Shown piece after piece: positions 1-64,000 of a stretch of 64,000 bases of DNA (the stretch's first letter is position 1; each line of letters starts with the position of its first letter). Source of the stretch: Octopus sinensis (lineage: Eukaryota); contig NC_043000.1 in assembly GCF_006345805.1 (NCBI RefSeq), positions 111,724,001 through 111,788,000 on the forward strand, read 5' to 3'. A model generated the notes under the pieces. The model did not search any database. It worked only from the letters and a program-made list of their open reading frames with translations, and had not been told where the DNA came from. The translations under genes and the position numbers were made by a program.

Positions 1-210
1 AATTTGTTCAACTAAAGACAAGTACTCCAGCATGGCCACATTCAAATGACTGAAACAAATAAGTCAGATTGTGGCCATGCTGGTGCACCATCTTAATTTT
101 TGTCAAACAAATAGACCCTAATATTTTTTCTGAGCGTGATACTTATTCTGTTGGCATTTTTTGCCAAACTACTAAGATATGGGGGGACATAAACAGACCG
201 ACATCAGTTG
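1..210 (-). mobile_element. tRNA-derived SINE, family B, 3' part
   Basis: Reverse match to the repeat body seen at 4295-4625 and 19833-20216 (gtgctccagcatggcc...aatgactgaaac). Confidence 0.6.
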
Positions 211-1239
211 TCTAGTGGTGGAGTGGAGGAGCAAACACACACACAAACTATATGTGTATATATATATATATGCACACACACATGTATGTGTTTGCACATG
301 TGCACCCTCATTGATCTGAATGAAAGATGGTACTCCGTAGGTGATGTAAAGTTAAATATAGCAACATCAGCAGGAAAAAAGAGTGGGTTTTCAGTTTATT
401 TATTCCAAGTTTTATGTTGCCACTATTCAAAAGATTTCACTCTTTAAAGCTGAACGGCAGATTACTGTTGCATGCTTTATCTTTTACCATTCTGGAAGTG
501 ATAAGCCCTTCCCCTCAAAAACTGCTCGCCTTGTACTCAGGTATAGCTGAGTGGTTAAAGAAGCTTGCTTTGCAACCATGCAGTCTTAGCTTCAGTACCT
601 TGGCGTCACACTACAGACCTCATGATTGAATTTGGTAGCTGGTAACTGTTGGAAGCTTGTTTGAGTGTGTGTTAGTCTGATGTTGACTACCAACATCCCC
701 TGTGACAGGTTTGATAATTGCTGAGAATTTTTAGCATGAACCCAATGCTAGTCTTGTAAACCAACAAATAATGAATATTTACCTGTACAAAACAATGACT
801 AGTGTAGTCGTTTACCTGGCCAGCTCTTGTCCAACTGTCCAACCCATGCCAGCATGGAAGATGGATGTTAAACAATAATGATATTGTGGTGTTGAGCACT
901 CATTTGCATTATTCATTAGTTAGTGTGTGTGTATACAAATATATGTTTGGGTGTGTTTCCCAAAGTGCTTAATTGGTGTTGGTTTATTTATATCTCTGTA
1001 ACCTAACAGAACGGTTCGGTAAAAGAGAAGAGACCAATGACATAACTGCCAGGCTTGACAAAAAGAAAAAAGTACTGGATTTGATTTGCTCAACTAAACC
1101 CTTTAAGGCTGTGCTCCAGCATGACCACAGTTCAATGATTGGTATGAGTAAGATTCCTATTTCTCTCTCTCTCTCTCTCTCTCTCAAAATATTTTTTTCT
1201 ACTCTAGGCACAAGGCCCAAAATGTTTGGGGAGGGGACC

Positions 1240-1400
1240 AGTTGATTAGATCGCCTTCAGTACGCAACTGGTACTTTATCGACCCTGAAAGGATGAAAGG
1301 CAAAGTCGACCTCAGCGGAATTTGAACTCAGAACGTAACGGCAGACAAAATACTGCTAAGCATTTCACCCGGTGTGCTAACGTTTCTGCCAGCTCGCCAA
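1240..1400 (-). mobile_element. tRNA-derived SINE, family A, fragment
   Basis: Reverse complement of gagctggcagaaacgttagcac...ctgagttcaaattccgc (A-box/B-box-like head). Confidence 0.7.
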
Positions 1401-1689
1401 CTCAAAATATTGAAATTAAACTTTGGCAGTGCCTGGCTCTTTCTTGTATTTCTCGCCATGAAGCTACAAAAGACAGCCAGGCAGAATTGTACCCTTGCAA
1501 GTTACACGGGGGAGGGGGGTTGTAGTTGTTATCAGTGAGTCGGAGGAGCCACACCCACCACCAATATACAAAACTTGGTGATGCTTTGACAAAATTATCT
1601 CAAAGATAACCCAACAGACAACCTCAATGTGTCACTCACTCCCACAATCCATGCGTCTCCCTTCTTTGTATCAACCAAAAGGAAGAAAT

Positions 1690-1980
1690 ACTACAATAAT
1701 TCCCCCCTTCCCCAGCCTCTCCTCTCCCCCACTCGCCCTCTCTCTCTCTCTTTCAGTCCCACTCTTTCTCTCTCCCCTTCTCTACTTCTCTCACACGCAT
1801 TCTCTCCCCTCTATACCGCTCACAGTCTTCCTCTATCTCTCCCTCTTTACTGTCATTATCTCCTTCTCTCTCCCTACACCTCATTATCTCTCTATACCAT
1901 TTTCAGTTTCACTTTCTCTTCCTCTTTATTTACTTATTTCTCTCTCCCTCCCTATTTATCTCTCTCTCTCTCTCTCCAAC
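1690..1980. repeat. CT-rich low-complexity/microsatellite tract
   Basis: Degenerate (CT)n runs. They explain the overlapping spurious ORFs at 1627 and 1629. Confidence 0.8.
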
Positions 1981-2479
1981 AATTAATCTTTTTCCACTGA
2001 CTCACAACTGTGGAATCTTTCCAATTGAAACTCTGTTCTATTCAGCATCATCAAAATTACCATCTCCATCATCATCATCATGACTAACATCACCATCACC
2101 AGTTAGCTCTTATGTGTCCATTTGACCTGCTAGAAATAGCAGCCAACCTTCTCTCAAATCACACTCTAATGTCTCAAGTAAGGAAAGAACTCATTGAATA
2201 ACTAATGTGGTCTCCCTGCCCCCACACTAAACTGACAATGGTCATGGTTGGAATACTGTGAGCTGATCTGCAGTTGAAACCACATGGCTCTACACATCCT
2301 GTTACCACGGATACTCATAATCTCTCCTTCTCACTACATGCAATGTCTGTGTGTGTGCTTCAGTCATTGGACAGCAGCCATGCTGGCTGCACTGCCTTGA
2401 AGGATTTGGGCAAACAAATCGATCCCAGGAATTATTATTTTCAAAGTCTCATACAGTTAGGGATCAGAAAGCTGTCCTC

Positions 2480-2790
2480 GTCCATGAGTCACATGACCAT
2501 ACCAGCACAGTCATCTCTCTTGCACCTTTTATGGACGCCTTTTATGCCCGATTTTTCTCTCAAGATGCTTACACTCTGTCAAACATGCACACTGACATTG
2601 CACATCCAGTGAAGCATGCTGGCTTTAAATCTTTCAAGCCTACACATGTCCTCGGCTGTCACAGCCCTTGTTTCACTGCTGCATAGCGTAGTTGTTCACA
2701 CACAGGCATCATACAATCTGCCTTTCACTCTGAGGGAGAGACCCTTTGTTGCCAACAGAGGTAGAAGCTCTCTGAACTTTGCCCAGTCTA
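2480..2790 (-). mobile_element. RTE-clade LINE fragment (post-RT region)
   Basis: Reverse complement closely matches the + strand RTE copy at about 61900-62200 (encoding WAKFREL...ETWAVT...LHWMCN...RRLHWYGHV). Confidence 0.75.
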
Positions 2791-3162
2791 ATCTTTTTCT
2801 CACAGCTACGCTCCACCTCTACTACTTACACACACACACAATGCTATCCATATGTCTTTATTTATGCTAGGAAATTCAGCGTAGGCCCACAGGCACCTTT
2901 GCAGTCTCTTGGGATGTGGATCAAACCAACCAGTTTCTTTGTGTATTCAAAACCCACCTTACCAGATACTCATCTGTCCTTCCTCAGATGCTGAGATAAA
3001 ATAGTGGAAGTCTATTTTGGTTTATATCTAAACAAAAGCATTTTTGCGTGGCATAATGTTTGTTTATAGATGTTGTCTACAGATGGATATGTATTGGCAC
3101 TTGTGTGTGTGTTGTGTGTGTGTGTTATTTAAAACAGTGCAGTTCGGATCCCTGCAACTTAA

Positions 3163-3387
3163 CCCTTTTGTTACCAACCCGGCTGAAACTACCTCTGGCT
3201 CTGTAGTACAAATGGCTTGTTTTCATAAGTTTTGAATTAAAATCTTCCACCAAACCTTAGTCACAATTTATGCTCCTGACACTAACTTAATGATAACCAA
3301 GTTATTTTACAAAATTCTTTGTTATCTTTAAAGTTTATTGAAAGAAATCTGACAGAGCATCTCGACAGAAATACGGTAATGAAAGGA
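3163..3387. mobile_element. piggyBac-like MITE, family 1
   Basis: TTAA-CCCTTTTGTTACC ... GGTAATGAAAGGA-TTAG. Body shared with 54522-54723 and 60939-61159. Confidence 0.7.
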
Positions 3388-4294
3388 TTAGATTTTCACA
3401 GGTCAGAAACCGGTGAAACTGTAAGTCACTTAGAACTGAATCAAACTGTTTTAAATAATATGCGTAACTCCTCCTGAATGTGTTGAGTGCTCTTTTCTTT
3501 CATTTGTCCCCTCACTTTGTGTGTGTGTGTGTGTGATTTATCGTCCATTGTCCATGGATTGGACAGGAAGGAATTTCAACCGTGTTTCGTGGTCTGCTAC
3601 CACAACAGCTCCTTTATAGGATCCAGTTCTCTCAAGACATCCTCATGAGGAACCATGTCTGGTTTCGGCCCCTAATCCTCTACCATTTTAACGTGGCGGG
3701 GCCCCCACCTTTCAGAGGTATCTTCACAGCTATATGAGTATCTCAAGAGCCTAGGGTTTCATGCAAAAAACACTTGTCAAACTCTTAACAGGTATGCTTT
3801 GGCACGAAACTCTAGGCCCTTGAGTCACATATATAGTGTTACTGTTACTAAATCATCAACCACCATCATGCTGATGGTGATGAGTGATGTATAGCCACCT
3901 GTAAAAGTACATATAAACACACATACGGAATATATAATAAACAAGTTGGAAGATAGATTGATAGGAAGATAAATGTGTGTGTGTGTATAGATATATACAC
4001 ATAAGCTGTAAAAGTTGTGTGTAGATATGTTGTATGTACACATGTTCTATATATATATATATACACACATGTGTAGTAGATTTGTACACATATGCTAGAT
4101 GTATATAGATGAACATGTGCTGTTTTATGAAGTACTTTAAAAAGTGTGAGGAGGCCGCCAGTTTGTCGTCTTAAAACCGAGACTGGTACCCTAGCTTGTC
4201 CTCTTAAATCTGAGAGGCCCTGTAGCTTGTGCTATCGTTTGTTACATTCCCTTTTTTTATAGTAATATCATCATCATAATCATAATATTCCAGT

Positions 4295-4625
4295 TGCACT
4301 GCGTGGCACCTTGGGCAAAGTGTCTTCTACTATAGCCTCAGGCCAACCAAAGCCTTGTGAGTATATTTGGTAGATGGAAACTGAAAGAAGCCCATTATAC
4401 ATATATATATATATTTATAATGTGTGTCTGTTTGTCCCCCACCACCACCATAACTTGACAACTAATGTTAGTGTATTTACGTCCCCTGTAACTTAGCGGC
4501 TCAGCAAAATGAGACTGATAGAATAAGTACTAGGCTTACAAAGAATAAGTCCTAAGGTCGATTTGCTCGACTATAGGCAGTGCTCCAGCATGGCCACAAT
4601 CAAATCACCAAAACAAGTAAAAGAG
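4295..4625 (+). mobile_element. SINE family B, 5'-truncated
   Basis: cactgcgtggcaccttgggcaagtgtcttctactatagcc...gtgctccagcatggccaca. Same body as 19833-20216. Confidence 0.75.
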
Positions 4626-5423
4626 TAAAATATGGATTCCAGCACAGTGTCCGACCACTTGTTGCAACCTGTCCCCTCTTTCTTAAAGTTCCCCTTATAA
4701 GGTCGGCCTTCACCATCCTTCCCATGGCTAGCTTAACCTTCTCTTCTGCAGGTTCTCTTCTCATGGATCTCTTGGCACTTCTTTACCCAGCTGTCCCCTA
4801 TCAATGCAGCCTTTTCTCTGTCACACATCTAATTCCTCTCCTACCCAGTTTCTACCCAGCTCATTTCTGCTCCATCTTTCATACACCCAGAGCATTATAA
4901 ATCTGTGATATGTTTATATAAACCATCACACACACACACACACACTCCTCCACCTCCCTTTCTGCTCCCACCAACTTTCATCATTTTTTTAGTTCTGACA
5001 CCCACCACCCTCTGTCCCTCCCTCTTTATTGCACCCCCCCCATCAGCTTCTGCCCATCACCAATATGTCAGTTACTTATACATTCTGTTCTTCCTACCCT
5101 AAACCTCGAAACCCCTACTCCATCCACCCAGGGGTAGGGAAAGTGGAGTGTATGCGCATGTAAGTTTGGAAACATTAGAGAGATAACAAATATCTTGACT
5201 GTTGTTGATAAACATTTTGAAGGCTGTGAGCTGGCGGGTGAAATGCTTAGCAACCTTTCTTCACTCTTTTTGTTCTGAGTTCAAATTCCACCAAGATTGG
5301 CTTTGCTTTTCATCCTTTCATAGTCAATAAAATAAGTACCAGTTACGCACTGGGGTCAGTGTGCCCAGCCTGCCAGTTCTCCTCAAAATTGTCAACTTTG
5401 TGCCAAGATTGGAAAGAATTATA

Positions 5424-5748
5424 GGCAGTGAGCTGGCAGAATCGTTAGCATGCCGGACGAAATGCTGAGCGGTATCTTGTCTGCCATTACATTCTGAGTT
5501 CAAATTCCGCCGAGGTCAACTTTGCCTTTCATCCTTTCGGGGTCGATTAAATAAGTACCAGTTACGCACTGGGGTTGATATAATCAACTTAATCCGTCTG
5601 TCTGTCCTTGTTTGTCCTCTCTGTGTTTAGCCCCTTGTGGGTAGTAAAGAAATAGGTATTTCATCTGCTGTTATGTTCTGAGTTCAAATTCTGCCGAGGT
5701 CAACTTTACCTTTCCTCCTTTCAAGGTCGATAAATTAAGTACCAGTTG
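5424..5748 (+). mobile_element. SINE family A, full unit (5424-5654) plus head-truncated second unit
   Basis: tRNA-like head (tggcagaatcgtt / gagttcaaattcc). The second unit starts at ggtatttc directly after aaagaaata. Confidence 0.8.
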
Positions 5749-5750
5749 TG

Positions 5751-6143
5751 GGATCTTTTCAATATCGTGGCCAGGACCCCAGATCTTTCTAGTTAACTAA
5801 ATAATTTGAAACTTCGTGTACTCATAGAGTGGAACTAGTTTATTCGCCAGTTGGAACTAGTTTATTTGAGAAAAATCTATTTTATGACTTTAATCGTAGA
5901 TTAAAACTGCGAATTTTAACCAATGAGATTGCTTGTTTTCATATCTAAAACGTTACTGCGATCTGTTAGTGTGAAGTTGAAAGCAGTTTTGTGACGTAGT
6001 CTGCTCTCTCTTTGTAAGTCTGTCTGCCTCCCCCTCTCTTACTATATTACATTTATCTTGCTTGAACTCATTGAAATAAAACGTCCTCCTTTTTTTCTGT
6101 CTGTCTGTCCTTTTCTCTCTCTCTCCCTCTCTCTATCTCTCTT

Positions 6144-6194
<51 letters not shown>

Positions 6195-7051
6195 GTATAT
6201 ATGTATGTTCATATATGTATGTAAATATTTATGAAATAAATAAACACACATTCTGTACTTGTTTCAGTCATTTGACTGCGGCCATGCTGGAGCACCGCCT
6301 TTTAGAGTGGTGAAAGAGTACAGCAGGGATCACCACCTCCTGCCGGAGCCTCGTGGAGCTTTTAGGTGTTTTCGCTCAATAAACACACACAACGCCCGGT
6401 CTGGGAATCGAAACCGCGATCCTCCGACCGCAAGTCCGCTGCCCTAACCACTAGGCCATTGCGCCTCCACATATTCGTGCGGATGTATTAAATATCTAAA
6501 ATGTGTGAGCCTTATATAATTAAACTGATGATATATATATATATACACATATATATATATGTGTGTGTGTGTGCATGCGTGTAATGTATGTATAATTATA
6601 TATATGCATGTGTGAGCGTGTGTGTGTGTGTGTGTGTCTGTATGCACGCGTGTGTGGTGTGTGTGTCTGTATGCGCGTGTGTGTGTGTGTGTGTGATGAA
6701 AGGCAAAATCGACCTCGGCGGAATTTGAACTCAGAACGTAACGGCAGACGAAATACGGCTACGCATTTCGCCCGGCGTGCTAACGTTTCTGCTTTGTTTA
6801 CATTTAAGATGTTTAATACGTCACCAAATTGGTGGTCGAGACGGAGTAAATAAAATAAAGCCGAATGACGGATTATCATTGGTTAAAATTCTAATTATTA
6901 AACAACGTTAAACTTAGAAGTTACAATTCCGTTTTCATTCTGGTTTACAATTAAGTTTACTTTTGACACATTCTACCAGTATACGAAGTTTCAAATTGTT
7001 TGGTTCAGTAGGAAAAATTTGAAAAAACTGGCTTCAGAATTGAAAAGATCC
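5751..7051. mobile_element. Non-autonomous DNA transposon (MITE-like) with nested SINEs and microsatellites
   Basis: Perfect 13-bp TIR GGATCTTTTCAAT (5751-5763) / ATTGAAAAGATCC (7039-7051), plus a subterminal inverted repeat around aatttgaaacttcgt / acgaagtttcaaatt. No TSD visible. Confidence 0.65.
6255..6470 (-). mobile_element. Chimeric SINE (family E head + family B tail)
   Basis: Head matches 23266-23566. The tail aaaggcggtgctccagcatggccgcagtcaaatgactgaaacaag matches family B. Confidence 0.7.
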
Positions 7052-7339
7052 AAAGATTGGAAAGAATTATCAACCATTTGTGACTGTTGTTTAGCCCCAA
7101 ACCAGCCTTGACATAGCAGACCAAATGAGCAGACATTCTAGCCATGACCAGCCCCTTTCTTCTCTCTGGCATAGTCTACCTAGGACTGCATTATCCAGCA
7201 TTCCTCTACTTTATTAAGATAGCAGGCTGTAGTAATTTGTAGGGAATTTGACTATTATTTCTTCCGGGCTGAGCAATTGCTGTTGTTGTTGCTGATCTGA
7301 CGTCAGGTGTTTGTAACTTTCTGTACAAACATACGTTTA

Positions 7340-7700
7340 TCTTTAACTGGTATCAGTCATTGAACTGGGCCATGCTGGAGCACTGCCTCAAAAGGTTTAA
7401 GATGAACAAATGAACCCCAGTACTTGCATTTTCAAGTCTGGTACTTATTCTATCAGTTCATTTTTGCTGAACTACTAAGTTACAGGGATATAAACAAACC
7501 AACATAGGTTATTGAACAGTGGCAGGAGGACATGCACTTGCATGTATATAAGCTGGGCTTCCATACAGTTTCTGTTTACCAAATTCACTCCCTAGGCATT
7601 GGTTAGCCCAGGGCTGTAGTAGAAGAGATTTTCCCAAGGTGCTGTGCAGTGGAATTGAACCTGAAATCAGCTTCTTAACCACACTGCCATGCCTTGAAAA
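7340..7700 (-). mobile_element. SINE family B
   Basis: Reverse complement of the family B body and head. Confidence 0.65.
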
Positions 7701-8469
7701 ACATTAGCTGAATGAGTTGACGCCAGTACTTGGTTTTATTTTTTTTAAAGCTTGTTGGCCTCTTTTTGCCGAACAGCTAAATTACAGGGATGTAAACACA
7801 CCAACACCGGTTACCAAGCAATGATGTAACGCGCACACAAGAAAACACTTGCCCAAGGAAATATGCAGTGGGACTGAACCCGGAGTCATGAGATTGGAAG
7901 CAAACTTCTTACTTCACAGCTTTTTGATAGTCAGGGTCTGCTGAGTGCTGTACATGGTAAATTCCTAATTCATTGGAATTTCACCCCCTCAATGGTCAGA
8001 GAAGGAAAGTAAGAGCTTTAATGGTAACTTGTTAGGAACCCAGAGATTAGGAAGGAGAAATACTTTCAAGAAACTAAAATTAATTTTTCGGTTGAATTAA
8101 TGTGTTTCAACCTAAAGAACAATCAGGTCTTTGTTTTATATATCAAACATGTATGTATATATATATATAGTCTGGGTGTGCTAAAATAATATTGCCCACC
8201 CACCAAAATGGTAAATTTTCTTTCTAATAATTCCATTGTTGTAATATCATATAATCTGGTCGTAAGCTGTTACGAAATCTAATTATACATACTCAGAAGG
8301 AAATTTATTTTAAGTCAAGTTGAGATTGTGTATAGAAATAGCTTAAAGTTGTATGGTTATTTTTGAATAAAACTTCTAGCATTGGAACTGGTTTAGCATA
8401 GTAGCACAATCTGTGACAACTGTCACCATACACCTCTGATTTATATATATATATATATATATATATACA

Positions 8470-9013
8470 CGAGGGTGAGTCAAAAAGTAATGGCATTTTG
8501 TTTAGGACAGGTATAATTACCAACACAGGAACATATATCATACATCAAAATGAAGCTGGTCCTCTGTGGATCACATCCCTACTTCTCAACATAGTCACTG
8601 TTTCTTTTAATAGCAATGTTCCACCTTCAAATGAGAGCATGTATCCCTGCCCCATAAAATTCTGTTGACTGTTCTTCGAGTCACTTCACCACAGTTCACT
8701 TCCTCATCACTGGAATAATGTTTGCCTCTCAAACCCTCTTTCATGGAGCCAAAGAGATGATACTCCAGTGATGAGGAAGTGAAAACTGTAGTGAAGAAGT
8801 GGCTCAAAGAACAGTCAACAGAATTTTACAGGGCAGGGATACATGCTTTTATTCGAAGGTGGAACATTGCTATTGAGAGAAACGGTGACTATGTTGAGAA
8901 GTAGGGATGTGATCCACAGAGGACCAGCTTCATTTTGATGTATGATATATGTTCCTGTGCTGGTAATTATACCTGTCCTAAATAAAATGGCATTACTTTT
9001 TGACGAACCCTCG
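8470..9013. mobile_element. Fold-back mariner-derived MITE made of two transposase 3' ends
   Basis: Arms of about 250 bp are near-perfect inverted copies. Ends are CGAGGGTGAGTCAAAAAGTAATG / CATTACTTTTTGACGAACCCTCG-TA. Arms translate as a mariner C-terminus (YHLFGSMKEGLRGKHYSSDEEVKTVVKKWLKEQSTEFYRAGIHAFIRRWNIAIERNGDYVEK*). Confidence 0.85.
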
Positions 9014-9052
<39 letters not shown>

Positions 9053-9919
9053 AGATAGAAATAGCTGGATATACTGATAGCTGGCTAGATATATGAATAA
9101 GCATAGATGGATAGATAGAGATAGGCATCATGATTGACAGTATCTTTACATGCAACATAACTTTATGGACAAAATAAAACGAGGTTTATAAGAGTTTTCA
9201 CCACCAGTCGCCCTTAAATGAAAGTTGTCTTTGGGAAAGAAACTTTTGGTTACAAGATATGTAAAGTGGCCTAAACTGTTATCATCGTCAAATGTTCCAT
9301 GTTCCATGCTGGAATGGGATGGATGGTTGAAGAGGAGCTGGTGAGACAGAGAACTGTACCAAGCTCTGCTGTCTGTTTTGGCATGGCATTCTATGGCTGA
9401 ATGCCTTTCCTAACACCAACCACTTTACAGAGTACTGGATGCTTTTTACGTGGTACCAGCACCAGTTAAGGTCAGCATGTAACTTGCAAGGCAAGACTCC
9501 TCAACTGAATAGGGGACAAGTATTGAGAGAGGTGGCTTTGTAACAGAGGGGCAGGAACAGGTATTTTGCTGTAGGGAGATCTTACAGTTACATTCCTTGA
9601 AGGAGGAGGAGGACATGGTGAAGATGGAAGTGGGTACACTAGGTGCATGACAAATTCCCATATTGGTTGTGGCCCTTGATAGAATCCCCATTAAATCCCC
9701 CCTTTGCTACATGACCCAATGCACTACAATGCAACTAATACAGGGCTAATACATTGTATGATGAGCACGTCTCTTGTTTGAGAGAATAAACATTGTTGCA
9801 GTCTCAGGAGCATTGATAGGAAAAGCTGATAGTGCAACAGACCAATGGCAATGTTTCAGTGTGTATGACATAATAATGATGATGATGATGGAGTTAGCTG
9901 GTCGGTAGGGAGGGGGGAT

Positions 9920-10252
9920 GTGAAGGCGCATGGATCAGTGTTTAGAGCGTAGAGCTTACAATCATGAGGTTGTGAGTTCGATTCCCAGACCGGGCTGTGT
10001 GTTGTGTTCTTGAGCAAGACACTTTATTTCACATTGCTCCAGTTCACTCAACTGTAGAAATGAGTTGTGACATCACTGGTGTCAAGCTGTATCGGCCCTT
10101 TTGCCTTTCCCTTGGATAACATCAGTGGTGTAGAATGGGGAGGCTGGTTTGCATGGGCAACAACTAGCGTTCCACAATCAATCTTGCCCTGACTTGTGCC
10201 TCACAGGATAACTTTCTAGGTGCAATCCTATGGTCATTCATGACCGAAGGGG
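9920..10252 (+). mobile_element. tRNA-derived SINE, family D (CORE-like central segment)
   Basis: tRNA-like head (gagttcgattccc) followed by gtgttcttgagcaagacactttatttcacattgctcc. Confidence 0.65.
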
Positions 10253-11181
10253 GACTCCTCCAGGGAGGTGGGGGCAACTCAATGATGAAACATTTGAATT
10301 TAGTTTGAAGATGCTTTTGACTAAGGAGGCAGTTAGAGTTTGTCAGGCACAGAAATTCTATTCTTTATGAGGCCAGTCATTGAACCTGTACAATATTTCA
10401 GGGCCCACATGCACTCATCTGATGGCCTTCCACACAGTTTCCATTTACCAAATCAATTCAAAAGGCATTGGTCAGCCCAGGGCTATAGTAGATAACATTT
10501 GCTGAAAGTACTGCACGGTGGGACTGAACCTAAACCTACATGGTTACAAAGTGAACATCTTAACTATACAGCTATGCCTGCTTTGATAACATTTGGGAAA
10601 TAAGATAAGTTTCTTTGCTGAACTGATAATAAAATACCTGCCATTACAACTGATATAAGGAGTAATGTATTAAGTCAAAGTTCCCCCAAGTCATGCACTG
10701 TTATTATAAATGGTGAGAGCTAGAAAAGCTTTCTTTGATTCAGGTCTGCTCAGTCAGACAAGAACAAAATCAATTAGGTTAAGATTACCAAGTTAACCTG
10801 TAAATATTTGATGTGATCTCAATAACAACCAATGCAGCGATTAGATAAGATTACAAGAAGAAAGCCTGGAAAAATATTTTATGTAATGTCCACCCTTGCA
10901 CACCTCCAACAGACGCAGAAAGCAGGTCAAAACTGCTTTCATATAAGTCCCCCCCACCCCTGCAGTTTAACAGTGTTGTTTGGATTTCTGGCTTGATTCT
11001 GAGACACTGTGCTTCACCTATTATGAATATTGTCGCCATCCATACAGGTGTCATAACTTTACATGCCACCCTTTCATACACAATTCACCATCACCATCGT
11101 TCAACATCCGCCTTCCATGCTGGCATGGGTGGGACGGTTTGACAAGAGCCAGACAGGCAGAAGCTGGCACCAGACTTCTGT

Positions 11182-11392
11182 AATGCCGTTCAAAAATTTG
11201 GATCTGGAGATCTCCATTTCCAGCGATTTTGAGGGCCACCTCCCAGTGGTATTGGGCGTCAACGAAGAGCCCTCGACTACAAGACGACCAAAGATTTTGT
11301 TTTTCCCCCCAACGTCTGGAGGTCTCCCGCCCCTAAGCCCTAGACCATCACCTAATCACCCTTACCCGTCTTGTTGCTTAACAACAACAACA
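11182..11392 (+). mobile_element. CpG-rich 211-bp retroposon insertion with (AAC)n tail and 8-bp TSD
   Basis: ACTTCTGT is duplicated at 11174-11181 and 11393-11400. The insertion interrupts a family C repeat. Confidence 0.65.
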
Positions 11393-12569
11393 ACTTCTGT
11401 GACTGTTTTGGCAGGATTTTTACAGCTGGATGCCCTTCCTAACACCAAGCACTCAGCAGAGTGGACTCAGTGCTTTTTAGGTGGCACCAGCACAGGCGAG
11501 GTCAGTTTTGGCATGGTTTCTACAGCTGGATTCCCTTCCAAATGCCAACCACTTTACAGTGTGGACTGGTTGCATTTAAGTGGAACCTGCACTAACAGGG
11601 TCACCAAGTACTTTGCAAGACAATAAAAAAAAATGCATTCTATATAGACTTTACCACACCTGTGTTATTCAACAATGAAGTGTAAATTCTCACAGACAGT
11701 CTGTGAGTGTGATACGTCATCTTTTATTTGCTTCTGTCATCGGGCTGCCATGCTGGAGCACCTCTTTGAAGGATTTAATCAAAGAAATCAGCCCTTATTA
11801 CTTATCGTTTAAGTCCGGTACTTATTCCATTAGCCTTTTTTGCCAAACTGCTAAGTTACAGGGAATGTGAATAAACCAACAGTAGTTGTCAAGCAGTGGT
11901 GGGACAGGGACATGCACACACACACACGTGTGTGTGTGTGTGTGGATCAACCTTTAAATGTTTCACCTTTTTTCACACCAATCTCTGAAATATTTTTGAC
12001 TTTTGCCTGTAGTAGACATGTTTGTGATAAAAGACATGAGCATCATCATCACTCTGCATCCTAATTGCCTTTCCCCCCACCTCCATCTTAGTTTCTTCAG
12101 AGTTTAACCATGGAGAGTTGGGTGGAGCTGGTGGTGGGGGTTCTGTGTGAAGTTGTCTTCTATTCTGATGGTGGCAGGGGGGGGGTGATTCTGTAGTTTT
12201 ATTCCTCACTACAGATGATCTTTCCCTCTTTTTTTTTTCTTTCATTCACTCTTCCCCCTCCTCCCCACTCCTCATCCAGATGGGAGTGAGTGAGGTGGAG
12301 GGGAGGGTGCCGTAAACAAGGGCAATCAACTACAGTTTACTTGATTAGTAATTACAGGAATATTTACTATGCTAGCATCTCTACCCCCCACCCCACCCTA
12401 CACACACACACACTGACAAACTTCCTACTCTCTACAACTCTGTCTCTTCACAAAGACACACCCCCATGCTAACATACACACGCAGGCGCGCAAATCTGTC
12501 CCTCCACTGATTCTGTTACATTTTGCCTCTTCATACATACCTTCAGTTATCTCTACTGGAAACAAACAC

Positions 12570-12730
12570 TCTCTCTCTCTCTCTCTCTGGCATTCAGATG
12601 TGTGTGTATATGTGTTTGCAAATGTATGTATGTATGTATGTACGTATGTGTGTATGTATGTATGTGTGTATGTATATATATATATATATATGTATATATA
12701 GACACAGACACATGCACACATACACACAAA
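12570..12730. repeat. Compound (CT)n/(TATG)n/(TA)n/(CA)n microsatellite
   Basis: Direct reading. Confidence 0.85.
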
Positions 12731-15202
12731 TGCCACACTATCATCTCCACTATACATTGTGGTGAATGGCCTGGGATACAGACACATGCTCCCTCTCTCT
12801 TTCCTGCCCCTCCCTGCTGTCCATTCTCTGTCTCAAGATAATTAGATATTCCTATTGTACCAGCTAGAAAAGGTCACATTGAAATGTCATCATTGATGGC
12901 AGAATGGGAGGGAATTGCAGGGAACAGGGGTTACAACATAGATTTTATTCTGTATGTGGAAGAGAAAGAGCAAGAGAGTGATAATTTGTCCAGCAATTTA
13001 GGTCAGATTTTCCTAAACTGGTGGTGGTGGTGGTGAATGGTTAGTTGTGGTGGCACTGAACCTGATGTTGTTGCTATTCCTGAGCATTCTTATGGTTGTG
13101 GTGACTGGTAAATGGTTTGCAGTGGAACTTGGTACTGGCGAAGTTAACCTTGGTGGTGGTGATAATGGTGGAGGTGACATGTTAAAGAGTGTGAGCTAAT
13201 AAAATGTAATTATATACTAATTACAATTGGTAATTAGTGATTGTTCTTGGTGCACCATTCATGTCACAGCCCAGTAAGGGTACCTCTACATGGTTGCTAG
13301 ACCTTCTAGAAATAACAGCCAAATCCCCTTCAAACCACATTCTGCCTACCATCTTAAAAAAGAGCAAATTAGATAATGTAGTCTGGGGTAGACTGTTCCA
13401 GAATAGAAGGAGGTTATTGTCATGGCTTGAGTGGCCTTCCAATGATAACGGTTTGTCTGCTCTATTAGTGCAGGTCTGGAGATTAAACAACACATATATA
13501 CATACATACATGCATAAGTATATACATATATATATATATATACATGCATACGTACATTTTTTTTTTTGTCTTACAAGGTACTTGGTGACCCTGTTAGTGC
13601 AGATGCCACTTAAATAGTACCCAGTGTCCACACTGTAAAGTGGTTGGCATTTGGAAGAGCATTCAGTTGTAAAAGTCCTGCCAAAACAGTTGCAGGAGTC
13701 TGGTGCAGGGTTCTGCCTGGCAGGCTCTTGTCAAACCGTTCCACCCCTGCTAGCATGGAAAGTGAGTGTTAAATGATGATGATGATGATACGTACATGCA
13801 TGTGTACAGGCAGACATATATAAGAATTTAGAATTTAGGGACTCTGAGGGATGTGAAATAGTTTTTTTAACTAGAGAACTTTTTTTTTTGAAAAAGGTTT
13901 TTCACCCAATATTTTACATGCTATTTTATATAAACACACAAACAGTCCGTGGACAACACCACCACCTCTTTTAACACACGGGGGTCACCAAAAAATTCAC
14001 CTTCAGTAAGTCGACAAAGGGGTCTATACATGGCCATCCAATCTGTTAGAAACAAGTCAAGATCCTCAGATCAAATCCTTAAAGGTTTTCAAAAAATAAA
14101 CAAAAGAATGAAAAATGGAAGGTCGCATTGGACAAATATGGTGGAATGTCTATGAAAAGACAGGATGATGGAAGCGGAAATGCTTTTGAAGAATCTGCAC
14201 TTTCAGCTGACCTTCAACACCACATCACATACACACATATGACCATCACCCCTACAGCATCTATCCTCTATTGTTGTCTAAGTGGTAATGTTCAAGCTCT
14301 GTCCCCTCCATTTCCTATTTGGTTCCCCCTCATCCTCAATTCAAAGCCCTTGTCTGCTGCTGCTCCTTTCATCTGTCCCTTTAATATAACTTTAATTTCA
14401 GGAATTGCTTGATGATTAGATGTCAAGGGGTTTGGGGGGGTGGGAAAGTAACAAAGGACTACTAAATGGTTTGATGATGTATGTCTGGCTTCTAGCTACT
14501 CTCACCCACCCTTATATAACATAGGGGTTAGGGTATCCTCTCTATAGCAAGAAGTTGATGCTTGTCCCTCTATTATACTTTAGCCCTTCAACACCTGGTA
14601 CAAAACCACAACCCATTCAAATACCCCTCCCCTCCAGTTGAAGTGGAGCACTGTTTCTTATCTTGAAGTCACTAGCGCCAGCGCATGAAATATGCACTCA
14701 GTGTGCACTGTAAAATGGTTGGCATTGGGAAGGGCATCTAGCCACAGGGGCCATACCAAAGCTGACATTAGAGCTCAACGCAGCTTTGGGGCTGATTGGA
14801 TTTTGTCAAACTGTCCAATCCATGCCAGCATGGAAAACAGACGTTAAATGAAGATGATGATGATGATGTGAGTGTATCACATTCACTTTCATTGTTTCAT
14901 TCATTTATAGTTGCTTAACCTCAGATCTGTTCTAACAAACCAGACCCCCTATGTCCTGGCATTCCAGCTATGATCATCCCATCTTTCCACCCCCAAATAA
15001 AATGTATTCTTGACTTTATCCCCAGATTATATTATCCAATGTGTGTCCTTCTTTCAAATGATAGGATGTGATTTGGCTGCTATTTCTTGATGGCTGTGTG
15101 ACAATATAAAGATATCCTCATGGCTCAACTCCTCTCTAGAATTGGTCAAATGCCACACTGCATTATTATTGCTTTTTATTGAAGGTAGAAAAGTAAAAGT
15201 AC

Positions 15203-15427
15203 CTGGCGCCTTTATGCCAGCACCACTTTGACTGGCTTCCATGCTGGTGGCACGTAAAAAGCACCCACTACACTCTCGGAGTGGTTGGTGTTAGGAAGGG
15301 CATCCAGCCATAGAAACACTGCCAGATCAGACTGGAGCCTGGTGCAGCCTCCTGGCTTCCCAGACCCTGGTCAAACCGTCCAACCCATGCTAGCATGGAA
15401 AACGGACGTTAAACGATGATGATGATG
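15203..15427 (+). mobile_element. Family C repeat (RTE 3' end with (GAT)n tail)
   Basis: cacgtaaaaagcacccactacactctcggagtggttgg...catggaaaacggacgttaaacgatgatgatgat. Many other copies in the window. Confidence 0.8.
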
Positions 15428-16857
15428 TAGAAAGCTGGCAGAATCATCACCAGGAAAAATACTTAGCGGCGTCTCCTCCATCTTTATGTTCTAATTTCAA
15501 TTTCCGCTGAAGTCAGCTTTGCCTTCCATGTTGATAAAATAAGTCCCAGTCAAGAACTGGGGGTTGATGTAATTGGCTAAGTCCCCCTCCACACACACAC
15601 ACACACCAAAATTCAGGCCTTCTGCCAATTGTACAAACTATTATTATTGGTGTTGTTTGTTTGTCATGCAATGCTACTTTGGTAGCCGTCCCCCTTAATG
15701 AACTCGTCACTTTGTTTCCATTGTCCACTTCTGCAAAGTCTACTGTGCTGTGGAGATGTGGAGACTTTCATCAGTGGCTGAGTACTACCATGCTATACAT
15801 TACAAGAAGAATCACCCCACCCTCTTTTTTTTACTTTGTTTTATCTTTATCTTGCAAGGTACTTGGTTACCCTGTTGGTGCAGGGGCCACATAAAAGAGT
15901 ATCCAGTCCACACTGTAAACTGGTTGGTGTTTGGAAGGGGATCCAGGTTTAAAAACCTTGCCAAAACTGACCTCACATGTGCATGCACCACATAAAAAGT
16001 TCTAAGTCCACCCTGCTGGTTGGTGTTAGGAAGGGCATCCAACTGTAAAAATCCTGCCAAAACAGTCGCAGAAGTCTGGGGCAGGCTCCTACCTGGCCGG
16101 CTCCTTGTCAAACCGTTCCACCCATGCCAGCATGGAAGGTGGACGTTAAATAATGATGATGAACACACACAAACCCAATACCCACTGTCCACCACTTCTA
16201 TATGCTACAATGTCCATTGTCACCCATTCCCCCAATACCAAGGGTTACTGTCCCCCACCCCCACTGTCTCCTTATGAGTCGCTAATGTCTCACGTGTGTC
16301 ACCCTGTCACTGTCGACACAAAGACTCTTTACATCACAATAACTCTTTTCCTTCATGTTGAAAATAATTCTTCCATTAAATTATTTTCTATAGGAATATT
16401 TTAACTGATTAATTTCTGCTTGTAAGTACGTGTGTGTGGTGGTAGGGGATGCACATGTGATTTTTCTAGATGCCTCTGTGTATTTGTATGTGTGTGTCTG
16501 TGTGATTTTTTAATGCAGTTTTCCATTTCTTCCCCTCTCTCCGCCCCATCTCCCGGCTCCCCTCTTTCATATCAGCTGCTGTTCTTTCACCAGCTGCCTT
16601 CTTCTGATGATTAGAGGACCTCCTCCTCTCTCCTCACAGAAATACACAAAAAAAAAATATCACGTGAATCACAGCCTCTTCCATAAAATCAACCTCCACC
16701 TCTACCGTCACTGAATGAACACACTTCAGCTATGATCATTCATTCAGTTTTGATCTGACTCTAAGATATAGAGACATACATATCATACTAAAATATGGAG
16801 TGTAATTATCATGTGAAGATAATCTCCTGCATGATAGAGAATGTTCTCTGATGTTTG

Positions 16858-16899
16858 TTTTGCTGATGAAGTCAGAACAAGACCAAAACATGTTCAAAG
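16858..16899 (+). ncRNA. Decayed minimal type I hammerhead ribozyme-like motif
   Basis: UUUUG-CUGAUGA-AGUC-agaacaa-GACC-AAAA-C-AU-GUU-CAAAG. Stems are retained, but the conserved G12 reads A. Confidence 0.45.
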
Positions 16900-19832
16900 T
16901 TGTCTCCCATGTTTTCCAAATTATTATAAGTCTCTGACTATTATTTTTCTGGGTTTTTTTTTATTTGAAATAATTTCTTGTTAATGATTTGATGTTTCAT
17001 TAACTAGACCATGATATTTAAATGTGATATATATATATATTATTTGTTATTTTGCAGTTTTTTTTTTTAATATTAAATATGATAAAGCCAAGATATTTTA
17101 CTAAAGTAAATTTAAATAATGAGATGAATTGAGCAGAAATGTTCCAAAAATATAAATTGGAATTGAAAATCCATTTAAAATTCAGTCTAAAACAATGAAA
17201 TTGAAATCTGATTCAATTGAAAAAACAAAAATTTGTTTCTATTTTTGGTTTTTAATACAAATTTAATTGTATTTATTTTTATTTATTTATATTTTAAATT
17301 TCATTTTAAGGAAACATCTCTTTTAATTCTTGTATTGGCCCCAGTGCAATGACCAGGGCCAGGCTGGAGCACCAGCTTTGAAAGTATCGTCAACACTATT
17401 GATTTCTGTTCTACCTTTCAAGGTTGAATGGTAAAAATTAACCTGGGTAGAACTTCAACTCGGACCATAAAACAGTGTAACCTTTTGGCCAATGCTCTGA
17501 CCATTCTGCTCTGTCCACTGGGAATTTAAATTTTTTAGTTTAAGCCTTTCTTGACCATTTTTATAATAAAATAAGCTGTCTGGGGAGAATTAATAAAGTA
17601 CTTAACATTTTTATTATAAAGCTGGTGTCTGGAATTTAGCAGAAGATAAATACAAATCTAATTTGTCACAGAAATCTGGTGCAGGGTTCTGCCTGGCCGG
17701 CCCCTGTCAAACCATCCCACCCATGCCAGGATGGAAAGTGGATGTTAAACAATGATGATGAATAACAATGTATACATTGATGAGTTATAGGATTCATTAG
17801 AATCAAGGCACATCAACATGTAGGGGGCCAGAAATGGTTAGGTACAATAATATAGGGTTCACAGGGAGGTATATGTGTGTGTGTGTGTGCACATGTAAAT
17901 GTGGCATGTAGGTGGGGGCCATGTAGTTGACAAGTTTGTTTCTGTACCACATGGTTTAGTTTTTGGTCCCATTGTGTGGCATCTTAGAGCCATGTGTTGT
18001 CTACTTTAGTTACAGGCAGACCAAAGCCTTGTAAGCGGATTTGGTAGAGGGAAACTGAAAGAAGCCTGCTATGTATGTATGTGTATAAATATATATGAAC
18101 ATCATTTCCAATATTCTGTGGGAACATATCTGGCCATGAGGAAATATTACCTTACATGGAAAGAGGTAAGGGTTGGCAGCAGGAAGGCATCCAGCCATAG
18201 AAAATCACCCTCTGTAAAACTCTACACCAAACAAGTTTGGAAAAGTAGACATTTATACAAAAATATATATATATAACTACACACACACACAATCATCATC
18301 ATTGTTCTAATGTCCGCCTTTCTTCGCTTGCATGAGTCGGACAAAGTTTATTGAGGCAAATTTTATATGTATATATATATCTGTGTAAAATCTCCATCTC
18401 CAGTTGGCATTCAGAGGAAATGTCGGAATGAACGCGATGTTTCTCTCCTCCACCACCACTGCCACCGCCACCAGCTGCTTGTATGGCTGTAGACAACAAG
18501 GTGTGTGAACTTAACATCTGCCTGGTTGTTGTACCTGTTGCTTGACAAGACAGCAGCTGTCAGTGTATGTGTGTGTGTGTGTGTGTGTGTGTACACGCAT
18601 CGCCAGGGATGCTTCTGTTGCAAGAGTATGCAGTATTGATCCTCTCTGCGCAGAGTGCAGCCCGACCAGCCGGCCAAGCCAGCCAGCCAGCTGAGCAAGA
18701 TGGAGCGTTGCCATTAGTAACAGTCTATCATTTCTTGGATGTTGTTGCTGTTTCACCTTCACTAAATGTCTTTTCCTGGTTTCTATGTCTGTACATATCT
18801 GCACACACTGTGTCTCTATGTATGTATTTGTGTGTGTGTGTGCTGTTTGACTTTGTGATTATGTGTGTCTGATTCCATGCGTGTGTGTTTGTGTGTGTTG
18901 CTAACCTTGATCAAATCATTTTCCTGGTGTGTGTGTTTGCTGTCCACCACTTACACTAAATTACCTTCTGATGTACTTGGATGGGGATGTGTGTGTGTGT
19001 ATGTGTGTGTGTACGCATTGATATCGCTGTTTTGTTTTTGTAAATTTATTTCTATGTCTGTTTACTGTTCACCTTGAAGAAAGTGGTCACTGGAATGGCA
19101 TGTGTGTGGAATTGTATTATCAGCAACGTATAGACACACACACACACACACATCTATCTGTATGTATGTAACTGCATTGTCAACAATGTGTGTGTGTCTG
19201 TGTGTGGATATTGTGTATGAGTCAGTTTGTTGATGTGTGTGTATGTGTGTTTCTACATTTATCGATATGTTTTTCTATGTCCTTTATATATCAATATATT
19301 GATGTGTGTCTCTGTGCTTACCTGTACACTGCACATATATGTACGTGTGTGTGTGTATGTGATGTATACAGATGTGTGTATATGCATATGGATGTGTGTC
19401 TGTGGTTTTAATTCTTGGAAAGAGGCGTTACCGTTCCTCGTGGAATTGTTTTCGTTAATAAAATTTAGTTGCTTTGTCAGTACATACTCACATACATAGT
19501 TACATGCGACATAGAACACACACACACACGACACAGTGGTTAAGTTATTTGGGTACAGAGTCATCAGGCTGTGGGTTCAATTCCTGCACTAGACATGTCT
19601 CCTTGAGCAGAGCAAGACATTTCACTTTACTCCAGCCTACTCAGTGGAAATGAGCACCAGCTGAGGGCCAATAGAGTCCTCTCTCTTTCTAGCTGTCACA
19701 TCCTGGATGCACTTCCTGGTTCAAACATGGCAGGGCCAAGGGTGTGAGGGGCTAAGACAGCAAATGCTTTATACTTGTTACCAAGTCTTCTCACTTGAAA
19801 GTAACAGCCTTAACAATGTGTGTGTGTTGGCT

Positions 19833-20216
19833 CAGGAGTGGCTGTGTGGTAAGTAGCTTGCTTACCAACCACATGGTCCATGGTTCAGTCCCACTGTGTG
19901 GCACCTTGGGCAAGTGTCTTCTACTTTAGCCTTGAACCAACCAAAGCCTTGTGAGTGGATTTGGTAGACAGAAACTTAAAGAAGCTCGACATATATATGT
20001 GTGTGTGTGTGTATTTGTGATAGTGTTTGTCCCCCACACCATTGCTTGACAACTTATGCTGGTGTGCTCACATCCCCGTAACTCAGCAGTTCAGCAAAAG
20101 AGACTGATAGAATAAGTACTGGGCTTACAAAGAATAAGTCCTGGGGTCGATTTGTTCGACTACAAACGGTGCTCCTGCATGGCCACAGTCAAAATGACTG
20201 AAACAAATAAAAGAAT
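19833..20216 (+). mobile_element. SINE family B, near full length
   Basis: tRNA-like head gtggctgtgtggtaag...ggttcagtcccactg, internal (TG)n, 3' tail gactgaaacaaataaaag. Confidence 0.8.
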
Positions 20217-20602
20217 ATATATATATATATGCTTAATCATACACTTACTCATATGAATCTACTTAAAGATTTAGTCATGCATATATATTTATACACACAC
20301 ACACATACACACACACACACACTTACATATATCCTTGTATATTTTTTGTTATATTTTTTTGTTATAAAACAACTTGGTTCTTTAATGTCAAAACATTGTA
20401 GAGTTTTGTCATCTCTAGACATTTAAACCCTCTTCTTAGAAGTTCTTTTACTTTGTGGGTGTGTGTGTGTGTGTGTGTAAACATATTTGATCTAGTGTTC
20501 AAATCGGTAATTTCAAGAATGTCGTGTGGAATGTCTCAGTGATTTAATCTAAAGGATGTGGAACAACATTGTTGCTCTGTATACATGCTCATGCAACATA
20601 CA

Positions 20603-21000
20603 TATCATCATCATCATTGTTTAACGTCTGTTTTCCATGCTGGCATGGGTTGGACGGTTCGACCAGGGTCTGGGAAGCCAGAAGGCTGCACCAGGCCCCA
20701 ATTTGATCTGGCAATGTTTCTACAGCTGGATGCCCTTCCTAATGCCAACTACTCTGAGAGTGTAGTGGTTGCTTTTTACATGCCACTGGCACAGGGGGCA
20801 GAGGAGCTGGCATCAACCACGATCGGATGGTGCTTTTTATGTGCCACTGGCATGAAAGCCAGTCAAAGTGGCACTGGCATCGGCCACGTTCAGATGGTGC
20901 TTTTTACATGCTACCGGCACGGAGCTCACAATTACAATTTCCATTTGATTTGATTTTGATGTACCTGACTCAATAGGTCTCCTCAAGACACGGCAAAGGG
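20603..21000 (-). mobile_element. Family C / RTE 3' UTR fragment with internal tandem units
   Basis: Same organisation as 59775-60330. Confidence 0.75.
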
Positions 21001-21559
21001 TCTCCAAGAGATGTGTGTATATGTGCCTGCATATATTTGTGTACATACACACACACACTCATACACAGGCATATGCTCTTCTTTGAACCATTCACCATAT
21101 TTATGCAACAAACCACTGCCTTGTTTAGAATTAAAAAGAAACTAAACTGTCTCCCACCTGCCACCCAATATCATGTTTCCCTTCACTCCTTCCATAAGTT
21201 TCCTCAAGAGTCCTACAGGTGTTAACCATTTCCACCATAGTGTTTGTATTCTGTTGTTTGTATAATTACATGACCAGGCTGCAGGAGGCCTGCACAAACC
21301 CTAGTGGATCTTTGCAAGGAGTGCTTTGTTTCTACTCTTTGATGCCCTTCCCAACACCCAGTACACTTTGTAAATCTGTTGGGGAATGAAAATTAGGAGC
21401 AAAATATAGTCCTTCAATCCATGTTAAAAAGCAAAATTGATTTCTTTAAGCCACACCAACAGGGGAGGTGCATATAAAATAAACAATAATAAATATCTAT
21501 ATATATAGAATGGCGGTGCCCCAGCATGGCCACAACTCGTGAGCTGAAACTAGATAAAA

Positions 21560-21569
21560 TATTAAATAT

Positions 21570-21623
<54 letters not shown>

Positions 21624-21722
21624 CTCATCATCATCATCATCGTTTAACGTCCGTTCTCCATGCTAGCATGGGTTGGACGGTTCGACCGTGGATCTGGGAA
21701 GCCAGAAGGCTGCACCAGGCTC

Positions 21723-21768
<46 letters not shown>
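21560..21768. repeat. (TA)n tracts flanking a truncated family C tail, about 75 bp upstream of the exon 1 acceptor
   Basis: Direct reading. Confidence 0.8.
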
Positions 21769-21770
<2 letters not shown>

Positions 21771-21851
21771 CAGTTGTTAACTTTATTGACAGACTGTCAG
21801 TATAATTATATGTATTTAATTTTTGTTTTTTGTTATTTTGTAGCTTGGAAA

Positions 21852-22003
21852 ATGGATGGTATCGTAGCTGGTCGTAAGCTATTGGAAGCCTCTTTACCAA
21901 AAGAAGACACTATTGGCATCATATCTGGTGGTTTAGTTGGAGGGCTAGCTGCCATGTTGATCCTGGTCTTTCTCTTCGCTCTCTGCAATACATGTAAGGA
22001 GAG
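21852..22003 (+). CDS. Coding exon 1: MDGIVAGRKLLEASLPKEDTIGIISGGLVGGLAAMLILVFLFALCNTCKE (TM helix + CxxC)
   Basis: Acceptor ttttgttattttgtag ends at 21843. ATG in aaaATGG context at 21852. Hydrophobic stretch at residues 21-44. Donor AG|gtaagt at 22004 (phase 2). Confidence 0.9.
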
Positions 22004-23234
22004 GTAAGTAGAGGGGCAGGGACTTGGTCCCTGGGTTCCTGCTTCTAGTACTCACATGTGGGCATGAACATACTGACATACAGACACATACTCGGACATA
22101 AACGTATACACATATTTACATGGAGATATACACACATATATATGAGCATAGACAATAGACACACAGACATGGACACAAACATACAGACATAAACATACAT
22201 ACAGACATAAACATACATACACAGACATATGCATGCACACACTCACATACAGACATGCACACACACACATACACAGGCATATACACACAATAAACATATG
22301 CGCACACATTCTGCTGCTTATTGTAAATCTTCCACTATTGTCTCTCAAAGACTCTTTGATTTCCTCCAAAGAGACAAAGATCAGGATCATCATCATCATC
22401 ACTATCACCACCACCACCACCACCCCTCTCCTACACACCTTTCAATGTCTGATGTCCTCTTATTCTCTCTCCCATCTACTCCTACCACCACCCACTTGTA
22501 TCAACTATTGTCGTCCATCCATCAGACTTTATTCAACAACCTTCCACAACTACACCAGCATCACCGTTGTTGTTGTTCTTATTATTGTTATCATCATCCT
22601 ATCTGCCATCAGTATTGTAACGTGGGATACAGAATCAATAATTTTTTAGGAAAAAATACCTTTTTTGTTTTTGTTTTTTTTCCTGACTTTTATAATTTTG
22701 AATATTTACAACATAACAGCCTTGTGCTTTATATTAAAAAGAAATGTCAAATGCTGTATGGGGTTTGCTTTGGTACTTTTATGACTGTGTTGTTGCAAGT
22801 TCAATCCCACTGCATTGCACCTTGCCCGAGGGTCTTCTGTAATCTTGGGCATGAAATTGACTGTTGGCAACTGTATGGAAGCTCATTATATCACAGTATC
22901 AGCCAAACATTCAGATGCTGTTGTACACCACTGGTCACAATGTGCTTCTAGTTCTCACTTGATTGTACCATTCTTTTCCATTTTGACCCAAATTGGTTAA
23001 CTAAATTGGCTTCCCATTGTCGGGGAGGCCTTCCTAGTGGCCTTTTCCACTCTCTCACATACCACTCAGCAACTGCACAGGTTCACCTTTTGTCTGTGGA
23101 TCTTGAGACATGTCTGGCCCAGCGGGACTTGTGCTTTTGGTATTCTGCGATTATATCAGTCACTCTATTCTCTTCTTGAATTATCTCATTTGAAATATGC
23201 TCTCATAATGATGTTCTTCAAATGAATCTCTCCC

Positions 23235-23272
<38 letters not shown>

Positions 23273-26200
23273 ACCGACCAGGCCATGAGATGTTGCGACA
23301 CATCACTGGTCACAATGCGCTTCACGTTGTTTTAGCCTTCAGTGATGCCACCCCACTGGCTAAGCGAGCAGGCCAACAGAAGAAAGAATGAGAGAAAGTT
23401 GTGGTGAAAGAGTACAGCAGGGATCACCACCACCCCCTGCCGGAGCCTCGTGGAGTTTTAGGTGTTTTCGCTCAATAAACACTCACAATGCCCGGTCTGG
23501 GAATCAAAACCGCGATCCTATGACTGCGAGTCTGCTGCCCTAACCATTGGGCCATTGCGCCTCCACATATATATATATCATCATCATCATTTAATGTCTG
23601 CTTTCCATGCTGGCATGGGTTGGATGGTTTGTCTGAGAACTGGCAAGCCAGGAGGCTGCACCAGGCTCCAGTCTGATCTGGCAAGGTTTCTGCAGCTGAA
23701 TGCCCTTCCTAACGCCAACCACTCCGAGAGTGTAGTGGGTGCTTTTTATGTGCCACCTGAACAGGACCAGTCAGGTGGCACTGGCAACAACCATAAGTGT
23801 ATGTATGTCTGTGGAGTGCTCAGCCATTTGTGTGTTAATTTCATGAGCAGGCTGCTCCATCGATCGGATCAACTGGAACCCACGTCATCGTAACCAACAG
23901 AGGACCAGTTATCATTAATGGATGCTCCACATTCTGTTTTTCTCTTCCCTTTTGAGTTAATATATACAATGTCGTGGTTTGTTTATCTCTGCTTTCCCTG
24001 CTGCCATGAGTCGGGTGGTCATTACTGTGATCCAGACAGGAGAGAGAGCCACTTCTTGCTTATGCGTTTCACTTAGAAGCTGGATGTCCTTACTAGTGCC
24101 AACCACTGTACAGAGTGTACTGGGTGCTTTTCATGTGCCACTGGGGTGGCAGACTCAGTGAGAAACTTGCATGAGAAGATTCCTCTCGCCATTTGACTAA
24201 GGAGTTTGGATGTCGATACCCAATGGCTGAAAGAGTAGAGTATATGGTGGGATGCATCTGGTGAAGTTCCTCAGGATAAGTCATAGAGTGAAAGTAATAA
24301 AGAGGGACAGAATGTTAATGAGTTAAATAGAAGCAGTGGAACCAATGTTTGGTAAATTGATACAAGAGAATTTTCAAACAAAACAGAAACCAAAATATGG
24401 TGCGCATCCTATGAAATTAATAAGAATATCTTCATCATTCAAATGATGTCTTGTTGTTATTTCTGATGGCATACATTATCACTGCTGTCATCACCATTTG
24501 TTATTGTCATCAGTTGTCACTACTACCACCCCCACCGCAACACCACCACCACAACTGTCATACCATCATCGTCAATGAGATGACTTAATATCATTGATAT
24601 CCTTCTCCACCCCACCCCCATCATTGATGTCTACAACAATATTTATTATCATTATTATTATTATTACTATTATTAAGGCGGCGAGCTGGCAGAATCGTTA
24701 GCACACCGGGAGAAATGCTTAGCAGTATTTTGTCTGCCACTACGTTCTCAGTTCAAATTCCACCGAGGTTGACTTTGCCTTTCATCCTTTCGGGGTCGAT
24801 AAATTAAGTACCATTTACGCACTGGGGTCAATGTAATCAACTTAATCCGTTTGTCCTCTCTGTGTTTAACCCCTTGTGGGTAGTAAAGAAATAGATATTT
24901 CGCCCATTGCTACATTCTGAGTTCAAATTCCACCAAGGTTCGATTTTGCCTTTCATCCTTTCAGGGTCGATAAATTAAGTACCAGTGAAACACTGGGGTT
25001 GATGTAATCGACTAGTCCCCCCCCCCCAAAAAAAAATTTCAGGCCTTGTGCCTATAGTAGGAAAGATCATTATTAAAGGCAGAATCGTTAGTACGCAGGG
25101 CAAAATGCTTCACAGCATTTCATATCTGTCCTCAAAATCGACTCTGCCTTTCATCCTTGAGAACTGAGATTGATGTAACTGACTAGCCCCCCCCCCGTCT
25201 CCCAATTCCTGTCCTTGTACCTACAGCAAAAAAGATGATGATTATTGATGTTTGCATTATCTTCATAGCAACATCTACAACCACCACTGTCATGTCTTGT
25301 ATCAGCACTGACATCATCAACCACCACCACCTGCTAGAAACAGCAGCCAGACATCCTCAAAGCAGACTCTACTGTCTTAAAAAAAAAAAAATTCACATTA
25401 TATGATGTGGTTGTTGCTACAATATGTCTGGATATGAGAATAGTCCCATCTAGAATATTTTATTTTATCAGCCCCAACCTGGGGCTAAATGACAACGACG
25501 GACACATTAATGTAGTCTTTGATACAGTGTAATAGGAGTTGGTCATGGCTGGAATGCCTCACTGGACCTGACCTGAGGCTAAATATACTACAGCATCATC
25601 TTGCGTTTATTTCATTGTTATTAATGAGTGCTGGAGACAAATTGATTTTTATTTTTCTCTGATTCATCAGAAAACTGTTGAAGAGATTGGTTCTACTCTG
25701 TCCTTCTCTCTCTTTCTCTCTCTCACTCTCTCTCTCTCTCTCAACACACTGCTTTCTGTATTCTGTAAAACCTGGTAGAAATAACAGCCGTATCGCCCTT
25801 AAGTTATATCCTTCTCTCTAATGTTTGTTAAAACGATACTCTCTGCCTAGAAACATAAGCGACAGGATGGTCATGGCTGGAATGCCTTTGGTCATAGGCC
25901 TCCTTGAACAGGTTCACCTAGAGTTAAACAAGAACTACCATTGTTGACTACTCTCCTCTGTCTGTCTGTCTTTAGAAGATCCTTTTCCCTAGACAAATGT
26001 ACTGTAATCTGCTCCCCCCACCCCTACAAGGCTTGTTGGCCAAATTTGGGAAGTCTGATGAGGGTTTGTTTCTAATATAGCCAGCCCTGGCACACAAGAT
26101 GAATTTATCCCCCCACAATACTTTTATGTCTTAAAACAGTTGTTTTTGTCGCTTTTTATCCTCCTCCCCTCCCCCTCTCTCCCTATCACAAGGTCAACCC

Positions 26201-29200
26201 TGATTTAGCACACCTGCAATCAATGTTGTGACCAACCATTCTTTTATTCAGACACGCCTATCTTGGACTACACTGTCTAATGTGTTCTGTTTTTGTTTGG
26301 GGTGGGGGTTAAGAGAGGAATTTGGTTGTTTTTTCTAGCAAATTGAACATTCTCACAGAAGCACCTCTGCTCACTTGAAACAGCAGGTTGTGGTCATCTG
26401 GTTTTCTCTTTCATGCATAGCTGTAAAAAACCATGCTGAAACTGACCTCACCTCTGCTGGTGCCATGTAAAAAAGACACTCAATCCACTCTGCAGGGTGG
26501 TTGGTGCCAGGAAGGGTATCCAGCCGTAAAAACCCTGCCCAAACAGACACAGTAGCCTGGTGTAGTCTTCTGCTTGGACGGCTCCTGTCAAACTGCCCAA
26601 TTGGCCCTCGTGCCGGTGGCACTTTAAAACCACCCACTACACTCTCGGAGTGGTTGACGTTAGGAAGGGCATCCAGCTGTAGAAACACTCCCAGATCAGA
26701 CTGGAGTCTGGTGCAGCCATCTGGTTCACCAGACCTCAGTCAAATCGTCCAACCCATGCTAGCATGGAAAGCGGACGTTAAACGATGGGAAGTGGACAGA
26801 CGTTAAACAATGATGAAGAATACTTTAGACCTGCTTGCCATGGATTGGTCAAAGACTTTATTATTGAAGCTATATTATGTGAGTGTATGCCTGGATACTC
26901 TTCCCATCACCTACCCTTACCTGATTTTTTTCCATTCAGGTATTTATTATTCCTCTGGTCTTCACAATTGCAGATCTACAGGTTGAGGAATATACGCAGA
27001 GAACATAGTCATGACCACACAGTTATGCTTGGACTGTGTCATGTGAGGACGTGCCGAATGTAAACGTATGTCACACACACACAACAAGCTTCCATGCAGT
27101 TTTCACCTACAAATTTCACTCCAAAGTATTGGTCAGCTTGAGGCTATTCACACCACCATACCTGCCCTTAATAGGCGCAGACGTGGCTGTGTGGTTAAAA
27201 GTTTGCTTCCCAACCACATGGTTCCGGGTTCAGTCCCACTGCATGGTACCTTGGGCAAGTGTCTTCTTTTATAGCCCCGAGCAAAGCAAAGTCTTGATAG
27301 TGGATTTGGTTGGTGGAAACTGGAAGAAACCTGTTGTGTGTGTGGCACTCATGAAGTCAGCAAGAAGTTTGCAAGACAAAGACCTCTCAGCTGAGAGAAA
27401 GAGTGGAATGGAAGGAAGTGGCTGTGAGTCAGGTGAGGGGCTGGAGTATGTTAGAGGGACAGACATAGTTGTGTTACTATGGAGGAGACACTTGGCTGCC
27501 CCAGGAGAGGAAGGAGAGAGAGAGGGAGAGAGAAAATAGATGGCATTAGAGATGTATTGTGGTTTATCTACAGGAAACAGTGAGTGGGGGGGGGGCGTAT
27601 AAGTGGTCCAGAGGGGTTAGAAGGAGGGATGTTCCATAAGAGTATGAAGGGGGATGTTTAGAGATGGGGGAAGACATGGCTGTAGTGAGTGATGGTGGGA
27701 GAAAATGGAGCAGCTGAGAGGCGGGTGTGGTAGATGTTTTAGAGCATGCAGATAGACACACAAGAAAGAGTGGGTGGTGATCATGGGTAGAGGGATGGTG
27801 GGTATGTTGGGAAGCTGGGTTGTAGGGGTGCTTTGACAGAGGACAGGTTGTGTGTGTGTGTGTGTGAAGGAGAGAAGGCTCAGTCATGAAGGACAGCCTG
27901 TATGGATGACCACAAGTTTTATTTGGCTCACCATGTCTTCTCAAGTACAGCAAATTGCCAGACAGTCCCTTATCTTCTCTGTGAAACTCAACATCCAAAA
28001 ATTGTTTCTCACCACTTCATCCCACATCTTCCTGGGTCTGCTCCTTCCACAGGTTCCCTCCATAACAAGAGATCGGCACTTCTTTATGCAGTCGTCCTCA
28101 CTCCATACCAACGCAGTCTTCTCTCTTGCACAAAACATCTGATGCCTCATAGACCCAGTTTTTCTCTTAAATCATTTACACTCTGCACATGTGTACAGAC
28201 ACACACAAATGCTCATGCACACACACATATACATCTTCCTGATCTGACATTCATTCATTTATTCCCTGTTTTTTTTTCTGCTTCAGCAAAAAAGAGCAAA
28301 GCAAAACTGGAACACTCCCTAAAATGATGACTGATAGTACCCACAGAGATGTTGTTCAGGTAAGAATACCTCATTCATTTTGTGAAGAGCTAAAAATTAT
28401 TTATCTCTGATGCAGATACATACACACAATGAGTGGCTGTGTGGTAAGAAGCTTGCTTCCCAACCATATAGTTCCAGGTTTAGTCCCATTGCATGGCATA
28501 TGGGCAAATGTCTTCTTGGGTCATCCAAAACTTTGTGAATGAATTTGGTAGATGGAAACTGTAAGAAGCCCGTCGCATGTGTGGATTTGGTTAACGGAAA
28601 CTGAAAGAAGTCCATCACACACATTTACATCATTATCATACGTCCCTTTTTCCATGCTGGCATGGTTTGGAGAGTTTGACAAGAGCAGATGAGCCAGAGG
28701 GCTCTGCCAGGTTCTATGTCTGCTTTGGCATAATTTCTACAGCTGGATGCCAACCACTTAACAGTCTGCTGCGTGTCTTTTTACATGGCACCACCTCCAA
28801 TGAGGTCACCAAGTATCTGCCAGAGGAAGTCCCTTCAAGGTAGTGGGGTATTCGTTTAACGTCCGTTCTCCATGCTAAAGAAAGAAACTATAATGGAGGG
28901 AGAGGATCAGATATCTTGCTGAAGAGGTGAATACCTGGCTTGCCCACCTGGGACAAGAGAGACAAAGAAAGAAAGAAACAAAGAAAAAAGTCCAGGTACA
29001 ATATGAATATGAGACGGAATAGGGAGTGGACCGAGTGAAAACAGTGTGGCACATGATTAGAGATAGGGAACAAGTTGGACACAGAGGTTATCAGTCCAGT
29101 GGAGAGGGGAATGAAGAAAATAGAAGATAAGCTGTGGGGGAGGAAAGCTTGACAGAGCCTCAATTCTGCAGAAATGGATGGGTCTTTTGAAGCCCAACAT

Positions 29201-31907
29201 AACACAATCTTGATTCCCTGTCATCTCCTCTGAGAGGCTCAACATCTCCAGCTCAGACTGTCTCCTTGCCTTGACTTCTTGTGATAGATGTAAATGAGCG
29301 TCCCTGTCATACAAGTGGTGTCTTTCATTTCTAAACATCCAGGAAAGTTGTGCCCAGCTATAGAGAAATGTTACCATATTTGGAAGGAACGGGTGAGGGT
29401 TGGTGAGAGGAAGGGCATCAAGCCGTAGAAAATGTGCTTCAACAAATTCCATCCGACTCGTGCAAGCATGGAAAAGTAGACATAAAATGGTGACGATGGT
29501 TCTGTTTAACCACCGGGGTGTAAAGAAAACTTGTCCACATTGAGTAAATGAAAAACAAAAAGTTTTTTTCTCAAAGCTGCTGCAAGGGAGATAACTTTGG
29601 CTGGACTGTTTCCCATAATGTCGTTCAGAGCAATGGTTCTCAACACTGACAAATTCCAGTCCGTCTCCACAGAACTTTAGGGAAATCTTTTTACTACCCT
29701 GTACTTCGTTAATGAGAACACAAAACAGAAGCCCCGGGGGGAGGGTTGTAACTGTGAAATACTGCTGAAAATTTGGAGTGAGGGGACTGAGAGGTAGATA
29801 TGCAAGATTACATTTAACCTATTTCTTTACTACCCACAAGGGGCTAAACACAGAGAGGACAAACAAACGGATTAAGTCGATTACATCGATCTCCTAAGGT
29901 GACGAGCTGGCAGAAACGTTAGCACGCCGGGCGAAATGCTTAGCGGTATTTCGTCGGCCGCTACGTTCTGAGTTCAAATTCTGCCATGATCGATTTTGCC
30001 TTTCATCCTTTTGGGTTCGATAAATTAAGTACCAGTTACGCACTGGGGTCCATATAAACGGCTTAATCCATTTGTCTGTCCTGTTTGTTCCGTCTGTGTG
30101 TAGCCCCTTGTGGGTACTAAAGAAATAGGTACTTAATTTATTGACCCTTAAAAGGATGAAAGGCAAAGTCGACCTCAACGGAATTTGAACTCAGAACGTA
30201 ATACGGCTACACATTTCGCCCGGCGTGCTAACGTTTCTGCCAGCTTGCAACCAATATCTGACATCTCTACATATTGTCTTTCCTTCATGGCGTATCGATG
30301 AGTGAAGGCATGGCCAAGCACTTGCTTCTGAAAACAGCCCAGGCGCAGCGGAAGTGGTTACGTTACTCTCTCTGCAGTACTGTTGCTGTAACGTTGGAAA
30401 AGGCCGACCAAAACATCCCATGAAACCTATTTCAGCCTTGACTATTCCAATCTTCATACAGCTGTCTCCATGTGTCTACGACTACCTTGTATTCTAATGC
30501 TCCTGTCATGTGAGCGCATGGCAAGGAGCTCCTTTGTTAGCTTGTGGATGTTGTTGTTGTTGTAATTGATTCTTTTTAATGGTGGTGATGTTGTTGTTGT
30601 ATTTCAGTCCATTATTGAATCTGATCACTTAGCTGTTGATTTTGAAACTGGAATCATTCCATTATCAAATGGTATCGCACCTACCAAAAGTTGGACATCA
30701 GATCTGGCCATGTTCACGTGAGTCTCAGCTCTTTTTTCTATTATTACTCTCTTACTCTGTATTTCATGCACTTACGCACACACATACATATACATACACA
30801 CACACACTAATGATGATGATGATGATGATGATTTTGCTGGTGTTTTTGCCTAGCCTTAAGTCAGCCTTGATCAAGCACATCTATGATCAAAAGCCATCCA
30901 GCCATGACCAACTCATCTCTTTATATAGCCATGGCCTTCTTTGTCCGATGTGCCCTTCTTCTCTTTAAGATGTTTTGGGAGTAGTCTTGAGAGAAATCAG
31001 CATAATTTAATGTCCATTTTCCATGCTGGCATGGGTTGGACAGTTCAATTGGAGCTGGCAAGGCTGGAGGGCTGCACCAGGTCCCAGTCATCTGGTCTAG
31101 CATACTTTCTATGGTTGGATGTCCCAGATTGTACTGGGTGCTTTTCATATGGCCCAAGCACAGGTGCCTTCTATGTGGCACCAGCACAGGTGCCAGCTAA
31201 TTTAAGCAGGTTTCTCTCTCTCTCATTGATGTTAATGATGATGTTTGAATGTTGAAGGATCTGGTGGAGTTAGGGACTATTCTTGTCCTTTTTCCAGCCA
31301 CCGCTGCTTTACTTACAGTACCTACCCTGTCTACCTAACCCTACCCCCACCTTCAACTACCCACCACACTTCCATGTAACCTCCCCTCAGTAGATGAGGG
31401 AGTGAGGCTGGCAGTTTTGTTAATAAGCAGTCGTAACAGAATATTGACTTCAGAGGGGAAGGCTGAAAGGTCAGAGGTCACTATCCATCAGACAGTTTCA
31501 TCATTAACAAGGACCAGACATGAGCAAGAAGACACACAGACTAATTTTTTTTCTTTTTGATTTTTTTAAAATTGTCTAAATATCTAAAGTGACAAAGAAG
31601 TAGAATGTGTCTAGGGGAAAGGGTGTTCCTCTCAGACATGGCTTCCTGTCACCACCACCCACCACCCCACCTTATGTTTCAGAACTTCAGTTTCCATGAC
31701 AATGGTTTTTGTTGTTGAGTAACCCAAAGTTGACTTTAATTGGAAAACTGTCAGCAAGTTTGTGTGTGTGTGTGTGTGTGTGTTATCGTGTATGTATAAG
31801 TATGTCTGGGGATTGTACTGTTTTTGTTCTCCTGTCTTTTTTTTTTTTTTTTTTTTAGTTCTTAAAATGTATGTGAAGGAAACATCTTGTAACCCTTCCC
31901 TGCACAT

Positions 31908-31943
<36 letters not shown>

Positions 31944-34900
31944 CAAATTCCAGTGAATAACCACCTAAGTAAAGAAACTTATAAAATAAAGTTTAGCAGG
32001 GGGCAAGGGTGAGGTGGTGATTGGGAACGGGGAGGGGGAGTTATTTTTCAGTTTGTAAAAACCCTTTGAAATTCTATCTGTGTCCCTAGATCAAAGGAAA
32101 CCTTCATTCAGTAGTTCTGGTTTCCCATCAAGGCCAGAAAACATGAAAGCTGTCCGCTTTTTTGGCAATTAATAATCTCAACAGAAAGTTGTCACTCTTC
32201 ACACAGATTTGGATTTGTCGCTTTGTTCGTTTGTTTTACTGTTAACGACTGAAAAAACGAAATTTTAAAAAGAACATAACAACAACAATAATAGTAATGT
32301 TTGTCTGTTTATTCATGCAGTATTCATCATCATCATCATTCTGTCTTTTTAACCCATTTATTGATCTGTCTGTCTCTTTAATCATCCATCTCTCTCTCTC
32401 TGTATCTATCTATCTATATGTCTGTCTGTCTTTCTATCTATATATATATATGTCTATCTATCTATCTATGTATGTATATATATATATGTCTGTCTGTTTA
32501 TATATGTCTTTCTATATGTCTATCTATCTATATATATATATATATATATATGTCTGTCTGTTTATATATTTGTCTTTCTATATGTCTGTTTGCCTGTCTA
32601 TTTATATGTCTATCTATCTATCTATGTCTTTATTTGTTTATCTATCTCACTATATCTCATTGTTGAGAAAGGAAATTCCCATTATTCGTAGACCAGGGAC
32701 AATTCTAAATATTTCTTTAATCTATTAAATTTCATTAGTATAGTGTAATCTGACCAGGCCAACCTGATCAGCTGGCATAGATTTTTACAGATAGGAATTA
32801 AATTTTTTCTTTTTTTAACCATATTTAATCGTTTTGTCTAGAAAAAAAAAAGGTTGCTGTTTCATTGGCCTTCACTGATCATCCGAGGTGGATGAAGGGA
32901 AGGGTGTGGTTGATGAACTGGATAACTGTGATGCTGAGGAGCTCCCAAAGGTTCTTAACTGTATCAAGGAATTGAAGGGTTGAACCTGTGCCCACCAAGT
33001 TCTAAAACAGAACCATGAACATGCTCTTACAAGCCTAGTCCACCTCTTGCTGAAAATCTTACCATGTATTTCGTGCAAATCTTTGTATGCTAAGCTAGAT
33101 AGATATCATTATCATCAACATCATTTTACATCTCTTTTCCCATGCTAGCATGGGTTGGACTGGTTTCACAATCTCTCACCATCCATCATGTAGCACAGAT
33201 GATGATGAAACATTATCATCATCATTTAACGTCCGCTTTCCATGCTAGCATGGGTTGGACGATTTGACTGAGGTCTTGCATGGAAAGCGGACGTTAAACG
33301 ATGATGATGTTTTGAATTTGCAGCAGAAAAGGGTTTATGTCTGTAATGGTGAGTGGTGGTGTGGTGGGGACACTAGGAATGTGACCTTAGAACCAACACA
33401 AATAAATCTTGACCTAATTAACCCTTTATTTTCTTTGTTTTTTTTTGGGGGGGGTGCATCCATTGCCCTATTATCACCCCATTTTACTTCAACACCCACC
33501 TGGATCTTTCCACGGCCCACTTTGGGAACCACTGATGTAGCATGCACAGCAGAGAAACACCAACCGGCTCTGTTGTGTGCGTCGTATTTGTTCGGACATG
33601 GTTTTACAAATGGATGTCCTTCGTCCTTCCTTACACAAACCTCTTTATGCTGTGACCTCTAGACAATACAAGTCGTTGGTGACCCATTTCAGGACCCTAC
33701 AGAGGAAGTGCTGGCACTCCATTGATTATGACAACAGGTGTTAGCCTGCTCGTGGAATTAGCGTGCAGGTGGCTGAGTGCTCCACCGACCCATGTACCTT
33801 TAATTTAGTTCTAAGGAAGATTCAGCTGGACACAGAATGAGACATGGCTGACCCTTTTAATTACTGGTACTGAATTACTGGAGCAACGGGGAATAAAGTG
33901 TCTTGCTCTCAAGGCCACAATGCACCACCAGGAATTGAACTCACAACCTTATGATCATGAGCCAAGCACCCTAACCACTAAGCCACGCATCTTCACAAGA
34001 GGAAGAGGGAGGATTCATCAAGTAAATTCCAGTAATATATTGTTGTCTGTGCCGTTTTGCTTTTTCTTGTTGTGCAACAAATTGTTATTAATATCTATAT
34101 TTTTTTACATTATTTATATTTGACGGATATTTGTCCTCATCTTGTTTGTTGTTAACACAACGTTTCGGCTGATATACCCTCCAGCCTTCATCAGGTGTCT
34201 TGGGGAAATTTCGAACCTGGGTTCTCATTCCTAAGGTATTTTTCCTATATTATTATTATTATTGAGTGAGAGAGCAGTGCATGCCATCAAAGTGACACTG
34301 GGGTAAAATATACGAAGCCCTCTATACTCATCATGACTACCCGTCTGATAAGGGTACACCAGGCACATGCGTCACAACCATATGTACGCGACATGGTGAT
34401 CTCATATCAAGATAAACAACACATGACCTTGCAGGTGGGGCTCAGTTAGAATTTTCTTCTAATCGAGTAACCCATTCCACTCAAAAGATCCCTGAATAAA
34501 GGTTGTTTAAGGGTGTTGAATGAACCACCCATGTTTCTAAAGGTGAATTATTCAAACCCCAAAGAATCCTTCTCAACACATGGCTATGATGCTCCCCCAC
34601 TACTTCTGCTTGTGATCAGATATGCACATATCGTCAGCCACTAAAGGACATGCTCAACTGGTTATGGTCAAACAACTGACAAGTAAATCTGTGGTACTGA
34701 ACAGAATATTTGCTGTAGCCCGTCTTTTATACCAAGACAAAACAATGTACATGATTATTATTATTATTATTATTCAGGTCACTGCCTGGAGTCGAACTCG
34801 GAATCTTGGGGTTACATATGCGCATGGGCAATTATGGAGTGAAGTTTTAGGGCTTATAAATCTAATATTTTCCTATCCTTCCTTAATACTGGTTCCCATA

Positions 34901-37900
34901 TGCTACTCATATCTGCACTCAGTCTGCTTAGGAGGTTGTTGTGTCCTAGCATATGTGCTGCTTCTTTTAGTTTCTTTAAGAACAAATACCTTAGGAATGA
35001 GGACCCAGGCTCAAAATTTCCCCAAGACACCTGATGAAGGCTGAAGGGTATATCAGTCAAAACATTGTGTTAACAAACAAGATGAGGACAAATAGCCATC
35101 AAATGTAAATAATGTACATAATTCCTCATCCCTTAAATATAGAACTGTATTAATATCTGGTTTCTTTTTTCTCTTCAACAGCAGACCTAGTTCCATGGAT
35201 GGTTCCGTGCTACCAAATGGTCGTCAATTGCCGTCTCCCCCTGGTCCATCCACCAGTCACCCATTACCTGATGTCACTATGGTCAACCAGTCACCCAATG
35301 TACTCCCCAATGGTAACCGCAAGAGCTGCCACTTGCCTGCTTGTAATTCAGCCAGTGAGGACGGGGTGAACAAGGACCCGGACCCTTACAACCACATTGG
35401 ACAGCCAGGGACTGGAACTGGTGGCAAAGGCACCAGTTGCAACAACAACAACAACAACAATGATGTGCGGAGACGCGAGGAGCAGGAGGGAGTGGAAGAG
35501 GAAGGGGAGAATACGTACGACACGGCGTATGACCGTGTGGGGACAGCATCATCATCGGTTGTGGTGAAGAAGAGTGGCTGCATCACGTTGACGCAGGCTG
35601 ACTTTGATAACTACGGCAGTGAGCAGTTGTACGCCTCTGTTGATGGTGATGAAGAGGATGATGATGATGCAGACAATACTTATGCATCGCTAAGGCTCGG
35701 CAAGAAGCGACCAGCAGCGCCCCCACTGGCTCTGGCCCTCACTCCGACAGATGCGACATTCCGTGACATCTCCTATAGTATTGTACCCGGCGACGACGAC
35801 ACGGACGACCCGTATTCCAAGATCCCGGGAGACCTTGTACTGGCAAGACCCGATGTAGAGGACCCTTACTCTAGCGTGGACGGCAGACCGACGGACGGCT
35901 GCTGTGGTGCGGCGGGGCCAGTATTACTGCCGATAGCCGCAGCAACAGGAGCGTCGGCCAACATAGCAGTCCCCGAGACCACATCACCCCTGTCTCCTGA
36001 TGACCTGCCAGGTCACATTGTCGAGGACGACTACGCTACAGTGAACAAGTTGCCAAGAAGCCCGAACAATATCGCTGTAACCCTAGATGTACCCCCTGAT
36101 ATACTGATGGCACCACCACCAGAACCACCGCGGGCCTACAAGGAGGAGGACTTCCTCAACCGTGACAACCCGCCACCAGATCATGTGGATGCTGCTCCAG
36201 CTGGAGCTGGTCCCATCCTTTTACCAGAGCCTGTTGCTCAGCCACGTAAGTAAATGTTCAGATTATTACCTTACACTACCACACCCCAACACCAACACTA
36301 CATCTACAATTTTCACAACCCAGTCAATAATATATTCCCCTTCGTTGTTCATAACTCACTGCTCCATCAGCTTGCCAATGCCTTGACAGTAGAAATCACT
36401 GGATCTTGACTTGAGAAAGTCTTCAAGCCACGTCTTCATTTCCATGCCGTTGTTGATGAAAATGTTTTTGCATTAATTCAAATAACATTGGAAGGGAATA
36501 AAATAAATGTGGAAAAAAAAACAAATTTATCTGGCAATCCAATACATCCCCCCCACCCCACCCCAGTTATACAACCTCTACCATTATCTCCTATATGACC
36601 ACCACTACATGTTTTAATACATAAAGATTTTTCACTAATTCTGTGAACGTAATCATGGTTTATTTTGCAGTTGTGGACTGCCAGCTTTCATCTCTCACTC
36701 TTCCTTCTACTTTCTCCTCCTCCTTCCATGGTTCAATCCTTCATTGCCACCACTATCCCCACTTCGATACACACTTGTCTCATAAAACAGGCTTTGTGTG
36801 TTGAAAGTGGCCACACCCACTAGTGTTAGGCCCAGAGTCAGTGGTCCATTGGCCACACCCACTAGTGTTAGGCCCAGAGTCAGTGGTCCATTGGCCACAC
36901 CCACTAGTGTTAGGTCCGGATTCAGTGGTCCACTGGCCACACCCACTAGTGTTAGGTCAAGCTTCAGTGGTCCAATGGTCACACCCACTAGTGTCCATTG
37001 GCCACACCCACCAGTAAAGTGGCCAATATTGTATATTCTGCAAATTTAGAATGATCAATGTATTGCACAATATCCACACTTACTGGTCACTTATCGTGCC
37101 ATACTCAATAACTTCTCGGTGACCCTAGCCCATGATTCCACTCTCAGTTGAAACCACTTTTTTTTAATTGGAAATGTATGAATATCATGACTTCACCACC
37201 AACTCGAAGTGATTTCTCAAGCCTATTGTCACTTATCTTTCTCTTTGAAGAAGGTCAAGTGAAGCCATAGTCTCCACTTATCCTGCATACAAGATCAATC
37301 AGTACCTGTAATCTACTGTGGGATCATTATATTATGTTTCCCTCTCACATTTCCTGCTGAAGCTGACCACTTTACTCGTCTGCTGTCCCTCTGATCTTTT
37401 AACCCTTTTGATACCAACCCCTGGTTCTAAGTTATAATCTTCATGTTTTAAAGTAATCAAAACATAAAGTGATGGCTTGTTGCCAACTTAATATTGCAGC
37501 CCCATGAAAAGGAAAAGTGCTACTGCTATTTAGCCCCAAGAAACACCGTTTCTAGTTGGCTACATGACACAAACGTTCTGTGTCCTTAAGTTTTCAAACA
37601 GGGGAGATAAGCACCTCCACCCAACAAAGCCAGCACCCAGAGACTAGTTTCAGGGTAGTTGCATTTCATCAGTCCGGAGTAGCTTGGCTTTGCTAGCTGT
37701 TGGTGCTAAATCACTGTTGGAAACTTATCGAATTTCAAATGAAATAAATTCACTGATCTACAAAATTAGAATGATTGCATTTCTAAATTTCTCAGAGAGA
37801 GTTATGCAGTAGCAGCACAATAAAGTAAAAAAAAAAATTAAAACAATTTCATCAAAATTACATGTTGATTTACATACCAAACTTCAGCTTAAAAACGACA

Positions 37901-39886
37901 GTTATTTTGACAAATTCTTCCTTATTTCAACAGAAATATGGTAACAAAAGAGTTGGTCTCACCACTGACCACAAGATTTAATCCATTGACCAGATTAACA
38001 TTATCAGCTGTCAGCCTTCATTGCTTGTAGAAAAAAAACATTCTGCTACAAACAACTGAACTTGGTCTTTGACCTCACTTTTAACTTAATGTCCTTATTC
38101 AAATCTCTTTTTAAAATTCCTCTCTTTGATTTTCGTCTCTGTTTGGTCTGCAAATGTAAAAAGAAATGAAAGTTTTCTTTGTGTGCATCCAGGTGGGTCT
38201 TGAGATCTGTCTGTTCAACTTTGTTACTCATTGACCTTTTGGAAATTTGAAGAATACAGAAATTGAATGGCCAAACGTTGAAGACTACCTCTGCACTGCT
38301 TCCTATTCTAAGAGTCCATGTGTTGGGGTTTTGTTGTTCTTCATCCTCTCCCTGTCCATTTCAGAAGTGCTGCAAACTGGGCACAGCTGTTTGGATTTTG
38401 ATAATGAGGATGATTTGACCAGTTCTTGAACATTCATTCAACTGGCTTTGGCACTAGTGGCAAACACACACACATACGCAAAAATGGAAAGAGACGGGCA
38501 GGAGTGGGACATTAAAATTTATTAATTGAACTTGATTGACATAAACCCTTTCCCCTCTCCTCACACCCATAAAAGAGAATCAGAGCCACCAAATAGGCAG
38601 TGCCAAAACATCCACCCAATAAACTTGTATTCTTTTAAACCCTAGCCTCCTGTAACCCCCCTCCCTCACGTACACACACCATTTGCCATAACCCTCTCCT
38701 CTACCTTAATATTTCTTTTCTTCTCTGTCTACTTCAGCTAAAGCAGAATACCCCTACACCAAAGTGACAGCCAGGGAGTCACTATCCAGTATAAATGCCC
38801 GACAAAGACTGCTAAACATGTACGAAACTGTTCCAGAAACAGAGAACACCTACGCTACCGTAAGTACAAACCGTTTTGTGTTATAAAGAGTGAATTTAAT
38901 GGATAGAAAATAAAGGTGCAGCCAGGTGTGTGCGGTTAAGTAGTTCATCTGGCAACCACAGAGTCTTATGTTGCGTCTAAGGCAAACACGTACATGCATG
39001 CAAAAATAGTGAGGGAGACAGACATTTCAATTTATTACTTTATTATTAAATGTTCACCTTGAGCAAGTTTCTTCTCCCATACGAGCCTTGGATAAAAACT
39101 GCATAAAAGCCCATCATGCATTTATAGATGTATCTTTTATTTGTTTCAGTCAATTGACTGTGACCATGCTGGAGCACTGCCCTGAACGTTTTTTTTTCTT
39201 TTCGATTAAAGCAAATTGATCCTAGAACTCTTTTATCAAAGCTTATCGGTCGCTTTTGCCGAACTGCTAAGTTATGTGGACATAAACACACCACCACCGG
39301 TAGGCAAACAGTGGAGGGGAACACAGACAGACAGGCACATACACACACAACAGGCTTCTTTCAGTTTCTGGCTACCAGATCCATTCACAAGGCTTCGGTC
39401 AGCCCAAGGCTGTAGACGATAGCCAAAGGTGTCACGCAGTGGGACTGAACCTGGAACCATGTGGTTGAGAAGCAAGCGTCTTACCACACAGCCACGCCTG
39501 TGCATGAAAGTTAGCCTTCTTCATATGAGCCCATTTGAACAAAAGAAAATATGTTGTTGGGCTTGTTTTACAGCCTGTGCACTATCTCTGTGCACTCAAT
39601 GCACTTGCAATAAAGAAAAACCTTTTGTGAAACAGGTGAAAGTTCTTTACAGGAAGTATTTATTTCTATAAAATACTGCCTTGATACAAATATATTTGTC
39701 TATGAAATTAGATGACTGAATGATGTTATATTTGTGTCAAGGAAAGCTCACAGGTGTGGCTATGTAATTAAGCTTGCTTCTCAACCATGCAGCCTTAGGT
39801 TCTGTCTAACTGTGCAGTATCTAAGACAAGTGTCTCCTACAACCGAAGCCTTTTGAATGGATTTGGTAGGTGGAAACTGAAAGAAG

Positions 39887-39927
<41 letters not shown>

Positions 39928-42900
39928 CCTTGTCTCGACATGATGTATGTAAATGAGCATCGTCATACGAGTGGAGTTGTTAGTTTCGAGTCTTCCAGGG
40001 AAAATATTACCTTACTTAGAAACAGATGCAGGTTGGCAACTAGAAGGGCACCTGGTTGTAGAATATATACCGCAGCAAGTTCCGTCTGACTCGTGCAAGT
40101 ATTGAAAAGGAGACGTTAAAATGATGAACAAGCTATATCTGTATCAAAGTAAAGGCAGGGGAGACAACTCAGTGTCAAACCTAATTGTGTGAAAAATGTA
40201 ACGCGCCATTCGAAATCGGTTAATGTGGCAGGAGGGGAGGGGTTCGTCTGGGGCCATGACATCTGCTAGTTTTATGGTTATATGGTACTTGTTGTCAATA
40301 ATTCTGTTTTCTGTAAATATTTGTGTATTTGTTCTGGTGTGCAGAGTAAGCTTAAAAGTCGATTGCAGATCTTAGGTTGTTTGGTTCTACAACTTGACTA
40401 AATTGTTTGGGAAATCCAGCTTTTTAGAGCTTGTCTCTCTTGCCTTGAGACAGCATTCACCCGGGGTGGGTTGAGCTGGCTTCATCCTCAATGCTGCATC
40501 TCTCACAAACGCTGACCAGACCTGGCGATTTGAGGCTAACAACTGCATGATCTCCAACCACTCCTTATTCCAGTGGCAAACGCTGTAGATATGAGGGCCT
40601 GAGTTGGGTTCCAGATCAGTCTTGACTGTTATCATCCAGGTTTTTTGTTGTCCACCACATCGCTTTCGCCAACCCTGAAGGGGAGCTGGGGCAATTGCTC
40701 CGTAGATGGATTCTCCTGGTTGATGATGGAGGGCATGACCCAGCCAACGCTTATGTCTTTAGAATGTGTGTGTATATACATGAGGCACAGACGTGACTAT
40801 GTGGGTGGCTACATGGACTCAACATCAATCTCACTGTATGGCACCTTGGGTAAGTGTCTTCTACTATAGCCCCGAACCAACCAAAGCCTCGTGACTAATA
40901 GATAGAAACTGGAAGAAGCCCTAATCTATTGTGCGTGCATGTATTTCTGTTTCCTTACCTTGACTATCATATGAGCAGTGTCCATCATTTCCAGTCTTAG
41001 GTTCTGTCCAACTGTCCAGTATCTAAGACAAGTGTCTCCTACAATAATTCACAGGACAAATGAAGCCTTGTGAATGGATTTGGTAGGTGGAAACTGAAAG
41101 AAGCCTCTGTGTGTACCCTTGTCTCAACATGTATGTAAATGAGCATCATTGTCATATAAGTGGAGTTGTTAGTTTCGAGTCTTCCAGGAAAAATATTCAA
41201 CAAATCTGCCTCTCCCTCCCCTACTTCCACCTCCCCCCAAAAAATTAGGCCTGTGTATGAAAACTATTACACTGTGTAACACAATTTTTGTCCTTGGGTA
41301 GCAACTGTTATGTCTGGTCATGGGGTACAATTACTTTGCTTGGAAACGGGTGAAGGTTGGCAACAGGGTGGGCACCCGGCTACAGAAAATCTACCTCAAC
41401 TAGTATGGAAAGACAGACGTTAAGTGATGATGATGGACTTGATGCAGTCTTCTGCCTTGCCATCCAACCTATTGCAGCATGGAAAAACAGACGTTAACTG
41501 ATCGTGTGTGTGTGTGTGTGTACACACACACATATACATTACTTGCTCTATGTTTTGAGAGAGTGTATATAATTCACTGTACATAGTGTATATGGATTAA
41601 TTCAGTTCCCAGCCATTACTTAACGTCCATCTTTCCCTGAGAGTCGATCTAGAAGTGTGTATTTCTAAACAAAGGGTTGTCTTACAGAAGCAGGGCATTA
41701 TGTGTCTTTGAAAATATTTATGTTGTGTATGGATGTGAATGAAAATGTTTGTGAGCTTATTGCCAAGCTGTTATTATTTGGTTCAGTTTAATTATTTAAA
41801 TTGTTTCTCTCTCTCGACTTAGGTTGATGGTGGTTCAGGGGATGGTGTTGTCGTGCGTCGGACAAACCGTTCCGAGAGCATCCCAAAACGAAATAGCCAA
41901 ATTAGTGAAACATATGCTGAAATTGGAGCAACAGGTAAGAATTGTAGCAGTTATATACATTCATAATAATACACCTGGGTCTTACAGCAACTATTGTAGG
42001 GGCTGGTCCTTAGCAAATTGACCAGTTAGGAATTGGGACAACTCTACATCATCATCCTTTAATGTCCACTCTCAATGCTGGCATGGGTTGGATGGTTTGA
42101 TTGGATCTGATAAGCCAGAGAGCTGCACCAGTTTCCAGTCTGATTTGGCTTGGTTTCTACAGCTGGATGCCCTTCCTAATACCAACCACTCTGCATAAAT
42201 AATTAATACACATGGGCCCCAGTCATTGTATTCTGGCAGTCAGCAAAATATAGAGGTGAGGACCAAAACAGTTATATGTGAATAATTAAACACCTGGGCC
42301 CAACAGCAACCATCTGTTCTGATCTCCAGTGAACAGCTAAGGACTGAGTTGAGCATCTTCCTCGTTGTCATCATTTAATGTGTTTTCCATGCTGGTATGG
42401 GTTGGACAGTATGATGAGCTGGCAAGTCACAGGATTGCGATGTACATAAAAAAAAACAAGGAAGCACATGAGCCTTACAACAAAAACCATTCCATTCTGG
42501 TTGTTAGCAAGATATGTAGATAAGGAACAGGGGAGTTCTATGTAGATAACAAAACAAAGCAAGAATTGGGTTCTAGTTCTCAGCAGGGTAAAGAGCTAGA
42601 AACTGGGACAGATTTTAAGCTGCTATTTCTAGCATATCAAGTAACTACATAGAGCACTAATTCTTAAACAGACCACCCTGATACACTTGTCCACTACAAA
42701 GTCTAACTTCATTTGTTACAGAATTTTAAAAATATTGGGTCATTCTATAAATAATGCGGTTTTTACAATTACATTAAAAGTTGGAAGGGGATAGGATAAA
42801 CTACCTGCATCAACTTGCTATAAAAGCAGGTAGTAATTTTACTTTGGACTTATTCTTAGTGCAAGTTTTGAAGAGTGCAGTTCCAATTTAACAATTATTT

Positions 42901-45743
42901 TTTCAAAGCTGTAATGGAAGTGACAAAGGAGTATATTCAGCATATTTTGCTTTATGAGTTCAATAAAGGCAACAATGCAACAGAAAGTGCGAGGAATATT
43001 AATGCAGTATATGGGGATCGGACAATAAGCATAAACCAGGGTCAATGGTGGTTCCAGAAATTCCGAGCTGGAGGCTACAGCCTAGAAGACGAGCCTTGTC
43101 CTGGAAGATTTGGAGAGCTCAACAAGGATGTCCTGCAACTCCTGATGGAACAAAATCCCATTGTAACTATAGAGGAACTAGTAGAGAAGCTTGCATTTGG
43201 TCATTCAACCGTTCATCGACACCTGCGTGCCATTGGAAAAGTCGGCAAATTGGGTCAATGGGTTCCACACAAACTTTCCGAGTCTAATCGCACACAGAGA
43301 ATGAATGTGTGCTCTTCTTTGCTGTCACATCTCACAAATGAACCTTTTTTGGACTGACTGGTGACGAGAAATGGGTTCTCTATAAAAATGTCAATCACCG
43401 AAGACAGTAGGTAGGGAAAAGAGAAACAGTGGCATGCCAGGCTATAGAAGGTCTTCACCTACGTAAGGTGTTATCTGTTTGGTGGGATATGAAAGGTTTA
43501 GATCACTTTGAACATTTAAACCCAAACCAAACGATAACAAAGGCGATCTAATGGGAACAGCTTGAGCAGCTTAAGTCAGCGCTAGAAGAAAATCGACCAT
43601 CTTTGGTTTCAAGACAAAAGGTGTTCTTCCATCAGGATAATGCTCATCGTGTAATACATACAGTGTGGATGACATCCCAAAGACTGGAGCAGTCTGAATG
43701 CGAAACGATGCTCCACCCACCATATTCACCGGACATTGCTCCATCTGATTATCCTATGTTCTGCAGTCTTCAAAACTGTAGACGAGGTCAGAACAGTATT
43801 TGAGGAGTATTTTTCATCACAGACAAGTGAATTTTGGAAGGGGGGGAGGGCCTTGCAAGTCTACAAGATAGGTAGAAGAACATTGTAGAAAATGAAGGAG
43901 AATGTATTTAAGATTAAAAAAGAATTTTGTTTATCTTAATTTTGAAAAATAGAAGTATAACAAAACCGCATTATTTAGAAAATCCATGCAAATAGTTGAT
44001 CTTCTTGAAAGAACATATTTTTGGTATACGTCAACATAAAAAGCTCCCACTACACTCTCAGAGTGGTTGGCGTTAGGAAGGGCATCCAGCAGTAGAAACT
44101 CTGCCAGATCAGATTGGAGCCTGGTGCAGCCTTCTGGCTTCCCAGACCCCGGTCGAACCGTTCAACCCATGCTAGCAGGGAAAGTAGATGTTAAACAATG
44201 ATGATGACAGTAAGTTTTTGTTTTTCTTTTATTTGATCTCTAGTGTAGCACTCAATACAAAAATATCAAGAATCACTCATGTAGAAAGACCAATCAGGCA
44301 TGGCATGATTGAGTATATGATAACCCTTTAGCATTTAAACCGGCTGGATCTGGCCTCTCGCATCTATCTTGCAATGTCATTCTAAAGATAAACAATTACA
44401 TCGTTGAAATGTTGAAGCTATGAGATAATGTACGATTAATTCAAAACAATGTGAATAAATAAGAATTACCATATGACAGAAATCTGAATATCAAAAGGAT
44501 AATAAATACCTGGCAGATGGATTTGAGACATTTTGGCACCACTTATTTGGCATTTGCTGAAATCACGGCTGATTTGTTTGGCATCAAACGTGTCAATATC
44601 TCTCTCTCGTTTAGTCTGTACAGGTTTATTGATGCATATTTGCCTCCAGCACTGTAAAATACTGTTGCCAAAACAGCCTGAATGTCCAATCAGGCAGACC
44701 AAATCATCAGCTTCCAAACAGCTGTGTCCAATCATTTCATTCTGTTGGCAGTTAACCTGTGAGTCCTAGGTTCAAATCTCACCGCAAGCAGTATAGTGTA
44801 TATTGTCCCGTAGACAAGAAAACTTCTTGCACAACCCTTTGTCTTTTCATTGTTGAATAAATTTCTTGTTTTGTTTTCTGTTTCAGGTTTACATGCGGAA
44901 TCTGCGCCCGTTCCACCATCACTTGATTCCTTACGAACTGTAACAAAACAGAATCCCCATGGCAACGACTTCCGTCGGTCAGGGGGTGACTTTCTACAGG
45001 CGGCTGCTGAGTTGCCACACGAGTACGATGTGGTGAGCAAACGTCGTACGTTCCCCATAGACTTCTCACAAGCACACTATGACGTTCCGTCAGCATCCCC
45101 ATCAACACAAACCATGTCATCTTCATCTCAGAAAGGTCTTGCTAACCATAATGATTCCCACCAGCTGCCTCCACCCTCCTTGGGAGGTGGACACAAACCC
45201 AGAAGTCCCTTGGGTGGATTTTCAATTGCATCCTTGTCAGTTGCAACATCATCAGGGGCGGGGGCAGGAGGAGCGGGGAAGTCGCAAGAGGCCGCCTCGG
45301 GCTCCTGTGATTTGCCCTCGTCAAGCAAGAGGGACACACCTGATTCCTCAGCAAGGAATTCATCCACAATATCCCCACGTACCGACCCCGATTATCAGAG
45401 TCTGAGAGATGGCACCGGCAGTGAGAATGACAGCGAGTACGATCCTAACTACGAGACGGTGGAGGACGCGCAGCGCAAGGCGGCTGCACTGCGCCAAAGT
45501 AAGGCACAGCGACGCCACTTCTATGAGGAAGTGGATGCTGCACAGCTGCCAAAACCTTCGAGCCCGTCACCACCGTCGTCTGGCTGTGCCAGTGCAACGA
45601 CAACACCAGCTGCACCGGTTGCAGCAATGACGAGGGCGACGGCTGCAGACGCTCGCGAGCGTGTACTGCGCCAACACACGTACGAGGACGTGCGAGAGGT
45701 GAGAAGACAACACAGAGCAATGCGCTGGAGCCAAGAGAAGTAA
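21852..45743 (+). CDS. Spliced gene model (7 coding exons) for a PAG1/Cbp-like single-pass transmembrane adaptor protein, about 855 aa (768 aa without exons 2-3)
   Basis: Manual exon chaining with GT-AG borders and matching phases 2/0/2/1/0/1. Short N-terminus, one TM helix, LCNTCKE (CxxC), then a Pro/Ser/acidic low-complexity tail with 23-26 Tyr. The family call rests on architecture and motifs, not on an alignment. Confidence 0.8.
23266..23566 (-). mobile_element. tRNA-derived SINE, family E, full length
   Basis: Head gtggaggcgcaatggcccaatggttagggcagcag...gattcccagaccggg, flanked by (TA)n. Confidence 0.75.
24677..25073 (+). mobile_element. SINE family A dimer
   Basis: Full unit 24677-24893, then a head-truncated unit. 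Confidence 0.75.
26612..26815 (+). mobile_element. Family C repeat (RTE 3' end)
   Basis: Near-identical to 15250-15427 and 44030-44207. Confidence 0.8.
27930..28185 (-). mobile_element. RTE LINE C-terminal fragment
   Basis: Translation ...CIKKCRSLVMEGTCGRSRPRKMWDEVV... is typical of an RTE ORF end. Confidence 0.75.
28287..28359 (+). CDS. Coding exon 2: (S)KKEQSKTGTLPKMMTDSTHRDVVQ
   Basis: Strong acceptor tttttttctgcttcag and donor CAG|gtaag. Enters phase 2, exits phase 0. Basic residues follow the TM as expected (positive-inside). Confidence 0.75.
29818..30247. mobile_element. Cluster of family A SINE pieces, mostly minus strand
   Basis: Repeated gaatttgaactcagaacgta / gagctggcagaaacgttagcacgccgggcgaaatg segments in both orientations. 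Confidence 0.75.
32390..32650. repeat. Compound (TCTA)/(TCTG)/(TA) microsatellite
   Basis: Direct reading. Confidence 0.85.
33217..33309. repeat. Hairpin formed by two family C tails in inverted orientation
   Basis: Perfect 21-bp arms TTTAACGTCCGCTTTCCATGC (33225-33245) / GCATGGAAAGCGGACGTTAAA (33278-33298), extended by (CAT)n/(ATG)n. Confidence 0.85.
33550..33737 (+). CDS. Candidate coding exon 3: QRNTNRLCCVRRICSDMVLQMDVLRPSLHKPLYAVTSRQYKSLVTHFRTLQRKCWHSIDYDN(S)
   Basis: The only open phase 0 to phase 2 segment I found that bridges exon 2 and exon 4. It is CpG-containing. In-frame alternative acceptors at 33541/33550/33553. The donor gtgtta and the pyrimidine tract are weak. Confidence 0.5.
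34106..34241 (-). mobile_element. Penelope-like element terminal repeat (left inverted arm)
   Basis: Inverted copy of 34984-35116. Carries a CUGAUGA...GAAAC hammerhead core. Confidence 0.7.
34154..34199 (-). ncRNA. Minimal type I hammerhead ribozyme, core intact
   Basis: GACAC-CUGAUGA-A-GGCUG-gagggUAUAU-CAGCC-GAAA-C-GUU-GUGUU. Stem I 5 bp, stem II 5 bp, palindromic AACGUU in place of stem III. Confidence 0.75.
34262..34760. mobile_element. Unclassified interspersed repeat between the Penelope-like arms
   Basis: Non-coding, bounded by (ATT)n tracts on both sides. I recognise it only as repeat-like and found no second copy in the window. Confidence 0.35.
34984..35116 (+). mobile_element. Penelope-like element terminal repeat (right arm) with inactivated hammerhead at 35026-35071
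   Basis: GACAC-CUGAUGA-AGGCUG...CAGUC-AAAA-C-AUU-GUGUU. G12 reads A and GUU reads AUU, both at CpG positions. Confidence 0.7.
35182..36245 (+). CDS. Coding exon 4 (large; Pro-rich, acidic; YASV, YASL, YSIV, YSKI, YSSV, YATV motifs)
   Basis: Acceptor tttcttttttctcttcaacag, 352-aa ORF in the track, GC/CpG-rich against background, donor C|gtaagt at 36246 (phase 1). Confidence 0.92.
36808..37010. repeat. 42-bp minisatellite (about 4.5 units)
   Basis: Unit tggccacacccactagtgttaggcccagagtcagtggtccat, with GGCCACACCCA at 36809, 36851, 36893, 36935, (36977 variant) and 37000. Confidence 0.9.
37637..37677 (-). ncRNA. Minimal hammerhead-like motif (core and GUC intact, stem II weak)
   Basis: CCGGA-CUGAUGA-aaugcaacuacccu-GAAA-C-UA-GUC-UCUGG. 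Confidence 0.55.
38738..38859 (+). CDS. Coding exon 5: (P)KAEYPYTKVTARESLSSINARQRLLNMYETVPETENTYAT
   Basis: Acceptor tttcttttcttctctgtctacttcag and donor ACC|gtaagt. Phase 1 to 0. Missed by the ORF track because it is short. Confidence 0.88.
39121..39505 (-). mobile_element. SINE family B, near full length
   Basis: Reverse complement of 19833-20216. Confidence 0.8.
40420..40680 (-). mobile_element. LINE (RTE-like) C-terminal fragment of a second family
   Basis: Translation ...WMITVKTDLEPNSGPHIYSVCHWNKEWLEIMQLLASNRQVWSAFVRDA... resembles non-LTR ORF ends. Confidence 0.5.
41823..41934 (+). CDS. Coding exon 6: VDGGSGDGVVVRRTNRSESIPKRNSQISETYAEIGAT(G)
   Basis: Acceptor tttctctctctcgacttag and donor G|gtaaga. 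Phase 0 to 1, exactly bridging exons 5 and 7, and completing a YATV motif across the junction. Confidence 0.88.
42735..43990 (+). mobile_element. Near full-length decayed mariner (DD34D) transposon; transposase pseudogene from about 42914
   Basis: TA-TTGGGTCATTCTATAAATAATGCGGTTTT / AAAACCGCATTATTTA TIRs. HTH N-terminus, WVPHKL, TGDEKW (frameshifted), FFHQDNA, HPPYSPDIAPSDY. Internal stops. Confidence 0.92.
44030..44207 (+). mobile_element. Family C repeat (RTE 3' end)
   Basis: Matches 15250-15427. Confidence 0.8.
44324..44499. mobile_element. piggyBac-like MITE, family 2
   Basis: TAA-CCCTTTAGCATTTAAAC ... GAATATCAAAAGGA-TAA. Body shared with 52267-52458. Confidence 0.55.
44887..45743 (+). 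CDS. Terminal coding exon 7 (YDVV, YDVP, YQSL, YETV, YEEV, YEDV; ends ...RAMRWSQEK*)
   Basis: Acceptor ttgttttctgtttcag (phase 1), 297-aa ORF in the track, CpG-rich, TAA at 45741-45743. Confidence 0.9.
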
Positions 45744-45747
45744 AAAA

Positions 45748-45800
45748 AATAAAACCAAGCAAAAAACAAAACAATAATAATGATTAAAAAAAATAATAAA
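45748..45800 (+). promoter_or_regulatory. Possible proximal polyadenylation signals (AATAAA at 45748 and 45795)
   Basis: Two AATAAA hexamers just after the stop. The region is A-rich, so they may be chance. Confidence 0.25.
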
Positions 45801-47943
45801 ATAGTACAGCAGCAGCAACAGAAGAACCACTGGAGGAAGAAGCCCCAGGGTGGAGAGGAAAATAAAGTATCATTGAAGCAGTTGGCCGAGAGTAACTGAA
45901 GAGTAACCACGTATTGAGTACTCCACAGCAACCGTTGCAATGAACTTGCTCATTTTTATGTTTTTGTTGGGTTCCTATTTTTATTTATTTTTTTTTTATT
46001 TTTCCTTCTTACTGTTGTTGTTGAGGTGAGGGGCTGAAACCAGACTGGATGATCATCATTGTAACCATCATCATCATGTTCAGATGAAAGGTTAATGATA
46101 GAGTGAAAGTGGGGAGAGGACTACAGGTGGTCAATGCCAGCACCTGGGAGGGAAAGGCGGGGCGGCTTGAGCAACCTCTGTGGTAGAGAGGCCCTCCTTC
46201 AATAAAACGCTGAAGATGGACAGTATTACTTCCCTTCGTAACACTACCACCCCCACCATCTCCACTGCTGCCCACCACTTATTTGATATTGTTGTTGTGG
46301 TTCTAGCAGTTGGTTGGCTGAGGTCAATTTCAAGAGAACACCTCCCAGTTTCCAGCTGTTCTCTTCGTTTTTTTGTTTTTTTTTCTAATTATCAGAAAAC
46401 AGTATTATTAATTATTGTGAGAAGCAGGCAGAACCATTGGTGTGTCGGGCAAAATGTGACTCGTTACATTGTGAGTTCAAATCCTGCCGAGGCTGACTCT
46501 GCCTTTCAACATTGGTAAAATGAGAACCAGTCATGTACTGGAGGGGGTCAATGTAATCGACTGCCCCAATTTCCCCCCAACATTTCAAGCCTTGTGTCTG
46601 TAGTAGAAAGGATCGTTATTATTATTATTATTAAGGTGACAAGCAGGCAGAATCATTGAGTCTGATGAATGCTTAGCATTGCTTTCAGTCCATGATGTTC
46701 TGAGTTCAAATGCTACTGAGGTCAGGTATGCCTTTTGTCCTTTAGAGATTGGTGCAATCAACTAACTCCTACCTGCCACAAAATTGCTGGCCTTGGGCCT
46801 CAATCAGGTGTTGTTGTTAAGGAAGTGAGCTAGCAGAAGAATCAATTAGAGCAACGTCAGAAAAAGTGTCTCATGGTATTTGTTCCGCTTGTTTACGTTC
46901 TGAGTTCAAATTCCACAGAGGTCAACTTTGCCTTTCATCTTTTTGGTGGTGGTGGTGGGGGGGTCAATAACAATGAAGTGCCAGTTAAGTATTTGGATCG
47001 GTTTAATCATCGACTAACCCCTGATCCCTTTGAAGTTGCTGAGAAATATGATGGGGGGCAGAACAGGAGAGTTGAGATCAACCCCTCATTAAGCAAAACA
47101 TTCTAATTGATTTCAGTTCCAAATTATAATCATTTTGCTTTCATCACCATTGCCATTTTGGTAGAGGCATGAACATCACACATCCTCATACTTGTCTCTG
47201 CTATTTAATCTGAGGTTTTGCATCTGTAACAAGTTGTTTACGGAACTCCCAAATGAGCTCTGGGCACAAGGGTTATCAGTCAAATAGCTACATACAGGCC
47301 TGCAGATTCTAAGCAGCTGCCAATACCACAGATGAAGATGGTTCTGCAGATTCCAGCAACCAGCGGTTTTATTGTATGGGGTGCAGTGTGATACTCTTTC
47401 CACTCTACTGTCCAGTCTGTTTCTGTAACACCTGTAAATTCTGGAGGTGGTCACTGCAAAGGTGGACTTGGCCTGAATCCAACAGTTGCTGCTGTACTTC
47501 TCCACTTGTCGGTAGCGGTGTGAATCCCAGCGTAATTATTGTGTGTGTGTGTGTGTGGTCATGTACTACTGCAACAATTGTTTTATATCCTTGGTTAAGT
47601 CACTTGACTCTACTTAACTGCAACTGTCAAGAAGAGAACAAAAAAAAAACTGTTGTAAAAAGTTATTTTTCTTTCAAAAAGCTTTCTATGTATTCACAAT
47701 ATCTTGCTGTTGTTGTTGTTTTTTTTTTTTTTATATTCCATTATTTAACTTCATAACTTCATATTTATTTTATACGATATATTCCAGGGGTTTATTTGTT
47801 TGACAGGTCATTTCATCTGAAAATAGTTTGTTGAAACTGAACCAGTTGCATTGGGTTAGAGTCATGTTGGTCATTCAAAACACACAGGCACTATCATTCA
47901 TTATTATTTTGAAGTAGTATCAATCTTTGGTGTCCATTTACCT

Positions 47944-48333
47944 GCGAGCTGGCAGAGACATTAGCACGCCGGGCGAAATGCTTAGTGGTATTTCGTTTGC
48001 TGCTACATTCTGAGTTCAAATTCCGCCAAGGTTGACTTTGCCTTTCATCCTTTCAGGGTCGATAAATTAAGTACTAGTTACGCACTGGAGTCGATGTAAT
48101 CAAATTAATCCGTTTGTCCTATCTGCGTTTAGCCCCTTGTGGGTAGTAAAGAAATAGGTATTTCATCCGTCTTTACAATCTGAGTTCAAATCCCGCCAAG
48201 GTCGACTTTGCCTTTCATCCTTTCGGGGTCAATAAATTAAGTACCAGTTACGCACTGGAGTCAATGTAATCGACTTATTCCGTTTGTCCCCTCTGTGTTT
48301 AGCTCCTTGTGGGTAGTAAAGAAATAGGTATTT
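47944..48333 (+). mobile_element. SINE family A tandem (full unit + 170-bp head-truncated unit + start of a third)
   Basis: Junction aaagaaata|ggtattt at 48156/48157 and at 48326/48327. Confidence 0.85.
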
Positions 48334-51300
48334 AGCTTGTGCTGGAACAAGTTGTGTAACTTGGTCACTGACATTCTTGACCATTTGACCATGTCTCCTA
48401 TAACCTGATCATTGATATTCTGGTTAGCAAGAACATCTGCCACTTGATCACCAAGGCTGTTCCTCCCAATGGCCTAATTATACATCTATGGCTTAATTGC
48501 TGATACTTTACTCTGCTGGACCTAATTATACATCTGCCATTTAGTTCTTGAATACTCTGTTCCATAAGACCAAGCTGTCCATCTGTGACAACCACACTGA
48601 GAATCTATTCTGCTGGACCTCATCACCAATTCTCCATTCCACTGGACCTGGTCACCAATACTCTGCTCCACTGAACCAAGTCATAGATGTACAACATAAG
48701 GCCTGGTAACCTAATCATATAAAAAGCCCATTGATTCAGAGTGAATACAAGTGCCTGTGCCTTCTGATGACTCCCATGACTCTATCACGTTTGCTCTTTT
48801 TTTTCTTCTTTTTTGGCTTTTTTTTTTTTGCCTTTTTCTTATTTAAACTGTATTGTGTGGCGAATGGAGTACAACTGTGGAGGTGTACTATTATCAAAGA
48901 GATAGGGTCCAGCCTAACTCTTGGAGAAGGGATCACTTTTGAAATTTATTTTTTCTATTTTTTTCTTCTGTTGATGTTTTCAATGTGTATTTTCTTCCGT
49001 TTTCATTCTTCACTCTCCAGATGTGTGTGTGTGTGTATATATCAGTCCAATACTGACCACCTCCTATGTGTGTGTGTGTGTGGTGAGAGTCCTCCAGCAG
49101 GGTCTTACAGCTGTGATTACCAGAGTTTCTGATTCTCTAACAGCGATTTCCCCCCACCCCCACCCCCTAAAAAGTATTTGTGATATTGACACCAGGTTGC
49201 CTAAATTTCTGTGACCTTTGACCTTGCCACCAAACATTCAGCGCCATCATTAGTAGCAACTTATCGTTCCAATTTATCCATGACATTAACATTTTTGGGG
49301 TTCCTGAACAAAGCAAAAATTAAATACATCGTTATTAATGTGGCAAGTTGGCAGAATTTTTGGCTGGTACTCTTTACATGCTGAGTTCAAGCACAGTCAA
49401 AGTCGACTTGGCCATTCATCCTTTTGGGGCTGATAAAATAAAGCACCAGTCAAGTACCAGGGTCGATGTAATCAACTAACATCCACCCACCCACCCACAC
49501 CCAAAATTGCTGGCCTTGTGCCAAAATTTGAAACCTTTATCAAAGCGCCAGTCTGACTGAATCAGTGGTGCCCCCAGACAAAATGCTTAAATAGCATTTC
49601 TTTGAATTCTGAGGTCAACCTTGACCTTCATCCTTTCAAGGGTTGATAAAATAAAGTCCCAGACAAGTACTGGAATTAATGCCCCTCCCCTTGATTTTTG
49701 GCCTTGAACCATTTGATCATTTGACCCTTGAACAAAATGCCTCGCAGTATTTGTTCCAGATCTTTGGGTTCTGCATTCCAATTCTACCAATGTCAACTTT
49801 GATTTCTACCCTTAGGGGTCAATTAATTAGAGTACCATTCAAGTACAAACATCGATTCAACCCCCCTCCCCATTTCTGACCTATAGCTCCCTGAATTAGA
49901 AACTGATGGCAGTGGGTTGACAAAATTGTTAGAACAAAATGCCTTGTGGTATTTGGTTTGGACCCTTTATAATCTGAGTTCAAACCCCATCAAAGTTCAC
50001 TTTGCCTTTTACCTTTCCCTGGTTGATAAAACGAAGTAGCAATCAAGTATCAGGGTCAATGTAATTGATTGTACCTTGCCCCCTAAATTTATGGCCTTAA
50101 GTCTCTGAACAAAAATTGCTATTAGGAAGGTGATTGGCAATATGGTCAATTGTGGGGGTCTACCTTTGTCTCAATCTGCTATTATTCCTAAGGCGATTTC
50201 ACCCTCCAAAAACATAACCATTTCATTATTTTTAATAATCTCTAATCCTCATATAAAGCTCTCAGTAAATCCATAGAATGCATCGAGCTGGGTTCCTAAT
50301 CTTTTTTTTTTAGGGCATAGAGGACAAAGGGCAGTGTCCGTGACCCTTTTTGATGGTCACTGTGACTGACAGGAAGGGAAGTTATCTCCCCTTCTTGGCC
50401 TGAAGGGCTGCAATAGAATGTGCCTTGCTAAAGGCAAACAAGGAGTCAGCTCTTTTCAAACCATGCCATGACCATTCCACTTAAATTGGTAAAATACTGG
50501 AGGAAGGAGTGGCAGATTGGTAGAAATCAGAAGAGCATCAGACAAAATATATTTGTGGTACTCACTTAAAGCTCTTTATGTTCCGAGTTCAAATCCCGTT
50601 GCTGTCTTCTTTGCCTCCAATCCTGCTGGGTTTCATAAAGTACTAGCCAAGTATGTGGGTCAGTTTAATCGACCGAGCCTTCCTCAAAAATATCTGGTCA
50701 TGTACCTCTCTGTAAGGGAAAACAAAGAACAGTTAAAAGAACAAGACTACATTGTGTTTCTTGTTGCTTTGAATGTTGACACGAAGCAGTATTAGACCCA
50801 ATCCCTTAAGACAAATGCATCCCTTGCCATGCCTTGTCATCTTCAGATTCTCAGCATTGTCTCGCTCTCTCTCGCCAATATATTTTATCATCATCACTGG
50901 GGTTAAACTGCTAGTTTTGATGGGTTTTTTTTTTTTATCAGTCACATCAGCCCTGACTTTAGGATGATTTTAATGAGTGTGTATGAGAAGATGTTGTACC
51001 TGAAGGTGGCAGGTTGTTACACCAGTCTGAGTGTGGGGAATAATAACCCAAAAAGTTGAGATCAGGAGGTTGTAGATTCTTTACTAAGAAACTAAGTCAT
51101 CATACTTGTAAATAAAGATGGAATTGAGCACGGTGTGGTGTAAATGCCTTTCACAGCTTCATTAGAAATACCATTGGAAGCAAACCTGTTCTGAAGGAAC
51201 CGAAAGCATTCCACAGAGTTAGCTTGCTGGAAAAATTTGCTTCCCTTCTACAACTTGAATGTCACAATCTTTTTATTTTCCTTCAGCAATAAAATTGAGT

Positions 51301-52266
51301 TTCTTTGTTCATGTCAGGAACATCTATAATTATTCCATTAATATTGGTGTTTTATTTTGACAAGGAGGACCGAGTGACCTTTGTCAAGGAGAACTATGTA
51401 AGTGAAAAGACTCGGAGTGACCATGCTCCACTAACTTATTAACTAACCTATGGTGCCTGTCAGTATTCATATTAAACCAGTGACTCATGTACCCAACTCA
51501 AGGCTCCTTGGGTTCATGCCCTGCTCTAAGCAAAACACTAAATAACTACTACCCTCTAATGTTTTGTAATAAACAATCGTCTCCCTCAAAAAATTGCTGG
51601 CCTTGTACCGAAATAAGAAACTAGAAATGGTTATTGTTACCAGGACAACGGTTTGGCAGAACTATTTGCACATCAGAAAGAATGCCTTGCTGGGTTTCAT
51701 TTGACACTACATTCTGAGTTCAAATGTTGTTAGAGTCAACTTTGCCTTTTATCCTTCTGGGGTCAATAAAATAAAGTACCACTATTGACTCTGCCCATCC
51801 CATCAAAATACTGCTGGCCTTGTGTCTAAATTAAAAACCATTACAATTCTAGTAATTTTCATAGATTCTTTCATAACCAAGTACAGTACCCCAGTGATCA
51901 GAATTCAAATCCTAGCATGAGTGTCTTTCTCTGTCATACTTCTAGGCTTAACATCTCATTATATCTTTATAATACTAAAAATACCTCACAGTGTCAAGGT
52001 ACTTCCCTCCTCAACCTGAGTTCAAATCCTACCAATGACATTTTCAACTGTCATTTCCCTAATCTCTCAGATCAGTAAAATAATACCACTTGATTAAATT
52101 GAGTATTTTTTTTGTTTTTCATTTCAAAAAATGCATAACCTTGTGCAAAGATTATGAGGGATTATAACAAACCGTGTGAGGCAGATCAATTTTAACTTAG
52201 CTTTCTAATATATATTTTTAAGCTTGATCATTTAGGTAGTTTTCTATTTGTTTTAATTTTTTTTAA

Positions 52267-52458
52267 ACTTTCACTCTAGCCGTATATCCAACCCAACTAT
52301 TCTACTTGTTTTATGTCGCAACTGTCCAGTTCTGACCTCTCACGCCTCCCCTACAATGTCATTGAAATGTTGAAATAACAAGATGATGCATGGTTAATTC
52401 TTAACAATGGTGAATAAATAAGCCTTGCATTTGAGAGAGTCGTCTGAATGCCAAAGGG
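52267..52458. mobile_element. piggyBac-like MITE, family 2
   Basis: Ends gaatgccaaaggg-TTAA. Internal similarity to 44324-44499. Confidence 0.55.
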
Positions 52459-54521
52459 TTAATGGTTTGGCCTGGAACAAGAATCTGTACAATGGCTTTT
52501 AACAGACCCTCCAAGACTGACAAGGTCGGTGCTATTCATGTTCCTCTTCAACAGTTCCAAGTTGACAGTTGTACGATATAAAAATACAAATTAAACATTT
52601 AGTGAACAACAAGTTTCACTTTAGTAGAATCAGTTGAGCAACAAACAGAATGCTTTGTGGTGTTTAGTTATATTCGGACTTGAAATTCCATAAAAGTTCA
52701 CCTACCCTTTCATCATTCCAGGGTCACTAAGTCCCCATCAAACTCTTGGCACAAAATTGATCTTTTTCCCACAGCCATTGTTTCCAAAGTCTTTTCTGGA
52801 TGACCAAATTTTCTGAACTGCAGTTGGTCACCTTGATTAACACACTCTAAACTATACAAAAATTAGACAATTATTAAATAATTAAATGAAATACAGTTCG
52901 ATGTACATTAGTGTAAATTGGTGCCGATTATGAAAGGTTCAGGACTGTCAGGGTCCAGAAAGTCAGTGTTGCATCTGTATTAACATCGATTTCATTAAAG
53001 CTGATTCCTTTCCCAAAAGTTTGTGGCCTTCTACTCATGTTAGAAACCTTAATTGATGCTCATGAGTTTTCATTACTGGACTATAGTCTATATAATCATA
53101 AGCTCCAAATTTATATTAGGGGCCTTGACTCAGTACATGACTTGCTTTCTTCGGTTTTACCTGGTTGTTGCTAGAAGTAGTTCTATTTTCAACAATAAAT
53201 AGCTGATGTCTCATTTGAGAAGTAATTTCCATCTGATTCAGACAAGCATTGAAGAAACTAAACCAGAACAAATAATAACAATGTCTGTAGATGCACCGGT
53301 TGCTCAGCAGGAAATTGCAGAAGCTTCCTCTGTGATTTACGACATCAGTCTCCACCAGACATCCTCTGGAACAGAAAGAGTAGCACTTTTCCTCAAACTA
53401 CAACCCTGGAAATGGTTTCAAAGTAAAGCTGACATTGTTACCCAGCTGGTTTCTTTGGTCCATTTTTCACAGATAGGCAGCTGGGATTAAGAAAATTCTC
53501 CAATTTATCCCAAGAATATTCAATATAGATATTTACAAACTGTTATGGCCAACATTAACTTGTCAACACATTGCAGTCACCCTCAATAAAAACCAGCCTG
53601 GAACTACCCCTACTTCTATAGCACAACCTATTTTAAATTCATACCTTATATGTCAGGACATTTAGTTAAATTATAAATAGCAAGTTAAAAAAAAGGAACT
53701 CATTTTACACACGTAGGCTTCTACCGAGTTTCTGTCTCCTAACTTCAGTCAGAGAAGTCTTTGGCTGGTCCAGAGCCACAGCAGAAGACACTTTCCCCGA
53801 GGTGCAAACTGAGCCACGCACTCCTCCATACATCCGTATATGGCCATGCAGTTAAGAAGTCTGTACGGCAACCCCATTGGCTTCAGCCTTGGTCCCTCGG
53901 GGTGCCCAAGTATCTTCTACTGTTGCCTCCAGCTGACCACAATCACTTGAGAATGAAACTGAGAGGTGGAAACTCTGTGGAAGTTGTCATGTGTGTGTGT
54001 TTGTGTCTTTGTATCCGATAACTTAGTGGTTCAACAAGTAGAGAATGATATAAGTACCAGAGGTGATGTAATCCAGTCAAAATCCTTTGAAGCAGCTTCC
54101 CAGCACACAGCAGTCCATAATTTTACTGACAGTATATGGATCTTTGCAGTTCTATCTCCAATGTATAAAGAATAGAATTAGCATAAAATCATAATGCTTT
54201 AGAACTGACACAAAAAAAAAAATAAACATTATCAAAATAGCAAAGAAGACATGAGGGTTGGTGGGGGGGAACGGTTAATAGAATTTATAAAAGACTGGTT
54301 TGTGTGCAATTTCAGAAACTGGTCTTTTCTTTACTGTGTAGACTTAATGTCATAGCCCCAAATAATCCCTAATTTATATGGTTAGTTTTTTGAGCACTTT
54401 GCTGAAAAATATGCCACTTAACTAATCATGATATACTCAATGGAGCACGTATGTGCCTTGTTTCAGAGTGTATATATTAATGTCTTTATGGCAAGTTATA
54501 ATAAAAACAATTTTACATTAA

Positions 54522-54723
54522 CCCTTCCGTTACCAACCCGGCTGAAACCGGCTTTGTTTTTGTAAGTTTTGAATTAGAATCTTCCACCAAACCTTAGTCA
54601 CAATTTATGTTCCTAACACAAGCTTAATGATAACTAAGTTATTTTACTAAATTCTTTGTTATATTTAAAGTAATTAAAAGAAGCCTGACAGATCATCTCA
54701 AATTAAATACAGTAACGAAAGGG
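54522..54723. mobile_element. piggyBac-like MITE, family 1
   Basis: TTAA-CCCTTCCGTTAC ... GTAACGAAAGGG-TTAA: TIRs and TTAA target duplication intact. Confidence 0.85.
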
Positions 54724-55149
54724 TTAAACTAAATAATTGCTCAATAATTTTACAAGAAGTGGAGTAACAGTGACTTTGAAGTTTGGGCTTGCTAGCTTTC
54801 ATCAGACTTATAAGTATAAAAATCATTTTTAGATGCACTTTCTATGTTGGGATGCGGTGGGTGGTGCAACAGGATCGGATGTGCTGCAGAAGCACATCCT
54901 GCTCCAATGTTTCAGCTTTGTTAAGATGCTCCAGTGGGACTTGGTTCTCAACACATTGGATCCTGTCAAACTACCCAACCCATGTCATCATCACAAGCAA
55001 TATATATAGTAAAACAAGACATACATACATATGAAGGAACATGGCTTAATGTTGGGGTACTTAGCTCGTGATCGTGAGTTCAATTCTGGTGTCACATTGT
55101 GTCCTTGAGCAAGACTCTCTATTTCACATTGCTCCAGTCCACTCAGCTG

Positions 55150-55697
55150 GTAAAAATGAGTTGTACCTAAGGCAGTGAGCTGGCAGAAACATTAGCATGC
55201 CGGGTGAAATGCTTAGCGGTATTTCATCTGTCTTTACGTTCCGAGTTCAACATTGCCTTTCATCCTTTCGGATTCGATAAATTAAGTACCAGTTACACAC
55301 TGGGGTTGATCTAATCAACTGGCCCCATTCCCCAAAATTCCTAGAGTAGAAAAAAAAAAAGAGTGGTATCTGTCATCATTCAAAGGGGCCAGCCCTGTCA
55401 CACAATCTCCCTGAGAACTATGTTAAGGGTACACGTGTCTGTGGAGTACTCAGCCACTTGCACAATAATTTCATAAGCGAGCTGGCAGAATCATTAGCAC
55501 GCCGGGCGAAATGCTTAGCAGTATTTCGTCCAGCTTTACGTTCCGAGTTCAAATTCTGCTGAGGTCGACTTTGCCTTTCATCCTTTCGGGGTCAATTAAA
55601 CAAGTATCAGTTACGCACTGGGGGTCGATGTAATTGACTTAATCCCTTTGTTTGTCCCCTCTATGTTTAGGTCAATGAGAGCAATAAAGAAATAATT
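55150..55697 (+). mobile_element. Nested SINE cluster (family A units plus another SINE body)
   Basis: Two gagctggcagaa heads at about 55157 and 55479. Confidence 0.7.
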
Positions 55698-58000
55698 TCA
55701 CAAGCAGGCTGTTCTGTTGATCAGATCCAATGAGACACACACAATGGTATCTTTGTGCCTTGCAACAGGAAATAATGACAAGAACTTTTTTCTGAGTAAT
55801 GATATTATGACCTCTTGACTAAGGGTAGGGGTGGGGGGGGGAGAATGTAAAGTTGATTTCATCACCCTCAGTCTACTACAGGGACTTACTTTACCAAATA
55901 CCCAGATAAGGGAAAGCAATGTTAACTCACCATTTTAACTATTGGGAAACCAAATTGAATTGAAATTCCTCAGGCACTGCCAAGTGTCTCCAGCCCAAGC
56001 CTTAATAATAATAATAATAATAGTAACAATAATGTTTTTAATTGAGGCACAAGACTAGTAATTGTGAGAGATGGCGGCCAGTCAATTACAGTGACCCTCA
56101 GTACATCACTGGTACTTTATTTTATCAATCCCAGAAATGATAAAAGGTTTACTAGGATTTAAAACAAAGAACTGGAAGAAATACTTCAAGGCATTTTATT
56201 TTGATGCTCCAACAATTCTGCCAATCCACTCCCCACCCCCAAATAATAATAATAATGATGATGATGATGAATATAAACTGTGACAAGAGAATCTTGTCAT
56301 TTGATATTTCCCATTATTTTGTTAATATTTGTTTATATAACACAATATGCATATTCATGTATGTATGTGTGTGTATATATATTTACACACACATACATAT
56401 GTATTCACACACACACGTGTAATTCTGTTGGGGTCTGTTTTCTGTGGTTTAATGGGTGGTGGAGAGCTTTCTGGTAAAAAAAAAGTATTAAGACTGGCAT
56501 AATAATGTGGCTCAGTGTTTTGGTGGATGAGAGAGAAATCTCTACCAGGATAGGCCACTAGTCTATCACAGGTGACACTCGACACTCCCTCTGAAAGTAT
56601 GTGAATTAAATGTTCTGCCCCAGAAACTAAAAGAAACAAAACAAAACAAAAAAAACAGCTGCTGTGAATATGAACCCCTGGTCCCATGCTATAGTTGTCA
56701 AATATTCTATCAACATAACCATTTTCATCTCTGCTTTTCCCTAGCATGAAGAGGACAAGAAGAAAGTGTGCACCTGTGTGTGTGAAAGAGAGAGAGAGAG
56801 AGAGAGAGAGTGACAGACAAAGAAAGAGAGAGAGTGCTTTCATGATACTTGTGATTCTGTGAGGTTCATTCTGACTGCCAACAAGACATTTTTGGTAACT
56901 ATAGCCACTCCCTCCACTCAACAGACGTTGCCAGAAATGAAAATAAACAAAGAAAAGTTCCAATATCCTGTCTAACCATTGTGTGACAATCCATCTTTCA
57001 ATGTAATTAAAAAATGTTGCTTCAATTCCAATTAAAAACAATCTCACAGACAACTTTCTTTTTTCCTTTTTTTGTTTTGTTATTTTCTACTTTGTATGTT
57101 CTGTATTTGCTGTTGTTGTTATTGTAATTGCTTAGCACGCCTACCTACCCACCTCTCCTTCCTGGTCAATCCTCACCCAGCAGACTAGGATCAAAAGTTA
57201 AAAGTCAGTGGTTGCTTAACACAATTAATTAAAGTACGTCAGCCAACAAATTTTAATTAATCTTAATTAAAAATAAACTCTATTAAAGACACAGTTTGAA
57301 CTCCAGCTGTCAAGTGACAATCCCAGACATGTTTCAGTCTAAGGCATTCCAGCCATGACCATCAAGCCTTTTATTCTAGACATAAGTGTATCTAGAACTA
57401 CATCATCTGATGATCACCTGCGTTATTTCTTGCAGGTGAAATACATACGAAGTGGTTCCGTTTTTAATTTAAAGATGAAATTAAGGCACACGTGTGGCTG
57501 TGTGGTTAAAAAGCTTGTTTCTAATCTTGTGGTTTCCAGTTCAGTCCCAATGCAAAGCACCTTGTGCAAGTGTCTTCTACTATAGTTTTGGGCTGATCAA
57601 AGCCTTGTAAGTGAATTTGGTAAATGGAAACTAAAAGAAGCCTGTCATGTGTGCATGTACCTTTGTCTAGACATCACCTGGTGTTTGTAAACAAACATCA
57701 CCATCATACAAATGAGGTTGTTCGTTTCCAGTCTTCCATGAAAACATGTCTGGTCATGGAGAAGTGTTACCTTACTTAGAAAGAAAAGAGAGTTGGTAAC
57801 AGGAAGGACATCTGGTGACAGAAAATCTGTCTCAACAAATTCCATCTGATCCCTGCAAGCATGGAAGAATGAACAATAAAATGCTGATGATGGAGTTGTG
57901 ACATCATCATGCAACATGATTACCAAACAATTGAGAATGTTAATCCATGTCTTAGACATAAACCTCTCTTTACTGTACAATAATGGTATTAAGCAGAATG

Positions 58001-58232
58001 GCAGTGAGCTAGCAGAAACGTTAGCATGCTGGGCGAAATGCATAGCCGTATTTCGTCTGTCGTTTCATTCCGAGTTCAAATTCTGCCGAGGTTGACTTTG
58101 CCTTTCATCCTTTCGGGGTCGATTAAATAAGCACCAGTTACACACTGGGGTCGATGTAATCGACTTAATCTGTTTGTCTGTCCTTGTTTGTCCCCTCTGT
58201 GTTTAGCCCCTTGTGGGTAGTAAAGAAATAAG
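58001..58232 (+). mobile_element. SINE family A, full unit
   Basis: Matches 5424-5654. Confidence 0.8.
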
Positions 58233-59774
58233 TATTAAGCATAATGTAAGGCCTTCATCAGTTAATGCTGACTCCACAGCTGTGCATATACATGCAGGCC
58301 CAGACAAGATTTTTGAGGAAAACTGACCGTTTTCCAGTCATGCAAGTGTCTCTTTGCTACACCACTTAAGTTCATCCTAAGGAAAGACTGCTGTGAACTT
58401 GGACCACCGTGGTCGCAAACCTTGCTGCCAGAACGGACAAGAGCTGGAACTGATACTGCAAGGCATCCTTCTTGATCCGCTAACAGTTCTGCCAATCTAG
58501 GGCCCTTTAGATTGGTAGGTTTTAATCAACCCTGAAATGAGTAAAAAGCAAACTTAACCTCAACAGAATTTGAACTCAGCACCCAGAGAGTCAGAACAAA
58601 TACTGCAAGGTAAACCAATTAACCAATCCTATAAATATCAGTTCTAAACTTCAGACAAACCAAACACCCCATCATACTCTATTAAGGATGAGCTTTAAAT
58701 GCCAGGGGCATTGTCCCTTCTTCAGATGAAATGCTTTTTCAACAGCTTACACATATGGCATCTTTTGTTTAACCAACAAACTCATTCCCTGTTGATGTTC
58801 CGAGAATATACAAAGTCGAATTTGCAGAGATTAGAATGTCTTACCATTCTCTGCTCTCAAAATCCAAATTCTGTTAAAGGTGACTTTGTTTTTCATTCCT
58901 TTTGGAGCCGTTTATAAGGTACCGGCCCAGGGTGGTTCTTAAGCCCTTCACTCCTTGTGGGGCTTAAGCCATTAATGACATTTCTCCACTGTTCTCAACT
59001 CTGAGCCATCAGCCTCCCTTGAGGGCATGTTTCCCTGGGGGATGGCCTTCCTGTCCCAGATCTTGTTGGTTTTCAATTGTCTCAAGTGAGTGGAAGTCAA
59101 GAATTACTCTCTAATGGAAGTGACATTGTACACAATGTTATATGACAAGCTATAAAGCAATGACATCCAACACCAAAAGCACCCGTACTGGTGCCACATA
59201 AATGGTAACCCATGTTGGTGCCACATAAAAAGCATCCAGTACACTCTGTAAAGTGGTGGGCATCCAGCCATAGAAACCATGCCAAAACAGACAAGTGGAG
59301 CCTGGTGTGGCTCTCTGGCTGGTCAGCTCTTGTTAAAACTGTCCAACCCAGGCCAGCATGGAAGACCGACATTAAATGGTGATGGTTCTGTAGAAATCAC
59401 TCCAAATTGTCTCAGATCTTCATTACATCTCACCAAGGCATAGGTATAAAAGAACATTTAACTAACATTTTCCTCATGTAACTTTGGTTTCTTTTTGGAA
59501 AGAATTAAAAGGTTAATGATGCCAACAAGAAACCAATCTCATTTAGAATCCTGCCATATCCAATAACTTGACTGAAAGACATGTTATGCCCTGTTCTTTG
59601 CAGAATTATTTAGTGCTCAGGGCAAGGATGACTTATGAAAACTAAAGTGGTCAGTTTAATTATAGATACTAGTCTCAACTTTTTCATCCTCACATCTTAA
59701 ATAATTAACCTTAATTACCACATCACAGTTTCCAGTTGCTACCAGATCTTCTGGATATATTTTCTTATTCAAAA

Positions 59775-60785
59775 CATCATCATTTAACATCCGCTTTCCA
59801 TGCTAGCATAGGTTGGACGATTTGACTGAGAACTGGCAAACCAGGCTTCAATCTTGATCTGGCAGAGCTTCTACAGCTGGATGCCCTTCCTAACGCCAAC
59901 CACTCCAAGAGCGTATTGGTCGCTTTTACATGCCACCAGCACGGGGCCAGTCAGGCGGTACTGGCAATGACCTCGCTCGAATCTTTTACACAAGCCACCA
60001 GCACAGGTGCCGGTAAGGTGATGCTGGTAATGATCATGCTGGAATGGTGTCTTTTATGTGCCACCGGCACGGAGGCCAGATAGCCGCTCTGCAATGAACA
60101 CGCTCGGATGGTGCTCTTAACATCCTACTAGCATGGGGCTCGGTGCCAGTAAGGCGACGCTGGTAACGATCACACTCGAATGGTGCCTTTTAAGTGTCAC
60201 TGGCATGGAAGCCAGTTGGCCGCTCTGTCAATGATCACACTCGTATGGTGCTCTTTGCACCCCGCTAGCATGGATGCCAGTCATCGAATTTGATTTTGAT
60301 TTCACTTGCCTCAACAGGTCTTCGCATGCAGAATTTTAGTGTCCAAAGAAGGAAAAGGTACGCATAAGTGGGCTGGTTACGCCCCTAGCATAGGCCACGA
60401 GATTATGGCCTTGTTTGGCTTGCCGGGTCTTCTCACGCACAGCATATTTCCAAAGGTCTCGGTCACTAGTCATTTCCTTGGTGAGGCCTAAAGTTCGAAG
60501 GTTGTGCTTCATCACTTCATCCCAGGTCTTCCTGGGTCGACCTCTTCTACAGGTTCCCTCAACCGCTAGGGTGTGGCACTTTTTCACACAGCTGTCCTTG
60601 TCCATTCTCGCCACATGACCATACCAGCAGTCGTCTCTCTTGCACACCACATCTGATGCTTCTTAGGTTCAACTTTTCTCTCAAGGCACTTACACTCAGT
60701 CGAGTATGCACACTGACATTACACATCCATCGGATCACACTGGCTTCATTCCTTGTGAGCTTATGCATGTCCTCAGCAGTCATAG
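59775..60785 (-). mobile_element. RTE LINE 3' end: ORF C-terminus + tandem-repeat 3' UTR + family C tail
   Basis: EASVIRWMCNVSVH...GVQERRL..WYGHVARMDKDSCVKKC...RGRPRKTWDEV, continuous with the family C sequence ending in (GAT)n. Confidence 0.88.
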
Positions 60786-60938
60786 CCCAAATATTGAAAA
60801 GAATTGTAATTTAGAATAAAAATATCATCAATATGTCTGCAACCACCATTATTAACTAAATTCACATGAAGACAAATATATATCTGCAAATAAAGGGTCG
60901 CAATTCCCATCCATTAGATTACCATTCCTTGTTTAAAA

Positions 60939-61159
60939 CCCTTTCGATACCAACCTGGCTGAAGCTGTCTCTAGCTTTGTAGTACCAATGTCTTGTTTTC
61001 ATAAGTTTTGAATTAAAATCTTCCACCAAATCTTAGTCACAACTGATGTTCCTAACACTAGCTGAATGATAACAAAGTTATTTTACTAAATTCTTTATTA
61101 TATTTAAAGTAATTGAAAAAAACAGAGAGCATCTCAACAGGAATACAGTAACGAAAGGG
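60939..61159. mobile_element. piggyBac-like MITE, family 1
   Basis: CCCTTTCGATAC ... GTAACGAAAGGG-TTAA. Confidence 0.8.
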
Positions 61160-61569
61160 TTAACTATTCACCCTGCTAAAGCGATATATACATTATTACC
61201 AATAAAGCTAACCATTTCCTTTCATCTATTTATAAACGAGGGAAACCACTATATCCACTCCTCTTCTCTAGATGGAAGGTACAAATAATTGGGCCACCAT
61301 GGCCCTCCACCCATGTCTGTCCTGTACCAGTCAGCACAGTACTGAAAATCTTCCACCAATAGCTTCTTTGAGGTTATTGCTAAATCTGGTTTTAGGTCTT
61401 CCTCTTGTTCTTTTGCCATATGCCACACCTGTTAACAGGAACTTGTCATGGTGTTGTCTTCTAAATATATCTACACTTGGTTGGTTGAGAAAAAAAAGCC
61501 TTCACCATTTCTAATGGAAACATATTTATAACCTTTATTAAACATTATACCAATAACTTGAAATATTTT

Positions 61570-62400
61570 CCTAGCAAAAGTCCAAAGTCATAGTCAGTAG
61601 AAAGGCAGACAAATCACAAATCCCCTCAGGTAAATGGCCCTGCTCAATCTGTAGAAAAGGTATGGGTAGAAACTCCATAAGATGCACCCAATGTAAGCTT
61701 TGGACACATAAAAGGTGCAACATCCAAGGAAAATTAACAGAGAAACTAACTTTTGTATGTGGAAGGTGCACAGGCATAATAAATGCAGAAAATAGACTCC
61801 ATCAACTGACAGGCTAGAGGTAGTAGACAGCTTCCAGTATTTAGGCGACCAGGTTAGTAGTGGAGATGGATGTTCTGAGAGTGTAGCTGTGAGTATAAGA
61901 TTAGGCTGGGCAAAGTTCAGAGAGCTCCTAACCCTGCTGGCAACAAAAGGCCTTTCACAAAGTGAAAGGCAGATTGTTTGAGGCCTGTGTGCAAACAGCT
62001 ATGCTGCATGGTAGTGAAACATGGGCTGTGACAGCCATGTATATGCGTAGGCTTGAAAGAAATGAAGTCAGTTTGCTTCACTGGATGTGCAATATCAGTG
62101 TGCATGTTCAACAGAGTGTAAGCATCTTGAGAGAAAAGTTGGGCATAAGAGGCATCAGATGTGGAGTGCAAGAGAGACGACTGCACTGGTATGGTCATGT
62201 AATGGGTATGGTTGGGGACAGTTGTGTAAAGAAGTGTCGATCTCTAACTATGGAAGGATCCTATGGTAGAGGTAGACCCAGGAAGACACAGGACATGGTA
62301 GTGAAGCATGATCTTCAAACGTTGGCCTCACAGAAGCAATAACTAGTATCTGAGAGCTTTGGCGATGTGCTCTGCTTAAGAGGACTCATCAAGTCAAGTG
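61570..62400 (+). mobile_element. RTE LINE fragment (end of RT with PHD-like finger, and C-terminal region), frameshifted
   Basis: KVIVS...KWPCSICRKG...CTQCKLWTHKRC...CGRC; LEVVDSFQYLGD; IRLGWAKFREL; LHGSETWAV; RRLHWYGHV; RGRPRKT. Confidence 0.88.
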
Positions 62401-63403
62401 CACCCATGATGGTGGCATGTAAAAAAATCAACCTTTGAACATTGGGCCTCATGGGGGGGGGGGGGGCGAGTGGCTGAGTTCCTTTCAAGTGTTGGGCCTC
62501 ATGGAGGCAATAACCAAGACCTTTGGCATTATGTCGTGCTTGAGAAGAAGACCCATCAATCTAATCAAAATCGCAGTCGTGGCAGATATTGGTGTCACAC
62601 AGATTGGCACATAAACATGCTCCCTCAAAAGTATTGAGCCCCCTCCTTAATCTGCTTCCTCCATCTGTGGTGATGACAAGTTTTCCTCAGAGGATTAGAA
62701 ACCAAGGACTCCGCTTGTATGACAGTGACACTCATTTACAACAATCACCTGATGTCGAGGCAAGGAGACAGTAATACACACACACACACACACTTACTCA
62801 CAACAGGCTTCTTTTCAGTTTCCATCACTCAGGAGGCTTTGGTTGGCCCAGAGTTATAGTTGAAGATATTTTCCTAAGGTACAACCCAGCTATGGGTTAA
62901 CTAGCAAACCCCCTTGCAACTGAGTGGTGGGGGTGAGTAGAATGCAGTTGCTGCATTCCCTGTGTGGCTTAAGAGGCAACTAAAAGGGGCAGGAGCGAGG
63001 GGACTGGAATCCTCCCCTCCAAGTAAATCCATTTTCCTAAAAAGACAGCAAGAAAATGACAAAGAGCTGAGAAAAAATGAATGGAATGCCTGGTGTGTCT
63101 TGTGGCTACCCCGTCCTAAAAAAATGGGGAATAGGCCTGGGTATATATATATAATAATTATTTGAGGGAATATTATTCCTAACTTACAGGGAAACATTCA
63201 ATTTAGAAATACTAAATCAAATTTCACAAAACATAATATATATATAAAAATTAGAAAAAAACCACCATTTGTCAATTCAAAATGAACAATTAAATTACAC
63301 CATCTAGAAAATTACATATAATAGAAATATTAAAAATAAAATAACAATAATATACCGACAATTAAGTAAATTGCAAAATCATAATAAAAACGTATATATT
63401 TGG

Positions 63404-64000
63404 TATATATATATACTACACACACACACACACATATATATACTACACACACACACACACATATATACTACACACACACACATATATACTACACACACAC
63501 ACACATATATACTACACACACACACACATATATATACTACACACACACACACATATACTACACACACACATATATACTACACACACACACACATATATAC
63601 TACACACACACACATATATACTACACACACACATATATACTACACACACACACATATAAACTACACACACACACACACACACATATATACTACACACACA
63701 CACACACATATACTACACACACATATACTACATACACACACACATACTACACACACACACACACATATACTACACACCACACACACATATACTACACACA
63801 CACACACATACTACACACACACACACATACTACACACACACACATATACTACACACACACACACATATACTACACACACACACATATACTACACACACAC
63901 ACATATACTACACACACCACACACATATACTACACACACACATATACTACACACACCACACACACACACATATATACACACACACACACACACATACTAC
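63404..64000. repeat. Compound satellite of units TA(TA)0-3CTA(CA)n, running off the window end
   Basis: Roughly 30 variable-length units of about 15-25 bp. Confidence 0.9.

What the first reader, a model, noticed from the sequence alone, without database searches (positions are those of the whole stretch)
21852..45743. PAG1/Cbp-like transmembrane adaptor (raft-type phosphotyrosine scaffold) in an apparent cephalopod
Seen in the sequence: ~20-aa ectodomain without a signal peptide, one TM helix, CxxC immediately after it (LCNTCKE), and no folded domain. In exons 4-7, 18 of 23 tyrosines have V/I/L/P at +3 (YASV, YASL, YSIV, YSKI, YSSV, YATV x2, YTKV, YETV x2, YAEI, YDVV, YDVP, YQSL, YEEV, YEDV, YNHI, YDRV). 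There is one ITIM-consensus site (ISYSIV) and several PxxP tracts. Established knowledge: palmitoylated TRAPs (PAG1/Cbp, LAT, NTAL, LIME) have this layout, and PAG1 recruits Csk through a YSSV motif to restrain Src-family kinases. These adaptors are known mainly from vertebrate immune signalling and are hard to detect by BLAST, so the gene is likely annotated as uncharacterised. Inference: this is an invertebrate Src/Csk membrane scaffold, either a distant PAG1 relative or a convergent, roughly twice as long analogue. It lacks the C-terminal PDZ-binding motif of PAG1.
Basis: partly seen in the sequence, partly recalled or inferred. Interest (0 to 1): 0.88.

Follow-up and report, generated by a model that had tools for sequence, protein, structure and literature searches.

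The report
Octopus PAG1/Cbp-like membrane adaptor gene
A seven-exon octopus gene encodes a membrane-anchored, unstructured protein carrying conserved phosphotyrosine docking motifs; it is found across molluscs, is annotated everywhere as uncharacterised, and is probably a distant relative of vertebrate PAG1/Cbp, the raft adaptor that brings the kinase Csk to Src-family kinases.

Summary
Seven GT-AG exons (21852-45743, + strand) join in frame to an 829-aa protein. It is 100% identical to Octopus vulgaris/sinensis LOC115210338, which is annotated as uncharacterised. The protein has a ~23-aa N-terminal stub, one TM helix, CNTC, and a ~780-aa disordered tail. The tail holds 23 tyrosines, 18 with V/I/L/P at +3 (p 2e-7).

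Squid transcripts have a stop two codons upstream of the ATG. Transcripts join the exons. 15 of 23 tyrosines are at least 90% conserved across 24 mollusc orthologues (p 2e-11).

Evidence for a PAG1 relationship:
- PAG is the only notable Pfam hit, but below threshold (23.6 vs 27 bits).
- A mollusc HMM scores PAG1 at 25-32 bits in three colinear segments, against 3 bits or less for LAT, LAT2 and LIME1.
- 4 of 300 block-permuted decoys reach the real score.
- The phase-2 intron after the di-Cys motif lies at the same codon in turtle PAG1 and two gastropods.
- Both families have RxLPxxP.
- Many gastropod orthologues end in -TRL, like PAG1.

Two other colinearity tests were not significant. Homology is probable (~0.6), not proven. 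The Src/Csk scaffold function is inferred.

The parts
21852..22003 (+). Exon 1: start codon, 23-aa exoplasmic stub (conserved G-R-[RK]-L-L), TM helix (21921-21983) and di-Cys motif CNTC (21984-21995). It ends in a phase-2 GT donor. A pyrimidine tract plus AG acceptor at 21842-21843 implies an unlocated 5'UTR exon upstream.
28287..28359 (+). Exon 2 (73 nt, phase 2 to 0): juxtamembrane basic segment SKKEQSKTGTLPKMMTDSTHRDVVQ.
30608..30717 (+). Exon 3 (110 nt, phase 0 to 2): SIIESDH...PLSNGIAPT... It contains the SNG motif that aligns with the TNGD of PAG1.
35182..36245 (+). Exon 4 (1064 nt), the main phosphotyrosine-motif exon. It holds the class-I SH3-ligand-type RQLPSPP (35222-35242). Its Tyr motifs are YNHI, YDRV, YASV, YASL, ISYSIV, YSKI, YSSV (35867-35878) and YATV (36032-36043). 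It also holds the invariant PPEPPRAY (36113-36139).
38738..38859 (+). Exon 5 (122 nt): YTKV (38755-38766), predicted helix ARESLSSINARQRLL (38770-38814), YETV, and the first three codons of the invariant EN-x-YATV motif, which spans the exon 5/6 junction.
41823..41934 (+). Exon 6 (112 nt): V of YATV, the near-invariant GGSGDGVV block, and YAEI (41913-41924).
44887..45743 (+). Exon 7 (857 nt including the stop): PVPPSLDSL, YDVV, YDVP, YQSL, DPNYETV, RRHFYEEV (45522-45533), RERVLRQHTYEDV (45681-45692) and two C-terminal helices. It ends -WSQEK and then TAA. Poly(A)-signal-like hexamers begin at 45748.

Best explanation
The locus is the octopus member of a mollusc-wide family of type III (N-out) single-pass membrane adaptors. 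The family works like, and is probably distantly homologous to, vertebrate PAG1/Cbp.

Shown by the sequence:
- A ~23-aa exoplasmic stub with no signal peptide.
- One TM helix.
- A juxtamembrane di-Cys motif (C-x(1-2)-C).
- A ~780-aa intrinsically disordered cytoplasmic tail.

Inferred mechanism:
1. The two cysteines are S-palmitoylated, which places the protein in ordered membrane microdomains next to lipid-anchored Src-family kinases (SFKs).
2. The conserved R-x-L-P-x-x-P motif (RQLPSPP) docks an SFK SH3 domain.
3. The SFK phosphorylates the roughly 15 conserved acidic Y-x-x-V/I/L sites.
4. pY-[S/A/T]-x-V sites (YSSV, YATV, Y[ST]KV) recruit the Csk SH2 domain. pYEEV, pYED[IV] and pYE[ST]V sites hold SFK SH2 domains.
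5. Csk at the membrane phosphorylates the SFK tail tyrosine and closes a negative feedback loop.
6. In gastropods a C-terminal -TRL would tie the scaffold to PDZ proteins. Cephalopods lack this ligand.
For: Gene and protein:
- Seven-exon model identical to P0001.
- N-terminus complete in squid transcripts.
- TM helix and a disordered remainder.
- Flank charges fit N-out in most orthologues. The C-flank minus N-flank charge is positive in 14 of 20, zero in 2 and negative in 4.

Motifs:
- 18 of 23 Tyr have V/I/L/P at +3, p 1.7e-7.
- 15 of 23 Tyr are at least 90% conserved across 24 cephalopod, gastropod and bivalve sequences, Fisher p 2.4e-11. Y+3 is V/I/L at nearly every conserved site. R126, L128, P129 and P132 (RxLPxxP) are nearly invariant and PPEPPR is invariant.
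- A review lists Cbp/PAG1 as having an N-terminal TM, two palmitoylation sites just after it, nine phosphorylatable Tyr, four YEEI/V-type Src-SH2 motifs and one YSSV Csk-SH2 site. It also states that Csk and SFKs are conserved in all animal phyla (PMC3492796).

Relationship to PAG1:
- Of 24,736 Pfam models, PAG (PF15347) is the only one below E = 1 on P0001: E 3.2e-5, 23.6 bits.
- hhalign of the mollusc alignment against 18 amniote PAG1 sequences gives probability 78%, E 1.9e-5.
- A mollusc HMM scores 120 PAG1 proteins at up to 32 bits, in three colinear segments: TM to RELPxxP, DPY..[DE]YA[SV]V..PPxPP, and the C-terminal Y motifs.
- Human PAG1 scores 25.2 bits. The ecto+TM+CSSC head alone scores -0.5 bits. 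Tail-shuffled decoys reach the real score 0 times in 300, and block-permuted decoys 4 times in 300.
- Other raft adaptors score far lower: LIME1 2.8, LAT 0.6 and LAT2 -2.2 bits.
- Intron 1 is phase 2, in the fifth codon after the first Cys, with ...GAC AG|gt in turtle PAG1, Patella and Aplysia. Octopus differs by a 1-aa insertion. Intron 2 is phase 0 in turtle PAG1, octopus and Patella.
- Heterobranch orthologues end in -TRL, -TRV or -TKL, and amniote PAG1 ends in -TRL.
Against: - No binding, phosphorylation, palmitoylation or localisation data exist. The whole mechanism is read from motifs.
- The Pfam PAG score is below the gathering threshold, and only 1 of 24 family members hits at all.
- With the TM removed, the hhalign local score (31.3) is no better than block-permuted PAG (29.1 +/- 5.1).
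- My own profile-profile dynamic programming found no significant colinearity (z about 1-1.5). Much of the similarity therefore comes from shared motif type, which can evolve convergently.
- The PAG1 YSSV site does not align with the octopus YSSV in the HMM alignments.
- Introns 3 to 5 differ in phase or position.
- Octopus lacks the PDZ ligand, and the protein is about twice the length of PAG1, with conserved modules PAG1 lacks (ARESLASM helix, GGSGDG, PPSLDSLH).
- Only amniote PAG1 sequences were available, and no intermediate phyla were found.
Confidence: 0.6

Rival explanations
1. A convergent analogue. It would be a lineage-specific molluscan transmembrane phosphotyrosine scaffold that evolved the PAG-like layout independently, as LAT, LAT2, LIME1 and PAG1 are thought to have done among themselves. 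It would work the same way but would not be homologous to PAG1.
For: - The cytoplasmic-only hhalign score equals that of block-permuted controls.
- My own dynamic-programming colinearity test was not significant.
- Pfam PAG is below threshold and is hit by 1 of 24 members.
- Most of the protein, including its best-conserved blocks, has no PAG1 counterpart.
- All hits in the large protein searches are molluscs.
Against: - The HMM score is specific to PAG1: 25-32 bits against 3 bits or less for LAT, LAT2 and LIME1.
- It depends on order, with 4 of 300 permutations reaching it.
- It does not come from the TM, since the head alone scores -0.5 bits.
- Intron 1 has the same position and phase, with the same GAC AG|gt context.
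- Both have RELPxxP at the same relative place and a -TRL C-terminus.
Confidence: 0.28
2. A phosphotyrosine scaffold whose main partners are not Csk and SFKs. It could be an ITIM/ITSM-like inhibitory adaptor recruiting an SHP-type phosphatase, or a positive, LAT-like adaptor recruiting Nck or Crk to actin.
For: - One ITIM-consensus site, ISYSIV, plus YDVV and YDVP sites of Nck/Crk type.
- Many Y-x-x-V/I/L sites also fit SHP-2 SH2 preferences (my own knowledge, not tested).
Against: - The ISYSIV tyrosine is only 67% conserved. The YDVP tyrosine is cephalopod-only (12%), and the YDVV tyrosine (79%) carries the YDVV letters only in octopus.
- The invariant sites are of Y[AST]xV and YE[EDS]V type, the Csk-SH2 and Src-SH2 classes named for Cbp (PMC3492796).
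- There are no YxN (Grb2) or YxxM (PI3K) sites among the conserved set.
Confidence: 0.08
3. Not a signalling scaffold. The YxxV/I/L motifs would be tyrosine-based sorting signals (AP-complex binding). Alternatively the protein is type II, with the acidic Tyr-rich tail outside the cell, for example sulfated or matrix-associated.
For: - YxxV/I/L overlaps the YxxPhi sorting consensus (Phi is a bulky hydrophobic residue).
- Acidic residues flank most tyrosines, as at sulfation sites.
- One orthologue is named 'glutamic acid-rich protein'.
- Four of 20 orthologues have a charge balance that does not favour N-out.
Against: - About 15 conserved sites is far more than sorting needs.
- A conserved +3 hydrophobic residue is not a sulfation requirement.
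- Cysteines on the tail side of the TM, the RxLPxxP and PPxPP ligands and the C-terminal PDZ ligands only make sense in the cytosol.
- The tail has no conserved cysteines, no N-glycosylation pattern and no folded extracellular domain.
Confidence: 0.04

Closest known systems
[quoted passage not shown]
   Same: - Short N-terminal exoplasmic stub without a signal peptide, one TM, and a juxtamembrane di-Cys motif.
- A phase-2 intron at the same codon after that motif, followed by two mini-exons and then a large exon.
- An RxLPxxP motif about 80-90 residues after the TM.
- An acidic, disordered tail with YEEV, YETV, YASV, YSSV, YATV and Y[AE][EA]I sites.
- A [DE]YA[SV]V...PPxPP block.
- A -TRL C-terminus in gastropod orthologues.
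- It is the best Pfam hit, and it scores 25-32 bits against the mollusc HMM.

   Different: - About twice as long (829 vs 432 aa), with 23 vs 10 Tyr.
- The Pfam score is below the gathering threshold.
- It has additional invariant modules: DPY-x-[KR]-[IV] repeats (expanded in gastropods and bivalves), the Y[ST]KVTARESLASM helix, EN-x-YATV-GGSGDG, PPSLDSLH and the RERVL-x-x-H-x-YED helix.
- Mollusc orthologues mostly have C-x-C rather than C-x-x-C.
- The octopus protein lacks the PDZ ligand.
- Introns 3 to 5 do not match.
Other palmitoylated transmembrane adaptors (LAT, LAT2/NTAL, LIME1)
   Same: The general design is the same: a tiny ectodomain, a TM, CxxC, and a disordered tail with SH2-docking tyrosines.
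   Different: - There is no sequence relationship. The mollusc HMM scores LIME1 2.8, LAT 0.6 and LAT2 -2.2 bits.
- LAT and LAT2 use YxN (Grb2/Gads) sites, which are absent from the conserved mollusc set.
ITIM/ITSM-bearing inhibitory receptors
   Same: One [I/V/L/S]-x-Y-x-x-[I/V/L] site (ISYSIV), and many Y-x-x-V/I sites.
   Different: There is no Ig or lectin ectodomain. The ITIM-like site is cephalopod-restricted. The motif number and acidic context are those of a kinase-substrate scaffold, not a receptor tail.

Membership tests
PAG1/Cbp (PF15347) | Type III topology: a short exoplasmic N-terminus with no signal peptide and a single N-terminal TM. | tested here: met
   23-aa stub plus TM at aa 24-44. 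Squid transcripts have an in-frame stop 2 codons upstream of the ATG. Stub lengths are about 8-36 aa in the orthologues with intact starts. Orientation is inferred from flank charge only.
PAG1/Cbp (PF15347) | Two juxtamembrane cysteines (the palmitoylation motif) directly after the TM. | tested here: met
   CNTC in octopus and C-x-C in all other orthologues. C45 is nearly invariant. Acylation itself cannot be tested with these tools.
PAG1/Cbp (PF15347) | Score at or above the Pfam gathering threshold (27 bits). | tested here: not met
   P0001 scores 23.6 bits, E 3.2e-5, aa 29-79 against profile positions 21-71. None of the other 23 members is reported.
PAG1/Cbp (PF15347) | Profile-level, colinear sequence similarity to bona fide PAG1. 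| tested here: inconclusive
   For: hhalign 78%, E 1.9e-5. The mollusc HMM scores PAG1 at 25-32 bits in 3 colinear segments. 0 of 300 shuffled and 4 of 300 block-permuted decoys reach the real score. Other adaptors score 3 bits or less. Against: cytoplasm-only hhalign and my own dynamic programming are no better than permuted order.
PAG1/Cbp (PF15347) | A Csk-SH2 docking site of YSSV type. | tested here: met
   Y341 is invariant; the site reads YSSV in octopus and Y-[S/A/T]-T-V in most orthologues. There are also YATV (Y505, fully invariant motif) and Y[ST]KV (Y473). Only motif presence was tested; binding cannot be tested here.
PAG1/Cbp (PF15347) | Several Src-SH2 type YEEI/V sites. | tested here: met
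   H-x-YEEV (Y757), H-x-YED[ILV] (Y810), DPNYE[ST]V (Y733) and YE-x-V (Y495). The tyrosine is invariant at all four.
PAG1/Cbp (PF15347) | A proline-rich SFK-SH3 ligand (RELPRIPP in PAG1). | tested here: met
   RQLPSPP in octopus and RELPEPP in most orthologues. R, L, P and P are nearly invariant, and the motif aligns with the PAG1 RELPRIPP in both hhalign and HMMER.
PAG1/Cbp (PF15347) | A C-terminal class-I PDZ ligand (-TRL). | tested here: not met
   Octopus ends -WSQEK, and no relic lies downstream. Orthologues in heterobranch gastropods end -TRL, -TRV or -TKL, and other gastropod lineages end -VKL or -TML.
PAG1/Cbp (PF15347) | Shared gene structure. | tested here: inconclusive
   Intron 1 has the same codon and phase in turtle PAG1, Patella and Aplysia, and is offset by a 1-aa insertion in octopus. 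Intron 2 is phase 0 in turtle PAG1, octopus and Patella. Both genes have two mini-exons and then a large exon. Introns 3-5 differ. Only one vertebrate gene was examined.
PAG1/Cbp (PF15347) | Raft localisation, SFK-dependent phosphorylation, Csk recruitment. | not testable with these tools
   These need biochemistry.
LAT / LAT2 / LIME1 adaptors | Sequence similarity to the family profile. | tested here: not met
   No Pfam LAT, LAT2 or LIME1 hit on any of 24 members at E up to 10. The mollusc HMM scores the Pfam-validated human proteins at 3 bits or less.

The most novel reading that the evidence does not exclude
The mollusc family is a true orthologue of PAG1/Cbp. On this reading the raft-anchored Cbp-Csk-SFK negative-feedback module dates back to the protostome-deuterostome ancestor rather than being a vertebrate invention. 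The ancestral protein would have been longer. It would have carried extra invariant modules (the Y[ST]KVTARESLASM helix, EN-x-YATV-GGSGDG and PPSLDSLH) that bind partners still unknown and were lost in vertebrates.
Probability: 0.5. Interest if true: 0.75.

Novelty: new variant of a known kind. Interest (0 to 1): 0.62.

Why it matters
Csk has no membrane anchor of its own. The review read here describes how scaffolds such as Cbp/PAG1 bring it to the membrane in vertebrates (PMC3492796). My four literature searches found no invertebrate Cbp/PAG, although Csk and Src-family kinases are present in all animal phyla (same review).

This finding offers a candidate membrane anchor for Csk outside vertebrates. 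The family is deeply conserved and unannotated in molluscs, it has PAG1's architecture and motif set, and there are detectable signs of common descent. That makes two questions testable. One is whether raft-based Src/Csk feedback is ancestral to bilaterians. The other is what the extra invariant modules bind. It also provides names and a starting HMM for about 30 'uncharacterized' mollusc proteins.

Tried and rejected
- A word-indexed homology search with exon 4 alone found nothing. The full spliced protein was needed.
It was run on exon 7 only and returned 10 hits: 8 family members, of which the two that carry names are molluscs, and 2 repeat artefacts, P0026 and P0033.
- Pfam on single exons, or on a 5-exon model lacking exons 2 and 3, gave no PAG hit. 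The hit appears only with the complete protein.
- My own profile-profile dynamic programming with linear or affine gaps and PAG block permutation gave z about 1-2, which does not discriminate.
- hhalign on cytoplasmic tails only scored the same as block-permuted controls.
- hhalign in global mode gave a non-colinear path.
- A PDB sequence search found only chance TM matches to the sodium-channel beta-2 subunit.
- A BLASTN of squid 5' and 3' UTRs against the window, meant to locate the octopus UTR exons, gave nothing significant.
- Four literature searches for an invertebrate PAG/Cbp found none. One further search term was rejected by the tool.
- The gene look-up for lizard PAG1 was not on record, so turtle was used instead.
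- My recalled SIT1 sequence did not validate against Pfam (23 bits, below threshold) and was dropped as a control.
- No tRNA-derived element was found for the interspersed repeat.
- Fold search was not run, because the model is disordered and any matches would be meaningless.

Full report
**1. What is in the window**

On the + strand, seven open segments between 21852 and 45743 are bounded by canonical GT-AG sites with pyrimidine-rich acceptors and compatible phases.

| Exon | Coordinates |
|---|---|
| E1 | 21852-22003 |
| E2 | 28287-28359 |
| E3 | 30608-30717 |
| E4 | 35182-36245 |
| E5 | 38738-38859 |
| E6 | 41823-41934 |
| E7 | 44887-45743 |

The joined CDS translates to exactly the 829-aa protein P0001. 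Public databases call it 'Hypothetical predicted protein [Octopus vulgaris]' and 'uncharacterized protein LOC115210338'. No other gene was evident in the 64-kb window. The rest is interspersed repeats, microsatellites and a mariner remnant.

**2. Check of the observation**

- The protein starts MDGIVAGRKLLEASLPKEDTIGI, followed by the TM segment ISGGLVGGLAAMLILVFLFAL and then CNTCKE.
- AlphaFold2, run with a 24-sequence alignment, gives a confident helix only at residues 24-48. It adds four short helices at 478-492, 736-749, 794-806 and 813-828.
- 665 of 829 residues have pLDDT below 50 (mean 44.9), so there is no folded domain.
- There are 23 tyrosines, all in exons 4-7. Of these, 18 have V/I/L/P at +3, against 25.5% expected from composition (binomial p 1.7e-7). 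V alone occupies +3 at 12 sites. Positions -3 to -1 are enriched in D, E, P and T.

**3.

*(a) An upstream ectodomain.* E1 is preceded by a splice acceptor 9 nt before the ATG, so an upstream exon exists. In three decapodiform transcript contigs (L001-L003) the orthologous ATG is preceded by an in-frame TGA two codons upstream, and two of the contigs hold several more in-frame stops in about 300 nt of 5'UTR. Annotated orthologues from gastropods also start with a short stub. The upstream exon is therefore non-coding.

*(b) Exon joining.* The transcripts are colinear with all seven octopus exons.

*(c) Motif conservation.* Searches returned orthologues from cephalopods, from patello-, veti-, neomphaline, caeno- and heterobranch gastropods, and from bivalves. 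All are unnamed or 'uncharacterized'. Findings from a 24-sequence alignment:
- 11 octopus tyrosines are invariant and 4 more are at least 90% conserved.
- That is 15 of 23, against 62 of 806 other residues (odds ratio 22.5, p 2.4e-11).
- The +3 V/I/L and the flanking residues are conserved as well.

The conserved motif set, in octopus numbering:

| Site | Motif |
|---|---|
| Y181 | D-x-YDHL |
| Y228 | YDH[IV] |
| Y262 | Y[AS]QV |
| Y279 | R-T-Y-x-V-V |
| Y323 | DPY-x-[KR]-[IV] (repeated many times in gastropods and bivalves) |
| Y341 | DDPY[SAT]TV |
| Y396 | [DE]YAVV-x-K |
| Y431 | PPEPPR-x-Y |
| Y473 | Y[ST]KV, followed by the helix ARESLASM-x-AR |
| Y495 | N-x-YE-x-V |
| Y505 | EN-x-YATV-[DE]-GGSGDG |
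| Y538 | [ED]-T-YAEI |
| (no Tyr) | PPSLDSLH |
| Y714 | P-[ND]-YQ-x-V |
| Y733 | DPNYE[ST]V |
| Y757 | H-x-YEEV |
| Y810 | RVL-x-x-H-x-YED[ILV] |

The non-tyrosine motif R-x-L-P-x-x-P (RQLPSPP in octopus, RELPEPP elsewhere) is nearly invariant.

**4. Relationship to PAG1**

I tested this in several independent ways.

*(i) Pfam.* The full protein's only Pfam match below E = 1 is PAG (PF15347): E 3.2e-5, 23.6 bits, aa 29-79. This is below the 27-bit gathering threshold, and the family was reported for none of the other 23 members.

*(ii) hhalign.* I recalled the human PAG1 sequence from memory. Pfam validated it at 752 bits, full length. I used it to collect PAG1 orthologues and aligned 18 amniote sequences.
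- hhalign of the mollusc alignment against the PAG1 alignment gave probability 78%, E 1.9e-5.
- The Viterbi path runs from the TM through RELPxxP.
- The highest-posterior block pairs [DE]YAVV-x-K...PPEPPR with EYASVDRNKK...PPPVPVK.

*(iii) HMMER.* An HMM of the mollusc family scores the 120 PAG1 proteins at up to 32 bits. The match falls in three colinear segments.

Scores against the mollusc HMM:

| Target | Score |
|---|---|
| Human PAG1 | 25.2 bits |
| Ecto+TM+CSSC head alone | -0.5 bits |
| Decoys with shuffled tail | -4.7 +/- 5.9 bits; 0 of 300 reach 25.2 |
| Decoys with only aa 41-150 shuffled | 8.6 +/- 3.3 bits; 0 of 300 reach 25.2 |
| Decoys with cytoplasmic motif blocks in random order | 6.4 +/- 7.3 bits; 4 of 300 reach 25.2 |
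| LIME1 (Pfam-validated) | 2.8 bits |
| LAT (Pfam-validated) | 0.6 bits |
| LAT2 (Pfam-validated) | -2.2 bits |

*(iv) Gene structure.*
- In turtle PAG1, exon 1 ends ...TGT GAC AG|gt. This is C-S-S-C-D-R, phase 2, in the fifth codon after the first Cys.
- Patella and Aplysia orthologues end exon 1 with ...GAC AG|gt, which is C-V-C-G-D-S, at the same codon and phase.
- Octopus has the same phase, with a one-residue insertion (CNTC).
- In turtle PAG1, octopus and Patella a mini-exon follows (52, 73 and 64 nt), ending in phase 0. Then comes a second mini-exon and a large exon that opens before RELPxxP.
- Later introns differ.

*(v) C-termini.* Many gastropod orthologues end -TRL, -TRV, -TKL, -VKL or -TML. 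Amniote PAG1 invariably ends -TRL.

**5. Evidence that weakens homology**

- With the TM removed, the hhalign local score (31.3) is well above column-shuffled controls (16.3 +/- 3.7). It is not above block-permuted controls (29.1 +/- 5.1).
- My own profile-profile dynamic programming showed no significant order effect.
- A large part of the similarity therefore comes from shared motif type, which SH2 and kinase specificities could shape convergently.
- Only the HMMER whole-sequence score and the N-terminal 130 residues carry order information.
- I put homology at about 0.6.

**6. Most likely mechanism** (inferred, apart from the sequence features)

The review PMC3492796 defines Cbp/PAG1 by these features:
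- an N-terminal TM;
- two palmitoylation sites just after it;
- SFK-phosphorylated tyrosines, including YEEI/V-type Src-SH2 sites;
- a YSSV Csk-SH2 site.

It also notes that Csk and SFKs are conserved in all animal phyla. The octopus protein has each of these elements, plus a class-I SH3 ligand. The proposed sequence of events is:
1. Palmitoylated C45 and C48 place the protein beside lipid-anchored SFKs.
2. RxLPxxP docks the SFK SH3 domain.
3. The SFK phosphorylates the acidic Y-x-x-V/I sites.
4. pY[SAT]xV and pY[ST]KV recruit Csk. From my own knowledge, the Csk-SH2 preference is pY-[T/A/S]-[K/R/Q/N]-[M/I/V/R].
5. pYEEV and pYED[IV] retain SFK SH2 domains.
6. Csk phosphorylates the SFK tail.

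The extra invariant modules (the ARESLASM helix, GGSGDG, PPSLDSLH and the C-terminal helices) have no PAG1 counterpart, and I cannot assign them partners.

**7. Rivals**

- *Convergent analogue with the same function (0.28).* See section 5.
- *Scaffold for other SH2 effectors such as SHP, Nck or Crk (0.08).* The ITIM-like tyrosine is only 67% conserved, and the YDVV/YDVP motifs are cephalopod- or octopus-specific.
- *Sorting signals, or an extracellular acidic tail (0.04).* This is contradicted by the number of conserved sites. It is also contradicted by cysteines, SH3 ligands and PDZ ligands all sitting on the tail side, and by flank charges that favour N-out in 14 of 20 orthologues.

**8. 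Novelty and verdict**

The locus is a real, correctly read gene. Its product works like PAG1/Cbp on every sequence criterion that could be tested, and it is probably a distant relative.

It fails two membership tests, the Pfam threshold and, in octopus, the PDZ ligand. It is also twice as long as PAG1, with additional conserved modules. I therefore file it as a new variant of a known kind rather than as a PAG1 family member.

No paper describing an invertebrate PAG/Cbp turned up in four searches.

Interest is 0.62. This is a credible, testable candidate for the missing membrane anchor of Csk in invertebrates, but it rests on sequence inference only.

Noticed in passing
window 42875-43803 (+), inside intron 6: Remnant of a mariner/Mos1-type DNA transposon. 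The ORF at 42875-43357 carries the Mos1 transposase HTH_48 domain (E 1.2e-19). A further transposase-like ORF fragment follows at 43603-43803. The reading frame is broken.
   Followed up: partly
window, 28 BLASTN matches, e.g. 15247-15427(-), 20600-20900(+), 21627-21726(+), 23573-23765(+), 26605-26787(-), 44037-44207(-), 59775-59950(+): An interspersed repeat of about 200 bp (SINE-like, 70-91% identity between copies) lies in both orientations throughout the introns and flanks. It generates the recurring spurious ORF text '...FHAGMGW...LQLDALPNANHSESVV...'. One copy ends about 125 bp upstream of the start codon. ARAGORN finds no tRNA-like part.
   Followed up: partly
window 21815-21851: A pyrimidine tract plus an AG acceptor (…ttttgttattttgtag|CTTGGAAAATGG) lies 9 nt upstream of the ATG. 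Exon 1 is therefore not the first exon. The 5'UTR exon(s) and the promoter were not located. Squid UTRs gave no BLASTN match in the window.
   Followed up: partly
P0002 vs P0003 (decapodiform transcripts L001-L003), at the exon 3/4 junction: One squid or cuttlefish isoform carries an extra 'TLSASKILHEN' exactly at the junction that corresponds to octopus exons 3/4. This suggests alternative splice-site use there.
   Followed up: no
Alignment A1, C-terminal columns (gastropod orthologues P0008, P0010, P0013, P0015, P0017, P0018, P0021, P0022, P0024, P0027): Heterobranch gastropods carry a long K/E/S-rich C-terminal extension. They and several other gastropods end in a class-I PDZ-ligand-like tripeptide (-TRL, -TRV, -TKL, -VKL or -TML). 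Several bivalve sequences end -EKL. Cephalopods, limpets and abalone lack the tripeptide.
   Followed up: partly
Alignment A1, columns 60-85 (octopus aa 7-11, window 21870-21884): The tiny exoplasmic stub carries a conserved G/W-[RQ]-[RK]-L-L motif across cephalopods and gastropods. hhalign places it opposite the G-S-L-L of PAG1. No function is known for it.
   Followed up: no
window 22045-22951 and 32297-32728: Long ORFs listed here (up to 240 aa) are artefacts of CA/TG- and TA-rich microsatellite or low-complexity DNA (His/Thr and Cys/Val/Tyr runs). They are not genes.
   Followed up: no
P0014 (Lottia gigantea) and P0015 (Physella acuta) N-termini: These gene models carry about 55 and about 20 extra N-terminal residues, upstream of the Met that aligns with all the other orthologues. 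These are probably mispredicted start codons.
   Followed up: no
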